From Alphaproteobacteria bacterium (GTDB lineage: Bacteria; Pseudomonadota; Alphaproteobacteria; UBA828): a stretch of 64,000 nt of DNA. This document shows, piece by piece, positions 1 through 64,000 of the stretch. The stretch's first letter is position 1. Each line of letters starts with the position of its first letter. The stretch lies in contig OZ243972.1 of assembly GCA_965214705.1 (NCBI GenBank), positions 3,680,001 through 3,744,000 on the forward strand, in the 5' to 3' direction. Made by a program: the position numbers and the translations under genes. Under the pieces are notes generated by a model, which saw nothing but the letters and a program-made list of their open reading frames with translations, searched no databases and was not told the origin of the DNA.

Positions 1-1
1 G

Positions 2-394
2 ACCACGACGCGCGTCTCGGAGAGCGATGGCGCGCGGCTGGAAGTGGTGAGCTACGCGCTCTCCTGGCTCGGCTCCGTGGTCTTCGGCATCGCGCTCGGT
101 GTCTACACGGCGCTGCAGGAGAGCAGCCGGGCCCAGGCGACCGTCGGCAAGCGCATGCTGGGCCTTCGGGTGATGGGGCTCGACGGTGGGCGAATCTCGC
201 TGCTCACGGCGATCCTTCGCTGCTGGCCGCTCTGGCTCCCCGGCCTCATCAGCATGGTCGAGGGCCTGAATTACGTCGTCGGATTTGCGGCCATCGCCGC
301 CTGCATCGCGGTCGCCTTCACCCGCCGCAAGCAGGGCCTGCACGACATGCTGGCGCGCTGTTTGGTGGTGCGCCGGCCGCCCCGTGTCATATAG
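2..394 (+). CDS. RDD family membrane protein, 5'-truncated by window edge
   Basis: Frame open from base 2; ESS..QATVGKRMLGLRV and RKQGLHDMLARCLVV are typical RDD motifs. Confidence 0.85.
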   Translation, partial: TTTRVSESDGARLEVVSYALSWLGSVVFGIALGVYTALQESSRAQATVGKRMLGLRVMGLDGGRISLLTAILRCWPLWLPGLISMVEGLNYVVGFAAIAACIAVAFTRRKQGLHDMLARCLVVRRPPRVI

Positions 395-486
395 GGGCGC
401 GCGGAGGGCACTCGCACCCGCCGGGCTTTTGCGCCATGATCGCGCGCCGGTGAGCGGAGGAGTCGCCGGGGGCAGGGGGCGAAGAC

Positions 487-1416
487 ATGGTCGTCGAGCG
501 CGCGAACGAGCGGGTCTGCTACTTCAACGGGGAGATCGTGCCAGAGAGCCGGGCCCTGGTCTCCTTCCGCGACAGAAGCTTCCGTTATGGCGACGGCGCC
601 TTCGATACCACCCGCACCTTCGGGCACCGCCTGTTCAAGCTGGAAGAGCACATCGTGCGCTTCTACAAGACCTTGCGGTATCTCAGGATCGACCCCGGCA
701 TGGCGCCCTCGGAGATGAAGCGCCACACCGAGGAGGTGCTTGCCCGCAACCTGCACCTGCTCGGGCCGGACGAGGACTACTGGGTCTTCCAGCGCATCTC
801 ACGCGGTCTCGAGCCGGCGGGCGGCGACTTCCACGGCTCGACCGACCCGGTACTCATCATCGACTGCACGCCGCTGCCGATCCCTCAGCGCGCCCACTAT
901 TTCCGCGACGGGATTCCGCTGATGGTGCCCTCGAACCGCCGCGCGGCACCGGATTCGCTCTCCCCCAGGGCGAAGACCCACAACTACTTGAGCCTTTTCG
1001 TCGGCAACGACGAGGTGCGCCGCATCGATCCCAATGCCCTGGCGTTGTTCCTCGATCACAACGGCAATCTCAGCGAGGGCGTCGGCTCCAACATCTTCCT
1101 CGTCACCGACGATGTGCTCTACACCCCGCAGGACCGCTACGTGCTCAACGGCATCAGCCGCGAGACCGTGCTGGAGCTCGCGGCGGAGGCGGACATCGAG
1201 GTGGTGAAGTGCGATCTTGATCTGTTCGACGCGCACGGTGCCGACGAGGCCTTCATCACGTCGACGAGCTACTGCATCTGCCCGGTTTCGACCATCAACG
1301 GGGTGCCCTTCGGCGAGCGGAACATCCCCGGCCCGGTGACGGAGCGTCTGATGGGGCTCTACTGCAAGCTCATCGGATTCGACTTCGTGGGCCAGTACCT
1401 CAAGCACCTTCACTGA
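487..1416 (+). CDS. Aminotransferase class IV (branched-chain/D-amino acid transaminase-like)
   Basis: DRSFRYGDGAFDT, PLP lysine in AKTHNYL, EGVGSNIF, LNGISRE, ADEAFITST. Confidence 0.9.
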   Translation: MVVERANERVCYFNGEIVPESRALVSFRDRSFRYGDGAFDTTRTFGHRLFKLEEHIVRFYKTLRYLRIDPGMAPSEMKRHTEEVLARNLHLLGPDEDYWVFQRISRGLEPAGGDFHGSTDPVLIIDCTPLPIPQRAHYFRDGIPLMVPSNRRAAPDSLSPRAKTHNYLSLFVGNDEVRRIDPNALALFLDHNGNLSEGVGSNIFLVTDDVLYTPQDRYVLNGISRETVLELAAEADIEVVKCDLDLFDAHGADEAFITSTSYCICPVSTINGVPFGERNIPGPVTERLMGLYCKLIGFDFVGQYLKHLH

Positions 1417-1462
1417 TGTAGCGTCCCGCCGACAGCCATGAAGAATAGCAGCGTCCCTTCCC

Positions 1463-1552
1463 CGTCATGGCCGGGCTTGTCCCGGCCATCCACGAAAGCG
1501 CTTCGGCCCGGTGCGGCGCCGCGAGATGCCCGGAATAAATCCGGGCATGACG
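1463..1552. repeat. Alphaproteobacterial palindromic REP/RIME-like element
   Basis: CGTCATGGCCGGGCTTGTCCCGGCCATCCACG ... GATGCCCGGAATAAATCCGGGCATGACG: terminal inverted repeat CGTCATG/CATGACG plus two internal hairpins; second copy at 62784. Confidence 0.85.
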
Positions 1553-1611
1553 CTGGAGGGGTAACGTCGCTCGTGCGCGATTCCGGGACAGGACACTAGG
1601 AGACCGCGTTC

Positions 1612-2580
1612 ATGCTTGAGATCGTCAAGCCGGGACTCGAGACCAGCATCCAGGACTTCCCCGGCCGCGTGGGCTACTGGAACCAGGGCTTCCCGCCGTC
1701 CGGCCCGATGGACATGTGGTCGTTCCGCCTCGCCAATCTCGTGGTCGGCAACGACGAGGGCGCGCCGGGGCTGGAAGCCCAGTTCATGGGGCCGACGATC
1801 AAGTTCCAGCGCGACGGCGTGATCGCCGTGACCGGCGCCAACATGCGCCCGATCCTCGACGGACAGCCGATCCCGATGTGGGAGAGCGTGGCGGTGGATG
1901 CCGGGCAGACGCTCTTGATGGGGCCGGCGATCGCCGGCGCGCGCGGCTATCTCGCGGTGGCGGGCGGCATCGATGCGCCGGAGTGGCTGGGCTCGGCGTC
2001 CACCTTCCACAAGGCCGGGGTCGGCGGGCTCGACGGCCACGCGGTGCGGGCAGGGCAGGTGCTCCCGGTGAAGGAGGCCGCCGGCACGCCGGGGCGGCGC
2101 ATCGCGGACCGCGCGCGGCCGACCTTCCCCGGCGGCAAGACCTGGGAGATCCAGGCGGTGCGGGGGCCGAACGACGACTGGATCGACGACTCCGGCCACG
2201 AGCGCTTCATCGAGACGGCGTGGATGCTGGAGGCCCGGAGCGATCGCACGGGCTATCGTCTGAGCGGGCCGGACTGGACCTTCACCGAGAAGGCCACGAA
2301 CAAGGCGCCGGAGCACGGCGACTTCCCCTCCAACATCATTGATCAGGGCTATCCGCTGGGCGCGGTCAACTTGGGCGGCCAGACGCCAATCATCCTGATG
2401 AACGACGGTCCCAGCATGGGCGGCTTCATCTGCCCCTACACGGTGCCGTCCGCCGGCTTCTGGAAGCTCGGTCAGATGAAGCCCAACGAGTACATCAAGT
2501 TTCGCGAGGTCTCGGTGGGGGAGGCTCAGGCGCTGCGCCTGGCCCTCGACGAGACCTGCACGCTCGACAGCATCGAATAA
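1612..2580 (+). CDS. Biotin-dependent carboxyltransferase family protein (allophanate hydrolase subunit 2/PxpC-like)
   Basis: PGLETSIQDFPGR, GFPPSGPMD, ANLVVGN, SDRTGYRL, DGPSMGGF. Confidence 0.9.
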   Translation: MLEIVKPGLETSIQDFPGRVGYWNQGFPPSGPMDMWSFRLANLVVGNDEGAPGLEAQFMGPTIKFQRDGVIAVTGANMRPILDGQPIPMWESVAVDAGQTLLMGPAIAGARGYLAVAGGIDAPEWLGSASTFHKAGVGGLDGHAVRAGQVLPVKEAAGTPGRRIADRARPTFPGGKTWEIQAVRGPNDDWIDDSGHERFIETAWMLEARSDRTGYRLSGPDWTFTEKATNKAPEHGDFPSNIIDQGYPLGAVNLGGQTPIILMNDGPSMGGFICPYTVPSAGFWKLGQMKPNEYIKFREVSVGEAQALRLALDETCTLDSIE

Positions 2581-2594
2581 GAGGAGATCGGTCG

Positions 2595-2810
2595 ATGGCG
2601 GAAGAGGTTCTGACCCAGGCGCCGGGCAACGTGTGGAAGGTCCTGGTGAAGGAAGGCGATTCGGTCAAGGCCGGCGACACCCTGTTCATCCTCGAGGTGA
2701 TGAAGACCGAGGTGCCCCACGACGCCGAGGGCGACGGCACGGTCAAGGCGCTCCACGTCAAGGAGGAAGACGCCGTCGACGTGGGCCAACTCGCGGTGGT
2801 GATCGAATAG
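2595..2810 (+). CDS. Stand-alone biotin/lipoyl carrier domain protein
   Basis: 71 aa; PGNVWKVLVKEGD..LEVMKTE (biotinyl-Lys MK motif); RBS GAGGAG. Confidence 0.9.
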   Translation: MAEEVLTQAPGNVWKVLVKEGDSVKAGDTLFILEVMKTEVPHDAEGDGTVKALHVKEEDAVDVGQLAVVIE

Positions 2811-2850
2811 TCCGCGCGCGGGCGGTTCCGCCGGCGGCCGGGGCGGGCGC

Positions 2851-4101
2851 ATGCGGGTCCTGGTACTTGGCGCCGGCGTGGTCGGCACCGCCGCGGCCTA
2901 CTTCCTGAACGAGGCCGGCCACGAGGTCACCGTGGTCGAGCGTCAGGCCGGCGCCGGGCTGGAGACCAGCTTCGCCAACGGCGGCATCGTCGGCGCCTAC
3001 AGCTCCAGGCCCTGGGCGCACCCCGAAGTGCCCCGCATGCTGATCAAGTGGTTCGGGCGCGAGGATGCGCCCTACCTGTTCCGCCTGCGCCCCGACCTCG
3101 CCCAGTGGAGCTGGGCCGTGAGCTTCTTGCGCCACTGCACGCGGGCGCAGTTCGAGCGCTCCCAGCAGGTCTCGCTCAGACTGTCCACCTACAGCTACGA
3201 CTGCCTGAAGGCGCTGCGCGAGAAGGAGGGGATCGCCTACGATCAGCGGGCGGAAGGAGTGCTCCACCTCTACCGCGATACCGCGTCGCTGGATGCGTCC
3301 TACGCTTACGAAACGCGGATGGCGGACACCCGCTTCCACCCGGAGCGCCTGGATCGCGACCAGATGCTCGCAGCCGAGCCCGCGCTGCAGCAGACGGCGG
3401 ACCAGTTCGCGGGCGCCACCTTCTTCCGCAACGACGAGTCCGGCGATGCGCACAAGTTTACGACGGGCCTTGCCGCGGCCGCGGTCGCAAACGGCGCAAC
3501 GTTTCGCTTCGGCGAGACGGTGCGGCGGCTCACCGGCGACCGCCGGCGCGTGACCGGGGCCGAGACCGACAAGGGCGCCATCGAGGCCGACGCGGTGGTG
3601 ATGAGCCTCGCGAGCTACAGCCCGCGCTTCCTCAAGCGGCTCGGCGTGCGCGTGCCGATCTATCCGCTCAAGGGCTACTCGGTAACGATCCCGACGGCGG
3701 GCTACAACGGGGCGCCCACCCGCGCCATCCACGACGGCCACCGGCGCATCGTGATGAGCCGGCTGGGCGACCGGCTGCGTTGCGCCGGCACCGCCGAGCT
3801 CGACGGCCACAACGCGACCATCCGCGCCGACCGGGCGAGGGCGACGCTGGACGCGGCGATGGCAGTGTTCCCGAGCTGCGGCGACCGCACCAAGGCCGAG
3901 CGCTGGATCGGCTTCCGCCCGATGACGCCGGATTGCCTGCCGATCATCGGCAAGACGCAGGTTCCGGGGCTCTACCTGGACACCGGCCACGGCAGCACCG
4001 GCTGGACCTACTCGTCGGGCTCGGGCCGGATCATTGCGGACATCGTCTCGGGCCGCGAGCCTGGCATCGACTTAGCGGGCCTGCGGCCGGATCGGTTTTA
4101 G
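2851..4101 (+). CDS. dadA: D-amino acid dehydrogenase (DadA family)
   Basis: GAGVVG FAD motif, ETSFANGG, IYPLKGYS, GFRPMTPD, GHGSTGWT. Confidence 0.85.
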   Translation: MRVLVLGAGVVGTAAAYFLNEAGHEVTVVERQAGAGLETSFANGGIVGAYSSRPWAHPEVPRMLIKWFGREDAPYLFRLRPDLAQWSWAVSFLRHCTRAQFERSQQVSLRLSTYSYDCLKALREKEGIAYDQRAEGVLHLYRDTASLDASYAYETRMADTRFHPERLDRDQMLAAEPALQQTADQFAGATFFRNDESGDAHKFTTGLAAAAVANGATFRFGETVRRLTGDRRRVTGAETDKGAIEADAVVMSLASYSPRFLKRLGVRVPIYPLKGYSVTIPTAGYNGAPTRAIHDGHRRIVMSRLGDRLRCAGTAELDGHNATIRADRARATLDAAMAVFPSCGDRTKAERWIGFRPMTPDCLPIIGKTQVPGLYLDTGHGSTGWTYSSGSGRIIADIVSGREPGIDLAGLRPDRF

Positions 4102-4140
4102 CGTCTCTGCGGTCTAAGCACAGGCAGGGTTCCCGGCCGG

Positions 4141-7100
4141 TCAGGCGTCGCCGTTCCCCAGAAGGCGATCGTAGTGCCCGGCGGTGCGGGCCGCGGTCTC
4201 GCGCATCGCCTCCTTGAGCGAATCGATGTTGGTCACGTCGCAGGCCCGCTCGATCACGGCGAGCAGCGCCGGCGGCGCCGTCGCTTCGACGAAGCCTTCT
4301 TCAACCGTCAGGCTCAGGATGCCGTGCAGGTTGCGCCATAGCGTCGACGCATCGGCGAGTTCCTGCGCCGCTTCGGGCTCGATCAGGCCGTGGTTGCCCG
4401 CAGCCTCGAAGACCGCGGCCGAGTTGCCGGCGAGAACGCCGTCGGTCTCCGCGGCATGCGACAGTTGCAGGTACTGCGCGACGAATTCCGTATCGAGCAG
4501 GCCGCCACGCTTCTGTTCGATCGCCCAGATATCTTCGTCTGCACTCTCGCCCCGCACCTCCTCGCGCAAGGTCGCGAGCTGGGCGGCGAGGTCTTCGGGC
4601 GGGGGCGCGTTTGCGAGCGCGGCGCGGCGCGCGTCCTCGAAACGCTCTCCCAGATCGCCTTCCGCCCAGACCACACGCGCGCGTGTGAGCGCTTGGTGCT
4701 GCCAGGCCGGAACGACTGCGCCGAAGTGCTCGATGAAGGCCTCGAGCGAGGTGACGATGGGCCCGGCGTTGCCGGACGGGCGCGGGCGCATGTCCACGTC
4801 GTAGAGCGTGCCCTCTGCCGTCGCTGCCCTGATCGCCGCGACGTAGCGCCGGCTCAGCTGCCCGTAATAGCGATCGGGTGCCAGCGCCTTGCGCCCGTCG
4901 GATTCCATCGCGTTCGCCGGGTGGTCGTAGACCAGCATGAGGTCGAGCGGCGACGTCACCGTCATTTCCCGACTGCCGAGGCGGCCCAACGCGACCACGG
5001 CGAGTTGGCCGCCGGGGACGCGGCCGTGGCTGGCCGCGAAGGACTTGGCGACGACGGGCCACGTCGCGTCGAGGCAGGCGTCCGCAATGTCGGAGAGAGG
5101 AGCCGCCGCCTCGACCGGGAAGAGCAGCCCGCGCAGCATGTGCACGCCGATGTGGAAGATCTTGTCGTTGGCCCAGCGCCGCTCGGCATCGAGGAAGTCC
5201 TGCAGGTCCCGCTCCCGCAGCGCGATGTCGCCGAGCTCGGCCTTCATTTCCTCGGTGCCGAACTCGCGCTGGTAGAACACGCGGACGAGGCCCCGCCGGG
5301 CGATGGTGGCGAGTTCCGGCCCTAGGTCGTCGGCATCCGGCACGTCCAGGTCGGAGAACTCCCGGCTCAGCACGCTGTCGAGCAGCATGGGTCGGTGCTC
5401 AAGCCAGCCCGCGAGGCGGGGCGCGGAACCCATGATCTCGGTGATCAGGTCGAACAGCTCGGGATGAGCGGCGAACATCGAGAAGAGGTGAGAGCCGGCC
5501 GGCAGGCGGGCGAGAAAGCCGTCGAAGAGAGCGAGCGCCGAATCGGGATCGGGCCAGGCGGCGAAGAGGTCCAGGATCGTCGGCAGCAACTCCGCCAGCC
5601 GCTCGCGGGCTTCCTCGCCGCGCACCGCCCGGTAGCGCCCCTCGTGCCAGGCCTTGAGCGTCTCGAACGCGCGCTCCGGATGGGCGTAGCCCATGCTGGC
5701 GAGAGTCTCTAGCGTGGCATCGCCATCACCGTCGGGACTGAGGTCGAGGGTGCCGGTCGCGGTGAGCGACGGCTCGTCCTCGAACAGCGTCGCGTAGTGA
5801 CGTTCCACCGTGCGCAGGTGGGCGAGCAGGGCCTCGGTGAAGTCGTCGAGACTGTCGTAGCCGAGGAACGTGGCCACCTGCGCCACGCCGTCCTCGTCGT
5901 CTGGCAGGCTGTGGGTCTGACGGTCGTCCGCCATCTGCAGCCGGTGCTCGACCGTGCGGTGGAAGGTGTAGGCTTCCATCAGCTCTTCCACCGCCTGGCG
6001 GCGCATGTGGCCGGCTTCCACCAGGAGGTCGAAGGCCTGCCGCGTCCCGCGCACCCGTAGCGCCGGGTCGCGCCCACCCCAGATGAGCTGCTGAGTCTGG
6101 GCCAGGAACTCGATCTCGCGGATACCGCCACGCCCGAGCTTGACATTGTGGCCGACCACGGCGATCTGGCCGATACCGCGGTGGGCGTCGATCTGGCGCT
6201 TGATCGCGCGGATGTTCTGGATTGCGGCGAAGTCGAGATGACGGCGCCAGACGAAGGGTTGCAGGCGGTCGAGGAAGCCGTTGCCAGCCTCGATGTCGCC
6301 GGCCACCGGCTTCGCCTTGATCATGGCGGCCCGCTCCCAGTTCTCGCCGGTGGTGGCGTAGTAGGCCTCGGCGGCACGGACCGAGAGAGCCGCGGCGGTG
6401 GAGGCGGGGTCGGGGCGGAGGCGGAGGTCGGTGCGGAAGACGTAGCCGTCCGCGGTCCGTTCGTCCATGATCGTGACCAGATGGCGGGCGAGGCGGGCGA
6501 AGATCTGCTGCAGCCCGTCGCCGCTCGGGTCGGACGCGATCTCCTCGTCGAAGAGGACGATGATGTCCACGTCGCTGGAATAGTTGAGCTCGCCCGCGCC
6601 GAGCTTACCCATGCCGAGGATGATGAGCCCGGAGCCCTGCTCGGGCACGTCCGGGTCGGGCAGCGCGAGCTTGCCGCGGTCGTGCAGGTTCCGCAGCAGG
6701 TGGGTGCAGACGGCGCTGAGCGTCACCGAGGCGATGTCGGAGAGCGCGCCGGTGACCCGCTCCAGCGGCCAGACCGCGGCGATGTCGGCCATGCCGATGG
6801 CGAGGCTGGCGCGGCGCTTCGCCACCCGCAGGCGCTTCATTATCTGCTGGCGTGATTCCTCGCCGAGGGCGCTGGTGTCCGCCGCCAGCGCGCGCGCAGC
6901 GGCGTAGGCGGCCTCCGCCCCCTGCTCGATCAGTATTTGCGCGAATTCCTGGTCGGCAGTGAGGCAATGGCTGAGGTAGCGGCTGTTGCCGAAGAGAGCC
7001 GCGAGCAGCGCGTTGGTGGTGGCGTCGGCTTCGCTCGCCTCGGCGAAAGCGATGAGGCCCGCGTCCTCGCTGCGGGCCGCGTTCTCGCGCCAGCGCTCCC

Positions 7101-7176
7101 AGCAAAGCGCGAGTGCCGCCTCGTCCGCAGGCAGGGGAGGCCGGGCCGCCTCCTTCCATTCAGGCGCTATGTTCAC
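4141..7176 (-). CDS. glnE: Bifunctional glutamine synthetase adenylyltransferase/adenylyl-removing enzyme
   Basis: 1011 aa with two nucleotidyltransferase repeats: GMGKLGAGELNYSSDVD, DLRLRPD, WERAAMIKA, NVKLGRGGIREIEF; second repeat degenerate (see findings). Confidence 0.95.
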   Translation of the reverse strand: MNIAPEWKEAARPPLPADEAALALCWERWRENAARSEDAGLIAFAEASEADATTNALLAALFGNSRYLSHCLTADQEFAQILIEQGAEAAYAAARALAADTSALGEESRQQIMKRLRVAKRRASLAIGMADIAAVWPLERVTGALSDIASVTLSAVCTHLLRNLHDRGKLALPDPDVPEQGSGLIILGMGKLGAGELNYSSDVDIIVLFDEEIASDPSGDGLQQIFARLARHLVTIMDERTADGYVFRTDLRLRPDPASTAAALSVRAAEAYYATTGENWERAAMIKAKPVAGDIEAGNGFLDRLQPFVWRRHLDFAAIQNIRAIKRQIDAHRGIGQIAVVGHNVKLGRGGIREIEFLAQTQQLIWGGRDPALRVRGTRQAFDLLVEAGHMRRQAVEELMEAYTFHRTVEHRLQMADDRQTHSLPDDEDGVAQVATFLGYDSLDDFTEALLAHLRTVERHYATLFEDEPSLTATGTLDLSPDGDGDATLETLASMGYAHPERAFETLKAWHEGRYRAVRGEEARERLAELLPTILDLFAAWPDPDSALALFDGFLARLPAGSHLFSMFAAHPELFDLITEIMGSAPRLAGWLEHRPMLLDSVLSREFSDLDVPDADDLGPELATIARRGLVRVFYQREFGTEEMKAELGDIALRERDLQDFLDAERRWANDKIFHIGVHMLRGLLFPVEAAAPLSDIADACLDATWPVVAKSFAASHGRVPGGQLAVVALGRLGSREMTVTSPLDLMLVYDHPANAMESDGRKALAPDRYYGQLSRRYVAAIRAATAEGTLYDVDMRPRPSGNAGPIVTSLEAFIEHFGAVVPAWQHQALTRARVVWAEGDLGERFEDARRAALANAPPPEDLAAQLATLREEVRGESADEDIWAIEQKRGGLLDTEFVAQYLQLSHAAETDGVLAGNSAAVFEAAGNHGLIEPEAAQELADASTLWRNLHGILSLTVEEGFVEATAPPALLAVIERACDVTNIDSLKEAMRETAARTAGHYDRLLGNGDA

Positions 7177-7244
7177 GGGCTCTCTCGGGCCATCATGGGT
7201 TTGCGCCCCGGATGACGGGGGCAGGTGAGGGGGAGGAATTCGAC

Positions 7245-8075
7245 ATGCCGAAGGTCATGGCCAACGGAATCAATATGTACTACGAGCTGATGGGCAAAGG
7301 CGACCCGTTGGCGCTGATCGGCGGCTCGCTTTTCGGGCGACAGAACTTCGCGATGGTATGGGAGGGGCTGGCCGAGGAGTTTCAGCTCATCAGCTACGAC
7401 CAGCGGGGCTACGGGCAGACTGACCGCCCCCTGATGCGCTACGACCTCGATATCTGGGCCGACGATCTGGCGGCGCTGCTCGACGAGCTTCAGATCGAGC
7501 GCGCGCACGTGATGGGCACCTCGGCCGGCGGCATGATCGCGCTGAAGTTCGCGGCGAAGTATCCCGACCGCTGCATCGGCGTGGTCAGCGACTGCGCGTT
7601 TGCGAAGTGCGACACCATGCGGCGCATCATGTTCCGCACCTGGCGCCACATGGCGCAGACCTGGGGCTGTGGCCCCGAGTTCGCCGATCACGTGGTGACC
7701 CAGGCGGTCGGCGCGGATTTCCTCGACGGGCCCAACGGCCAGCCGCTGATCGAGATGGTGCGCACCATCGTGGGGCTGAATGCGGTGGAGACCGTGGTCC
7801 AGGCCTGCATCGCCATGGAGGAGATGGACCTGCGCGAGGACTGCAGGAAGATCAGGAACCCGACGCTGGTGATCACGGCGGCGAAGGACATGCTGACCCC
7901 CATGGTGACCGGGCCTGAAGGCGCCGGCGCGCAATGGGTGGTGGACAACGTGCCGGGCTGCGAGGCGATCGTCTACGAGGACATCGGCCACGCCGACCTG
8001 GTCGAATGCCCGGAGAAGACCATCGCATCGGCCACCGCCTTCCTCCACCGCGCGAAGGAGACGGTGCTGAGCTAG
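7245..8075 (+). CDS. Alpha/beta fold hydrolase
   Basis: ATG 7245 after GGAGG; YDQRGYGQT, nucleophile GTSAGG, C-terminal GH. Confidence 0.9.
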   Translation: MPKVMANGINMYYELMGKGDPLALIGGSLFGRQNFAMVWEGLAEEFQLISYDQRGYGQTDRPLMRYDLDIWADDLAALLDELQIERAHVMGTSAGGMIALKFAAKYPDRCIGVVSDCAFAKCDTMRRIMFRTWRHMAQTWGCGPEFADHVVTQAVGADFLDGPNGQPLIEMVRTIVGLNAVETVVQACIAMEEMDLREDCRKIRNPTLVITAAKDMLTPMVTGPEGAGAQWVVDNVPGCEAIVYEDIGHADLVECPEKTIASATAFLHRAKETVLS

Positions 8076-8178
8076 GGGCGGTGGCGCGGCGCCGATACCG
8101 GCTGCGGTCACAACTGCGCTTTCCCGCGCTTGATGCGACGCGCCACGATGTGCATGTTTCGGCCAGAGGGGAAATGCC

Positions 8179-8376
8179 ATGCGAAAGAAGCTGAACGCAT
8201 CAGGGCCCGGGGGCCCGAGGTCCAGTTGTCACAGCAAGGCCTCTCCGGCGCTCGCGAACAAGGGAAGCACATCAACCAAGCCCAAGGCGCTCCGTGTTTC
8301 GTCGACTTCCCAGCGAGTGATCGAGAAGACCTCGGTCAAGCGGAGAGAGGCTATGAAGGCGCTGGCAAATCGGTAA
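8179..8376 (+). CDS. Putative antitoxin of the Doc toxin
   Basis: 65 aa basic ORF overlapping the toxin; C-terminus [11 protein letters not shown] resembles the helix of Doc-neutralising antitoxins. Confidence 0.55.
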   Translation: MRKKLNASGPGGPRSSCHSKASPALANKGSTSTKPKALRVSSTSQRVIEKTSVKRREAMKALANR

Positions 8377-8755
8377 GAGGCATTACCGGGTAACGTGGGC
8401 CGATGCGGTTTATGGCCACGACGAGGCGCTGAAGGATGGCGGCAGACCTGGCCTTCTTAACGAACACGGCATTCTATCCGCGCTCGCTCGTCCTTATGAC
8501 GGTTACCATCGGCGGATACACGAAAAAGCGGCCGCTCTGCTTCACGGCGTCGTCTGCAATCATGGCTTCATGGATGCGAACAAGCGCACGGCTTTGTACT
8601 TGGTCGAGCTATTGGTGCAACGCAGCGGCTATGAATTCGTCGAAACTGACGAAGAAGTCGTCGAAACAATTCTCGCTGTTGCCAGGGGCGAAGTGGGATA
8701 CGAAGAACTGACTGCTTGGTTTAGGGAACGTATCGTTCGGATCGACCCGAAGTGA
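8369..8755 (+). CDS. doc: Doc/Fic family toxin (start probably non-canonical ATC)
   Basis: Frame open from 8357: [37 protein letters not shown] (Doc motif HxFxD[A/G]NKR); the ORF track shows only the C-terminal half. Confidence 0.8.
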
Positions 8756-8831
8756 CCGGTCCGGTGGCTGGCGTAGGCGGGCTGTGGTAGACAGCGGCCG
8801 ATGGAGTCCCCGGCCGGCTGGAGGAGCGGAT

Positions 8832-10118
8832 ATGGCGACGAACGGCTCCGGTGAGGGACGGCGCGAGAGCGTCGGTGTCAGGGTCGGCAGCGTTACGATC
8901 GGCGGCGGCGCGCCGGTCGTCGTCCAGTCCATGACCAACACCGACACCGAAGACGCCCGCGCCACGGCTGAGCAGGTCAGGGCGCTGGCCGATGCGGGCT
9001 CGGAGATCGTGCGTATCACGGTCAACACACCGGAGGCCGCCGCCGCAGTGCCCGACATTCGCGAGCGGCTGGAGGCGGCAGGCTGCCACGTGCCGCTGGT
9101 CGGCGACTTTCATTACAACGGCCATCGGCTTCTCACCGAGTATCCGGCCTGTGCCGAGGCTCTGGCCAAGTACCGGATCAATCCGGGCAACGTCGGCTTC
9201 CGCGAGAAGCGCGACCGGCAGTTCCAGACCATGATCGAGGTCGCGCTCAAGTACGACCGGCCGGTGCGCATCGGGGTCAACTGGGGCAGCCTCGACCAGG
9301 ATCTGCTGGCGCAGCTTATGGACGAGAACGCAGCCCGGCCCGAGCCCAAGGACGCCGCCGGGGTCATGCGCGAAGCGCTGGTCGAGTCGGGCCTGCGCAG
9401 CGCGGCGCTGGCCGAGGAGATCGGGCTCGCGCGGGAGAAGATCGTGATCTCGGCCAAGGTCTCGCAGGTGCAGGACCTGATCGCGGTCTACGGCGAGCTC
9501 GGCGCGCGCAGCGACTATGCGCTGCATCTCGGGCTTACCGAGGCGGGCATGGGCTCCAAGGGCATCGTCGCGTCCACCGCCGCGCTCTCGGTGCTGCTGC
9601 AGCAGGGCATCGGCGACACCATCCGCATCTCGCTCACGCCCGAGCCCGGCGGCGACCGCACCCAGGAGGTGATCGTCGCGCAGGAAATCTTGCAGACCAT
9701 GGGCTTCCGCTCGTTCGTGCCGCTGGTGGCGGCGTGTCCCGGCTGCGGGCGCACCACGAGCACGGTGTTCCAGGAGCTCGCCGAGCGCATCCAGGGCTAC
9801 GTGCGCCGGCAGATGCCGATCTGGCGCGAGACCTATGAGGGGGTCGAATCCATGCAGCTCGCGGTCATGGGCTGCATCGTCAATGGGCCCGGCGAGAGCA
9901 AGCATGCCGATATCGGCATCAGCCTGCCGGGGACCGGCGAGGCGCCGGCGGCGCCGGTCTTCATCGACGGCAAGAAGGCGGTGACGCTGCGCGGCGCGGG
10001 CATCGCCGAGGAATTTCAGAAGATCGTCGCCGACTACGTGGCCAGCCGTTATCCGCGTCGCGCCGGCGCGGGTGACGCGGACGGGGCAGGGGACGCCCAC
10101 CGGCAGCAGGCCGGCTAA
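8832..10118 (+). CDS. ispG: (E)-4-hydroxy-3-methylbut-2-enyl-diphosphate synthase
   Basis: [50 protein letters not shown]. Confidence 0.97.
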
Positions 10119-10155
10119 GGCGTCCCAGCCGCCGCCGGCTACTCCCCAAGCAAGC

Positions 10156-11268
10156 GTGGACGCCGCGGCCCTCCGGCCTGACCGCCGCGGCGGCGTCGCG
10201 CCCGAACGGATCGCGCGCAGCCGCCGCGCCGTCGCCCACTGGCTGCTGGCGCTTGCCGGACTGGTGCTCGCGATGGTCGTGCTCGGCGGAATCACGCGGC
10301 TCCACCACGCGGGCCTTTCGATCGTGGACTGGCGGCCGCTGGTGGGCGTGCTACCGCCCTTCGGCGAGGAGGCGTGGCAGGCGCTCTTCGCCGACTACCA
10401 GCGCTTCCCCGAGTACCAGGAAATCAATCGGGGCATGACCCTCACCGAGTTCAAGGGAATCTTCTGGCTGGAATATGCGCACCGATTGCTGGGGCGCATC
10501 GTCGGCATTGCGTTTGCGCTGCCCTTCATCTGGTTCCTGTTCCGGCGCACCTTCGACTGGCCGCTGGGTCTCAAGGTGCTGGCCATCGGTATCCTCGGCG
10601 GGCTCCAGGGGCTGCTCGGCTGGTACATGGTCCAGAGCGGGCTGGTGGATCGGCCCGACGTGAGCCCCTACCGGCTTGCCGCTCATCTCGGACTCGCCGT
10701 GGCGATCTACGGGTGCCTGATCTGGGTCGCGCTCGGTCTACTGACGGGCGGTGGGGTCCAGCATGTACGCCATGCAGGGCGATGGCGCGGCGCCGTCTGG
10801 GCGGCCACGGGACTGGTGTTCCTGACGATCATCTCGGGCGCCTTCGTCGCCGGCAACGACGCGGGCCTCGCCTACAACACGTTTCCGCTGATGGCCGATG
10901 CCATCGTGCCGCCGGACATCTTCCTGATCGAGCCGTTGTGGCGGAACTTCTTCGAGAACGTGCCGCTGGTGCAGCTCGATCACCGCCTGCTGGCGATGCT
11001 GACCGCGCTGGTCGTGATCCTGGTCTGGGCCGCTGCGCTGCGCTGGATGGGGCCCGCGCCCGCGCGGGCAGCGTTTCACGCCGCGGCCGGGACAGTGCTC
11101 GGCCAGTTCGCGCTCGGGATCGCCACGCTGCTCACCTTCGTGCCGGTGCCGCTCGGCGCGGCGCACCAGGTGGGCGCGATGGCGGTGTTCACGGCGATCC
11201 TGGTCGCGCTTCGCCTGCTGTATCCGGTGCGGGCGACTCCGCCTCCTGCGCCGCCTTCCGGCCCTTGA
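10156..11268 (+). CDS. ctaA: Heme A synthase (COX15/CtaA)
   Basis: GGITRL..AGLSIVDW, WLEYAHRLLGR, GWYMVQSGL, VSPYRLAAHL; GTG start is an estimate. Confidence 0.92.
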   Translation: MDAAALRPDRRGGVAPERIARSRRAVAHWLLALAGLVLAMVVLGGITRLHHAGLSIVDWRPLVGVLPPFGEEAWQALFADYQRFPEYQEINRGMTLTEFKGIFWLEYAHRLLGRIVGIAFALPFIWFLFRRTFDWPLGLKVLAIGILGGLQGLLGWYMVQSGLVDRPDVSPYRLAAHLGLAVAIYGCLIWVALGLLTGGGVQHVRHAGRWRGAVWAATGLVFLTIISGAFVAGNDAGLAYNTFPLMADAIVPPDIFLIEPLWRNFFENVPLVQLDHRLLAMLTALVVILVWAAALRWMGPAPARAAFHAAAGTVLGQFALGIATLLTFVPVPLGAAHQVGAMAVFTAILVALRLLYPVRATPPPAPPSGP

Positions 11269-11953
11269 CGAAGCGCTTGATCAGTCGTGGCATGAAGCCG
11301 ATCAGGCCGAGCACGGCGAGGCCGAGCAGGGCGTTCTGAACCAGATCGCCGTCGCCGGTGGCGAGCGAGCGCCCGGCGTGGCCGAGGTAGGCGTAGGCTG
11401 CCGCGCCCGGCGCCATGAAGACGACTGACGCCAACGCATAGGCCACGAGGCGGATGCGCGTGAGCCCCAGCGCGTAGTTGAGCGCGTTGAAGGGAATGAA
11501 GGGGATCAGCCGGGTCATGGCGACGAAGCGCCAGCCTTCGTCCTCAACGCCTTCGATCACCCGCTGCACCCGCGCCGGCGTGCGCGCGGCGATCCAGTCG
11601 GCCAGCACGTAGCGGGCCACGAGGAATGCGATGGTCGCGCCCACCGTCGCGCCGATCAGGGCGATGAGCGTGCCGACATAGGGGCCGAAGAGCGCGCCGG
11701 CCGCGAGCGTGAACAGCAGGCCGGGCAGGAAGAGCACCGTGGCAAGCACATAGGCGAGGAAGAAGACCGCCGGCGCCCAGGGGCCGAAGCCGGTGATCCA
11801 GGCTTCCAGTGCCGCCGAATCAATGCTGTCCCGATTCATCACGGCGACGACGATGCCCGCGATAACAACGGCCAGCAGCAGAAGGCGCGGCAGCGCCTTG
11901 CGCAGGCGCTGGAGGCGGGGGATTTGGGGGGAGGTGCTCACAGTCGTGGTCAT
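11189..11953 (-). CDS. TVP38/TMEM64 (DedA/VTT) family membrane protein
   Basis: LFLPGLLFTLAAGALFG, RLIPFIPFNALNYALG. Confidence 0.9.
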   Translation of the reverse strand: MTTTVSTSPQIPRLQRLRKALPRLLLLAVVIAGIVVAVMNRDSIDSAALEAWITGFGPWAPAVFFLAYVLATVLFLPGLLFTLAAGALFGPYVGTLIALIGATVGATIAFLVARYVLADWIAARTPARVQRVIEGVEDEGWRFVAMTRLIPFIPFNALNYALGLTRIRLVAYALASVVFMAPGAAAYAYLGHAGRSLATGDGDLVQNALLGLAVLGLIGFMPRLIKRFVKGRKAAQEAESPAPDTAGEARPGSP

Positions 11954-13185
11954 GCGCGAACTCCTTCTGCGGCCGGTGCCGCAGCACGATCGAGACCGAA
12001 AAGGGGGCGCAGGCGCGCGCCGAGCGCCGCGCCGGGAAGGGCGGCCAGCAGCCAGAGCCAGCCGTGCACGCTGCCTGAGGCGATGCCGCTGAAGAGGGCA
12101 CCGATGTTGCAGCCGAAGGCCAGCCGCGCACCGTAGCCGAGCAGCAGGCCGCCGATCACTGCGCTCGCCACCGCGCCGAGGGTAAGCCGGCTGCGGGCGG
12201 CGAAGCGGCCGGCGAGCGCAGCACCCAGCAGCGCGCCCAGAATCAGGCCCACGTTCATTACCGAAACCGTGTCATGCGCGACTCCGGCCTCGAGCTTTCG
12301 CGCCGGGCCCGGCCATTGCCAGAAGGTCCAGTCGGCGATGCCGAAGCCCAGGGCATCGGCCAGCGAGGCGCCCCAGAGCGCGAAGCCCCAGGTGACGCTC
12401 CACGGATGGCCCGCGATCAGCAGCGTCGCGATATTGAGGAGCGCCAAGGCGAGCGCGCCCCAGGCGAGCGGCCAGCCGCCATGCAGCAGGCGCTCGCGCC
12501 AGTCGCCGGCGGCGCCCCATACTAGCGGTTCGTGGGTGCCGTGGCGCCGCCGCTCCAGGTAGAGCGCGCCCAGCACAAGGAGACCGATGGCGGCAAGCTG
12601 AACGGCGAGGCCCGCCGGCCAGCCAAGCGAGTTGGGGATGGAGAGCGCGGGAAGGCGCGGCTGATCGAGCCACCAGGGCAGGTGCGCCGTGCCGATCACC
12701 GAGCCTGCGATGAAGGCGCCAAGCGTGATCGCCATGCGAAGGCTGCCGGTGCCGGCGCCGCTCAAGGTGCCGGAGGCGCAGCCGCCGCCGAGCTGCATGC
12801 CGATGCCGAACAGGAAGGCCCCGAGCGCAACGGAGACTCCGACGGGCGCCAGCGCGCCGCCGAGCCCCTGGCCGAACGCGCTGCCGCCGGCGAGCAGCGG
12901 TGCGAACGCGATGCTTGCTGCGGCGATCATCAGGAGCTGCGCCCGCACGCCCGCGCCGCGGCGGTCCACGAGAAACCGGCGGGTCGACGAGGCGAAGCCG
13001 AAGAGCGCGTGATGGAGCGCGAGCCCCGCCAGCCCGCCTACGACCAGCAGCGCGGCAAGCCGGCCGTCCACCGTGACGGCGAGTGCGACGACGCCGGCCG
13101 CGATCAGCGCTCCCGCCACGGCCACCACCGCAACCTGCGGTCGTGTTGAGGGCATAGCGGCGGCCGTTGGCATGGCGGTGCTCAT
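11950..13185 (-). CDS. YeeE/YedE family sulfur-compound transporter
   Basis: GMQLGGGCASG and GARLAFGCNIGA motifs; many TM segments. Confidence 0.92.
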   Translation of the reverse strand: MSTAMPTAAAMPSTRPQVAVVAVAGALIAAGVVALAVTVDGRLAALLVVGGLAGLALHHALFGFASSTRRFLVDRRGAGVRAQLLMIAAASIAFAPLLAGGSAFGQGLGGALAPVGVSVALGAFLFGIGMQLGGGCASGTLSGAGTGSLRMAITLGAFIAGSVIGTAHLPWWLDQPRLPALSIPNSLGWPAGLAVQLAAIGLLVLGALYLERRRHGTHEPLVWGAAGDWRERLLHGGWPLAWGALALALLNIATLLIAGHPWSVTWGFALWGASLADALGFGIADWTFWQWPGPARKLEAGVAHDTVSVMNVGLILGALLGAALAGRFAARSRLTLGAVASAVIGGLLLGYGARLAFGCNIGALFSGIASGSVHGWLWLLAALPGAALGARLRPLFGLDRAAAPAAEGVRA

Positions 13186-13244
13186 GGAATTGACTATTGG
13201 GCGCGTGCCGGGCGCGCGCCAATAACATTATCTTGAGGGTGCTA

Positions 13245-14114
13245 TTACCAAACGAACGTCGAAAGCGCCTTACTCGGCCTGACCCCCGCCGCCCGGCAGG
13301 CCTCCTCCAAGGCGCGGGCGCTCGGCGCCTCTCCCGGCGCGAGGTCGAGCGCGTCGGCCAGCAGGCCGCCGGTAATCAGGAGCGAATCGAGGCCGGCGGC
13401 GGCAGCGCCGGCGATATCGGTGGCGAGGCCGTCGCCGACCGCAAGTACGCCGGACGGTGGAAGGCCGAGCTTGTCCATCGTCAGGTCGTAGACGTCTGGA
13501 TAGGGCTTGCCGAAGTAGCGCACACGGCCGCCGAGTTCTTCGTAGCGGGCGGCAAGCGCACCGGCGCAGGGCTCCTGGACTCCAAGCCGGATCACGACAA
13601 GGTCGGGATTGACGCAAATCATGGGCAAGTCGCGGGCGACTGCGGCTTGCAGGATCGGCTCATGGGCTTTCACCGTGTTGCAGCCGTCGTCGAGGCCGAT
13701 GCCGAGCAGAAATTCCGCCTCAGCGATGTCAGCGGCAGGGGTATAGCCCAGCCCGTCGATCACGTCGTCGGACCAGGGTGGCCCAAGCAGGTGGTAGCGG
13801 GTGCCGAGCCCGTCAGCAGCGGGGTGCGAGCGGTCGGCGAGCGCCTGCCGCGTGGCATCGCCCGAAGCGACCACGGCGTCGTAGAGCGTCCCATCGACCC
13901 CCTTGCCGTTGAGCACGGCTTCGACCTGATGAGCGAGCCGCGGCGCGTTGGAGAGGAACACCACCCGCTTGCCGGCCTCGCGCAGCCGACGAACGCAGGC
14001 GACCGCCTCGGGGTAGGCCGGTCCACCTTGGTGCATCACGCCCCAGACATCGAGGATATAGCCGTCATAATCCGCCGCGAGCGCGGCCAGGCCGGGAACG
14101 ATTGGAATCGTCAT
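13245..14114 (-). CDS. HAD-IIA hydrolase (TIGR01459 type)
   Basis: DVWGVMH, LSNAPR, CVNPD, GKPYP, VGDGLATDIAGA. Confidence 0.9.
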   Translation of the reverse strand: MTIPIVPGLAALAADYDGYILDVWGVMHQGGPAYPEAVACVRRLREAGKRVVFLSNAPRLAHQVEAVLNGKGVDGTLYDAVVASGDATRQALADRSHPAADGLGTRYHLLGPPWSDDVIDGLGYTPAADIAEAEFLLGIGLDDGCNTVKAHEPILQAAVARDLPMICVNPDLVVIRLGVQEPCAGALAARYEELGGRVRYFGKPYPDVYDLTMDKLGLPPSGVLAVGDGLATDIAGAAAAGLDSLLITGGLLADALDLAPGEAPSARALEEACRAAGVRPSKALSTFVW

Positions 14115-14289
14115 CGGACGCCCTTGTCCCATCCGCCGCGCCGATTTGCAAAGTGCGCCGGTGGAAGGGCGGCGTTTGAGGGATGCACCAAACGCATCGG
14201 TGGCCTGCGACGGACGCGGTTTTCCTCTCTCGGGAACCGCTCTAGAGTGTTATGGGCGCGAGGCCAATGACAGAAAAGGGAGGGTGGTC

Positions 14290-15594
14290 ATGAGAATTCG
14301 TCATCTGTTGATCGGAGTCGCCGCGGCAGCGGTGGCGGTCTGGTCGCTTACGACGGCAGCGCCCGCTGCCGACCCAATCAAAGTCGGTTACATCGGTTCC
14401 TTCGATACCGACACCGGCAAGAGCACGATCCGGGGCACCGAGATCGCCATCGAGGAGCTCAACGCCGCCGGCGGCGTGCTCGGCGGGCGCATGATTGAGC
14501 TGGTCATGGCCGATACGCGCGAGGACGTGCAGGAAGGCATCCGGGCCTACGAGTATCTCAACGAAGTCGAGAACGTGGACTTCATCATCTCGGGCTGCAT
14601 CGACGACGTGTCGCTGGGCTGGCTCGAGCGCATGGCGGAGTACCGGACGCCGACCCTCGACACCTGGACCTCTTACGTCGGCATCATCGACAAGGTCGTC
14701 GAGGAGTACGAGAAGTACAAGATGTACTTCATGAACGTCTCCAACGACTACGCGCTCGCGATTCTCTACGTCGACTTCGGCAAGGACGTGCTCGCCAAGA
14801 AGATGGGCTGGAAGACCGTGTACGTGCTGCAGGAGGACACCGCGTTCGGCGGCGGCGTGTACGAGCTGATCGAGCAGGTGCTGGCACCTGAGGCCGGTAT
14901 CGAGATCATCGGTCACACCGTCTACGACACCAACACGGTCGACTTCGGGCCGATCTACAACAAGGCAGTGGCGGCGGAGCCCGACTTCATCTACTCGATC
15001 GCGGCGGTGCGCAGCCAGGTGCCGGCCTCGCAGTACGTGAAGCTCGAGGTGCCGGTGCCGATGACCGGGATCAACGTCTCGGCCTTTGCTAGGGAGTTCT
15101 GGGACGACACCGGCGGCCTCGGCGGCGGCATCTCGACGCTGAGCCCGGTGCCTTCGATCGGCTCGGAAATCGACCCGCGCACGCAGGACTTCCTCGACAG
15201 GTACGCCGCCAAGTACGGCGATTCGCGGCCGGTCTTCCCGCACTTCAACGGCTTCAACGCCTACTACGGGATGCTCAACGCCTTCGCCGCGGCCGAGCGC
15301 GCCGGCGGCTTCGCGCCGCTCGACGACTGGGTCCGCGAGATGGAGAACGACGACATCGTCATCGAGAAGGACGGCGAGATCTGGCTCCGCTACGCCTTCT
15401 GGAAGCCGGGCGAGATCGAGCCCCGGACCCAGCGGGAGTACACTCACAACATCAAGTTCGACATCAATCCGCCCTATGACGAAGGGGCGCCGTCGATGGT
15501 GGTCATCCAGTGGTACTCGGATGGCACGACCAAGGTGGTCTATCCGCCGAAATACGCCAACGGCGAGTTCGAGGTGCCGGACTGGCTGAAGTAG
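14290..15594 (+). CDS. ABC transporter substrate-binding protein (Liv/type 1 PBP)
   Basis: Signal peptide, EELNAAGGVLGGRMIELVMAD, first gene of a livHMGF-like operon. Confidence 0.88.
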   Translation: MRIRHLLIGVAAAAVAVWSLTTAAPAADPIKVGYIGSFDTDTGKSTIRGTEIAIEELNAAGGVLGGRMIELVMADTREDVQEGIRAYEYLNEVENVDFIISGCIDDVSLGWLERMAEYRTPTLDTWTSYVGIIDKVVEEYEKYKMYFMNVSNDYALAILYVDFGKDVLAKKMGWKTVYVLQEDTAFGGGVYELIEQVLAPEAGIEIIGHTVYDTNTVDFGPIYNKAVAAEPDFIYSIAAVRSQVPASQYVKLEVPVPMTGINVSAFAREFWDDTGGLGGGISTLSPVPSIGSEIDPRTQDFLDRYAAKYGDSRPVFPHFNGFNAYYGMLNAFAAAERAGGFAPLDDWVREMENDDIVIEKDGEIWLRYAFWKPGEIEPRTQREYTHNIKFDINPPYDEGAPSMVVIQWYSDGTTKVVYPPKYANGEFEVPDWLK

Positions 15595-15609
15595 GCGACG
15601 TTATCGTTT

Positions 15610-15638
15610 CCGGGCGCGGCCTCACGGGTCGCGCCCGG
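15610..15638 (+). terminator. GC hairpin after the SBP gene (attenuator/mRNA stabiliser)
   Basis: CCGGGCGCGGCC-TCACG-GGTCGCGCCCGG. Confidence 0.55.
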
Positions 15639-15742
15639 TCTAATTTGTCTGTAGCCTGTCTGTAGCCGGCCGGAGCAGACCATGTTGGCGCTGCTTCGGC
15701 CGTTACACGAATGTCGATTCGACGGCGGGTGAGCCGACCCGG

Positions 15743-16597
15743 ATGGCGCTCCAGATCCTGATCCAGGGGTTTGTCCTCAGCGGCCTTTATGCGCTGATCG
15801 CCGTCGGTTTCACCATGATCTTCAGCGTGGGCCGGGTGCTGAACCTCGCCTACGGCGTCTACATCATGCTCGGCGGCTACATCTACTACGCTGCCCTCCA
15901 GGGGGCGGGGCTGCCGGTCTTCGCGAGCTTCATCCTGGCGATACTGGCTGGCGTGACCTTCGGCCTGCTGACTTACCTGCTCCTGGTCCGCCGGCTGGAA
16001 GACAACCCGATCGCGGTCGAGATATCGACGCTGATTCTCGCCGTCGTCATGCAGGCGCTGATCGTGGTGATCTTCGGCGCCGCGCCCAAGACCATGTGGC
16101 CGGTGATCCGGGGCGTGCTCCGCTTCGAGGGCATCTCGGTCACCATGAACATCCTGCTCGCCACGGGCGTGAGCTGGATCGTGCTCGGCGGCCTCATGGC
16201 CTTCGTGCGCTACACCCACCTCGGTCGCGCGATACGCGCGGTCTCCATGGACCGCAAGGGCGCGGTGATCTCGGGCATCGAGCCGAGCTTCATCAGCATG
16301 GTGACCTGGGCGCTCTCCGGCGCCTTCGGTGCCATCGCCGGGGTCTTCTTCGCGACCTTCACCCAGCTCGACTCCCACATGTGGGTGTTCCCGCTCATCA
16401 TCTCGGTCGCCGTGGTGATCGTCGGCGGCATCGGCAGCATCGTGGGCAGCCTGATCGCGGCCCACATCATCGGCTTCGTGGAGACCATTACGACCACGAT
16501 GATCGCGGCCGAGCTGCGCGGCGTCTCCACCATGCTGCTGATCATTCTGGTCCTGTTGATCCGGCCCAAGGGCCTGTTCGGCAGGGCGGAGCTCTGA
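15743..16597 (+). CDS. Branched-chain amino acid-type ABC permease (LivH-like)
   Basis: YALIAVGFTMIF..LNLAYG, GRAIRAVS, VIVGGIGSIVG, RPKGLFG. Confidence 0.92.
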   Translation: MALQILIQGFVLSGLYALIAVGFTMIFSVGRVLNLAYGVYIMLGGYIYYAALQGAGLPVFASFILAILAGVTFGLLTYLLLVRRLEDNPIAVEISTLILAVVMQALIVVIFGAAPKTMWPVIRGVLRFEGISVTMNILLATGVSWIVLGGLMAFVRYTHLGRAIRAVSMDRKGAVISGIEPSFISMVTWALSGAFGAIAGVFFATFTQLDSHMWVFPLIISVAVVIVGGIGSIVGSLIAAHIIGFVETITTTMIAAELRGVSTMLLIILVLLIRPKGLFGRAEL

Positions 16598-16600
16598 GCC

Positions 16601-17554
16601 GTGGCCATCGACCGCGAGACCCTGCGCTATCTGGGCTGGTGGCTCGCCTTCGGCGTGCTCATGTGCCTGCTGCCTTTTGTGGTCGGCACCGGCACGCTGC
16701 GCATCCTGATCTTCGCCCACTTCCTGGCAATGTTCGCCATGAGCTGGGATTTTCTCTCAGGCCGGACCGGCTACATCAGCTTCGGCCACCCCTTCCTGAT
16801 CGGCATCGCCGGCTACACCACGGCGATCCTGAGCTTCCGCTTCGACGTGCCGATCTACTACAGCATTCCGGCGGCGATCGTGGCCACCATGGTGGGCGGC
16901 ACGCTCTTCTTCCTGCCGGCGTTGCGCATCCGCGGCACCTATTTCGCCCTGGTGACGCTCGCCTTCATGGAGATCCTCTACCAGCTCACCAAGGTGGTGG
17001 CGCCCAAGATCACCGGCGGCACGCGGGGCATGTCGGGCCTCGAGTCCATCGTCACCGGCGCCGTCAACAACTACTACCTGAGCTTCGGCATCATGTTCGT
17101 GACCGGCGTGGTGCTCTGGCTGCTCATCCGCACGCGGCTCGGAATCGCGCTGAGCGCCATCAGGATGAACGAGGAGGCGGTCCGCAGCACCGGCCACAAC
17201 ACCACCAAGCTCAAGCTCTTCGCCTTCACCGTGAGCGCGGCGGTCTCCGGCATCGGCGGCGCCTTCTATGTCCACTACATCGGCTCGATCGCGCCGCGCG
17301 GCATGTTCGAGATCAACTTCCTGTTCACTATCCTGGTGGCCGCGCTGCTGGGCGGGGCGGAGACCATCATCGGCCCGATCATGGGCGCCTACTTTCTGAC
17401 CGTCCTGCTCGAGTATCTCAGGCCCGTGATGCCCGGCATGGAACGCTACCTGCTCTACGGCGCGATCGCGCTGGTGCTCTACGTGGTCCGGCCCGAGGGC
17501 ATCTACAGCATCATCGCCGACGCCGGCCGCAAGGTGCAGGAGTGGCGCCGATGA
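16601..17554 (+). CDS. ABC permease (LivM-like)
   Basis: GRTGYISFGH, RIRGTYFALVTL, AIRMNEEA, GPIMGA. Confidence 0.92.
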   Translation: MAIDRETLRYLGWWLAFGVLMCLLPFVVGTGTLRILIFAHFLAMFAMSWDFLSGRTGYISFGHPFLIGIAGYTTAILSFRFDVPIYYSIPAAIVATMVGGTLFFLPALRIRGTYFALVTLAFMEILYQLTKVVAPKITGGTRGMSGLESIVTGAVNNYYLSFGIMFVTGVVLWLLIRTRLGIALSAIRMNEEAVRSTGHNTTKLKLFAFTVSAAVSGIGGAFYVHYIGSIAPRGMFEINFLFTILVAALLGGAETIIGPIMGAYFLTVLLEYLRPVMPGMERYLLYGAIALVLYVVRPEGIYSIIADAGRKVQEWRR

Positions 17555-18294
17555 TGGCAGCGACAAGCCCGCTGCTGGAGGTGCGCGACCTCCACATGAC
17601 CTTCGGCGGCATCCGCGCCGTGCAGGGAATCTCCTTCCAGGTGGCGGAAGGGGAGACGCTCGGCCTGATCGGACCCAACGGCGCCGGCAAGACCACCGTC
17701 TTCAACATGATCATGGCGGAGCTCAGGCCCACCAGCGGCGAGATCTGGTTCAAGGGCGAGAACATCACCCGCGTGCCCACCTACGAGCGGGTGAAGCGCG
17801 GCATCGCGCGCACCTATCAGGTGCCTCAGCCCTTCGCCGAGATGTCGGTCGGCGCCAACATCCGCGTCGGCATGGCGCCGGACGACATCTGGAAGCTCGT
17901 CAGCGAGGGCGCGGACCACGCGGCGGAGGCAGACATCGGCCGCAGCGTCGGCTTCTCCGACGAGCAGATCGACATGCTGCCGAGCGAACTCGCCATGGGC
18001 GATCTGCGCCGGCTGGAGATGGCGCGCAACGTCGCCGTCGCGCCCACGCTGCTGCTGCTGGACGAGGTCTTCGCCGGCCTGACGCTGCGCGAGATCGGCC
18101 AGATTTCCGAGCTTCTGGTGGAGAAGAAGCGAAAGGACGGGCTCACCTACATCATCGTGAGCCACGACCTGCGCGCGCTCGCGCCGCTGGTGGACCGGGT
18201 CATCGTGATGTCCTTCGGCGAGATCATCGCGGAGGGCACCTTCGACGACGTGGTGCGCGACGAGGCGGTGCGCGACGCCTACCTGGGGCAATAG
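17551..18294 (+). CDS. ABC ATP-binding protein (LivG-like)
   Basis: GPNGAGKTT, GIARTYQ, LLLDE; ATGA overlap with livM stop. Confidence 0.92.
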   Translation: MMAATSPLLEVRDLHMTFGGIRAVQGISFQVAEGETLGLIGPNGAGKTTVFNMIMAELRPTSGEIWFKGENITRVPTYERVKRGIARTYQVPQPFAEMSVGANIRVGMAPDDIWKLVSEGADHAAEADIGRSVGFSDEQIDMLPSELAMGDLRRLEMARNVAVAPTLLLLDEVFAGLTLREIGQISELLVEKKRKDGLTYIIVSHDLRALAPLVDRVIVMSFGEIIAEGTFDDVVRDEAVRDAYLGQ

Positions 18295-18315
18295 GGGCGG
18301 GGAGGGCAGACGACC

Positions 18316-19020
18316 GTGGCGCTGCTGAGCATCGGCGAGCTCGACGTCTTCTACGGCCGCGCGCAGGCGCTGCACGGCGTCTCGCTCGAGGTGGAAGCCG
18401 GCCAGATCGTCGCCGTCGTGGGCCCCAACGGCGCCGGCAAGTCGACGCTGCTCGACTCGATCATCGGGCTCACCCGGCGGCGTGGCCGGATCGAGTTCGA
18501 GGGCCGCGACATCAGCCGCATGGCGCCCGCGCGGATCGTCCGCCTCGGCATCGGCTACGCGCCGGAGCGCGGCAACCTGTTCCCCTTCATGGGGGTGAAG
18601 GAGAACCTGCTGGTCGGCGCCTATCACAAGCGCGACGCGATCAATGAGAATCTCAGGACCGTCTTCGATCTCTTCCCGCGCCTGGAGGAACGGCAGAAGC
18701 AGGAGACCGCGACCCAGTCGGGTGGCGAGCGCCAGATGGCCTCGCTCGGCAGGGCGCTGATGTCGAGCCCAAAGCTCCTGATGGTCGACGAGCCGACGCT
18801 CGGCCTCGCGCCCAAGGTGTGCCTTGAGATCGCTGCTGTGCTCAAGGACCTCAACGAGCGGCTGGGGCTGACCATCGTGATCACCGAGCAGAACGCGAAC
18901 TTCGCCATGAGCCTCGCGCAGGAGGTCTACCTGCTGGAGACCGGCCACATGGGCGAGAAGCGGACGCCGGAGGAGCTGCGCAAATCCGCCGACATCGCAG
19001 CGGCCTATTTCGGCGACTGA
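18316..19020 (+). CDS. ABC ATP-binding protein (LivF-like)
   Basis: GPNGAGKST, LFPRLEER, SGGERQM, DEPTLGLAP. Confidence 0.92.
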   Translation: MALLSIGELDVFYGRAQALHGVSLEVEAGQIVAVVGPNGAGKSTLLDSIIGLTRRRGRIEFEGRDISRMAPARIVRLGIGYAPERGNLFPFMGVKENLLVGAYHKRDAINENLRTVFDLFPRLEERQKQETATQSGGERQMASLGRALMSSPKLLMVDEPTLGLAPKVCLEIAAVLKDLNERLGLTIVITEQNANFAMSLAQEVYLLETGHMGEKRTPEELRKSADIAAAYFGD

Positions 19021-19056
19021 GGGCCGGGCAGCGGCAAGAAAAAGCCGATGGGCCGC

Positions 19057-19647
19057 TTATTTGGCGTCGGATTTCTTCTGCTTGGCGATCAGTTTTTCTT
19101 CGGGCGTCCTGCCCCGGCCGATATGAAACCGGTCGACGAATAGGGGTCTTTTCGCCCCCTCCCGGTACCAGCTCATCACCATCGGCACGCCTGCCATTCT
19201 GAACAGGCCGATCTGCGGACAGCGGCGATCGGTCTCTTTGGCGAGCTCCTTCACCCGATCCGTCTTCTCGCGGGTCTTCACATGAAGATCGAAATTGATC
19301 TGCTCGTACTTGGGCTGCAGATGAAGATCGAAGAAGAAGCCGCGGATATCGATGAGAGAGCGGATATCGGTCCTCAGGTCCTGATACTTGAAGCCCTGAT
19401 CGCGGGCCACCACGGTGATGGTGATCGAGGTGCAGGAGGCGAGAGCGCAGAGCTGAGCGTGGACCGGGGTCCAGCCGCGTGATTTTCCCTGAAGATCGGG
19501 AGGGTCGCCGATATCGAAGCCTTCGGGCTCGTCGAACATAATGGAGGGCTGGCCGTCGAAATAGCCCTCCACGCGCATGTGCTCGAAGGATTTCGTGCTC
19601 ACATCCGAGATGCCGATGTAATCCGGATAGCGCGCTTCCCGTTCCAT
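19057..19647 (-). CDS. OsmC/Ohr family protein
   Basis: FDEP..G, TP..LCALASC, ETDRRCP (two-Cys OsmC pattern). Confidence 0.75.
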   Translation of the reverse strand: MEREARYPDYIGISDVSTKSFEHMRVEGYFDGQPSIMFDEPEGFDIGDPPDLQGKSRGWTPVHAQLCALASCTSITITVVARDQGFKYQDLRTDIRSLIDIRGFFFDLHLQPKYEQINFDLHVKTREKTDRVKELAKETDRRCPQIGLFRMAGVPMVMSWYREGAKRPLFVDRFHIGRGRTPEEKLIAKQKKSDAK

Positions 19648-19725
19648 GGAGTGCTCCCTTCCTCCCGTTCGTACAAGTCGTACACGGCGCTCAGGCCGCC
19701 AATATTCGCGTTGTCGGGCGTCCCC

Positions 19726-21558
19726 CTAACGGCGGCCGAAGAGGCGCTCGATATCGGCGAGCTTGAGCTCCACGTAGGTCGGCCGGCCGTGGTTGCACTG
19801 GCCGGCGTGAGGTGTGGCCTCCATCTGGCGCAGAAGCGCGTTCATCTCTTCCGCGTTGAGTCGGCGGCCGGCGCGGACGCTGCCGTGGCAGGCGAGGGTG
19901 CTGCACACGTCGCCGAGGCGCTGGCGCAGCGTCGTCGCCTCGTCCCAGTCTGCGAGCTCGTCGGCGAGATCGCGCACCAAACCCTGCGTATCGCCGTTGC
20001 CGATAAGCGCCGGCACCTCGCGCACCACCACCGCGCCCGGCCCGAAGCGCTCCAGCACCAGGCCGAGATCGGCGAACTCGCCCGCTCGCGCTTCCAGCCT
20101 GCCCACTGCCGTCTCGTCGAGCTCGATCACTTCCGGGATCAGCAGGATCTGGCGCTGGATGCCGGTATCGGCGAGGGCGGCCTTCATGCGCTCGTAGACG
20201 ATGCGCTCGTGGGCCGCGTGCTGGTCGACGATCACGATGCCGTCATCGGTCTGGGCCACGACGTAGGTGCCGTGCACCTGCCCGCGGGCGACGCCCAGGG
20301 GATAGGCGGCGGAAGGGCCTTCCTCGGCCTCGACCGCCGGCGGAATGGCCTCGTCGGCCGGCGGCGGGCTCTCGATCCGGGCGGAGGGCGCGTCCAGCGG
20401 TGCCTGGTAACGGGTCTGGGCCTCGGCAAGCAACGGCGCGTGCGAGGGCGGCGGCGCACCGTAACCCCGATCTGCCGCAGGGCCTCCGCGAGCGGCGCCG
20501 CTCCCCTGCGGCCTCATGGCGGCGAGGGTGTCGTCGGCGACCGTGGTCGCGGCGTGATGGCCGGCGGCAGCGAGCGCCCGCTTGAGTGAGCCGACGATGA
20601 GCCCGCGCACCAGCGCCGCGTCGCGGAAGCGGACCTCGGCCTTGGTCGGGTGTACGTTGACGTCGACCATATCGGGCGGGAGATCGACGAAGAGCGCCGC
20701 CATGGGATGACGCCCGCGATGCAGCAGGTCGGCGTAGGCCGCGCGCACGGCGCCGTGCAGCAGGCGATCGCGCACCGGCCGACCGTTGACGAAGAGGTAC
20801 TGGTGCTGCGCACTGGCGCGGTTGAGGGTGGGCAGCGCCGCGTAGCCGGTGAGCCGCGCGCTTTCGCGCTCGGCGTCGATGGGGAGCGCGTTCTGGGCGA
20901 AGTCGCGGCCCATGACCAGCGCGAGGCGCGCGAGGCGCCCGGCCGGCGCATCCTCGTGGGGCCCGTCGCGCAGCAGCGTGCGGCTGCCGTCGGCCAAGGT
21001 GAAGCCGACGGCCGGATGGCACATGGCGAGGCGGTTCACGACATCAGCGGCGTGGCCCGATTCGGTGCGCGGCGCCTTGAGGAACTTGAGCCGTGCCGGC
21101 GTCGCGTAGAAGAGGTCTGCCACCGTCACGGTGGTCCCCTGCGGGCGGGCGGCGGGCGTGGGGGCGCCCGGCTCGCCGCCGGCGGCTTCGATGGACCAGG
21201 CGTTGTCCGACTCGGCTGCGCGGCTCGCGAGCGTGAGCCGGCTCACCGCAGCGATGGAGGGCAGCGCCTCGCCGCGGAAGCCCAGGGTCGCGATGGACCA
21301 GAGATCGCCGTCCTCGGCGAGCTTGGAGGTGGCGTGGCGGGCGAGCGCCAGCGGCAGCTCGTCGCGGCCCATGCCGCGGCCGTCGTCGGCGACCCGGATG
21401 AGCCGGCGGCCGCTTTCCTCCAGCGTGATCTCGATGGCGCGCGCGCCCGCGTCGACGGCGTTCTCGACCAGCTCCTTGACTACCGAGGCCGGCCGCTCGA
21501 TCACCTCGCCGGCCGCGATGCGGTTGATCACGCCTTCGGGCAGGAGACGGATCGTCAT
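19726..21558 (-). CDS. mutL: DNA mismatch repair endonuclease MutL
   Basis: [45 protein letters not shown]. Confidence 0.97.
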
Positions 21559-22853
21559 GGCTCGGACTCCAGGTCGCGGCGCGCCAGTTCCTTGCCCCGT
21601 TCCACCGCCGGCTGGTCGAAGGGATCGACGCCGAGCAGGTGCGCGGCCACCACCGTCTCTAGCATGAAGTGCATCATCAGGGCACCGACGGCATGGGCGT
21701 TGGCCGCCGGGACGCTGAGGCGGCGCACCGGCCGGCCGGCGTCGGTCAACATCGTGGCCGTGGCCCGCGCCTGGGCCGCGATCAAATCGCCCAGGCGGTG
21801 CCCGCCCAGGTAGCCAGCCCCGATCGCGTCGGCCAAGGCGGCGTCCACCCTGCGGGGTGCGGTCTCCGGCGCTTCGAGGATGGTGAAGAGGTTGCCGCCG
21901 GGGCCGTCCAGGAAGAGCTGCAGCTGGCTGTGTTGGTCCACCGGGCCGGGGGCCAAGATCGGGGTCGAGCCCAGCCCGTCCTTGCCGAGGGATTCGGCCC
22001 AGAGCTGCCGGTACCACAGTCCAAAGTGATAGAGGTTTGGGCCATAGGGCATCAGCACCACGCTGGCCGCCGGCCAGGCTTGCATGGCGGCGACCGCGAC
22101 CGCGGCACCCATCGCCGGCGCCGAGTCTTCGGGCGTGGGCGCTTCCAGAGCCGCGCTGAGCACCGCCTGGGCGCCGTCGCGGGCGATCGTGCCGTACACC
22201 CCGGCGAACATTGCGGGGAGCAACCCGACCAGGGAAAGTGCCGAGAACCGGCCACCGAGCGCCGGGTCGTGATCGAGGACCGTGAGCCCGAAGCGCGCGG
22301 CGAGGCGGCGCAGGGGACTCTCGCCAGGCTGGGTAATGACCGCAGCCACGTTCACGGGCTCCGTACCGCCCAGCACGAGCAGCGCTTGCGCGAGAGTCTC
22401 GGCGGTGGCGCCCGATTTCGAGATGACCAGGAACCCGGTGCTGTCGAGATCCGGCCCGCTCAACACCCGATCTAGGCGGTCGCCGTCGCCGTTATCCAGA
22501 AACAGCAGCCGTTCGCTCTCCGGCTCGGTGGCGGCGAGTGCCTGACCGCCCAGGTTGGCGCCGCCGGTGCCGAGGACGACGAGGCGGCGAAAGCGGGCGC
22601 GCCAGTCGCCGGCCAGGGCCACCAGCGCAGCGAGGTCGTCACGCGCATCGGCGTACGCGAGGAAGGGCTGCGTTCCGGCCGCGTGTGCGCGCCGCAAGTC
22701 GGCAAGCACACGCCCAGCCTCGGGCAACAGCCCGTCGAGCGCGTCTCGCGCGATCCCACCGGGCCCGACGGCCTCGACGAGGCAAGTCGTGATGTCCTGA
22801 TGCACGGCCGGCGCGACGGCGGACGGCGCTCCCTCGCAGCCCTGCCGGGTCAT
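21555..22853 (-). CDS. pgi: Glucose-6-phosphate isomerase
   Basis: [43 protein letters not shown]. Confidence 0.92.
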
Positions 22854-23450
22854 TTAGAAGAGGTCTTCGAGAAGCGCCTTCTCGCGCCGCTTGATCGTCG
22901 GCGTCTCACCCGCCGTCACGGGCTCGCCCGCTTCGATGTTCCCGCGCAGCCGCTCGGCCTCGGCCTCCGCGTCGACCACCTCGCCCGGCGGCTGCTCTTC
23001 CCGCCAGAACATGAGGGATTCGACGAAGCTCTCGTCTTCCGAAGCGTAGCCCGAGAACTCGCGGTCGACGATCCGCCGGATGTTCGGGTCCACGTCGGCC
23101 GCGTCCGCTCGCTCGATGAAGGCGGTCTCGCCGCTCGTCGCGGTCGGGCTCCCGGCAGAACCGGCGCCGGACTCTTGCAGCAAGACACTCTCGGCCTGCT
23201 CGCGCACCGAGGCCTCGTTGGCGTTGGGCGCGCCGGGCCGGGGCGGGCGCAAGGTGAGGTCGGGCGGCAGCGTGAGCGGTGCGCTGCGCACAACCGCGAA
23301 CTCGTCCGGCGCATTCTTGCCCAGGCCGAAGGCGCTGCCGATGTTGTCGCAGGCGGAAAGCGACGCCGCCAGCGCCAGAGCGCCGAGGCCCGCCGCAATG
23401 CCGCGGCCAACGCCCCAATGCCGGATCGTTCGGTGTGCCCCTTGCCTCAT
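22854..23450 (-). CDS. DUF3035 family lipoprotein
   Basis: Lipobox LSAC; PDEFAVVRSAPLTLPPD..LRPPRPG; usual position after lspA. Confidence 0.85.
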   Translation of the reverse strand: MRQGAHRTIRHWGVGRGIAAGLGALALAASLSACDNIGSAFGLGKNAPDEFAVVRSAPLTLPPDLTLRPPRPGAPNANEASVREQAESVLLQESGAGSAGSPTATSGETAFIERADAADVDPNIRRIVDREFSGYASEDESFVESLMFWREEQPPGEVVDAEAEAERLRGNIEAGEPVTAGETPTIKRREKALLEDLF

Positions 23451-23926
23451 GACTCACTTCTAGGCGCTTTCCGCGGCTTCATCAAGAAGCCGTGCACGAT
23501 CAGCATGACGACCCCTACGGTGATCGCGGAATCCGCAAGGTTGAAGGCTGGCCAGTGGTAGCCGCCGCCGTGAAAGTCGAGGAAGTCGATGACCCAGCCG
23601 AGGCGGAGGCGATCGACCACATTGCCGATCGCGCCCCCGATCACGAGACCGAGGGCGCAGCCCTGCCAGCGGGAACGGCTGCGGTGCAGCCAGACGACGA
23701 GCCCGACCGAAATTGCCAGGGCAAGGCCCACGATCAGCAGCATGCCGGCGCCCTCGCTCTGAAACAGGCCGAAGCTGATGCCCTTGTTCTCGGCGGGAAC
23801 GAGATTGAAGAAGGAGGTCACCTCGATGCGCCGGAGCGGATCCCACAGCGCATCACGGGCGGCCCACTTGGTGAACTGATCGGCGGCAATGGCGGCGGCC
23901 GCGACTACCAGTCCGAGGCGGAGCAC
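23447..23926 (-). CDS. lspA: Signal peptidase II
   Basis: ADQFTK, NKGISFG, GGAIGNVVDR, VIDF, PAFNLADSAI. Confidence 0.95.
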   Translation of the reverse strand: MLRLGLVVAAAAIAADQFTKWAARDALWDPLRRIEVTSFFNLVPAENKGISFGLFQSEGAGMLLIVGLALAISVGLVVWLHRSRSRWQGCALGLVIGGAIGNVVDRLRLGWVIDFLDFHGGGYHWPAFNLADSAITVGVVMLIVHGFLMKPRKAPRSES

Positions 23927-23961
23927 GGCCGCCGTTCCCGAGCCCGGCGCCGCGCAGCCGG

Positions 23962-26832
23962 CTAGGCGGCTGCCGGGCGGGCAGCCTCGACGGCGCCGAT
24001 GCAGCGCCCGCAAATGTCCGGATAGCGCTCGTCGCGACCGACTTCCGGCAGGAGCCGCCAGCAGCGCGCGCACTTCTGGTGCTCGGCAGGCGCGAACAGC
24101 ACGCCGACTTCGGGCACCTCGGGCAGCGTGACGAGACTGTTCCCATCTGGCGCCTCGCTCCAGGGCGCGATGGTCGCGCCGGAGGTAATGAAGAGCGTCG
24201 CGCAATCGTCGTCCTCGAAGGCGAGAGCGTCGCGATAGCGCTCGTGCACGAACACCGCGGGCGCCGCCTCCAGCGAGGAGCCGATGATCTTGGCGGCGCG
24301 AGCCTCTTCCAGCGCCTTGGTGACGACGCGGCGCACCGCGCGCATGCGCCCGATGCGCTCGGCCAGCGCGTCGTCCTGCCACTCGGCCGGCAGCGCGGGG
24401 AAGACGCGCAGGTGCACGCTCGTATCGCCCGGATAACGGGCGAGCCAGGCTTCTTCCGCCGTGAAGCAGATGAAGGGCGCGAGCCATGCGGCCAGGCAGT
24501 CGAACAGACGATCGAGCACGGTGCGCACGGCGCGCCGGCGTGTCGAATGCGCCGGGTCGCAATAGAGCGAATCCTTGCGGATGTCGAAGTAGAAGGCCGA
24601 GAGATCGACCGCGCAGAAGTGATGCAACGCCACGAACATCTCGTGGAAGGCGAAGTCTTCGCACCAGCGGCGGACATCGCGGTCGAGGCTGTGCAGCCGG
24701 TGCAGCACCCAGCGCTCCAGCGCGGGCAGCTCGGATGCGGGCAGGCGCTCGCCGGCGTGAAAATCGGCGAGGTTGCCCAAGAGATAACGCAGCGTGTTGC
24801 GCAGCCGCCGGTACGAATCGACCTGGTGACGCAGGATCTCGTCGCTGATCCTGAGATCTTCCGCGTAGTCCGTGCTTACGACCCAGAGTCGGAGGATGTC
24901 GGCGCCGTAGCGCTCGTTCACCTGCTGCGGCGCGATGACGTTGCCGAGTGACTTCGACATCTTGCGCCCCTCGCCGTCGACCACGAAGCCGTGGGTGAGC
25001 ACGGCGTCGTAGGGTGCGCGGCCGCGGGTGCCGCAGGATTCGAGCAGCGAGCTGTGGAACCAGCCCCGGTGCTGGTCCGAGCCTTCGAGGTAGAGCGAGG
25101 CCGGCCACATCAGCTCCGGCCGCTGCTCCAGGACGAAGCTGTGGGTGGTGCCGCTCTCGAACCAGACATCGAGGATGTCCGTCACCTTGTCGTAGGCGTC
25201 GGGGTCGTGCTCCGGCGCGAGGAAGCGCGCCTTGTCGCTGGTGAACCAGGCGTCGGCGCCTTCCTCCTCGACCACAGCGGCGATGCGCTCGACCACCTGC
25301 GCATCGCGCAACGGGGTGCCATCCTCGCGCGAGACGAAGACCGTGATCGGCACGCCCCAGACGCGCTGGCGCGAGAGCACCCAGTCCGGCCGGGTCTCGA
25401 TCATCGAGCGAATGCGCGCGCGGCCTGTCGGCGGCACCCAGCGCACATTGTCGATGGCGTCGAGCGCGGTGGTGCGGAGACCGGTCGTCTCCATGCTGAT
25501 GAACCATTGGCTCGTGTTGCGGAAGATCAGCGGCGCCTTGGAGCGCCAGGAGTGGGGATAGGAGTGGACCACTTCGCCGCGCGCGAGCAGGTGGCCGGCG
25601 TCGGCCAGCGCGTCGGCGATCTCGCCGTTCACCTTGTAGACGTGCTTGCCGGCGAACTCCGGCACGTGATCGTAGAAGCAGCCGTCGTCATCCACCGTGG
25701 CGGGAGTCTCGATCGGCGCGCGATCGCCGCCGCCTGCGGCGAGGCCTGCGTTGTAGAGCGCGACCGCCTCGAAATCCTCGGCGCCGTGACCCGGCGCGAT
25801 GTGGACGAAGCCGGTGCCCTGCTCCGTGGTGACGTGGTCGGCGGGGATCAGCGGCACCGGAAAGTCGTAGCCCCTGCCGCGCAGGGGGTGGGCACAGACC
25901 GTGCCGGCGAAGGCGGTGCCGGGAAGGTCGGAGGCGACCACCCGGTGGCCGGTGATTCCGCTCTCGGCGCAGAGGGTGGGCGCCAGCTCCTCGGCGGCGG
26001 CGATGCGCGTGCCGGGCGTCACTGCCGCGCCGTCCGCGACCTCGGTCACTTCCAACACCACGTAGCGCACCGCCTCGCCGTAGGCGATGCAGCGGTTGCC
26101 GGGGATGGTCCAGGGCGTCGTCGTCCAGATGACGATTGCGGCGCTGTCGAGGGCTTCCAGCGGGCTCTCGATGACCGGGAAGGCGACGGTGATCACCACC
26201 GACTTGTGGTCGTGGTACTCGATTTCGGCCTCGGCCAGCGCCGTCTTCTCGACCGGCGACCACATCACCGGCCGCGCACCCAGGTAGAGGCTGCCGTCGA
26301 CCAGGAAGCGCCCGAGCTCGCGCACGATCTGCGCCTCGGCCGCGTAGTTCATGGTGGTGTAGGGATCGTCCCAGTCGCCGATCACGCCCAGGCGCTTGAA
26401 CTCGTTGCGCTGCACGTCGATCCAGTGCTCGGCGAAGGCACGGCAGTCGGCACGGAACTCGCTGACCGGGACGGAATCCTTGTCACGGCCCTCCTTGCGG
26501 TAGGCCTGCTCCACCTGCCACTCGATGGGCAGGCCGTGGCAGTCCCAGCCCGGCACGTAGACCGAATCCTTGCCCAGCATCTGCTGGGAGCGGACGACGA
26601 CATCCTTCAGGATCTTGTTCAGCGCGGTGCCGAGGTGAAGGTGGCCGTTGGCGTAGGGCGGGCCATCGTGCAGCACGAACTTGGGGCGCCCGGCCGAGTC
26701 CTCCCGCAAGCGATCGTAGAGGCCGATCTCCTCCCAGCGTGCGGCCATCGCCGGCTCGCGTTCGGGCAGTCGCGCCTTCATGGGGAAGGCGGTGTGCGGC
26801 ATGAGGACGGTATCGCGGTAGTCGGTGGTCAT
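23962..26832 (-). CDS. ileS: Isoleucine--tRNA ligase
   Basis: DGPPYANGHLHLG, GWDCHGLPIE, WTTTPWT, EGSDQHRGWF, KMSKS, C-terminal zinc finger. Confidence 0.98.
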   Translation of the reverse strand: MTTDYRDTVLMPHTAFPMKARLPEREPAMAARWEEIGLYDRLREDSAGRPKFVLHDGPPYANGHLHLGTALNKILKDVVVRSQQMLGKDSVYVPGWDCHGLPIEWQVEQAYRKEGRDKDSVPVSEFRADCRAFAEHWIDVQRNEFKRLGVIGDWDDPYTTMNYAAEAQIVRELGRFLVDGSLYLGARPVMWSPVEKTALAEAEIEYHDHKSVVITVAFPVIESPLEALDSAAIVIWTTTPWTIPGNRCIAYGEAVRYVVLEVTEVADGAAVTPGTRIAAAEELAPTLCAESGITGHRVVASDLPGTAFAGTVCAHPLRGRGYDFPVPLIPADHVTTEQGTGFVHIAPGHGAEDFEAVALYNAGLAAGGGDRAPIETPATVDDDGCFYDHVPEFAGKHVYKVNGEIADALADAGHLLARGEVVHSYPHSWRSKAPLIFRNTSQWFISMETTGLRTTALDAIDNVRWVPPTGRARIRSMIETRPDWVLSRQRVWGVPITVFVSREDGTPLRDAQVVERIAAVVEEEGADAWFTSDKARFLAPEHDPDAYDKVTDILDVWFESGTTHSFVLEQRPELMWPASLYLEGSDQHRGWFHSSLLESCGTRGRAPYDAVLTHGFVVDGEGRKMSKSLGNVIAPQQVNERYGADILRLWVVSTDYAEDLRISDEILRHQVDSYRRLRNTLRYLLGNLADFHAGERLPASELPALERWVLHRLHSLDRDVRRWCEDFAFHEMFVALHHFCAVDLSAFYFDIRKDSLYCDPAHSTRRRAVRTVLDRLFDCLAAWLAPFICFTAEEAWLARYPGDTSVHLRVFPALPAEWQDDALAERIGRMRAVRRVVTKALEEARAAKIIGSSLEAAPAVFVHERYRDALAFEDDDCATLFITSGATIAPWSEAPDGNSLVTLPEVPEVGVLFAPAEHQKCARCWRLLPEVGRDERYPDICGRCIGAVEAARPAAA

Positions 26833-27815
26833 GAGCGGGCCTGGCGGCGGGGCAGGACGGCGGACTCGTCGGCGTCCGGCGCGGGCAGGCGGGCGAGGAT
26901 GGCGCGGGCGGTGTCGCAGTCGTCGGCGATCTGCGCCTTCAGCGCGTCGATGCCGTCGAAGCGGCGCTCGGGGCGGACCCGGTCGGCGAAGGCGGCGCGC
27001 AGCCGCTTGCCGTAGAGGTCGGCGGCGTAGTCGAAGATGTGCACTTCGAGCAGGTCCTCCGTCTTGTCGAAGGTCGGCCGGCGGCCGAGATTGGCCACCG
27101 CCGGGTACCAGTGTCCGTCGCCGTCGGGCTGAGCCCAGAGCGCGTAGACCCCGCGCGCGGGATGCAGAATGCCGGCGCAGCGCAGGTTGGCGGTGGGGAA
27201 GCCGATGGTGCGGCCACGCCGGTCGCCTGCGACCACGTGCCTGTCGATCTCCCAATAGCGGCCGAGTACCTCGGGTAGCGCGGCGACCTCGCCGTCCGAC
27301 AGCAGGCGCCGGGCCCGGCTCGCCGAATGGATCGTGGTGCCCGTGCCGGCCGCTTCGATGCTGGTCACGCCGACCCCGAGCGACCCGCCCACCTCGGTGA
27401 GCAGTTCCACCGTGCCGGCGCGCCTGCGGCCGAAGGCGAAGTCGTGGCCGACCACGACGTGGCGGGCACCGATGCCCGCCGCCACCACGTCCGCGACGAA
27501 CGACGCAGGCTCGCGCGCCGCGAAGGCGCGGTTGAAGTGTGCGACGTAGAGAAACTCGATACCGAGGGCGTCGAGTCGGCGGGCCTTGACCCGGAACGGC
27601 GTGAGCCTGAAGGGCTCCTCCGGGGCGGCGAGCACTTGGCGCGGGTGGGGCTCGAAGGTGAGTACGGCGAGCGGTGCGCCGAGGGCACGCGCGATGCGCC
27701 GGCCTTCCTCGATGACCGCGCGATGGCCCAGATGGACGCCATCGAAATTGCCGATGGCGACCACCGCGCCCCGCGCGTCTGCGGGCGTGCTTTGCCAATG
27801 TCGAACGATGCGCAT
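26829..27815 (-). CDS. ribF: Bifunctional riboflavin kinase/FAD synthetase
   Basis: GNFDGVHLGH, TFEPHP, GRTIGFPTAN, EVHIFD. Confidence 0.95.
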   Translation of the reverse strand: MRIVRHWQSTPADARGAVVAIGNFDGVHLGHRAVIEEGRRIARALGAPLAVLTFEPHPRQVLAAPEEPFRLTPFRVKARRLDALGIEFLYVAHFNRAFAAREPASFVADVVAAGIGARHVVVGHDFAFGRRRAGTVELLTEVGGSLGVGVTSIEAAGTGTTIHSASRARRLLSDGEVAALPEVLGRYWEIDRHVVAGDRRGRTIGFPTANLRCAGILHPARGVYALWAQPDGDGHWYPAVANLGRRPTFDKTEDLLEVHIFDYAADLYGKRLRAAFADRVRPERRFDGIDALKAQIADDCDTARAILARLPAPDADESAVLPRRQARS

Positions 27816-27906
27816 GGGCGCGTTTACCCCAATCCGAGCGGGCGGGAGAATAGCCGCGGCGCTCAGGCGCGTCGATGGCTGTTGAGTCAATTTGGGGCGG
27901 GGCGCC

Positions 27907-28557
27907 TCACCACATGCGCAGGCCCAGCAACAGAACGTGCTGGGTCATATCGCCGTAGTCGTTGAGGTCGCCGGTCTTGAGGTAGCGGTAGCCGACATGC
28001 CAGCCCTGGAAGTGGACGCCCACGCCCAGCTGATAGGCGAATTCCGTGTCCGTTCCGTCGCCACTGCCCTGAAGAGCGTTTTGCGCTCTATCGACAATTC
28101 GGTGGCTGGTGTCGGCGAACAGCATGCCGGCACCGCCGCCGCCGTAGATGCCCCAGGTGGTGCCGGCGCCGAGGTCGACCCAGGAGTTCAGCATCACCCC
28201 ATAGGTGCGGACATCGCCCGAGACCGAGGCGCTGATCGCCTGCTCCTGTTGCTCGCTTCCCGAGGCCGTGTCGATGTCGAAGAACACCTCGGCCTCGGCC
28301 CGAAGCATCTCGGTGAGCCCCATGCCCATGACGCCGCTGACGCGAAAATTGGTGTCGTTGTAGCTCGGAGACGCGATGTCGTCGCAGCTGCCGTTGTTAC
28401 ACCCTTCGAACTCCGACAGCTTGCCGGGCAGATCAAAGTCGAACAGCCCGACATCGATGCCGAAGTAGAGACCGGCCTGTTCGGCCTGGCTTGGGGTGGA
28501 CAACGCTGCCAGGGCCACGAAGGTGCTCCCGGCCACGGCTGACAGAATTGCTCTCAT
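27907..28557 (-). CDS. Outer-membrane 8-stranded beta-barrel protein
   Basis: Signal peptide, RAEAE, YGGGGAG, FAYQLGVG, GYRY, terminal aromatic W. Confidence 0.8.
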   Translation of the reverse strand: MRAILSAVAGSTFVALAALSTPSQAEQAGLYFGIDVGLFDFDLPGKLSEFEGCNNGSCDDIASPSYNDTNFRVSGVMGMGLTEMLRAEAEVFFDIDTASGSEQQEQAISASVSGDVRTYGVMLNSWVDLGAGTTWGIYGGGGAGMLFADTSHRIVDRAQNALQGSGDGTDTEFAYQLGVGVHFQGWHVGYRYLKTGDLNDYGDMTQHVLLLGLRMW

Positions 28558-28688
28558 TCCGATTCCCCTCGTGCAGCGGGCCGAGCGATTGCGACTCGGC
28601 GGAAGACAGCGCCCCGACGTTCCACTTGCGCGGCGCGCGCGTCAATACGGTCGTCTGCCGAGGCGCCGGCGAGAGGGGGAAAGAAGGG

Positions 28689-28713
28689 GAGGGGACGCTG
28701 GCCGCGCCCCCTC
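28689..28713 (-). terminator. Hairpin after SBP copy 2
   Basis: GAGGGG..CCCCTC stem followed on the minus strand by a pyrimidine run. Confidence 0.45.
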
Positions 28714-28724
28714 AAAGTACCGGA

Positions 28725-30140
28725 TCAGTCGAACGGATAAGCCGCCGGCTTCGAGGACCACTGCATGTAGGCCTCGCGCTGATTGTCGACGCCCACCTTC
28801 TCGGTGAGCGCGTCCCACGCAGAAGCCACGCCGTCGAGCTCCTCCTGCGGATCGGCACCGCCCATCACCGCCTGAAGCCCGATCGCCAGCGCATCCTCGT
28901 ACGCGAAGGTGTTGATGATCGAGAGATCGAGCAGGCCCGAGACCGCGCCCGCCTGCAACGCATCGAGATACTCCTTCGCATCAGGCCAGAGCGACTGGTA
29001 CTCCGGCGACGAGAAGTGCGACTTGCGGAAGGGATCGCGCAGCGTATAGGGCAGCTGCACCCGCTGGCCGCTGATGTCGATGCTGTTGATCCACTGGATG
29101 TAGAGGTAGGCCGCGTCCTTGTTCTTGCTGTCGGACGAGACCGCCATCGAGAACCCGGCGGCAAGCTGCGGATGGCCGCCCGGCGGCAGCGCATAGCCCA
29201 CGTTGCCCGCGACCACCGACGGCGGCACCCACTGCATCGCGATGTCGTCGGTGCCGTAGCCCGCCGACCAGCGGCCGACCGGCGGCCACCACTGGGTCAT
29301 GGCGATCTGGCCGGCGTTGAAGGCGGCGAGCGATTCGATGGCGCCCCACTGCTCGACACCGGGCGGCATGGTCGTGTTGTCCTTGACCATGCCGGCGAGC
29401 GCCTTGACGCAGCCGGGGCCGTTGATCGTCGCCTTCATGGTCTCGGCGTCGAAGAACTTGCAGCCCTCGTTCCGCGCCCGCTCCTGATAGAAGTAGTGGA
29501 GCAGACCGCGCACCCGCATGAAGCCGGCGCCGTAGACCTCCGGCGCCTTGGCGTCGGTGATCGCCTTGCTGACCTCGTAGAACTCGTCCCACGTGGTCGG
29601 CACCGAAAGGCCCATCTCCTCGAAGATGTCCTTGCGGTAGTAAAGAATCAGCACGTCGCCATCATCCGGGAAGCCGTAGATGGTGTCGCCGATCCGCATC
29701 TGGTTCTCGCGATAGACATCGCCGATGTCCTCGAGCTCCTCGCGATAGCCGTACTTGTCGACATATTCGTCGAGGGGCTCGACCGCGCCTGCGCGCACCA
29801 TGTCGCCCATCCAGGCAGGCACCACGCTCAGCACGTCATAGGCGCCGGTCCCCGCGCGATGCTCTTGCAGCATCTTCGGGAACATCTCGTTCACCTGGGA
29901 TTCGATCACGTTGACCTTGATGCCCGTGAGCTCCTCCCACTTCGGGCCAGAGAAGTTCTGCGGGCCGAGCGACTGGAGCCCGGCCTCCCAGATCACGTTG
30001 ATCTCGGTGCCGGCGTATTGCTTGGCCTCGCGCACCGCGATCTCGGCGGCACTCTCGGCCCAGGCGGCGCTTGCGCCCGCGCCGAGCAGCGCGAGCGCGG
30101 TGAGACCGCCCATCATTGACCGCATCGTTCCCATTGCCAT
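28725..30140 (-). CDS. Family 1 (sugar-type) ABC solute-binding protein, copy 2
   Basis: Signal peptide; WEELTGIKV, YGFPDDGD..YYRKD, PTTWDE, SKNKDAAYLYIQW. Confidence 0.9.
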   Translation of the reverse strand: MAMGTMRSMMGGLTALALLGAGASAAWAESAAEIAVREAKQYAGTEINVIWEAGLQSLGPQNFSGPKWEELTGIKVNVIESQVNEMFPKMLQEHRAGTGAYDVLSVVPAWMGDMVRAGAVEPLDEYVDKYGYREELEDIGDVYRENQMRIGDTIYGFPDDGDVLILYYRKDIFEEMGLSVPTTWDEFYEVSKAITDAKAPEVYGAGFMRVRGLLHYFYQERARNEGCKFFDAETMKATINGPGCVKALAGMVKDNTTMPPGVEQWGAIESLAAFNAGQIAMTQWWPPVGRWSAGYGTDDIAMQWVPPSVVAGNVGYALPPGGHPQLAAGFSMAVSSDSKNKDAAYLYIQWINSIDISGQRVQLPYTLRDPFRKSHFSSPEYQSLWPDAKEYLDALQAGAVSGLLDLSIINTFAYEDALAIGLQAVMGGADPQEELDGVASAWDALTEKVGVDNQREAYMQWSSKPAAYPFD

Positions 30141-30184
30141 TGTTGCCCTCCCTTCGTGCGGCGCGACGGCGCCGGAAAACAAAT

Positions 30185-30208
30185 GGGGAGGGAACGATGT
30201 CCCTCCCC
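30185..30208 (-). terminator. Hairpin after SBP copy 1
   Basis: GGGGAGGGA-ACGATG-TCCCTCCCC perfect 9-bp stem. Confidence 0.6.
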
Positions 30209-30222
30209 AAAGAACTCCGGGA

Positions 30223-31638
30223 TCAGTCGCCCGGATAAGCCGCAGGCTTGGAGGCCCACTCCATGTAGGCCTCGCGCTGCGCATCGATGCCCACCTTCTC
30301 GGTGAGCGCGTCCCACTTGGCGGCGACGCCGTCGAGCTCCTCTTGCGGATCGCCACCGGACATCACCGACTGCAGCCCGGCCGCGAGCGCGTCGATGTAC
30401 GCGAAGGTGTTGATGATCGACAGATCGAGCAGGCCCGAGACCGCGCCCTTCTCAGCCGCTTCGAGATAGTACTTCGCGTCCGGCCAGCGCGACTGGTACT
30501 CCGGAGACGAGAAGTGCGACTTGCGGAAGGGATCGCGCAGCGCGTAGGGCAGCTGCACCCGCTGGTGGCTGATGTCGATGCTGTTGATCCACTGGATGTA
30601 GAGGTAGGCCGCGTCCTTGTTCTTGCTGCTGGACGAGACCGCCATGGCGAAGCCGGCGGCGAGCTGCGGGTGACCGCCCGGGGGCAGCGCGTAGCCCACC
30701 TTGCCCGCGACCACCGACGGCGGCACCCACTGCATCGCGATGTCGTCGGTGCCGTAGCCCGCCGACCAGCGGCCGACCGGCGGCCACGACTGGAGCATGG
30801 CGGACTGGCCTGCGTTGAAGGCGGCCAGCGTCTCGACGAAGCCCCACACCTCGATACCGGGCGGCATGGTCGTGTTGTCCTTGACCATGCCGGCGAGCGC
30901 CTTGACGCAGCCGGGGCCGTTGATCGTCGCCTTCATGGTCTCGGCGTCGAAGAACTTGCAGCCCTCGACCCGCGCCCGCTCCTGGTAGAAGTACTGCAGG
31001 AGGCCGCGCGCACGCATGAAGGCGGAGCCGTACATGTCCGGCGCCTTGGCGTCGGTGATCGCCTTGCTGACCTCGTAGAACTCGTCCCACGTGGTCGGCA
31101 CCGAGAGACCCATCTCCTCGAACACGTCCTTGCGGTAGTAGAGGATGAACACGTCGCCATCATCCGGGAAGCCGTAGATGGTGTCGCCGATCCGCATCTG
31201 GTTCTCGCGGTAGACGTCGCCGATATCGTCGAGCTCCGCCCGATAGCCATACTTGTCGACGTACTCGTCGAGCGGCTCGACCGCACCGGCACGCACCATG
31301 TCACCCATCCAGGCGGGCACCACGTTCAGGACGTCATAGGCGCCGGTGCCGCCCCGATGCTCCTGCATCATCTTGGGGAACATCTCGTCGTGCTGGGCTT
31401 CGATGATGTTCACCTTGATCCCGGTGAGCTCCTCCCACTTCGGGCCGGAGAAGTTCTGCGGGCCCAGCGCCTGCAACCCGGCTTCCCAGAACACGTTGAT
31501 CGTGGTGCCGGAATATTTCTGGGCCTCGCGCACTGCGATCTCGGCAGCGCTTTCCGCCCAGGCGGCGCTTGACCCCACGCCGAGCAGTGCAAGAGCGGCG
31601 ATCCCGCCAATTGCGGACCGTATGGACATGGTTGCCAT
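30223..31638 (-). CDS. Family 1 ABC solute-binding protein, copy 1
   Basis: Near-identical tandem paralogue of 28725..30140. Confidence 0.9.
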   Translation of the reverse strand: MATMSIRSAIGGIAALALLGVGSSAAWAESAAEIAVREAQKYSGTTINVFWEAGLQALGPQNFSGPKWEELTGIKVNIIEAQHDEMFPKMMQEHRGGTGAYDVLNVVPAWMGDMVRAGAVEPLDEYVDKYGYRAELDDIGDVYRENQMRIGDTIYGFPDDGDVFILYYRKDVFEEMGLSVPTTWDEFYEVSKAITDAKAPDMYGSAFMRARGLLQYFYQERARVEGCKFFDAETMKATINGPGCVKALAGMVKDNTTMPPGIEVWGFVETLAAFNAGQSAMLQSWPPVGRWSAGYGTDDIAMQWVPPSVVAGKVGYALPPGGHPQLAAGFAMAVSSSSKNKDAAYLYIQWINSIDISHQRVQLPYALRDPFRKSHFSSPEYQSRWPDAKYYLEAAEKGAVSGLLDLSIINTFAYIDALAAGLQSVMSGGDPQEELDGVAAKWDALTEKVGIDAQREAYMEWASKPAAYPGD

Positions 31639-31686
31639 TGATGGCCTCCCCTTGTTCAGCGCGGCGGCGCCGCGCTCTCCTCCAAA

Positions 31687-32493
31687 CTAACGCTGGCCAG
31701 CGACGCCTGTACGCGGTCCGCGGCAGGCCTTGCGCAGCGCGGCAATGCCCTCCGCGACACCGCGCTGAACCAGCCAGCTGTCACCAGAATAGCATAGGAA
31801 ATCGAAGCCCAGATCATGCAGCGCCAGGCCGGTCTCGGTGTCTTCGTAGATGCGGCCGAGCGACTTGCCGTGTTGCGCGCATGCCGCGGCGACCCGCTGC
31901 ATCGCCGCCTGGAACTTCGGATGGTCGAACTTTGCCGGGATGCCCATGGCGACCGACAGGTCGAAATGGCCGATCCAGATGCCGTCGACTCCCTTGAGCG
32001 CGGCGATCGCCTCGATGTCGTCAATTGCGTCAGGCGTTTCTACCTTTGGAAAAAAGACCACGTCCCGGTTGGCGGCGCGGAGCGCGGGTGCTGCGGGGCG
32101 TTGATGGTAGCGGTCGTGGGCGATGCCGACGGCGACGCCGCGCGCACCCTTCGGCGCGTAGCGGACGTGATCGAGGATGGCGCGCGCCTCGACGGCGCTG
32201 CCGACCTTGGCCGGCTGGATGCCGTCCGCCCCCATGTCGAGCGCACGCGCGACCATGTCGTAGTCGCCGCCCACGGTGGAGACGATCACCGGCAGGTCTG
32301 CCGCCTGATAGAAGCGCAGCATCCGCTTGAGCTGGTCGTAGCCGAAACCGGAGTGCTCCAGGTCGAGGAGCGCGTACTCGCAGCCGGCGGCCTTGAGAAT
32401 CTGCCCCATGCCGGGGCTGTCGAACTCGATCACGAACGTGCCGAACTTGGGCCGCTTGGTGCCCATCATGGCGCGCAGCGCGGCACTCGGCAT
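31687..32493 (-). CDS. HpcH/HpaI aldolase family protein
   Basis: LDLEHSG, RALDMGA, RYAPKGARG, VET, GIWIGHFDLS. Confidence 0.9.
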   Translation of the reverse strand: MPSAALRAMMGTKRPKFGTFVIEFDSPGMGQILKAAGCEYALLDLEHSGFGYDQLKRMLRFYQAADLPVIVSTVGGDYDMVARALDMGADGIQPAKVGSAVEARAILDHVRYAPKGARGVAVGIAHDRYHQRPAAPALRAANRDVVFFPKVETPDAIDDIEAIAALKGVDGIWIGHFDLSVAMGIPAKFDHPKFQAAMQRVAAACAQHGKSLGRIYEDTETGLALHDLGFDFLCYSGDSWLVQRGVAEGIAALRKACRGPRTGVAGQR

Positions 32494-32497
32494 CCGC

Positions 32498-33289
32498 CTA
32501 TCCCTTCCGCCGGCCGGCGAGCGCGGCCTTCAGATCGTCGATGCCGTGGCGCAGCGTCTCCCGCATCAGCCAGACGTCGCCGGAGTAGCAGATCATGTCG
32601 TAGCCCTTGTGGTAGGCAGCGACGCCGCTCTCGACACTCATGACGAGGCAGCCGAAGGACTTCTTGTTCTTGACGCAGGCGCGCGCGACCCGCTCCTCCG
32701 CCGCAATGACATCGGGGTGGTCGAGCTGGCCGGGAACGCCGAGGGAGGTGCTGAGGTCGGAATGTCCGATCCAGATGCCGTCGACTCCGTCCGTGGCGGC
32801 GATTGCTTCCACGTTTTCAATGCCCTGCCGGGTCTCGACGATCAGGAACACGGCAACCCGACGGTTGGCGGCGCGCAGCTTGGTCACCGGGGCTCCGGGC
32901 GCGTAGCGGTCGTGGGCGACGCCGAGCGCCACTCCGCGATGCCCGTGCGGCGGATACTTCGCGTGCGCCACGATGCGCGCAGCTTCTTCGCCCGAGCTTA
33001 CCATCGGCAGCAGGATCGCTTCGGCGCCCATGTCGAGCGCACGGGCGATGTGGTGATAGTGACGGGACGGCGGGCGTACGATGGTCGGCAGCTCCGCAGC
33101 CTCCATGTAGCGCAGGACCTGCTTCACCGTGTCGAAGCCGAAGCCGGAATGCTCCATGTCGAGGAAGACGAACTGGGCGCCGGCGGCCTTGAGGATGTAG
33201 CCGATACCCGGCGAGGTTAGCTCGATGACGAGCGTGCCGAACTTGGCCCGCCGCGTCCCCGCCATCTCCTTCAACGTGCTCAACGCCAC
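32498..33289 (-). CDS. HpcH/HpaI aldolase family protein (tandem paralogue)
   Basis: LDMEHSG, KYPPHGHRG, IVET, GIWIGHSDLS; GTG start after GGAG. Confidence 0.9.
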   Translation of the reverse strand: MALSTLKEMAGTRRAKFGTLVIELTSPGIGYILKAAGAQFVFLDMEHSGFGFDTVKQVLRYMEAAELPTIVRPPSRHYHHIARALDMGAEAILLPMVSSGEEAARIVAHAKYPPHGHRGVALGVAHDRYAPGAPVTKLRAANRRVAVFLIVETRQGIENVEAIAATDGVDGIWIGHSDLSTSLGVPGQLDHPDVIAAEERVARACVKNKKSFGCLVMSVESGVAAYHKGYDMICYSGDVWLMRETLRHGIDDLKAALAGRRKG

Positions 33290-33576
33290 CCGCAGTCTCC
33301 GCTTCGGCTCGTGCGTTACGCCGGTCGGCACGCGATTCCGCCAGCGCGGGCCGAATGTTAGCAGCAATGGCGCGGTCCGCCGAATCGGTATAGGAACGTG
33401 GCCTTACGATACGCTCGGGGTCGCTTGTTTGTTATCGGTGCCGGGTGGCGTGCGCGACGCGGGTGGGCTCATATGGAGATTGAAGAAAGTAACAGTCTGT
33501 TCACTTTTCTTATGCTTCCATAACAATTTCTTCACAGTTGTCATAACGTCCGGGTGGCTCAGACAGGGAGAGCGCC

Positions 33577-34635
33577 ATGGCCGCCTCAGTCAGTCGAGTG
33601 ATGACGATCATTACGGGCGCCGCCCTGCTGGGGGGCGTGCTCTCGGCTTGCAGCGACGATCCTCCGGACGATTCCATTGTCGTTGGCGGCTTCGTCGCCA
33701 GCCCGTTGGGCTCCTGGTACGCGGATAGCGATCAGGACACGCTGGCAAGTCTGGAAGGCCTGGCGTTCTCGCCGCTTTCCGTTCATGTCAGACGGGACTA
33801 CGCGGAAGATACGAGGGGCGTGTCGTCGCCGGAAGACGACAGCGCCTATATCGAGTCAATCGTGAGAACCAGCACGGGAAAGATCGTCGTCAGTTATGTC
33901 TTGGAGGGCGAGAGAGCGAGTATTGATTTCGACACGAGTGAGGTTGCGTCATACGACAGCATTTTCGGCGAGACGACCCATGACGGCCATCGGTACGCCG
34001 TGCAGCTCTACACCAATCTCGGCACCGCCGACGATCCCGCTCCGAGGGATTACGTAGCCACCGTCCGGTGGTACACGTTCGAGCAGCGACCCGGTGTGTC
34101 GCCTTATGATGGAATAGTTTACGAGTTTTTCGGCACCTACGGTGTGAGGACTCCGTCCGAGCCTCTGTCGGCGCTGGGCAGCGCCAGCTATGAAGGAAAC
34201 GTCCTGGGTAACATTTGGGATACGGGAGACCCCAACCGCCGTACCGGTAGTGAGCTCCTGGAAGGATCCTTATCCCTCAGTGCGGACTTGGATAGCGGCG
34301 ACATTGGCGGACAAGTTACCGATTTTACTCGGTTCGACCGAGACGCGACTAATTTGGGCAGGCAGCCTGTCGCGGATACGAACGTGATCGACATCATGGG
34401 CAGCATCGTGGATGGACGCTTCGCCGCCGATTGGGAAGGCCACGACAGCGGCGGCACGCCTGCTCAGCACAGCGTTGGTGGATTCACGGGAACCATGCTG
34501 GGCGAGTTCTACGGCCCCGCCGGTGAGGAGGTGGGCGGCGTGCTGCGCGGCCATCGCGACGCGACCGCCACGACGCCCGAGCAGATCTTCAACGGGTTCT
34601 TCAGCGCCGGCAGGGAACCGGAAGCCGGGCAGTAG
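33577..34635 (+). CDS. Surface lipoprotein with TbpB-like C-terminal barrel
   Basis: Lipobox LSAC; GSASYEG and GEFYGPAGEEVGG motifs of transferrin-binding-protein-like barrels. Confidence 0.75.
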   Translation: MAASVSRVMTIITGAALLGGVLSACSDDPPDDSIVVGGFVASPLGSWYADSDQDTLASLEGLAFSPLSVHVRRDYAEDTRGVSSPEDDSAYIESIVRTSTGKIVVSYVLEGERASIDFDTSEVASYDSIFGETTHDGHRYAVQLYTNLGTADDPAPRDYVATVRWYTFEQRPGVSPYDGIVYEFFGTYGVRTPSEPLSALGSASYEGNVLGNIWDTGDPNRRTGSELLEGSLSLSADLDSGDIGGQVTDFTRFDRDATNLGRQPVADTNVIDIMGSIVDGRFAADWEGHDSGGTPAQHSVGGFTGTMLGEFYGPAGEEVGGVLRGHRDATATTPEQIFNGFFSAGREPEAGQ

Positions 34636-34655
34636 GTGCGGCGCAGCGCGAGGGA

Positions 34656-35342
34656 TTACCGGGACTCAAGGGCCACCACGACCTCGTCCGCGGTCATCAC
34701 GTCGCCGAACTGCTGGATGATGGTCTCCAGCGCGTTGCGGTGCTCCTCGTCGGAGAGTGCGGCGCAGCAGTCGGCGAGCATCACGGTCTTGAAGTCGAGC
34801 ATCATGGCGTCGCGCGCGGTCGATTCGCAGCAGACGTCGGTCTTGGTGCCGCCGATCAGCAGCGTGTCGATGCCGCGGCCGCGCACCATCGTCTCCAGCG
34901 ACGAGGAGCCGGGGATCAGCGCGCTGTAGCGGTTCTTGAAGAGGACCGTGTCATCGTCCGCGACCTCCAGATCCGGCCAGAGCTGTTGGCCATCCGCGCC
35001 CGGCGCGAGCCCGGCGATGGTGCGCGCCCGTGCTTCGTCGGAGACGAAATGGTCGAAGAAGCCCGGCCAGTCCGACGCGCCGTGGCGGCTCGTATTCGCG
35101 TGGGCCACCCAGTAGATGGGGACGCCCAGCGCCCTGAGCCGCGCGTTGAGCCCGTTGATCTGCGGCACGATGGCGCGCGCCATCGGCACCTCCACCGGCG
35201 CACCTGGCGCGAGAAACGTCACCTGCATGTCGATGTAGACCGCCGCGGTGCACGCGGGATCGAGCCGCTCGAAGAGGCGCATCCGCCCGCGCCGCTTGAC
35301 GACCCGTTCGACGATCTCCTGACGGATGGCAATGTCGTGCAT
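34656..35342 (-). CDS. Isochorismatase-family cysteine hydrolase
   Basis: IDMQ, KNRYSA, TDVCCESTARDA (D-K-C triad). Confidence 0.9.
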   Translation of the reverse strand: MHDIAIRQEIVERVVKRRGRMRLFERLDPACTAAVYIDMQVTFLAPGAPVEVPMARAIVPQINGLNARLRALGVPIYWVAHANTSRHGASDWPGFFDHFVSDEARARTIAGLAPGADGQQLWPDLEVADDDTVLFKNRYSALIPGSSSLETMVRGRGIDTLLIGGTKTDVCCESTARDAMMLDFKTVMLADCCAALSDEEHRNALETIIQQFGDVMTADEVVVALESR

Positions 35343-35412
35343 ATGATTGCTTACCTGCCGGGCCTACACGGCGAATCGCCGGTAGGCCGCACTACCTTGT
35401 CCCGAATCCGAC

Positions 35413-35823
35413 CTATACCCAACTTTGCACCGTCAATTCCCTGAACTCGCGGAAATCGTCCATGTTCGATGTGACCAGCGTCAAGCCGTTGACGCACGCG
35501 ATCGCCGCGATCTGACTGTCGACGAACGGCGGTGTCTTGCCCGCCGCGACGAGCCTCGCGCGCTCTTTGGCATGCCAGTCGGCGGCCTCACGGTCGTAGT
35601 CGAGCACCGGAAAACTCTGCAGCACCACGGTCTCGATGTAGCGCTCGACCGCATCCCGGCGGCGCGAGAGCGGCAGCCTGTCGCACCCGAACCGCAACTC
35701 GTGCCAGACCGGAGACGGAATTGCGATCTCTCCGTCGTACTGCCGCAGTCGGCGCATGATGCTGGCGGCCGGTCGGGGTCGCAGCGGCTCAGACACGACG
35801 TTGGTATCGAGCAAGTAAAGCAC
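35413..35823 (-). CDS. vapC: VapC/PIN toxin
   Basis: YLLDTNVVSE, EL.FG, DSQIAAIA..LVTSN.DDF. Confidence 0.92.
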   Translation of the reverse strand: MLYLLDTNVVSEPLRPRPAASIMRRLRQYDGEIAIPSPVWHELRFGCDRLPLSRRRDAVERYIETVVLQSFPVLDYDREAADWHAKERARLVAAGKTPPFVDSQIAAIACVNGLTLVTSNMDDFREFRELTVQSWV

Positions 35824-35828
35824 CGGCG

Positions 35829-36068
35829 TTACAACCGAACATCGCGCCCTTGTGCTTCTTTGCGGATGCTCCCGAATAGCTCGCCCGGGTCGAGCGCGAG
35901 GGTCGCCAGGTCAATTTCCTCCGTGAAGTTCCGATATGCCGCGACGAAGCCTTGGCGGCTCGGCGTGGACGGCTCGCCACTCTTGCGACCGCTCAGGTCG
36001 GTCCGCCGATTCGGCTGGGGTCCGACTGCGTCAGCCTGCGACCGTCGTATGCCCATTGTGCCCTCCAC
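35829..36068 (-). pseudogene. Probable antitoxin remnant (C-terminal half only)
   Basis: FVAAYRNFTEEIDL..DPGELFGSIRKEAQGRDVRL resembles C-termini of Phd/YefM-type partners of VapC; no recognisable N-terminal DNA-binding domain. Confidence 0.5.
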
Positions 36069-36155
36069 GAACTAGACAAACTGCAACTTCGTCGGTCTTG
36101 CGAAGCGTATCAGTTGGGACCACCAGAACGCAGCGCACACTCGGCCCCAGAAAGC

Positions 36156-36434
36156 CTACACCCGCACGATGTCAGTGAGGAAGGGGTCGTCCGCGAGCGC
36201 CGATTCGGTGTCGAGCAGGGCACCACAGCCGGGGCAGAAGAAGCGCCGCAGCAGGACCCGCTCGGCATTGCTGTAGGGCGTGCCGCCGGCGCCCTGCATC
36301 GGCTGCTCGTCGAGCCTAGCGGATGCTTTCCAAGGTTGCCCAGCCGGCCCCAGGACATGACCGCAGGCCGCACACGCGATGGCGCGGTCTTCGTTCACCA
36401 CGAGCGTGGCGGAGATGCGGGTTGTGTTATTCAT
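36156..36434 (-). CDS. Acetone carboxylase gamma-subunit-like zinc protein
   Basis: CAACGH..WK..RRFFCPGCGALLDTE; follows hydantoinase A/B genes. Confidence 0.8.
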   Translation of the reverse strand: MNNTTRISATLVVNEDRAIACAACGHVLGPAGQPWKASARLDEQPMQGAGGTPYSNAERVLLRRFFCPGCGALLDTESALADDPFLTDIVRV

Positions 36435-36435
36435 G

Positions 36436-36542
36436 TTCCCTCAGTCGCCGGGCGCTCGCTCCGCTCGCTTGGCTCCGCGCTACGCGCGCGGCGCAGTCGC
36501 GCCGTCCGGGCCTATCGGCCCGGCGTTATTTCCCTCAGTCGC
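36436..36542. repeat. 13-bp direct repeat TTCCCTCAGTCGC flanking an 81-bp palindromic insert
   Basis: Copies at 36436-36448 and 36530-36542. Confidence 0.65.
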
Positions 36543-36553
36543 AGCGCGTTCGC

Positions 36554-38389
36554 TCATTCAGCCGCTACTGCTGTCGGCGCGGCGAGGCGGGCGGCGCGCA
36601 GGGTCTCGCGGCGTGTGGAGGTCGCTGCCTCGTCCACCGCGCCGTTTGCTATCACCACACCGTAGACCGAGGCGGCGACTTCCACCGAGACCATGCCGGC
36701 CTCGATGTCGGCCTGCACCCGTGCGGGCTCGCGCTCCAGCGGGTCGCCGAAGCCGCCGCCACCGTCGGAGCGGACGTAGAGCGCATCCTCGCCCTTGAGC
36801 GGAAAGACGCCCCACGAGATCGTCTCGGCCTCGCCGGTCATCTCGTTCAGCGAGGTGGGGAAGGGGTTGACGTTGCGTCCAGCCTCGCCGGCCTCGTTGT
36901 TGTGCACCCAGCGGTAGGCGCAGGGCGCGCCGGCGTAGCCGCCGCCTAGCCCCTCGCTCATGGAGAACTCGGTGCCCTTGCCGGAGACCACGTAGTTGAT
37001 GCCGCCCTCGGGCGAATCGTGCTGCACCAGGGCGAACTCGAGGGCGTTGCCGCCGCGCCAGCGCCCCGGCCCGCCGGTATCTGGCCGCGCGCGGCGGAAC
37101 AGGTAGCGCACCGGAAAGGTCGCCTCGGTGGTCTCGACGTTGGCCATGCGGCCGATGGGGTTGGGAATCTCGCCGCCGACATCGATGCCATCGGCCCAGG
37201 TGCGCGCACCGCCGGCGCCGCCGAAGGTCTCGGTCAGGATGCCGATGGCCTCCTGCCTGCGCTGGTTGAGCCCGAACATGAAGATGGCGAAGTGGCTGCC
37301 GTGCCAGACCGCCGTCGCCTCCTCGGCGTACTTTTCACTCGCCGACAGCATCTTGGCGATGCAGGTGCAGGCGGCGTTGTTGACCGACTGGATGGCGCCC
37401 ACGGTGGCGAGGGAGACCGGCGCCGGCCGCGTGCAGTTCACCACCGAGCCCTCGGGCGCAATCATCTTGATGGGCCTGAGCACGCCGTCGTTCCAGGTGA
37501 TGTCGTAGCAGAGCAGCGGGAAGAGGGGAGCGAAGAAGCCGCCCCACGAGGCCCAGTAAGTGCAGTTGATGCCGTAGTGCGACTGCGGACTGGAGCCGGT
37601 GAAGTCGAAGGTGAGCTCGTCGCCCTCCTTGGTCATGGCGAGCAGCACCCGGCAGGTCTCGCCCTCGATGTCGAAGTACTGCCGCGCCTCCCAGCGGCCA
37701 TCCGGCAGCTCGCGCAGGCGCTTGCGGAGCAGCGTCTCGGACTGGTCGACCAGGGCGCCGCAGGCCTCGTCCACCGGGCCCGCTCCGTACTTGTCGATCA
37801 GCGCGCCCATGCGCTCCCGCGCCACGTTGTTGGCCGCGATCATGGAGGAGAGGTCGAGCGCCACCATCTCCGGCGCGCGTACCATGTTGAGCAGCGTGTC
37901 CATCACATCGCGGCGCATCTCGCCGCCTTCCACCAGCTTGATGCCGGGCGAGCTGAAGCCCTCGGTAAAGATGTCGCGCGAATCCGGACTGAAGCCGCCG
38001 GGCACCATGGCGCCGATGTCGTAGACGTGGACGAAGCAGGCGCTCCACGCGACCAGCCGGCCCTCATGGTGGATCGGCGCCACGAGATAGATGTCGGACG
38101 TGTGCAGCGCTGCGGTGTAGGGGCAGTTGGTGAGGAATACGTCGCCTTCGCCGATATCGCCCTCGAAGCGGCGGATGACGGCCTTGCACGCCTCGGCGGC
38201 GCTGGTCAGGTGGTGGAGGAAGCCGACGCCCCCCATGAGCAGCGAGCCGTCCGCCCGGTAGAGGGAGACCATGAGGTCGTGGCCCTCGTTGGTGATCGCG
38301 CTGCCCGAGACGTGCTTGAGCGTGATCACCGCCTCGTCGATCACGCGGAAGAGCCGGTGGCGGATGATGGAGAAGGTGATCGGGTCCAT
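36554..38389 (-). CDS. Hydantoinase B/oxoprolinase family protein
   Basis: MDPITFSII, GDVFLTNCPY..HTSD, HVYDIG, DTGGPGRWRGG, GGGGFGDPLER. Confidence 0.93.
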   Translation of the reverse strand: MDPITFSIIRHRLFRVIDEAVITLKHVSGSAITNEGHDLMVSLYRADGSLLMGGVGFLHHLTSAAEACKAVIRRFEGDIGEGDVFLTNCPYTAALHTSDIYLVAPIHHEGRLVAWSACFVHVYDIGAMVPGGFSPDSRDIFTEGFSSPGIKLVEGGEMRRDVMDTLLNMVRAPEMVALDLSSMIAANNVARERMGALIDKYGAGPVDEACGALVDQSETLLRKRLRELPDGRWEARQYFDIEGETCRVLLAMTKEGDELTFDFTGSSPQSHYGINCTYWASWGGFFAPLFPLLCYDITWNDGVLRPIKMIAPEGSVVNCTRPAPVSLATVGAIQSVNNAACTCIAKMLSASEKYAEEATAVWHGSHFAIFMFGLNQRRQEAIGILTETFGGAGGARTWADGIDVGGEIPNPIGRMANVETTEATFPVRYLFRRARPDTGGPGRWRGGNALEFALVQHDSPEGGINYVVSGKGTEFSMSEGLGGGYAGAPCAYRWVHNNEAGEAGRNVNPFPTSLNEMTGEAETISWGVFPLKGEDALYVRSDGGGGFGDPLEREPARVQADIEAGMVSVEVAASVYGVVIANGAVDEAATSTRRETLRAARLAAPTAVAAE

Positions 38390-38397
38390 GGCGGGCC

Positions 38398-40518
38398 TCA
38401 GCCGAGCTCGATGGAGATGTTGCGGTAGGCGTCTACCCGGCCGGATTGCCCGGCCTGGACGACGATGGTCGTGATCGGGGTGTGGATCACGGCGGGGCCG
38501 GCGACGACGTTGCCCGGCGCGAGCCGCTCGAAGTCGTAGATGTCGGCTGGCGCGAAGCCGCCTTCCGCCTCCACGAAGATGTCGCGCTTGCCGATTTGCG
38601 CCGCGCCGGGATCGGAACCGTCCAGCGCCGCCCGCTCGATGCGGGGCCGCTCCACCATGCCGCGCGCGGTGAGCCGGAACATCGTCATCTCCATGCCGGC
38701 GGCGCGGTAGGCCGAGCCCTTGCCGAACTTACGCTCGTAGAGCGCCTCGAAGTCCGCGGCGAGGCAGCCCACGGCGTCGTCGTCCATCGGCCCGCCGCCT
38801 GCGACCGGCGTCGTCACCTCGTGCACCTGTCGTCCGTAGCGCAGGTCGATGGACCAGTCGAGGGCGATTGCGTCTTCGGCGAACCCTTCGGCCGCAAGCT
38901 GCTCGCGGGCGCGGGCCACCATCGGCGCGTAGATCTCGTTGATTTCCGCCGCCGGGCTCGGCATGGGGAGTGTCTTGGTGACAGTGTACTCGTGCACGAT
39001 ATCGGCCGAGAGCAGGCCGAAGGCGGCGTTCACCGAGGCAGTGTAGGGCACGACGATCCGCTTGACGCCCAGCTCCGCGCCGAACACGCCGCAGAGCAGG
39101 CCGCAGGTGCCGCCGAAAGCGTGCAGCACGAAGTCTCTGGGGTCGAGGCCGCGTTCCACGGTGATCTCATGGATCAGATCGGTGATCTGCGCCGCGGCGA
39201 TACGGTAGATGCCGATGGCGGCGTCTTCCACGCTCATGCCGAGCGGCTGAGCGACCTTCTCCGCGAAGACCCGGCGCGCTGTCGCGGCATCGAGGGAGAT
39301 GGTACCGCCGAGGAAGGTGCCGGGGTCCATGTAGCCCACCAGCAGCATGACGTCGGTGAGCGTGGGCTCCTCGCCGCCGAGGCCGTAGCAGACCGGCCCC
39401 GGCCTGGCGCCGGCGCTCGCCGGGCCCACGCCCGGCACGCTGGTGGCCGGGTCCAGCGCCACGATGCTGCCGCCGCCGGCGCCGATGGAGACCACCTCGA
39501 TCTTGGGTGCCACGTAGTGGTAACGGTCGACCATGGGTTCGCGGGCGTAGTCGATGGCGCCGCCCTGGATCACGCCCACCTTGAAGGTGGTGCCCCCCAT
39601 GTCGCAGGCGATGATGTCGTCGTCCTCCATGAGCCGGCCGAGATGGCGGCTGCCGATGACGCCGGCGGCGGGCCCGCATTCGAGCATGCCGACCGCCCGC
39701 TCGGCGGCCTCGTCTGCCGGCAGCAGCCCGCCGTAGCCCTGCATCACCAGCAGCGGCCCACCGTAGCCCCGCGCCTGCAGCAGCGTTTGCAGGCTGGTGA
39801 TGTAATCGCTCGCGATACGCCCCGCGTAGGCATTGATGACGGTGGTCGACGCGCGCTCGTATTCGCCCGGTACCGGCGCGATCTCGCTGGAGAGCGTGAC
39901 GTAGACGCCGGGAGCGGCCTCGCGGATCAACTCGCCCACCCGCTGCTCATGCGTGGCGTTGTAGAAGGACCAGAGGAAGGAGACCGCGAGCGCCTCGATC
40001 TCTTCGTCCTCGACCAGCGAGTGGATCGCCTGGCGCACCGCGTCTTCGTCCAGCGCGCGCAGCACGGCACCCTTGTAGTCGACCCGCTCCGGCACGCCCC
40101 TGGTCTTTGCGCGGGGCACCAGCGGCGGGGCGCGGTCGGTCGCCACCGGGTGCTTGATGCCGTCCTCGGTGAGGCCGGCCCAGCGGCCGTAGGCGCCGCG
40201 GGTAATGACCAGCGTGTCCTCGAAGCCCTCGGTGGTAATGAGGCCGGTCCTGGCGCCCGAGCGGGTGAACAGCGTGTTGTCCACGACCGTCGAGCCGTGC
40301 ATGAAGAGCACCGTCCGCGCCAGCAGTTCGTCCGTTGCGAGGCCGATGTCGTCGGCCGCGGCACCGACAGCGGCGAGCACGCCGTCCGCGAAATCGGGCG
40401 GGGTGGAGAGCGCCTTGCCGAGGCGCACCGGCTCGCCGGCCGCGAACAGCACCGCGTCCGTGCAGGTGCCGCCGACGTCGGTCGCGACCACGTAGCGGGC
40501 CTCGCCCGGTTCGCTCAT
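38398..40518 (-). CDS. Hydantoinase A/oxoprolinase family protein
   Basis: [54 protein letters not shown]. Confidence 0.93.
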
Positions 40519-40618
40519 TCCGTGCCTTTCCTCTGCCGGCCGCCATCTTGCGCGGCAGGCGGGCGAACGCAAGCGGGCAACCGCTGGACACGGGGCGAAG
40601 ATGGTGTATCGAACGTGT

Positions 40619-40822
40619 ATGGCACGCACCAACGTAGACATCGACGACGACGCCTGCGCAGAGGTCATGCGCCGCTACCGGCTGACGACGAAGCGGGAGG
40701 CGATCAACTACGCGCTGCGCACCCTCGCGGCGGAGCCACTCAGCGTCGACGAGGCCCGCCGGCTGCGTGGCTCTGGGTGGGAGGGCGATCTGGACGAGCT
40801 GCGTTCAGGTCGCGAATCCTGA
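40619..40822 (+). CDS. vapB: VapB-type antitoxin (orphan)
   Basis: [29 protein letters not shown]. Confidence 0.85.
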
Positions 40823-40839
40823 TCCTGATCGACACCTCC
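40819..40839 (+). pseudogene. Stub of a deleted vapC (xILIDTS)
   Basis: CTG ATC CTG ATC GAC ACC TCC overlaps the vapB stop; no PIN sequence follows. Confidence 0.6.
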
Positions 40840-40846
40840 ACCCGGA

Positions 40847-41008
40847 TCATCGGCTATCGCGATCCCGACGCAGAAGAACCACGCTGTCTTCCAGAGGACC
40901 GGCGGTCATTGTCCGGATGCGATCGGCCTCTGCAATCAGGTCGCGCCGTTTCCGGCTCCCCGTGTGCGGCGGCCTTAGTTCCCGTTCCGAAGGATTGCTC
41001 TCCGGCAT
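40847..41008 (-). pseudogene. FitA/Arc-like antitoxin C-terminal remnant
   Basis: LIAEADRIRTMT.GPLEDSVVLLRRDRD resembles antitoxin C-termini; no toxin follows. Confidence 0.45.
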
Positions 41009-41213
41009 GGCCTTCCGTTCCGACAGGTGGTGTTTGAGTTTGGTGTATTTCGTCATTGTAGCGCCGGAAAGGGAACGTGAGGTGACGGGTATTGGCTTCC
41101 CTTCTACTACAAAGATCGCCGATAGGCTCGGGCGCCATTTGGCGATGGCGGCGGGGAGGGGTAGCATTCAAGCAGGGAATAGGGCCCGCAAGGCTCGGGC
41201 AAGGGGGGCAACA

Positions 41214-41699
41214 ATGAGAAGACGAACGTGGATCGCGGGCGTTGTGGCGGTGGCGATGGCGCTGGCGGTATTCGCCGGATCGGGCGCAGCAAGCGCCCAG
41301 CAGGATCACTCGGGCGCGATCAAGGCTCGCATCGCATACATGCAGCTCAACGGCTTCTTCATGGGCCAGCTCGCAGCGATCGCGAAGGGGCAAGTGCCTT
41401 ACGACGCGGCGCAGGCGACCGGGGTTGCCAAGAGCCTGCTCGCGCTCTCCACCATGGACGCAGGCGCGATGTGGCCGCCCGGCTCCGACAACCAGGCCGT
41501 TCCGGGCAAGACTCGGGCCTTGCCCGAAATCTGGACCACCTTCCCGGCGGTGATGGAGAAGGCCAACGCGCTCACCGTGGCGCTGGAGGCGATGGTGGAG
41601 GCGGCCGGCAAGGATCTCGCGAGCCTGCAGGGCGCCTTCGGCCCGGTCGGCGCTGGCTGCGGCGGCTGTCATCGCAGCTTCCGCGCCGAGAATTTCTGA
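41214..41699 (+). CDS. Class II cytochrome c (c'/c556)
   Basis: Signal peptide, TRALPEIW, C-terminal CGGCH..FR. Confidence 0.92.
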   Translation: MRRRTWIAGVVAVAMALAVFAGSGAASAQQDHSGAIKARIAYMQLNGFFMGQLAAIAKGQVPYDAAQATGVAKSLLALSTMDAGAMWPPGSDNQAVPGKTRALPEIWTTFPAVMEKANALTVALEAMVEAAGKDLASLQGAFGPVGAGCGGCHRSFRAENF

Positions 41700-41768
41700 A
41701 GCGGGACTATTCTCGGTTTCCTCGGGCGTCGGGCGCCCACGCCGGAAAGCTCTGCGGCGGCCCGGCCG

Positions 41769-42595
41769 TTAGGTACCTGACGGCCAGACGAGGGGAAATT
41801 CGGGGTCGTCGAGGGGATCGCCGTCGCGCAGCCGCCGGTGCACCTCGGGGAAGGGTGGCGAAACCTCACCGGGGCGCACCTTGAAGCGCATGTCGTCGCC
41901 GACCCAGCGGTGAACGAAGGCGCGGCGCCGCGCCGACGCCGATTCGTTGCCCGCCGCCCCGTGGACGGTGAGGAAGTGGAAGGCGATGGCGTCGCCCGGC
42001 GCCATGTCGAAGGACGCGATCTCGTAGTCGTCCCGGCGCCCGTCGATATCCGGCATGGTATCGAGCGCCTCGCCTTCGCGCTGATAGTCCACGCCAATGA
42101 ACTTTCTCGGCATGAACGACTTGCCCCAGCGGTGCGAGCCCACGACAAGCTCCAGGCATATTGGGCGGGGGACGGGATCGAGCGCAGTCCAGAAGCTCAC
42201 GCACTGCGTCCCGTCGATGCAGTAGTAGGGCAGGTCGTGGTGCCACGGCGTGCGTGACTCGGTACGCGGTTCCTTCACCAGCACGTGCTCGTGGAAGAAG
42301 CGCGCCGTGCCCGAGCCCATGAGCCGTGCGGCGAGCGCCGCCGCGTGGGAGCGGTACACGAAGTCGCGATACTCGGGCACGCGCGACCAGTTGCAATAGT
42401 CGCCGAAGAAGTAGCCCTTCGAGCCTTCGGGCTCGTACTCGCGGGTGTAGGGGCCGGGAGTGCGCATGTTGCGCTCGACACCGGCGCGCAGGGGATCTCG
42501 AGCCAGTCAGTGAACGCGCCCGCAAGATGGACGACGCCGTCCCGCTGGAAGCACCCGGCGGTGGCGTCATCGCTGCCGGTGTCTGCGGTGCTCAT
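41769..42595 (-). pseudogene. Phytanoyl-CoA dioxygenase (PhyH) family protein, frameshifted near 42495
   Basis: N-part FQRDGVVHLAGAF and C-part LRAGVERN..TPWHHD..HGAAGN..RRA lie in different frames. Confidence 0.8.
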
Positions 42596-42623
42596 GCGCG
42601 GTTCGGGATCGGGCGTGCCGGGC

Positions 42624-43550
42624 TCAGAAGTCGACCTGATCGCCGCCCTTGAGGCCCAGCATCTCGCGCGCCTCGGCAGGCGTCGCCACCTCCAGCGAGA
42701 GTTCCTCGACGATGCGCCTGGCCTTGGCCACCTGGGCGGCGTTCGACGGCGCGAGTTCGCCCTTGCCGAGGAAGAGGCTGTCCTCCAGCCCGACGCGGAT
42801 GTTGCCGCCCATCATCGCGCCCATGGTGACGAAGCTCATCTGATGGCGGCCGGCGGCCAGGATCGACCAGCGGTAGTCGTCACCGAACAGCTTGTTGGCG
42901 ATGCGGCGCATGTGCATCAGGTTCTCGTGGTCGGCGCCGATGCCGCCCAGGATGCCGAAGATGGTCTGCACGAAGAGCGGCGGCTTGACCATGCCGCTGT
43001 CGACGAAATGGGCCAGGTTGTAGAGGTGGCCGACGTCGTAGCACTCGAACTCGAAGCGCACGCCGTGGCCCTCACCTAAATCCTTCATAATGTATTCGAT
43101 GTCTTTGAAGGTATTTCGGAAAATGAAGTCCTTCGTGCCCTCCAGATGGGGCCTCTCCCAGTCGTACTTGAACTCCTTGTAGCGGTTCAGCATCGGGTAG
43201 ATGCCGAAGTTCATGGAGCCCATGTTGAGCGAGGTCATCTCCGGGCTTGCGCGGCGCGGCGCGGCGAGGCGCTCGTCGAGCGACATGCCGAGGCCGCCGC
43301 CGGTGGTGATGTTGATGACCGCGTCCGACTGCTGCTTGATGCGCGGCAGGAAGGCCATGAAGACGTCCGGATCGGGCGTGGGGCGGCCGTCGTTCGGGTC
43401 TCGGGCGTGCAGATGGAGGATCGAGGCGCCGGCCTCGGCCGCCGCCACGCCGTCGGCCGCAATCTCGTCCGGCGTGACCGGCAGGTGCGGCGACATGGTG
43501 GGGGTATGGATGGACCCCGTGACCGCGCACGTGATGATGACTTTGCTCAT
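42624..43550 (-). CDS. 3-keto-5-aminohexanoate cleavage enzyme family (BKACE/DUF849)
   Basis: IITCAVTG, AGASILHLHARD, SLNMGSMNF, RVGLED. Confidence 0.93.
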   Translation of the reverse strand: MSKVIITCAVTGSIHTPTMSPHLPVTPDEIAADGVAAAEAGASILHLHARDPNDGRPTPDPDVFMAFLPRIKQQSDAVINITTGGGLGMSLDERLAAPRRASPEMTSLNMGSMNFGIYPMLNRYKEFKYDWERPHLEGTKDFIFRNTFKDIEYIMKDLGEGHGVRFEFECYDVGHLYNLAHFVDSGMVKPPLFVQTIFGILGGIGADHENLMHMRRIANKLFGDDYRWSILAAGRHQMSFVTMGAMMGGNIRVGLEDSLFLGKGELAPSNAAQVAKARRIVEELSLEVATPAEAREMLGLKGGDQVDF

Positions 43551-43784
43551 GGCCCGTGGCCTCCCGCTCGTGTTCGCCGCGCCGCGCCGGCGCTTGCGAG
43601 GGTTCTAACCGCCCGCTACGGGCCTCGACAAGCGCGGTTTAGAGCGTTTCCGTTCGCACGGAAACACGCACCTTCTGTGCTAAGTAACTGATTCGATTGA
43701 GATAGTCATCCGTTTCTATTGCCACCGGGCGCGGAATTCAAGCTGATTCCGCACCCCGCTGCAACAGATCGATGACGCGCGATC

Positions 43785-44647
43785 ATGCCACCCATCCGTC
43801 TCACCCAGCGCCGAGTCGATGCCCTTCGACCCAGCCGCAAGGTGCGCGATGTCCGGGACGCCGAGCTGAAAGGGTACGGCGTCCGGGTCATGCCCTCCGG
43901 CACCCGGCGCTACTTCATCCACAGCCAGCACAGGGGCAAACGGGTCTGGAAGATCATAGGCGACGCGGCGGCGATCGCCGAGCCCGAAGCGCGGGCCAGG
44001 GCCAGGTCCATGCTCGCCGCGTTGCGCGACGGCCGGGAGCCCGCCGCGGCGGACCCCGGCGGCACCCTCTTCGAGATCGTCGCCGAGGAGGTCTTCGACC
44101 GTTACAGGCGCCGCTGGAAGCCGCGCACCCTGAAAGTGAACCGCGACTACCTCTACAGGCAGATACTGCCCTTCTTCGCGAGCAGGCCCATCGGAGAGAT
44201 AACCCGGGAGGACGTGCGGGCCTGGTTCCGCTCTCTCCACGCGACGCCCGCTGCCGCGAACCGCTCGGCGCCGATTCTCTCGGTCATCATGCAACAGGCC
44301 GAGGTCTGGGGATACCGCCCGGAGGACAGCAACCCCTGCGCCGGCATCCGCCGCTACCGGCAGGGGCGGATCCGAGCGCTTTCTGACCCCCGAGGAGTAT
44401 CGCCGCCTCGCCTGCGTGCTGGGCCGGCACGAGGCCAGACGCCCCCTGCACGTGGCCGCCTTGTGCCTGCTGCTGCTCACCGGGTGCCGCAAGTCGGAGA
44501 TCCTCACCCTCCAATGGCGCTCCTACCGGGAGGGGCAGCTCTATCTGCACGACACTGGGGAAGGACGGTTCAGATCGGCCGACCGCGTACGGTCTGGCTG
44601 TGCGAGGCGGCGTGGGGCGTCCTTGACCGCCTGCCCCGGTCGTCCTG
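43785..44647 (+). pseudogene. Tyrosine integrase with arm-binding domain, frameshifted and truncated
   Basis: LTQRRVDAL..GYGVRV.PSG; frameshift near 44370 before ERFLTPEEY; LLLTGCRKSEI; second break near 44555; no HxxR/Y C-terminus. Confidence 0.85.
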
Positions 44648-45280
44648 TTGCGCCATCGCTCGTTTTACCTCTCCGCATTCTCGGCTGAAGGCTTGAAAGT
44701 ATACGCCGATGCGATCCCGCCTGAAGATGAACTCGAGGAACCAGAGGAGGGGCAAGACTTTCGCAGTACTTTACGTCACCAAGCACAATTGACGGTGCTG
44801 GCCTTCAAGACCGGGGTCGCGGTCAGCGCAGACCTGTGGCTCGGTGGCTTCGACACCCACTCCAATCATGATCCCCTCCACGAATGGCTGTTCGGGAATC
44901 TCACCAGCGCGGTCGATTACTTGTGGAACTACGCCGAGGAGCATGGCGTCGCCGATCGCATGGTGGTGGTGATCGGCTCGGACTTCGGCCGCACCAACTT
45001 CTACAATTCCGGGAACGGCAAGGATCACTGGCCGATCGGGAGCTACGTGGTCATGGAGAAGAACCGGTCATGGACCGGGCGCGCGGTGGGCGAGACGGAC
45101 GGCCTGCACTTCGCCTACAAGATCGACCCCACGACGCTCCGCCGCGACGATACCTACGGGACGATCATCTACCCGAAGCACGTGCACAAGGCGCTGCGCC
45201 GCTACCTCGGCGTCGAGAACTCGGCAGGCGCTCTACGCTTCCCATTCAACAATACGGAGGATTTCGCTTTCTTTGTCTGA
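44648..45280 (+). pseudogene. DUF1501 family protein, C-terminal fragment
   Basis: GGFDTHSNHD, SDFGRT..N..GKDHW; N-terminus absent. Confidence 0.8.
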
Positions 45281-45414
45281 TTAGTCGTGGCGCTTGACAG
45301 TCAAATAAGCTGTGTAATCCCGTTGGCGAGTGCGCACGTTGGCATGGGTGTGATTCTCGTATGGCGATATGCCAGTCGTGATGGCGCTAAAGGATATGGG
45401 CTGGTTCATTTTGG

Positions 45415-46800
45415 TCAAGCAGCGAGTGCCAGGACTTCGGTTGGGCTGATGTTGTCGTTAGCTGGTCCGGATCGGGCGTCCATGAGCGCATCCCATGCCC
45501 GGTCGAAGAGGCCGGATTTGATCAGGGCGCGGAAGGTCAGAACCGCCTGCCCGCCGTCGATCCGCCAGCGCATGCCCGAGCGTTTCAAGCGCTGCGCGAC
45601 GAGGGTCTTGCAGGCCGCCTCGACCACACCCGAGCCGATGGCGATGCCCTCTTCCTTCAGGGCGTGGTAGCGCATCCGATGGCGGTGCTTTCGGAAGAAG
45701 GCCAGCTCGCGCTCGATCTCGGCCGGGTCCCCCTTTGCCCTGTCCAGGAGGTAGCGCAGTGCCCGGATCACCTTGTCGACGCCGCGGGGGTCGTGGCGCA
45801 GGATTTCGCGGTGCTTCTCGAACCAGTGGCGCGCCACCGCATGGTCAGAGGCCACGCGGAGATGCTCGCAAGCGTGCCAGAAGTCGATGACCTCGGTCTC
45901 GGGCGAGAGGCTTTCGAGGAAGGTCCAGTTGTCGGCGGCCCCGTCGGCGACGGCGCCGATCCTGATCTTCGGGCTCACACGGCGGATATGGGCGACCTCG
46001 CTTGCAAGTTGCGCTTTCAGCGCGGCCTTGCCGCTCTCGGGCATACGGCCGAGATAGAGGGTCTTCAGCCGTTGGCCCTCGGCGTCGTGGAAGGAGACCG
46101 TGCCGCAAGAGGCCTCGCGCCAGCACGCCTCGGCACGGCCGTCCTCGCCGGCCCGCAGCGCCACCATGACGCCGTCAAGGGAGACGGACGCGGTGACCGC
46201 ATCGGGCGGTATGCCCTGGGTTTCACGGATGCTGGCCAGCGTCTCCGGGGCGACGCTCTCCCAGTGCTCATGCATGCTCAGGGCCAGGCGCTGCAGCGTG
46301 CTCACCGACGGCGTCATTCCGCCCATTTTCGCGAAGAACTCCTCCGCTTCACGCGGCGTACAGTGGCCCATCATCATCAGCCCGAGCTGCGCCGCCGGCC
46401 GCGTCAGGTAGTCGTCGATGAGGCCCAGGCTCTCGTCCACCGGCACCAGCGACGTGCTGCTCGCGCCGCTGCGATAGCGCGCACGCCGATAGGTCACGGG
46501 ACCGAGCGTCGTCATGATCGTCTTCGGCGTCGCCGCCACCCGGACCCAGCTCTGTCCGTCGCGCTCGATCCGGCTCGCACCGTCGTCGCGGCTCTCGGCG
46601 AAGGCCCCAAGGAGCTTGCAACCCAAGCCGTTCATGGCGTCCCGCAGCCCCGTCTCAACCGTTTCGAACGTCTCGGCAGACGGGTCAGACCCAGCCTGTT
46701 CGCGACAGAACTCCACCACCTGGGCGACCGCTTCGGCGACTTCGGCAGGCAGGCCCAAAAGGTCGATGGACGAGGCGATGAGAGACTGCGACACTGGCAT
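45415..46800 (-). CDS. ISKra4-family transposase
   Basis: SLDGV, WREAS, ADGAADNW, DFWHACEHL, IGSGVVEAACK..RLKRSGMRW. Confidence 0.9.
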   Translation of the reverse strand: MPVSQSLIASSIDLLGLPAEVAEAVAQVVEFCREQAGSDPSAETFETVETGLRDAMNGLGCKLLGAFAESRDDGASRIERDGQSWVRVAATPKTIMTTLGPVTYRRARYRSGASSTSLVPVDESLGLIDDYLTRPAAQLGLMMMGHCTPREAEEFFAKMGGMTPSVSTLQRLALSMHEHWESVAPETLASIRETQGIPPDAVTASVSLDGVMVALRAGEDGRAEACWREASCGTVSFHDAEGQRLKTLYLGRMPESGKAALKAQLASEVAHIRRVSPKIRIGAVADGAADNWTFLESLSPETEVIDFWHACEHLRVASDHAVARHWFEKHREILRHDPRGVDKVIRALRYLLDRAKGDPAEIERELAFFRKHRHRMRYHALKEEGIAIGSGVVEAACKTLVAQRLKRSGMRWRIDGGQAVLTFRALIKSGLFDRAWDALMDARSGPANDNISPTEVLALAA

Positions 46801-46986
46801 GGGAACGCTCCTGATGTTGGGTCTGATGTTGGGTTGTCGGCGCGGCATCCTACCGCATCTCGCGGTGCGGAGCGTTCCCACCCACCACTGCTGGATGCCG
46901 CCGTTGTGACAAAATCCGGCCCTGCACCGGCCGATTGTCACGAAAACCCGATTCTGGCTGCCTACGGCCACCCGCCAATCGCGCTA

Positions 46987-46999
46987 AATCAATGACTTA
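46987..46999 (+). promoter_or_regulatory. IHF consensus site in the IS left end
   Basis: AATCAATGACTTA matches WATCAANNNNTTR; same site at 55477-55489 on the minus strand. Confidence 0.55.
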
Positions 47000-47000
47000 C

Positions 47001-48502
47001 GAGCCACTTGCAAAATTCCGCATTTGAGCGGGATTTTGCCGCCGTGGCGGTCAGATTGTCCTGGAAATCGGGACCGCTCTCTGTTCCTGTCGGGTTTCGG
47101 ACAACGTCGACGGAGAGGGCGGCCCCATGTCGCTGGGACAGACACTATCCGGATTCTGGCATCACATTCAAGCGGATCTTTTCCCGTGGCTTGAGGAGGA
47201 GCTCGGGCCGCTCGGCGAGAGGTACCGGCGCTTCGTCACCGTGCTTGAGCTTGCGCGGGTCGAGAGCTTCCTTCCCCATTTCCATGGCCTGCCCGGTCGG
47301 CCGGTCGAGGATCGGGCGGCCTTGGCCCGCGCCTTCATCGCCAAGGCGGTGTTCGACGTACCCACGACGCGCGCCCTGATCGAGCGCCTTGAGAACGACA
47401 AGACGCTACGCCGTCTCTGCGGCTGGACCTATGCCGCAGAGATCCCGAGCGAGGCGACGTTTTCGCGGGCGTTTGCGGAGTTCTCCGAGAGTGCGTTGCC
47501 CGCTCGCGTGCATGAGGCGCTGATCAAGCAGACCCTCGGAGACCATCTGGTCGGGCACGTCTCGCGCGACTCGACGGCGATCGAGGCGCGCGAGAAGCCT
47601 CAGCCCAAGCCCAAGGCGGAGAAGCCGAAGCGCAAGCGCGGCCGCCCGCGCAAGGGCGAGGAGCGGCCCAAGGAGGAGCGCCGCGTGAAACGCCAGCTCA
47701 CGATGAGCTTGCCCCAGATGCTCGACGACCTGCCGAAAGCCTGCGACGTCGGCACCAAGCGCAACGCCAGGGGCCATACCACATCGTGGATCGGTTACAA
47801 GCTGCACATCGACGCCGCCGATGGCGGCATTCCGATCAGTTGCATCCTGACGTCCGCCTCGCTGCACGACAGCCAGGCCGCGATCCCGCTGGCGAGTATG
47901 ACCGCCGACCGCGTCACCAATCTGTACGACCTCATGGACTCAGCCTATGACGCGCCCGAGATCGGCTGGCACAGCTACCTGCTGGGCCACGTCCCGATCA
48001 TCGACGTCAACCCTCGCGACAAGGAGTACAAGGAGGAGCTGGCGCGCGAGGCCAGGGCGCAGAGAGGCGTCGGTCACCGCCACCCGGCGGACGAGCGCTA
48101 CAACGAGCGCTCGAACATCGAGCGCATCAACGGTGGGCTGAAGGACAACTGCGGGGGCCGCCATGTCCGCGTGCGCGGCCATGCCAAGGTTCATTGCCAC
48201 CTGATGTTCGGCATCCTGGTGCTGACGGTCGACCAGCTGATGCGCCTCCTGGCCTGAGCGGCGCCTCCGTCGCTGTCACGCCGGCACGCCTCCCTCCGCG
48301 GAGGCGCAAAAAGCCATGTCCGCATCGCGACGGCGGGTCCAAAATGCGCCCGCATGGGCATCGGTTTGCGGCGAATCGGCGCCCCGGCGGCAGCCAGCGA
48401 CGTCCGCTCGTCCCGAAGTTCATGTTACGTTCCGACCGTCAATGTCCTCACGCCGGGCTCTCGGGAAAAGCAGACCGCGCCTGGGAGTTTTGCAAGTGGC
48501 TC
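47001..48502 (+). mobile_element. Nested DDE IS (IS5/IS1182-like)
   Basis: IRs GAGCCACTTGCAAAA(T/C)TCC; TSD TTAC at 46997-47000 and 48503-48506. Confidence 0.92.
47127..48257 (+). CDS. DDE transposase (DUF772/DDE_Tnp_1-like)
   Basis: PSEATFSR, SRDSTAI, GYKLH, MDSAYD, YNERSNIERING. Confidence 0.88.
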   Translation: MSLGQTLSGFWHHIQADLFPWLEEELGPLGERYRRFVTVLELARVESFLPHFHGLPGRPVEDRAALARAFIAKAVFDVPTTRALIERLENDKTLRRLCGWTYAAEIPSEATFSRAFAEFSESALPARVHEALIKQTLGDHLVGHVSRDSTAIEAREKPQPKPKAEKPKRKRGRPRKGEERPKEERRVKRQLTMSLPQMLDDLPKACDVGTKRNARGHTTSWIGYKLHIDAADGGIPISCILTSASLHDSQAAIPLASMTADRVTNLYDLMDSAYDAPEIGWHSYLLGHVPIIDVNPRDKEYKEELAREARAQRGVGHRHPADERYNERSNIERINGGLKDNCGGRHVRVRGHAKVHCHLMFGILVLTVDQLMRLLA

Positions 48503-48586
48503 TTACGATCGCCATGCCAGACCTACACCCCGTTGGCAGTCATCGTCAACTGAACATATTCTCAACGTTCCCCAGGTAATGCCGTC

Positions 48587-49495
48587 TCATGTAGTCACTC
48601 TGTCAACCAGGTGGCCATGGCAAGAGAGCTCCGAGTCGATGGCAAGATAGGGCGTGTCGCATCGCTCAAGCCATTCCAAGCCATTCCCTTGCTGTTGCAG
48701 CAACGCCACCGAAGCAATGGAACCTGCGACAACCGCCTGGGCCGCAACAACACTGACGCTCAACAGCCCGTCGATGGGCCAGCCGGTCCGGGGATCGATC
48801 AGGTGACTGTACCGTCGTCCTTCTATTTCCATGAATCGCTCATATCCGCCCGAGGTCGCGAGCGCGCCTTCCAAAAGCCAAACCGTGGCAATTGGCGAAT
48901 TCGTCTTCTGCGGATGTACGATGCCGATCGGCCAGGGCTCGTCACTCGCTTGCGGACCGACAATACAGATGTCACCGCCGAGATTGATTAGACCATGGCG
49001 AACACCAAGTTGCTTGGCGAGAACGGCAGTCGCATCGGCGGCGTATTCCTTCACAACGCCTCCAAAATCCAGCTCCATACCCGGCACAGACAGGTATACC
49101 TTCCCATCGGAATGTTGAACCTTGTCCCAACCCACTTTGATCAAACACGCGTCGATTTCTCCGTGCGACGGCAGGGTTTGCCGGCCTCGGTGCCACACGC
49201 GACGAAACACACCCGACGTGATGTCGAAAGCCCCATTGCTTTGCTCGTAGCAAACCGCTGCGTACTTTAGGAGGGAGGCCGTTTCCTCGTCTATACAGGT
49301 GGGTTCGACACCCGCAGCGCGGTTGATGGCCGTCGTCACGCTGTCTTCACTGTAACGAGAATACTTCCTTTCGAAGCGCCTGATTTCTTCAACACACTCT
49401 CGAATCGCGTGAGAACAATCCTCTTCCGTGGGTGCATATAGCCGCAGTTCGCATGGGCAGCCCATCGCAGTGAATCGATGCACGCACGGGACCAA
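48587..49495 (-). CDS. apbE: FAD:protein FMN transferase
   Basis: AMGC, SNGAFDIT, DFGGVVKEYAAD, INLGGD, ATSGGYER, HLIDPRTG; no signal peptide visible. Confidence 0.93.
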   Translation of the reverse strand: MVPCVHRFTAMGCPCELRLYAPTEEDCSHAIRECVEEIRRFERKYSRYSEDSVTTAINRAAGVEPTCIDEETASLLKYAAVCYEQSNGAFDITSGVFRRVWHRGRQTLPSHGEIDACLIKVGWDKVQHSDGKVYLSVPGMELDFGGVVKEYAADATAVLAKQLGVRHGLINLGGDICIVGPQASDEPWPIGIVHPQKTNSPIATVWLLEGALATSGGYERFMEIEGRRYSHLIDPRTGWPIDGLLSVSVVAAQAVVAGSIASVALLQQQGNGLEWLERCDTPYLAIDSELSCHGHLVDRVTT

Positions 49496-49498
49496 TGA

Positions 49499-50638
49499 CT
49501 AGAACCTGTACTCGAAAGCGACGGAGGCCAGCGTAAAGTTCAGCAGAGCGGGATGTTCAATACCGGACGTGAGCCCGTATTTTTCGCTGGCTCTATAGCG
49601 ATCAATGCTGATCGTGACCGACCAATCCGGAAAATGAATGACGCCCTTCAACCCCGCGGTCACTGCACCGTAGGCAGCCAGGCGAAAATCGCTGGACTGG
49701 GCAACATTCAGCGGCAGGCTAAAATCGTCGATTGAACGGAAAAAGTCGGCGTCTGTCTGACTGTAATAGCGCACATTTGGGACCAGCTGAAATGAAGCGC
49801 CAACGTTCTGATACCACGAGGTATGAAGTGTGTGAGAGGCGATTCCCCAGTCATCCGTGTAGTAGCGATAGTCGACGTGCAACGATGCGCGCAGATTGTC
49901 CAGGAAGCGTCGATAACGCACACCGAGCGCGCTCTCGGTTCGTTTTCTGGGCCGCACGTCGCGAAGCTTGTAGGGGTCCGACAGGTAGCCAGTGTGCGCG
50001 GTAACGCCAAGCCCGGTGAAAATGACGGAGGAGCGGTCGATCACTTGCGACACGCCGAGAGACAGCGATCGACTCTGCCTGCTTTCCTTCAGTATTCGCC
50101 CGAATGCAGCGGCATCGCTCGGCTCAATGGTGTCGCTTGCGTAGCTCAAGCCTGCCGACAATACGGTCAGAGGGCCATTAATTTCCCATTCGCCGGATAC
50201 GGCCACAGCGTCGGACGTATAGTCGTCTTCGTCTGATCGCGTCAGCGTCAATGCTGCGCTGCTATCCTCAAAATAACGGGTGCCCGTCACACTGACTTCG
50301 GTTCTCTCGTCCTGGATCGTGGCCCCGCTCATGATGAGTGTGGGCTTTCCATCGGGGCCCATCACCGTTGCCCACGGAGAGGCGCCAGACATTGTCTCTC
50401 GCGAGACGTCCAATCCTGCGCTCCATTCTTGGCCTACAGGAGTCAGCAACCTGAACTGATGAATGTCGATGTCGTATCGTTGATTGTCCCCGCTCAGATG
50501 CAAGTGCTCGGGGATGTCGGCCTCCTTGTAGTTGGGGGTGCCGATGGAGAGGCTCGTTTCCACTGGCTGTGAATCGGCAAACGCGGGAAGCGAGGTCGCG
50601 GCAATGGTCAATGCCGTCAGAGGAGAAAGGGACTTCAA
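49499..50638 (-). CDS. DUF3570 family outer-membrane beta-barrel
   Basis: Signal-like N-terminus, MSGASP and MSGAT motifs, GYLSDPYK, YRYYTDDWGI, RYYSQT.ADF, SSDFRL, terminal F; TTG start is an estimate. Confidence 0.85.
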   Translation of the reverse strand: MKSLSPLTALTIAATSLPAFADSQPVETSLSIGTPNYKEADIPEHLHLSGDNQRYDIDIHQFRLLTPVGQEWSAGLDVSRETMSGASPWATVMGPDGKPTLIMSGATIQDERTEVSVTGTRYFEDSSAALTLTRSDEDDYTSDAVAVSGEWEINGPLTVLSAGLSYASDTIEPSDAAAFGRILKESRQSRSLSLGVSQVIDRSSVIFTGLGVTAHTGYLSDPYKLRDVRPRKRTESALGVRYRRFLDNLRASLHVDYRYYTDDWGIASHTLHTSWYQNVGASFQLVPNVRYYSQTDADFFRSIDDFSLPLNVAQSSDFRLAAYGAVTAGLKGVIHFPDWSVTISIDRYRASEKYGLTSGIEHPALLNFTLASVAFEYRF

Positions 50639-50639
50639 C

Positions 50640-50861
50640 CTAGTTGCAACCGCATCCGGCGCCCGCCGTCTTCGCGCGACCGCGGGATGCTTCCTTGCTC
50701 TCGTAGACCTGTTCGTAAAGGGCACTCTGCAACATGTTCGGGTCCAACTGCATTTCCGGACGCGCGAGCGAGCCCCACTGCCAGGGAGAAACGGCCTCGC
50801 AAGCACCCAGCGCGAGTACGAGAGCCGCAACCGGCAGGAAGCGTCGCGCAAGGAGAATCAT
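50640..50861 (-). CDS. DUF4266 family small lipoprotein
   Basis: Lipobox LGAC, VSPWQWG.LA.PEM, ends GAGCGCN. Confidence 0.9.
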   Translation of the reverse strand: MILLARRFLPVAALVLALGACEAVSPWQWGSLARPEMQLDPNMLQSALYEQVYESKEASRGRAKTAGAGCGCN

Positions 50862-51373
50862 GGCTGATCCACCGGCTGCAGACCGAGGAGTTCGTCGATG
50901 TGGGCCCGTATGGCCCTCATATCGCCCGGCTTGAAGCCCTGATGCACCAGCGTGATCCGGCCTTTGGGGTCGATTACGAACGACGTCGGCATGGCCAGCA
51001 GACCATACGCCTCCGCGATTTTGCCATGCGGATCGCTCAAGTTATCGTAATTGACGGAGTAGCGACTCAAGAACCTGGTCGCATCGTCGATCCACTCGTC
51101 CACGCTGATGGCGATGACCGCCAAGCGCTCCTCCCCCAATTCGTATTGCATGACGATCATCTCCGGGATCGAGACTCGACACGCGATGCACCAGGATGCC
51201 CAAAAATCGAGGTAGCGAACTTTGCCGTGGCTTGCCGACAAGGACTTGATTTCCTGGCCATCCAATGTCGGCAAGGTGAAATCGGGAGCCAAATCTCCTT
51301 CCGAGACGGCCGATGCTGCAGCGGTGAACAGGACGCTCAGCGAGAGAATCACCGATAGCAGCAATGCTCTCAT
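50858..51373 (-). CDS. TlpA-family thiol-disulfide reductase
   Basis: APDFTL, DFWASWCIAC, MPTSFVID. Confidence 0.92.
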   Translation of the reverse strand: MRALLLSVILSLSVLFTAAASAVSEGDLAPDFTLPTLDGQEIKSLSASHGKVRYLDFWASWCIACRVSIPEMIVMQYELGEERLAVIAISVDEWIDDATRFLSRYSVNYDNLSDPHGKIAEAYGLLAMPTSFVIDPKGRITLVHQGFKPGDMRAIRAHIDELLGLQPVDQP

Positions 51374-51734
51374 GGACGATCTCTTTCGACGGTCCACGCT
51401 ACTCCAGATTCGCAACAGACCGCATGCTCGATCGAGTATGGCGTGCCAATTGTACCTAGCGGCGCTCGCCGAGGTCAACTCTGCTTGCCTGCGCGATGTG
51501 CTCGCAAGCAGGGGCCAGAGAGGCCTCGTTCACTTCGCTCTACCTCCGACTATTGCAGGCCGTGAAGACGCCTGCGAATTGATCAGTTGGCCGACCGTTG
51601 AGTCAAGTAATTGCTTCCCGTCGTTGAAGTGTCGTCTATACTTGCGGCAAAACTTAAGCACAGGCAACTCTGCTGATCGCCGTGGCGTACATGCGACGGC
51701 TGTCCCGGATCTCATCGCTGCCGCGGGGAGCACA

Positions 51735-52292
51735 ATGAACTGGCTACTGTCGGGCTGGCGGCGCTGGCTTCTCGCGGGTTTGGCCTGCTGCGCCACCATC
51801 GCGGCGGCGTACGCGACGCCCGTTCACGTGCCGGAAGTCGATGTGACGGTTCGCTCGGCGCCCGTCGACGCGTTGTCCGGCCACGTTGCCGCTCTGGCAG
51901 CCGGAGAAGATCTTGGGTCCCTGCTCGCGAGCCGGCGCTGGGGCAATGTTCAGCCGTCATCGAAAGAGCCCGTCGAACCGAGCACGCCGGACCCGCAATC
52001 TGCTCCGAGGATCAATCCCGAACTCCTGAAGATGAACTTTGTCGGGTTGATTACCGTGCAGGATCAGCGCACAGTGTTGCTTGCCGTTCCGAACGTCGGA
52101 ATTGAGAGATTTGTCGCCGGCGATACACTGCCGGACGGCCGCGTTCTGGTCTCCGTGACGGACAACAGTCTCACGATCAAAGCGGAGGATCTTCCGGAAG
52201 AGGAGCTGTTGTTGTTCCCCTCCATCGCGAATGACGCACAGCGGGCTGGGAGATCCGAGGCACATGACCAAGATGTTGGGGAGGCGAGATGA
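51735..52292 (+). CDS. Putative T2SS GspC-like protein
   Basis: Single N-terminal TM; FVGLI..GDTLPDG.VLVSV HR-domain-like pattern; overlaps gspD start. Confidence 0.55.
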   Translation: MNWLLSGWRRWLLAGLACCATIAAAYATPVHVPEVDVTVRSAPVDALSGHVAALAAGEDLGSLLASRRWGNVQPSSKEPVEPSTPDPQSAPRINPELLKMNFVGLITVQDQRTVLLAVPNVGIERFVAGDTLPDGRVLVSVTDNSLTIKAEDLPEEELLLFPSIANDAQRAGRSEAHDQDVGEAR

Positions 52293-54397
52293 GATTTCCT
52301 AGTCCCGCCATTTTTCCGGCCATGCTGGTGGTGGTGATGGGGCTACTGTCGGCATGTGCGGAACTTCGGGTTGACCCGTTACCGGAACCGATCCGCCCGC
52401 CAAAGGAATATGTGTCCGCGGCGCAGGAGGAGCCAGTGCCGGCGGAGGCACCGGTGGAGCAGGAGTTGCGCACGTCCCGAGCCCCGGGGGTGGTGATCCA
52501 GCGTTCGGTGGCTGAGGGCATTACCGACCGGCTGGGCGAAGATCTCTCCGGAAATCCCATCCGCGTCAGCTTTCACAACATTCCTCTTGTGCCCTTCATC
52601 AACGAAATTTTTGGTGAAGAGCTGGGGATGTCGTTCTTGATTTCACCGGGCTTGCGACGCAAGTCGGATCTCGTGACTCTCAAGTTGACGGAGCCACTGC
52701 CGCCGCGCCAGCTCTTTGCGACGGCCCGTCGGGTTCTGCGCGAGTACGGCGTCGACATCGTAGCGGCAGAGGAAGGTATCCTAACCTTCGTTCCGAGCCA
52801 GGACATCGCCTCGCGCGATGTTCCCCTGTTCGTCAGCGGTCGTGCGTTGCCGGATGTTCCGCCCAGCCATCGCGTGATTTTCCAGTTGGTGCAGCTCAGG
52901 GTGGTTCGCGGTCCGCAAGTCCGGGGATGGTTGAGTGCTGCATTCGACCGCCAGGACCTGGAAGTCATCGAGGACCCCGATCGCAATGCCCTGCTGCTCA
53001 AGGGCAACAGCGACATGCTTGCGCGTGCTCTCGCCATGATCGAGGTGCTCGACCAGCCGTTACTGCGCGGGCGCTACGGCGTCATTATCGAACCCGTCTT
53101 CATGCGGTCCCAGGACTTGGCACGGGCGCTGAACGAAGTTCTCAACGCCGAAGGGTATCAGGCGAGCATCGGCACCGGCGGAGTTGGCGGTTCGATTATA
53201 CTTCTCGCCTTGACGGAGGTGGACAAGATGGTCGCCTTCGCGGCAGACCAGGCCACGCTCGACCACGTCGAGCAATGGGCGCGTCTTCTGGATTCCCGCC
53301 GCAAGGAGTCGATCGATTCGGCGGTTTTTGCGTACGAGGTTCTCAATACCCAGGCAGAAGAGCTGACCGATACCCTGAACCGCATGTTCGGCTCCGGTCT
53401 GGCCGGCAAACCTCAGCCGGACGCGATGGCCGCAGGCGAAGGCGAACGGGGGTCCCGGCCCACCGAGGCGCAACCGGCCAGCGCCAGAATCGTCGTCGAC
53501 AAGAATCGCAACATGCTGCTCTTCCGGGGCTCCGGCAAGGAGTGGGCCGAGATTCGAAGCGTGATCGAAAAACTCGACAGGTCCGTGCCGTCGGCGTTGA
53601 TCGAAGTGCTGATTGCGGAAGTCACGCTGTCCGATCAGGAGAAATCGGGTATCGAGTTTCTCTTGAGGGGCAGCGTCGATGACTATGGTCTTGCCGGCAC
53701 GCTGGGCGGCCTGGGTCTTGGCGGCTCAGGCTTGACGGTGACTCTGGACAATGCCGGAGAGACGCGCGCGGCGTTGAACCTGTTCTACAGGGACGACCGG
53801 GTCGTAATCCGGTCTCGGCCGCGCCTTCTCGTCAAGAGCGGTGAGACTGCAACGATCGATGTCGGCAACGAGATCCCTATAATCACACGAATTTCGGAAG
53901 AGGATCGTCAGACCGTCGATTCAGTCAACATCCTGCAGGACGTCACCTACCGCAAGACCGGCGTGCAACTTGAGATCAAGCCGGTTGTACAGGCCAACGG
54001 GCTAGTCGACCTGCAGATTTCGCAGCAACTCAGCGAAGCGCGGCCGACCGCAGCGACGAGCCTAGCGGGCACTCCCACAATCCTGAACCGTCAGATCAGC
54101 ACCAGCCTGACGCTCAAGGACGGCGGATCGTTGCTGCTCGGCGGCCTCATTTCCGGCAGCCAAAGTGCAGGCGAAACTGGCGTTCCCATCCTCGGGCAAC
54201 TGCCAGGGATTGGCCAGCTATTTCGTGCCGACTCCATTCAGGAAGATCGAACGGAATTGCTGATCATGGTGACGCCGTACGTGATCACCAATCACGAAGA
54301 GGGCTGGGAGCTGACGCGGCAGATCCGAGACCGTCTGGACCTGCATTCGTTTATCGCCGACGATCCTGGACCGCCGCTCCTGCCTGGTGGTCAGTAA
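52289..54397 (+). CDS. gspD: Type II secretion secretin (lipoprotein type)
   Basis: LLSAC lipobox; LIEVLIAEV, GNEIP, TGVQLEIKPVV, GVPILGQLPGIGQLF, ELLIMVTP. Confidence 0.93.
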   Translation: MRFPSPAIFPAMLVVVMGLLSACAELRVDPLPEPIRPPKEYVSAAQEEPVPAEAPVEQELRTSRAPGVVIQRSVAEGITDRLGEDLSGNPIRVSFHNIPLVPFINEIFGEELGMSFLISPGLRRKSDLVTLKLTEPLPPRQLFATARRVLREYGVDIVAAEEGILTFVPSQDIASRDVPLFVSGRALPDVPPSHRVIFQLVQLRVVRGPQVRGWLSAAFDRQDLEVIEDPDRNALLLKGNSDMLARALAMIEVLDQPLLRGRYGVIIEPVFMRSQDLARALNEVLNAEGYQASIGTGGVGGSIILLALTEVDKMVAFAADQATLDHVEQWARLLDSRRKESIDSAVFAYEVLNTQAEELTDTLNRMFGSGLAGKPQPDAMAAGEGERGSRPTEAQPASARIVVDKNRNMLLFRGSGKEWAEIRSVIEKLDRSVPSALIEVLIAEVTLSDQEKSGIEFLLRGSVDDYGLAGTLGGLGLGGSGLTVTLDNAGETRAALNLFYRDDRVVIRSRPRLLVKSGETATIDVGNEIPIITRISEEDRQTVDSVNILQDVTYRKTGVQLEIKPVVQANGLVDLQISQQLSEARPTAATSLAGTPTILNRQISTSLTLKDGGSLLLGGLISGSQSAGETGVPILGQLPGIGQLFRADSIQEDRTELLIMVTPYVITNHEEGWELTRQIRDRLDLHSFIADDPGPPLLPGGQ

Positions 54398-54606
54398 TTT
54401 CCGCTTCGGACGTGTGGTAGGTGCGACGCATTTTCCTGGTGCGCAAATTCTATTTGCTGAGAGTGTTGGCCTCTCGCCGTACGTTGTGCCTCCGAGCCGG
54501 TGATCGATGGGCTCCGCCAGACACGGCTCTATGCTCGAGGAATGCTCCGGATGACAAGGGGTATTCAGAGCCCGAGCAGTGAGCCGACCGTAAGCCCGAA
54601 GGTCGG

Positions 54607-55305
54607 ATGCCGGCTGTGCCGTGTGGCGGAACAACCGCCGTGATTAGCGCGCGCTATTGCTGCCAGGACTCGGGCTTCAGGCTCGTATCCCCTGACTTGG
54701 TGCCTCTGATCCCGTGGCTTATGCGTCGCGGCCGATGCCCTCATTGTGGCGCGAAAATCTCGCCCGTCGTTCCGGTTCTGGAATTCGCGATGATCGCTGT
54801 GGTGATCGTCACCGCTGTGCTGGTGCGAGACGATGCACAAGCCGCGGCAGGATGCTTCCTGGGATGGCTGCTCGTTCTGCTGGTGATCGCCGATTTGCGG
54901 CACCAAATTCTACCAGACAGCCTGACGGCAACAGTGCTGGCGAGCGGCTTGCTGGCGGCGCTGTTCCTGCCGTCACCGGGCTTCACCGAGGCGCTGATCG
55001 GAGCGGCGATCGGCGGCGGTAGCTTCTTCTTGCTGCGCTTCCTCTATTTCCGCTACCGCGGCATCGAGGGGCTCGGCCTGGGCGATGTGAAGTTGATGGC
55101 CGGACTGGGCGCCTGGCTCGGCCCGGCTTGGCTGCCGCCCCTGGTCCTCATCGCTGCCGTGGCTGGACTCATGGTCGTTCTGCTGCAGTCCTGGCGCCGG
55201 GGAACCGGGGTTCCCGCGACGAGCAGGGTCGCCTTCGGCGCCTATCTCGGCGGTGTGGCCCTGCTGCTCTGGGGCCTAAAATCGACGGGTGTGTGGGAGT
55301 GGTAG
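54607..55305 (+). CDS. gspO: Prepilin peptidase A24, N-terminus degenerate
   Basis: GRCPHCG, ADLRHQILPD, EGLGLGDVKL, AFGAYL; first TM and first CxxC are missing. Confidence 0.8.
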   Translation: MPAVPCGGTTAVISARYCCQDSGFRLVSPDLVPLIPWLMRRGRCPHCGAKISPVVPVLEFAMIAVVIVTAVLVRDDAQAAAGCFLGWLLVLLVIADLRHQILPDSLTATVLASGLLAALFLPSPGFTEALIGAAIGGGSFFLLRFLYFRYRGIEGLGLGDVKLMAGLGAWLGPAWLPPLVLIAAVAGLMVVLLQSWRRGTGVPATSRVAFGAYLGGVALLLWGLKSTGVWEW

Positions 55306-55451
55306 ATGCTTGAATCCCCGTGCCGTCCGAGCGCGCGCCTCTCGTCAGACGCAGGCGTAATTGCTACGGTATGTGAACCGACACCAGACGCTGGAGTCCA
55401 ACCGCCAATGCCCAAGTCGCCGGAACGCGTGTCGGACGCCGCAACATCGGG

Positions 55452-57130
55452 GGGTGTAGGTCTGGCATGGCGATCGTAAGTCATTGATTTAGCGCGATTG
55501 GCGGGTGGCCGTAGGCAGCCAGAATCGGGTTTTCGTGACAATCGGCCGGTGCAGGGCCGGATTTTGTCACAACGGCGGCATCCAGCAGTGGTGGGTGGGA
55601 ACGCTCCGCACCGCGAGATGCGGTAGGATGCCGCGCCGACAACCCAACATCAGACCCAACATCAGGAGCGTTCCCATGCCAGTGTCGCAGTCTCTCATCG
55701 CCTCGTCCATCGACCTTTTGGGCCTGCCTGCCGAAGTCGCCGAAGCGGTCGCCCAGGTGGTGGAGTTCTGTCGCGAACAGGCTGGGTCTGACCCGTCTGC
55801 CGAGACGTTCGAAACGGTTGAGACGGGGCTGCGGGACGCCATGAACGGCTTGGGTTGCAAGCTCCTTGGGGCCTTCGCCGAGAGCCGCGACGACGGTGCG
55901 AGCCGGATCGAGCGCGACGGACAGAGCTGGGTCCGGGTGGCGGCGACGCCGAAGACGATCATGACGACGCTCGGTCCCGTGACCTATCGGCGTGCGCGCT
56001 ATCGCAGCGGCGCGAGCAGCACGTCGCTGGTGCCGGTGGACGAGAGCCTGGGCCTCATCGACGACTACCTGACGCGGCCGGCGGCGCAGCTCGGGCTGAT
56101 GATGATGGGCCACTGTACGCCGCGTGAAGCGGAGGAGTTCTTCGCGAAAATGGGCGGAATGACGCCGTCGGTGAGCACGCTGCAGCGCCTGGCCCTGAGC
56201 ATGCATGAGCACTGGGAGAGCGTCGCCCCGGAGACGCTGGCCAGCATCCGTGAAACCCAGGGCATACCGCCCGATGCGGTCACCGCGTCCGTCTCCCTTG
56301 ACGGCGTCATGGTGGCGCTGCGGGCCGGCGAGGACGGCCGTGCCGAGGCGTGCTGGCGCGAGGCCTCTTGCGGCACGGTCTCCTTCCACGACGCCGAGGG
56401 CCAACGGCTGAAGACCCTCTATCTCGGCCGTATGCCCGAGAGCGGCAAGGCCGCGCTGAAAGCGCAACTTGCAAGCGAGGTCGCCCATATCCGCCGTGTG
56501 AGCCCGAAGATCAGGATCGGCGCCGTCGCCGACGGGGCCGCCGACAACTGGACCTTCCTCGAAAGCCTCTCGCCCGAGACCGAGGTCATCGACTTCTGGC
56601 ACGCTTGCGAGCATCTCCGCGTGGCCTCTGACCATGCGGTGGCGCGCCACTGGTTCGAGAAGCACCGCGAAATCCTGCGCCACGACCCCCGCGGCGTCGA
56701 CAAGGTGATCCGGGCACTGCGCTACCTCCTGGACAGGGCAAAGGGGGACCCGGCCGAGATCGAGCGCGAGCTGGCCTTCTTCCGAAAGCACCGCCATCGG
56801 ATGCGCTACCACGCCCTGAAGGAAGAGGGCATCGCCATCGGCTCGGGTGTGGTCGAGGCGGCCTGCAAGACCCTCGTCGCGCAGCGCTTGAAACGCTCGG
56901 GCATGCGCTGGCGGATCGACGGCGGGCAGGCGGTTCTGACCTTCCGCGCCCTGATCAAATCCGGCCTCTTCGACCGGGCATGGGATGCGCTCATGGACGC
57001 CCGATCCGGACCAGCTAACGACAACATCAGCCCAACCGAAGTCCTGGCACTCGCTGCTTGACCAAAATGAACCAGCCCATATCCTTTAGCGCCATCACGA
57101 CTGGCATATCGCCATACGAGAATCACACCC
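55452..57130 (+). mobile_element. ISKra4-family IS copy 2
   Basis: Same ends as copy 1; TSD ACATCGGG at 55444-51 and 57131-38. Confidence 0.93.
55676..57061 (+). CDS. ISKra4-family transposase (identical translation to copy 1)
   Basis: ORF-track proteins identical; RBS AGGAG before ATG 55676. Confidence 0.9.
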   Translation: MPVSQSLIASSIDLLGLPAEVAEAVAQVVEFCREQAGSDPSAETFETVETGLRDAMNGLGCKLLGAFAESRDDGASRIERDGQSWVRVAATPKTIMTTLGPVTYRRARYRSGASSTSLVPVDESLGLIDDYLTRPAAQLGLMMMGHCTPREAEEFFAKMGGMTPSVSTLQRLALSMHEHWESVAPETLASIRETQGIPPDAVTASVSLDGVMVALRAGEDGRAEACWREASCGTVSFHDAEGQRLKTLYLGRMPESGKAALKAQLASEVAHIRRVSPKIRIGAVADGAADNWTFLESLSPETEVIDFWHACEHLRVASDHAVARHWFEKHREILRHDPRGVDKVIRALRYLLDRAKGDPAEIERELAFFRKHRHRMRYHALKEEGIAIGSGVVEAACKTLVAQRLKRSGMRWRIDGGQAVLTFRALIKSGLFDRAWDALMDARSGPANDNISPTEVLALAA

Positions 57131-59772
57131 ACATCGGGCGGGTATTCCGGGCAGCGCCTTGCCGAACTGCTGGTTGAGAGAAACGATGTTCAGCAGGCCG
57201 ACATGGACAAAGCCCTGCAGATACAACGCTCGATCGGCGGCAGGCTCGACGCCGTACTTCTGCGGACCGGCACCATTTCCGAAGACCTTCTTCTTCAAAG
57301 AATCGCCGAAATACAGGGAGCGGAATATCTCCGCAACGCGGAGGAGCTTCCCGGAAAGAAAGACGTCTATGAGTTCATTTCCGAGGCACCGATCAAGAAG
57401 GAGTGGTTTCTCGACAATGGCGTGCTGATGTGGCGCCGCAACGGCCAGCTCTTTTGTATCGCGCGGGACATCATGGATCATGGCGTTCTGGCCGTTCTCA
57501 GCTACTTTTATCCGGACGAAACGGTCAAGTATTGTCTCGCTACCGGCCACCAGATCGACCATCTTCTCGAGTTCGTGAAGAAGGAGCGGGCGAGCCAGGC
57601 TCCCTACTCCGGCGACGATACCAGGCAGCTGACGGAAATGGCCGAAGAGGCGCCGATCATCGAGTTCGTGAACAATCTTCTTGCGCAGGCCGTCTACGTG
57701 AAGGCCTCGGACATCCACATCGAACCGACGGAGGAGCATTTCCTGGTTCGCATGCGCGTCGACGGCGTGCTGCAAACCAAGCAGACGCAACCGGTCGAGC
57801 GGTTTCCGGCCGTCGCATCCCGCATCAAGCTCGTATCGGGCCTCGACATTGCGGAACGGCGGCTGCCCCAGGACGGGCGGATCTCGACCCGGATTGCCGG
57901 CCAGGAGATGGACATCCGTGTGTCGACGGTGCCCTGCGCCTTCGGGGAGTCCGTGGTCTTGCGGATGCTGGCGAAGGAGCGGGCGGACCTTGTCCTGACG
58001 AATCTGGGCATGGAGGCGGATCATCTCTCCCAGTTCCGGCGCTGGTTCCAGACCAGCAGCGGCATCATTCTGGTGACCGGACCAACGGGGTCGGGGAAAT
58101 CCACGACGCTTGCCTCGGCGCTCACGGAGATCGACGACGGCGTCAAGAAGCTCATCACGGTGGAGGACCCGGTCGAGCACCAGATGCCCAACATCACCCA
58201 GATTCAGACGCACGCGGAGATCGGCTATACCTTCGCCCGCGCCTTGCGCGCCATTCTGCGTCAGGATCCGGACGTCATCATGATCGGCGAGATCCGCGAC
58301 CTGGAGACGGCGGAAATCGCCATCCGTTCGGCCATGACTGGCCACCTGGTGCTGTCCACGGCCCACACCAACGACGCGCTGTCCAGCTTCACGCGACTGA
58401 TCGACATGGGCGTGGAGCCGTTTCTGGTCGCTGCATCGGTGCGCGGGGTCCAGGCGCAGCGGCTCGTGCGCAGGGCATGTCCGCGTTGCTCGGAGCCCAT
58501 CGATCCGCCCTCCGCATTCGGCGAGAGCCTCGAGCGAATCCCTCCGGACTTGCTCGGCGACCGCTGGGTGACGGTCCACGGCTGCGACGCCTGCGAACGG
58601 ACCGGCTACACCGGCAGGACCGGCATCTACGAACTCGTTCCGGTGACCGGCGAACTCCAGGAGCTCATCGTTTCAGGGGCGAAACTCAATGAACTGAAGA
58701 CGCTGGCCTTGCAGCAGGGTCATCGAACCCTGCTGGAAGACGGCCTGCTCAAGGCTTCCCATGGTCGCACCACTGCGGAAGAAGTGACCCGCCTCACGCT
58801 CGAGGAGTGATCCACGATGCGGGAGTATCAGTACGAGATCGTCGATCGCAGCGGTCGAGTGGTGAAGGGAGTCGCTGAGGCCGCCTCTGTTTCCGACCTG
58901 GTTCGCGAGCTGAGTGCCGAGGGCCATACCGTGGTCGAGGTGACGGAGCCCCGCGCAACGCGGCCTCCGCTGTTGCGCCGCCGGCTCGGCGCCCAAGACC
59001 AGATGATGGCACTTCACGAATTGGCGACACTGCTTGAATCGGGTGTCTCGCTCGGCAATGCGGTGCAGGCTCAAGTCAGCGGCACCCGGCATCCCTCGCT
59101 GGCCCAGGCCTTCGAGGCCATGTCCAGGGGGCTCATGCGCGGAGAGAGCTTTCTCGAAGCCCTGCGCGCCGGACAGTTGGCTCTTCCGGACTACGTTTAT
59201 CGCCTGGTGGAGGCCGGCGAATTGAACGGTCAGCTCGCGGGGGCTTTGCGCCAGGCCGTCGATCAGATGCAGTACGATCAACGGGTCGCCACGGAGATGC
59301 GCGGCGCGCTGCTCTACCCGTCGATCCTGATCGTCGCCGGCTGCGCGGCAGTGCTCCTCGTCTTTGTCTTCGTGATCCCTCAATTCGCCAATTTGCTCGA
59401 GACCGGAAATGAACTGCCCGTGCTGGCGGAAGCCGTCATGCACACCGGTCTCTGGTTCAATGCCAACGGCTGGCAGCTGGCAGCAGCTCTTGCCGTCATC
59501 ACCCTTGCCATTGCTCTGCTCGTACGGCGCGAAGGTGTCCGTCAGCGAGTCCGGGACAGCCTCTCCACGCTGCCGATCCTTTCCGACTGGTTTACCGAGA
59601 CGGATACCGCAAAGTGGGCTTCACTCATGAGCGCCATGCTGGCGAGTCGGGTGGGTCTCCTGGACGCGCTGGGCCTTGCCGCAAGCAGCGTGCGAATCAC
59701 CCGACGCAAGGCAATGCTGGAGCAGGCGACGAGCGACGTCCGCAGCGGCGCCTCGCTTTCGGCGGCACTAGA

Positions 59773-61932
59773 CCCAAGTTGGCACTTTTGTCCTACCCAT
59801 GTCCTTTATCGTGTTGATGTAACGCGATATTTCTCTCGGCCGGTTCCAACATGGCACTACATTTTGTTGGATTCTGTCAGTTCGGCAGGCGGGTCCTCGT
59901 GCGGTGGATGGCGGGTTCCACGCCCGCCGCCGAGGAGATTGCGGCAACCTCAGCGGCCGGGCGCGTGTCCTGTCGATTGACGATCAAGGTGCCGTCGGTC
60001 TGGCGCAGGCGCGTGGTGATCCGCACCCAGGTCCGCATGCTCTCGCGGATCGATGCCCAGCACTTGTGGATGTCCCGCGCGGCCAGCCGGGAACGGATCA
60101 GATGCACGGCGTGGTAGGCCAGCACGGCGATCAGCAGGTGGGCCGCGATGCGCCGGTCGAGCTGGTGCCAGATCGGGCGAAGGCCGAGTTCGGATTTCAG
60201 GCTTCGGAATGTCGCCTCGATATCCGTGATCCGCCAGTACGTCCGCAGGACCGTCTCGATATCCCAGTCGACGTGGCTGGTGCGCAGCACATAGGCGCCC
60301 GCGCCCTCATCGGCCTCGTCGTATCGCGGCCTGCGCTTGAAGCGCACGGCGGTGGCATTGGGGCCGGTGTCCGCCTTCTCGACCGTGATCTCGTAGTGCC
60401 TGGCGACGGCGGAGAAGCGCTGCTTGAGGCGGCCTATGCTCTCCAGCACCTTGTCGTAGCGCTTGAGGCGGCCCTTGACCGCAAGGCCGCCGTGGAGCCT
60501 TTGCAGCGCCGCCTCGAAGCGGTTCCGCCTCAGGCCGATGATCGCGTTCTCGGCCTTCTTCTTGCCCTCGCTGACGACGTAGAGCCGCGCCTCGCCGTCC
60601 TCGCTGGCAAGCCGCCAGGCCCGCACCTCGTGGCGCGCGCTGGTGATCAGCAGGGCCTCGGGTCCGCCCTCGGGCGGCGCAGGCCTGGCACCGCGGCTGA
60701 CCGCGATCCAGTCGTAGCCCTGCTCGCCCAGCCAGACGATGTTCTCCTCGGTGGCGATGCCCGCGTCCATGACCACCGTGGGCTTCGCCGCCGTGCCGCC
60801 GCATACCGCCTCGAGCCGGGCCAGCGCCTCGTGCAGCGTGCCCGGCTCGCTCACGTTGCCGGGCAGGATCTCGCAACTGCGCGGGAAGCCCGCACCGTCG
60901 AGCGCCAGCGCCAGCGTGATGAGGGGACAGTCGTCGCGCTTCTGCTTGGAGCGCCCGAACCTGGGAAGCTCGCCGTCGGTGTGGCCGTGGTAGTGGACGT
61001 TGGTGAGATCGTAGAAGGCGATCGTCTCGGGCAGGTCGAGCAGCGCGCGCTCACGGTTGAACAGTTCCCTCTGGATGGCGGCCCGGTGGCGCCAGAGCAG
61101 GTCGCCGATGCGGTAGAGCGTCTTGCGCCGCAGCGCCTTGCGGTCGCCCTCCAGGCCCAGGAGCTCGGCGGCCGCGCTGTCGTGGCGGAGCCAGCGGCTG
61201 GTATCACGCTCGCTGGCGGGATGGACCATCCTGGCGACGATCAGCGCGCTGGCGATGCGTCCGTCGCGGCCCTTGATGTCGAGGCCGTGGAGGATTTCGG
61301 CGAAGCCAAGGTCGTCGAGGGCCTTGAGGCACAGGCGCTCGCAGCCGACGGTGCGCGGGTTCTCATGCTCCAGGGTATCGAGGTCGACGGTGGCGATCTC
61401 GGGCTTGCGCGCCTCTTCCTGCATCGCCTCGGCACGGAACCCCCTGGCCCTGAGCTTGGCGACGATGTCCTCGGCTGCGGCCTGCACGTCCGGGACGGCT
61501 TGGAGCAGCGGCGGGCGGCCGTGCAGCAGCGCCTCGGCGAGTTCGGCCACTTCGCGCCATTTCTCCTTCGGCACCGGATAGTCGGTGCCGAGGTTGAGGA
61601 GCGTGCGCTGCCTGACCTTGTCGCCGATGCGCTGGGAGAGCACGAGGCGATGGCTTCGGACGGGCTTGCCGTCGGTGGTGTGGGTCTTGGTTGCCCTGAT
61701 GAACATGTCGCCCGTCGCGAGATTGTTGCGAGGGGCCAAGATTTGTCGGCTTGGGGTCTGGGGTCAAGGGAAAATCGTCAATACCTAACAACTCCTGGCA
61801 CTACAACGCGCTTCCAGCGCCTCAATTACACATATAGTGGCATCATCTCGGAGCTACCCCAATATGTGGTACTTCGGTCCGCAAAATATGGGCAGACCGG
61901 CATTGAGCAACCGGAAAAAGTGCCAACTTGGG
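59773..61932 (-). mobile_element. IS1634-family element
   Basis: 17-bp IR CCCAAGTTGGCACTTTT; TSD TAGA at 59769-72 and 61933-36. Confidence 0.92.
59877..61706 (-). CDS. IS1634-family transposase
   Basis: FYDLTN, GRSKQKRDD, VMDAGI, YVLRT, IEATFRSLKSELGLRPIWHQ. Confidence 0.9.
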   Translation of the reverse strand: MFIRATKTHTTDGKPVRSHRLVLSQRIGDKVRQRTLLNLGTDYPVPKEKWREVAELAEALLHGRPPLLQAVPDVQAAAEDIVAKLRARGFRAEAMQEEARKPEIATVDLDTLEHENPRTVGCERLCLKALDDLGFAEILHGLDIKGRDGRIASALIVARMVHPASERDTSRWLRHDSAAAELLGLEGDRKALRRKTLYRIGDLLWRHRAAIQRELFNRERALLDLPETIAFYDLTNVHYHGHTDGELPRFGRSKQKRDDCPLITLALALDGAGFPRSCEILPGNVSEPGTLHEALARLEAVCGGTAAKPTVVMDAGIATEENIVWLGEQGYDWIAVSRGARPAPPEGGPEALLITSARHEVRAWRLASEDGEARLYVVSEGKKKAENAIIGLRRNRFEAALQRLHGGLAVKGRLKRYDKVLESIGRLKQRFSAVARHYEITVEKADTGPNATAVRFKRRPRYDEADEGAGAYVLRTSHVDWDIETVLRTYWRITDIEATFRSLKSELGLRPIWHQLDRRIAAHLLIAVLAYHAVHLIRSRLAARDIHKCWASIRESMRTWVRITTRLRQTDGTLIVNRQDTRPAAEVAAISSAAGVEPAIHRTRTRLPN

Positions 61933-62196
61933 TAGAGAAGCGCCGCGCGCTCACGCCCACCGGTTACAGCCTGCTTCGCATCGGCGAGCAATCGGGGCAG
62001 CTTGCCGAGATGCTGAGGGCGCTCGCGACGCTCTATGACGAGAACAGCCGCCGGCGCATGAAGCGGTTCCTCACCCTGATCGAACCGCTGGCCGTCGTGC
62101 TGGTCGGTGGATTCCTCGGTGTCATCATGATCGGAATCATTCTTGCGATCACCAGTGTCAACGATATCGCGTTTTGACCGGACGGAGAGATCCGCG

Positions 62197-62739
62197 ATGC
62201 CCGGCACAGAACCGCAGTCAACGCGCAAGCGGGGGACCCGGAAAGCAACGCCGCGCCGGCCGCGCCCGGGCAAGGGACGCCGGGCATCCAAGGCGGCGGT
62301 CGCAGGTTCCCCCAATGCAGGATTCACCCTCATCGAGCTCATGGTGGTTCTCGTCATACTCGGCCTGCTGGCGGGGCTGGTCGGACCACAACTCTTCGGC
62401 AGGATCGACACGTCGAAGGTGAAGACGGCCGAGACTCAAGTCAAAATGCTGCGTGGCGCCCTGCAGGCGTTTCGCCTGGACGTGGGCAGATATCCCACCA
62501 CTGCGGAAGGGCTCGCCGCCCTGGTCCGCCCCCCGCCGGAGGCCACAGACTTCTGGAGCGGACCCTATCTCGACGGCGAGGTGCCGGAAGACCCGTGGAA
62601 CGCGCCCTATCGATACCTTTATCCGGCAGACAACCTTCAGGGCTTCGCTCTCTATTCGCTCGGCGCCGACTCGCAGGATGGTGGAGACGGCACCGATGCC
62701 GATGTCGGCTACCTTCCGACAGAGCCGCAGTCGCGCTAG
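62197..62739 (+). CDS. gspG: T2SS major pseudopilin
   Basis: GFTLIELMVV, RLDVGRYPTT.EGL, W.GPYL, DPW..PY.Y, SLGAD. Confidence 0.95.
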   Translation: MPGTEPQSTRKRGTRKATPRRPRPGKGRRASKAAVAGSPNAGFTLIELMVVLVILGLLAGLVGPQLFGRIDTSKVKTAETQVKMLRGALQAFRLDVGRYPTTAEGLAALVRPPPEATDFWSGPYLDGEVPEDPWNAPYRYLYPADNLQGFALYSLGADSQDGGDGTDADVGYLPTEPQSR

Positions 62740-63401
62740 TGACCCGTTCGAGACGTTTCTATCCGTTTGCGCCGCACTCCACACGTCATGACCGGACTTG
62801 TCCCGGCCACCCGCGGGTTATTTTTGCGGTCGGTACAAAGAACGTGGATGCCCGGATACCCGGAACGGGTCCGGGCATGTTCGGGCATGACGGTGGTGAT
62901 GCGGCGGAGACTGCGCACGACCGCCACCGCTCCGGCCGATCGAGCCGCACTCGTGCAGCGGGCGGCTTCACGTTGATAGAGATGCTGTTCGTCCTGTTTC
63001 TCGTGGCGATGATCACCGCGCTGGTGGCGCCCAATACGGAGCGCCTTTACGCAAGCATCGCAGGCAAGACGGACCGCGAATACATCCTGGACCAGTTCGC
63101 GAGCCTCGGCCGAATAGCCCTACGTCACGGTCAGGCCTATGTGGTCTCTCCCCCCGCACCCGATGGGCCGGAGGCGGCCGCAGCCTCATCGGCAGCGCGC
63201 GCCGCCCCGCCGTTCCACGCGGATACCAAGCCCTATGTCATCGACCTGCCGGAGGGTTGGACCATCGACCTTGACCGGCCCCTCGTGATCGGTGCGAACG
63301 GTGTCTGCTTCGGGGCCGAGGTCACCCTGCTTCACGAAGGCAGGATCGAAGCGCGTCTCGCTCTCGAAGCGCCCTACTGCCACGTCGCGGCGCATGCCTA
63401 G
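62739..63401 (+). CDS. Minor pseudopilin (GspH-like) with extended leader
   Basis: GFTLIEMLFVL; in-frame GTG overlaps gspG TAG (alternative ATG at 62877). Confidence 0.75.
   Translation: MTRSRRFYPFAPHSTRHDRTCPGHPRVIFAVGTKNVDARIPGTGPGMFGHDGGDAAETAHDRHRSGRSSRTRAAGGFTLIEMLFVLFLVAMITALVAPNTERLYASIAGKTDREYILDQFASLGRIALRHGQAYVVSPPAPDGPEAAAASSAARAAPPFHADTKPYVIDLPEGWTIDLDRPLVIGANGVCFGAEVTLLHEGRIEARLALEAPYCHVAAHA
62784..62892. repeat. Second REP/RIME-like palindromic element, inside the gspH 5' region
   Basis: CGTCATGACCGGACTTGTCCCGGCCACCCGCG ... GTGGATGCCCGG ... GGGCATGACG, homologous to 1463-1552. Confidence 0.85.
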
Positions 63402-63828
63402 CCAGCCTTCCTCGGCAGGGTCACTGTCTGCAGGCTTCTCGATCCTGGAGACCATGGTTGCGATGGTGATCTTCGCCGGCGCCGCAACGGCGCTCTACGG
63501 CCTCTTCAACACCAACCTGATCGCGCTGGGACGCGCTCACGACGCGTCGCGACAGATGTCGGCGGCCCATCATGCGGTCGAATACCTCGCCGGCATCAAT
63601 CCGCATGAGGAGCGCGCGGGGCAGATAAGCGTGGATGGGATCGACATCGTCTGGTCCGCGACGCTGCTGGAGCCGGTGCGCCAGAGCCAGACCGTGACCG
63701 CAGAGCGCGGGTACTTCGAGGTTGGCCTCTACGAGATCTTGTTCGAGCCGCGTGAAGACGGACGGTCGCTGGGCACCTGGCGATTGCGGGTCCCCGGTTA
63801 CAGGAAAGTGCGGGAGCCGGTGCCGTGA
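63394..63828 (+). CDS. Minor pseudopilin (GspI-like)
   Basis: GFSILETMVAMVIF. Confidence 0.8.
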   Translation: MPSQPSSAGSLSAGFSILETMVAMVIFAGAATALYGLFNTNLIALGRAHDASRQMSAAHHAVEYLAGINPHEERAGQISVDGIDIVWSATLLEPVRQSQTVTAERGYFEVGLYEILFEPREDGRSLGTWRLRVPGYRKVREPVP

Positions 63829-64000
63829 CGCGTCGCCGCCGAAGGAGGACAACCCAGGCTGCGCCCCGGGGGCTGACCATGGTGGAAATGCTCGTCGTCC
63901 TGGTTCTGGTCTCGCTCCTGGGCACTCTCGTGATCCAAGGTACGGGTTTCTTCCTCGGCCAGTTCGCAACGGTGAAGCGCGTTCACCGCGAGGCGGCCCA
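63825..64000 (+). CDS. Minor pseudopilin (GspJ-like), truncated by window edge
   Basis: GTG overlapping the previous stop; RGLTMVEMLVVLVLVSLL. Confidence 0.75.
   Translation, partial: MTRRRRRRTTQAAPRGLTMVEMLVVLVLVSLLGTLVIQGTGFFLGQFATVKRVHREAA

Follow-up and report, generated by a model that had tools for sequence, protein, structure and literature searches.

A flavinylation gene cluster and a disrupted type II secretion system placed head-to-head in an acquired DNA island

In the 64,000-nucleotide stretch of alphaproteobacterial DNA that was analysed (the window), a gene cluster for protein flavinylation and the genes of a type II secretion system (T2SS) diverge from a single intergenic region of 361 bp (51374-51734), which lies between tlpA and a gspC-like gene and had been put at about 360 bp in an earlier note on this DNA. 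Do the two halves belong together functionally? The earlier note had regarded them as one mobile unit, in which a dedicated T2SS exports the partner enzymes of the redox module. However, their pairing is peculiar to a single acquired DNA island and is no conserved partnership; the head-to-head placement goes back to one evolutionary event rather than being a recurrent pattern.

The module is encoded on the minus strand, and Pfam searches confirmed all four of its genes. The tlpA-like gene (50858-51373) encodes a periplasmic thiol:disulfide oxidoreductase of 171 aa (AhpC-TSA/Redoxin/Thioredoxin_8, E 9e-24), in whose sequence a signal peptide and a WCIAC motif can be read; its NCBIfam matches to ResA/TlpA/DsbE-like models were all under the cut-off. 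The DUF4266 lipoprotein (50640-50861, 73 aa, E 9.9e-17) has its lipobox cysteine at Cys21 and ends with GCGCN, and a comparison of 45 sequences revealed that C21, C70, G71 and C72 are invariant. The outer-membrane barrel DUF3570 (49499-50638, 379 aa, TTG start, E 6.8e-59) contains two flavinylation motifs, SGAS and SGAT, which are invariant across 29 homologues. The flavin transferase gene apbE (48587-49495, 302 aa, E 4.4e-70) has an in-frame stop two codons upstream, and its product possesses neither a signal peptide nor another export signal, only nine residues preceding the AMG motif. Together, the four genes make up the ApbE/DUF3570 flavinylation cluster that Meheust 2021 (eLife 10:e66878, PMC8238504) published, here in an intact copy. 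Thus, the module itself, which the earlier note had included in a combination of uncharacterised function, is already published and functionally unsolved. That study described the flavinylation of DUF3570 from Chlorobium and listed 316 clusters without DsbD. As in the 'DsbD systems' of its main text, the same four families form one operon here, DUF3570 has two [S/T]GA[S/T] sites and DUF4266 carries the C-terminal CXC; DsbD is missing alongside, as in the 316 clusters. By contrast, the thioredoxin-fold protein belongs to AhpC-TSA/Redoxin/Thioredoxin_8, whereas the paper names PF13899, and the ApbE of the window differs in lacking an export signal. The word 'secretion' is absent from the main text of PMC8238504, where no T2SS neighbour is described.

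The conduit proposed earlier, from TlpA via a CXC lipoprotein to a flavinylated barrel, fits the model in the main text of that paper, to which a predicted complex of DUF4266 within DUF3570 and a model of a 16-strand barrel can be added. The AlphaFold2 model of DUF3570 is all-beta (pLDDT 83.1, pTM 0.80) with a confident 16-strand barrel, and its top Foldseek matches include FadL, the PelB barrel, OmpG, PgaA, BcsC and MtrB, the latter at rank 39 (6r2q_B). The complex of DUF4266 and DUF3570 was predicted with a score of 0.87, while the best of three controls reached 0.01; 58 of 80 solved complexes attained the mark for this score, as did 2 of 110 mismatched pairs, and these counts are only rough since own alignments served as input. 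At least 51% of the contacts agreed between the prediction runs, and the pLDDT of the partner was at least 58. The predicted contacts on DUF3570 are alternate strand residues all round the barrel, and DUF4266 is thus predicted to sit as a plug inside the lumen. The predicted plug is the new element of the present analysis. LptDE and MtrAB are known plug-and-barrel and porin-cytochrome complexes of the outer membrane, respectively. The predicted complex resembles them in that a partner is threaded into the barrel lumen; it differs in that there is no sequence relationship and in that covalently bound flavins and a Cys-X-Cys pair take the place of multi-haem cytochromes as redox groups. Threaded in this way, DUF4266 could serve to convey electrons or thiol chemistry through the outer membrane. 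At this locus, ApbE would flavinylate the two [S/T]GA[S/T] sites of DUF3570, a step demonstrated elsewhere, DUF3570 would form the 16-strand outer-membrane barrel, and DUF4266 would plug its lumen, leaving the invariant C-terminal CGC free. A DsbD/CcdA protein encoded elsewhere would reduce TlpA, and the reducing equivalents would pass to the CXC pair of DUF4266, to the flavins and finally to some acceptor.

The T2SS on the plus strand is real but broken. It starts with a small transmembrane protein of 185 aa (51735-52292), which is assigned to GspC/XpsN by position only: it has no family match in Pfam or NCBIfam, and a homologue is always found directly upstream of gspD in relatives. The genes for the secretin GspD (52289-54397, 702 aa; Secretin, E 2.4e-43, and Secretin_N), the prepilin peptidase GspO (54607-55305; Peptidase_A24, A24_N_bact), the ATPase GspE (57203-58810, 535 aa; T2SSE, E 4.1e-128), the interrupted GspF (58817-62177; T2SSF matches in both the 5' part, 58817-59771, and the 3' part, 61934-62177) and the major pseudopilin GspG (62143-62739; T2SSG, E 5e-35, and N_methyl) follow. 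Three more pseudopilin-like ORFs (62595-64000), with matches to N_methyl only, extend past the end of the window, beyond which gspK, gspL, a split gspM and a convergent trio of DUF1501 and haem-protein genes are located. Thus, the gene series gspC-like/D/O/E/F/G/H/I/J noted earlier is present, but insertion sequences (IS) lie between gspO and gspE and within gspF. In Xanthomonas, the xps genes are ordered E-F-G-H-I-J-K-L-M-N-D. GspD, E, F, G and K, the prepilin peptidase and the pseudopilins match those of gammaproteobacterial Xps/Gsp systems by Pfam, with a weak match to GspM_XpsM, and the T2SS loci of the sister clade have the order E...M-C-D. In contrast, the island and one further locus (L097) place gspC-like, gspD and gspO ahead of gspE. 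The gspC-like and gspL products match no curated family, IS interrupt both gspF and gspM, and half of gspL is missing from the second copy of the system in this genome.

The interruptions are clean IS insertions with target duplications. Between gspO and gspE lies an ISLre2/UPF0236-type element (55455-57130, plus strand; transposase 55505-57061) flanked by the 8-bp duplication ACATCGGG; it is one of two inverted, 100% identical copies, whose 1667-bp matching stretches are at 55465-57131 and 45345-47011. Its transposase has 31 tblastn matches in the genome, and 22 of the 25 matches listed are full-length with 100% identity. The insert in gspF is IS4-like and 2.16 kb long (59772-61933), with a DDE_Tnp_1 transposase encoded at 59877-61739 on the minus strand, inverted repeats and the 4-bp duplication TAGA. 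An IS91-family element splits gspM, and the genome has no intact gspM. Since other copies in the genome are identical to these IS, the T2SS was broken recently, which tells little about past function. Whereas the module of this genome is still whole, recent IS insertions are breaking up the T2SS.

At the other end, a remnant of a tyrosine integrase (43785-44696, plus strand) was confirmed; Pfam identified only the N-terminal Arm-binding and SAM-like domains (Arm-DNA-bind_3, Phage_int_M, Phage_int_SAM_3) and no catalytic Phage_integrase domain. It has 135 tblastn matches in the genome and a 92.9% nucleotide match to a second remnant near a second copy of the island (copy B). No tRNA genes are present within the window. 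The DUF1501 gene that had been described as converging on apbE is indeed convergent, but only its C-terminal half remains (44648-45280, plus strand; Pfam profile positions 247-351 of 390), and 3.2 kb of nested IS separate it from apbE. The fragment, whose homology to copy B begins at 44684, shares 88% aa identity with residues 214-420 of the full 421-aa paralogue beyond the T2SS, which carries a Tat signal. The composite IS (45345-48527) lies between the 3' ends of the DUF1501 fragment and apbE and consists of an outer ISLre2/UPF0236-type element (transposase 45415-46971, minus strand) and, nested in it, an IS1182/IS5-like element (47012-48501), whose transposase is encoded at 47127-48257 on the plus strand. 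The final 26 nt of the outer element recur at 48502-48527 and account for the 30-nt inverted repeat I2; the flanking duplication is GTTGGCA.

In copy B, the sites of the composite IS and of the gspO/gspE element are both empty and gspF is intact (398 aa), as it is in the contig G041:C124. Copy B has a 2.3-kb deletion with a microhomology junction, corresponding to window positions 49279-51557, which removed tlpA-DUF3570 and the intergenic part 51374-51557, while 51558-51734 was kept. Furthermore, its gspL and gspM are truncated, gspL being cut at residue 194, and both T2SS copies in the genome are thus broken. The arrangement of module and T2SS is common to all three island versions, the window's copy A, the remnant in copy B and G041:C124, which are 85-95% alike at the aa level; it has thus survived some divergence. 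Outside this genome, a single recurrence of the juxtaposition was found; the contig belongs to a mixed bin in which a close relative of this genome is also present.

Where did the island come from? Neither DUF3570 nor a close GspD was detected in any of 40 relatives of the host. In the DUF3570 and GspD trees, the sequences of the window and of G041 nest with those of the genomes G042, G044 and G047 (SH-aLRT 100 and 96, respectively), and both halves fall in one gammaproteobacterial clade. The earlier note had proposed to examine the congruence of the two trees; both halves have the same nearest relatives in them, and the origins are thus not incongruent. Because both halves belong to one clade, the sequences suggest that module and T2SS were likely acquired together. 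The idea of one mobile unit holds as far as the foreign origin and common relatives are concerned, but the adjacency does not extend beyond a single island family.

The neighbourhood survey did not bear out a pairing: of the module and this T2SS clade, each is mostly found in the absence of the other. Among 80 DUF3570 loci (42-91% identity), 57 were informative, with at least 3 kb beyond tlpA, and a tblastn search with the T2SS proteins of the window detected T2SS genes beside the module in just one (L009). Conversely, module genes were absent from all 72 metagenome loci of the GspD clade, 30 of which extend 3 kb or more past the T2SS genes. In L097, whose GspD is 80% identical and whose C-D-O-E-F order is alike, a peptidase-like ORF and not tlpA lies upstream of gspC. 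The sister genomes G044, G042 and G047 hold both halves, 40 kb apart and in a different gene order on the 6.4-Mb chromosome of G044 and on separate contigs in the other two. In the donor-like family (53 genomes), the GspD clade occurs in 12 genomes, nine of them without DUF3570, and DUF3570 in three. The T2SS clade is present in all three DUF3570-bearing genomes and in 9 of the 50 others, yet the three are close kin and their co-occurrence is therefore not independent evidence. Several database contigs apparently hold both proteins, as judged by equal 'longest contig' values only, one of them with 13,394 bp (P0027 and P0206); a closer linkage may thus exist in some sister lineages.

We consider it probable, with appreciable doubt left, that the region represents the decaying remains of a gammaproteobacterial block, acquired and about 25 kb long without IS, that joins three separately conserved units: the intact ApbE/DUF3570/DUF4266/thioredoxin-like cluster, an Xps-like T2SS with a rearranged, C-D-O-first gene order and, beyond the window, the DUF1501 protein, which bears a Tat signal, together with two CXXCH proteins. 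One donor would have co-transferred module and T2SS, and a rearrangement would then have set them side by side. The T2SS would thus adjoin the module because of the island's history and not because it serves it.

It seems rather unlikely that the true local partner of the module is the convergent DUF1501/CXXCH trio, with the T2SS as a passenger brought in by island rearrangement. Copy B and the next-closest loci, L010, L012 and L014, have a full DUF1501 gene directly beside apbE and convergent with it, and the fragment in the window is a leftover of this arrangement, displaced by the nested IS. Of the 80 DUF3570 loci, 12, 11 and 28 have homologues of DUF1501, big825 and big892, respectively, at a distance of no more than 10 kb; however, 52 loci have none of the three genes, the big892-like family is multi-copy, and the convergent orientation means that trio and apbE are not co-transcribed.

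A single functional unit, whose T2SS would export folded, cofactor-loaded partners that act extracellularly and receive electrons via TlpA, DUF4266 and the flavinylated barrel, appears unlikely. The candidate exports would be the island's DUF1501 protein, with its Tat signal, and big825 and big892, with one and two CXXCH motifs, respectively. Module, T2SS and trio occur together in all three island versions, both halves have common nearest relatives, and big892-like genes lie beside both T2SS and module in G042 and G044. However, this domain is multi-copy (34 and 26 matches, respectively), and such proximity therefore says little. Moreover, the rarity of the adjacency, the nine T2SS-bearing genomes of the donor-like family without DUF3570 and the lack of DUF1501 or big892 matches in the 72 GspD metagenome loci speak against a dedicated exporter, and the sequence reveals neither a secretion signal nor a substrate. 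According to the preprint Haft 2023 (10.1101/2023.06.07.544157), the neighbours of some JDVT-CTERM proteins include adjoining DUF4266, DUF3570 and TlpA genes, and related cysteine-bearing sorting signals require a T2SS. Unlike these neighbourhoods, the island has no match to the NCBIfam JDVT-CTERM models in DUF1501, big825 or big892, and a CPBP protease was likewise not seen there. The only further matches in the trio are PSCyt3, CBM60 and a RoxC-like stretch (28 bits, cut-off 900), and its Atlas leads are all below 0.9.

In some metal reducers, a T2SS places redox lipoproteins on the cell surface. That the T2SS is needed to assemble the module or expose it on the surface, for instance by placing the DUF4266 lipoprotein, is highly improbable. 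All that speaks for it is the adjacency in this island and the nature of DUF4266 as a lipoprotein predicted to touch the barrel lumen. By contrast, tblastn with the T2SS proteins of the window detected no T2SS beside the module in the remaining 56 informative loci, 25 of 40 DUF3570 genomes, many of them incomplete bins, have no GspD match at E 1e-60, and the module is intact here although the genome lacks an intact gspM. The CXXCH proteins and DUF1501 accompany both the module and this T2SS, which is compatible with a looser functional neighbourhood.

The pairing of the tlpA-DUF4266-DUF3570-apbE module with a divergently transcribed type II secretion system (T2SS) is a single historical juxtaposition within one acquired block, and this block is now decaying. 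The four module genes are closely spaced on the minus strand. They encode a TlpA/ResA-like thioredoxin-fold protein with a signal peptide and a WCIAC motif (positions 50858-51373), a DUF4266 lipoprotein of 73 aa with a C-terminal GCGCN (50640-50861; PF14086, E 9.9e-17), a DUF3570 protein of 379 aa with a TTG start and the motifs SGAS and SGAT (49499-50638; PF12094, E 6.8e-59) and an ApbE flavin transferase (48587-49495; PF02424, E 4.4e-70, residues 11-278). An alignment of 45 DUF4266 sequences revealed that C70, G71 and C72 are invariant. Moreover, among 29 DUF3570 sequences, S85, G86, A87, S88, S105, G106 and A107 are invariant and T108 is nearly so (numbering of a 380-residue translation). 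DUF3570 and DUF4266 are single-copy in the genome, as judged by tblastn.

The module shares ApbE, a two-motif DUF3570 protein, a CXC-ending DUF4266 protein and a thioredoxin-like protein with the DUF3570 cluster as described in the text of Meheust et al. (2021; PMC8238504). However, the cluster described there has a PF13899 thioredoxin-like protein, whereas the TlpA-like protein of the window matches PF00578, PF08534 and PF13905 instead, and PF13899 is not among its Pfam matches. An extracytosolic ApbE with a signal peptide or lipobox would also be expected in such a cluster. By contrast, only 9 residues precede the AMG motif of the ApbE studied here and an in-frame stop lies upstream, leaving no signal peptide or lipobox. 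A lead of at most 21 residues before AMG is found in 46 of the 52 related DUF3570 loci in which it could be measured. DUF3570 has a Sec signal and is a predicted outer-membrane barrel, yet the ApbE of this DUF3570 clade carries no export signal, and it is thus a puzzle where and when flavinylation occurs. The apbE gene is in frame with DUF3570, with a stop and one codon between them (49495-49501). Readthrough or a fusion of both genes was dropped as an explanation, because the frame relation is lost in three related loci (L011, L016 and L017) according to the tblastn start coordinates. Within the article by Meheust and co-workers, ApbE-dependent flavinylation at two sites is shown for the DUF3570 protein of Chlorobium luteolum only, and DsbD is proposed to deliver electrons to the thioredoxin-like protein (Meheust et al. 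2021; PMC8238504). The sole DsbD_TM gene of the present genome is distant from the module (contig C1, 1206770-1207348) and lies beside another TlpA-like match.

The other half starts on the plus strand after a divergent gap of 361 bp. Its first gene encodes a transmembrane protein of 185 aa without a family match, which occupies the GspC position and is conserved by position only. It is followed by genes for GspD, a prepilin peptidase (GspO), GspE, GspF and GspG, of which GspD, the peptidase, GspE and GspG match the Pfam families Secretin, Peptidase_A24, T2SSE and T2SSG, respectively, and by three open reading frames with N-methylation motifs detected with Pfam, which reach the end of the window. 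Beyond the window lie a probable gspK (T2SSK_1st, 27.9 bits with the cut-off at 26.2), gspL and gspM, and then, in convergent orientation, a gene for a DUF1501 protein with a Tat signal and genes for two large CXXCH proteins (minus strand, window-equivalent 71024-76245, which is L001:8024-13245 of the continuing stretch). The 825-aa protein has one CXXCH motif and weak matches to PSCyt3 and CBM60, whereas in the 892-aa protein CIACH occurs twice and one stretch weakly resembles RoxC. A search of the ESM Atlas with the latter gave only leads below 0.9 (DUF1592/PSD4-like). The observation of the earlier note is partly confirmed: the genes and their head-to-head layout exist, but the locus is also full of insertion sequences (IS) that the note overlooked, and gspF and gspM are split.

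The earlier note had further proposed that the T2SS is dedicated to the module. The neighbourhood surveys do not support this idea. Starting from an alignment of 29 DUF3570 homologues, 491 relatives were found in species-representative genomes, and the best 80 of them were inspected with up to 10 kb of flanking sequence. With the low-complexity filter of tblastn switched off, 69 of these 80 loci had a match to tlpA, 74 to DUF4266 and 72 to apbE. T2SS genes were present in a single locus, L009, while 57 of the 80 loci extend at least 3 kb past tlpA and 61 extend at least 3 kb past apbE. In the reverse direction, an alignment of 27 GspD homologues led to 72 metagenome loci, none of which contained module genes; in 30 of these loci, the sequence continues for 3 kb or more past the T2SS on one or both sides. 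One GspD locus (L097) has the same unusual C-D-O-E-F gene order and a GspD of 80% identity, and a peptidase-like open reading frame, not tlpA, lies upstream of its gspC. Furthermore, the plasmid matches to DUF3570 are two weak ones from Hymenobacter (28-29% identity) without T2SS context. The literature searched (DUF3570; DUF1501 with 'type II secretion') did not connect the module with a T2SS, and the word 'secretion' does not occur in the main text of PMC8238504. Since the pairing is not a conserved partnership, it provides no basis for assigning a function to the DUF3570 system. Some DUF3570 and GspD family proteins in the database come with equal longest-contig sizes (for instance, 13,394, 50,021, 83,947 and 144,038 bp), which suggests that both loci may stand closer together in some sister lineages.

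The only one of these loci with both halves, L009, is a contig of 20.7 kb (G041:C124) that carries the island without IS, with the module and gspC to gspM diverging and the latter converging on DUF1501 and the two CXXCH proteins. The public bin G041 to which it is assigned contains two rpoB genes, whose products are 99% and 64% identical to that of the present genome, and two T2SS loci. The contig with the 99% rpoB is syntenic with this genome at 90-94% nucleotide identity. The bin is thus a mixture of a close relative of the organism studied here and a gammaproteobacterium. Over the module and the T2SS, the contig is 88-92.6% identical to the island at the nucleotide level. Taking the rpoB identity, the synteny and this nucleotide identity together, we rejected the contig as an independent second occurrence; it could belong to either organism of the bin and represents the island of the window once more, perhaps harboured by a congener. 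The two halves are therefore not recurrent neighbours. The identification of contig C92 of the gammaproteobacterial genome G042 with the contig of locus L010 was also rejected (56,587 versus 54,678 bp).

The congruence of the DUF3570 and GspD trees, which the earlier note had suggested as a check, was confirmed. DUF3570 was found in none of 40 relatives of the organism, 20 of which belong to the same genus, and the best non-self GspD matches in these relatives have 29-36% identity. Of 40 genomes that carry DUF3570, those with a GspD orthologue of 60% identity or more are G041 and three genomes of a donor-like gammaproteobacterial family (G042, G044 and G047). Homologues of 41-45% identity are present in nine further genomes, two of which have both genes on one chromosome, with 370 kb between them in G068 and 1.9 Mb in G052. 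In quick IQ-TREE trees with 16 (DUF3570) and 18 (GspD) rows, the sequences of the window and of G041 fall within a clade with G042, G044 and G047 (SH-aLRT of 100 for DUF3570 and 96 for GspD). Both trees give one clade and thus argue for congruent origins of the module and the T2SS. In G044, a distance of 40 kb separates the two halves and the T2SS, which has the order E-F-G...K-L-M-C-D, is directed towards the module, and in G042 and G047 they lie on separate contigs. Among 53 species genomes of the donor-like family, the GspD clade occurs in 12 and DUF3570 in three. All three DUF3570 genomes also possess the T2SS, but they are close kin and this co-occurrence is hence not independent; nine genomes have the T2SS without the module. 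The N-terminal domain of the 892-aa protein belongs to a multi-copy family with 34 matches in G042, 26 in G044 and only 2 in the present genome. In our opinion, it is rather improbable that the T2SS was recruited beside the conduit in this island lineage to export the DUF1501 and CXXCH proteins, as a block-mobile, flavin-based and cytochrome-assisted extracellular redox route.

The decay of the acquired block can be followed because the genome contains a second island copy (C1:1991572-2002137), in which the T2SS is 97-100% identical at the nucleotide level. In the window, two 1667-bp elements with a UPF0236/ISLre2-type transposase are 100% identical and inverted (45345-47011 and 55465-57131). 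The second element parts gspO from gspE and is flanked by an 8-bp target duplication, and an IS1182/IS5-like element (47012-48501) is nested in the first one. This nested pair, also with a target duplication, separates the 3' end of DUF1501 from that of apbE. Moreover, gspF is cut by an IS4-like element of 2.16 kb with a 4-bp duplication and gspM by a 2.7-kb element with an IS91-family Y2 transposase and a tyrosine recombinase (C1:3746841-3749509, window-equivalent 66841-69509). The plus-strand open reading frames of this repeat had no Pfam match, the genes being on the opposite strand. The element is also present in the second island copy (C1:1988902-1991570, 99.96% identical), where roughly 85 nt of gspM travel with it in inverted orientation. 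The second copy lacks the gspO/gspE and gspF insertions and gspF is whole, gspL ends at residue 194 of 362 at the IS91-family element and gspM is reduced to 27 residues. Most of its module has been removed by a deletion equivalent to window positions 49279-51557, with 6 bp of microhomology at the junction, which takes the 5' end of apbE, DUF3570, DUF4266, tlpA and half of the divergent gap. Thus, the inner-membrane platform of GspF, GspL and GspM is not intact in either copy, and no intact gspM is left in the genome. It was rejected that the segment between the oppositely oriented IS copies had been inverted, because gspC-D-O and gspE-F-G are collinear with the second copy and with G041:C124. 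The two copies, which decay differently, provide a clear example of an IS burst that dismantles a recently acquired block of envelope genes. Genome-wide, tblastn yielded 31 matches to the ISLre2-type transposase, with 22 of the 25 listed being full-length and 100% identical, 40 to the IS1182/IS5-like transposase, 117 to the IS4-like transposase and 135 to the integrase fragment. The IS expansion is large across the whole genome and the IS families of the locus are all abundant.

The reported convergence of DUF1501 on apbE holds for the second copy, in which the full gene directly faces the apbE remnant, but in the window only the C-terminal half of DUF1501 is left (44648-45280), separated from apbE by the nested IS and joined to the integrase remnant. 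That the integrase is a remnant was correct, as its catalytic domain is absent. There is no tRNA gene within the window. With a BKACE gene (42624-43550) as left and a hydantoinase A gene beyond the island as right flank marker, a clean insertion site was not found: of seven congeners compared, six have the flank orthologues at distances of 105 kb to 1.9 Mb, and the seventh (G005) has them on separate contigs. Hydantoinase/oxoprolinase genes are located on both sides of the island (36554-40668 in the window and L185:2882-4930 on the other side). This family is very large in the genus, with 14-37 matches at E 1e-100 in twelve congeners and 41 in the present genome.

The conduit from TlpA via the CGC lipoprotein to a flavinylated barrel, as put forward in the earlier note, is reasonable, but most of it has been published before. 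AlphaFold2 gave a confident all-beta model of DUF3570 (pLDDT 83.1, pTM 0.80) that has 16 long strands and ends in Phe. Foldseek matched the model to FadL, the PelB barrel, OmpG, PgaA, BcsC and MtrB. Assuming the usual barrel topology, both flavinylation motifs would be located on a long hairpin (73-94/100-123), clearly above the turns on the periplasmic side. The predicted complex of mature DUF4266 with DUF3570 scored 0.87, the best of three controls reaching 0.01. Among 80 solved complexes, 58 attained the mark used, as did 2 among 110 mismatched pairs; with the alignments of this analysis, these counts are only a rough guide. At least 51% of the contacts are shared between the runs, and the partner has a pLDDT of 58 or more. 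The predicted contacts involve alternate residues of strands all around the barrel and would thus place DUF4266 in its lumen, with the CGC tail outside the confident contacts. Electrons might then pass from TlpA to a DUF4266 plug with its CXC motif and on to the flavinylated DUF3570 barrel, a thiol-to-flavin relay that the complex prediction supports but does not show. A CXC lipoprotein acting as a plug in a flavinylated barrel is a testable structural idea for the unsolved DUF3570 system.
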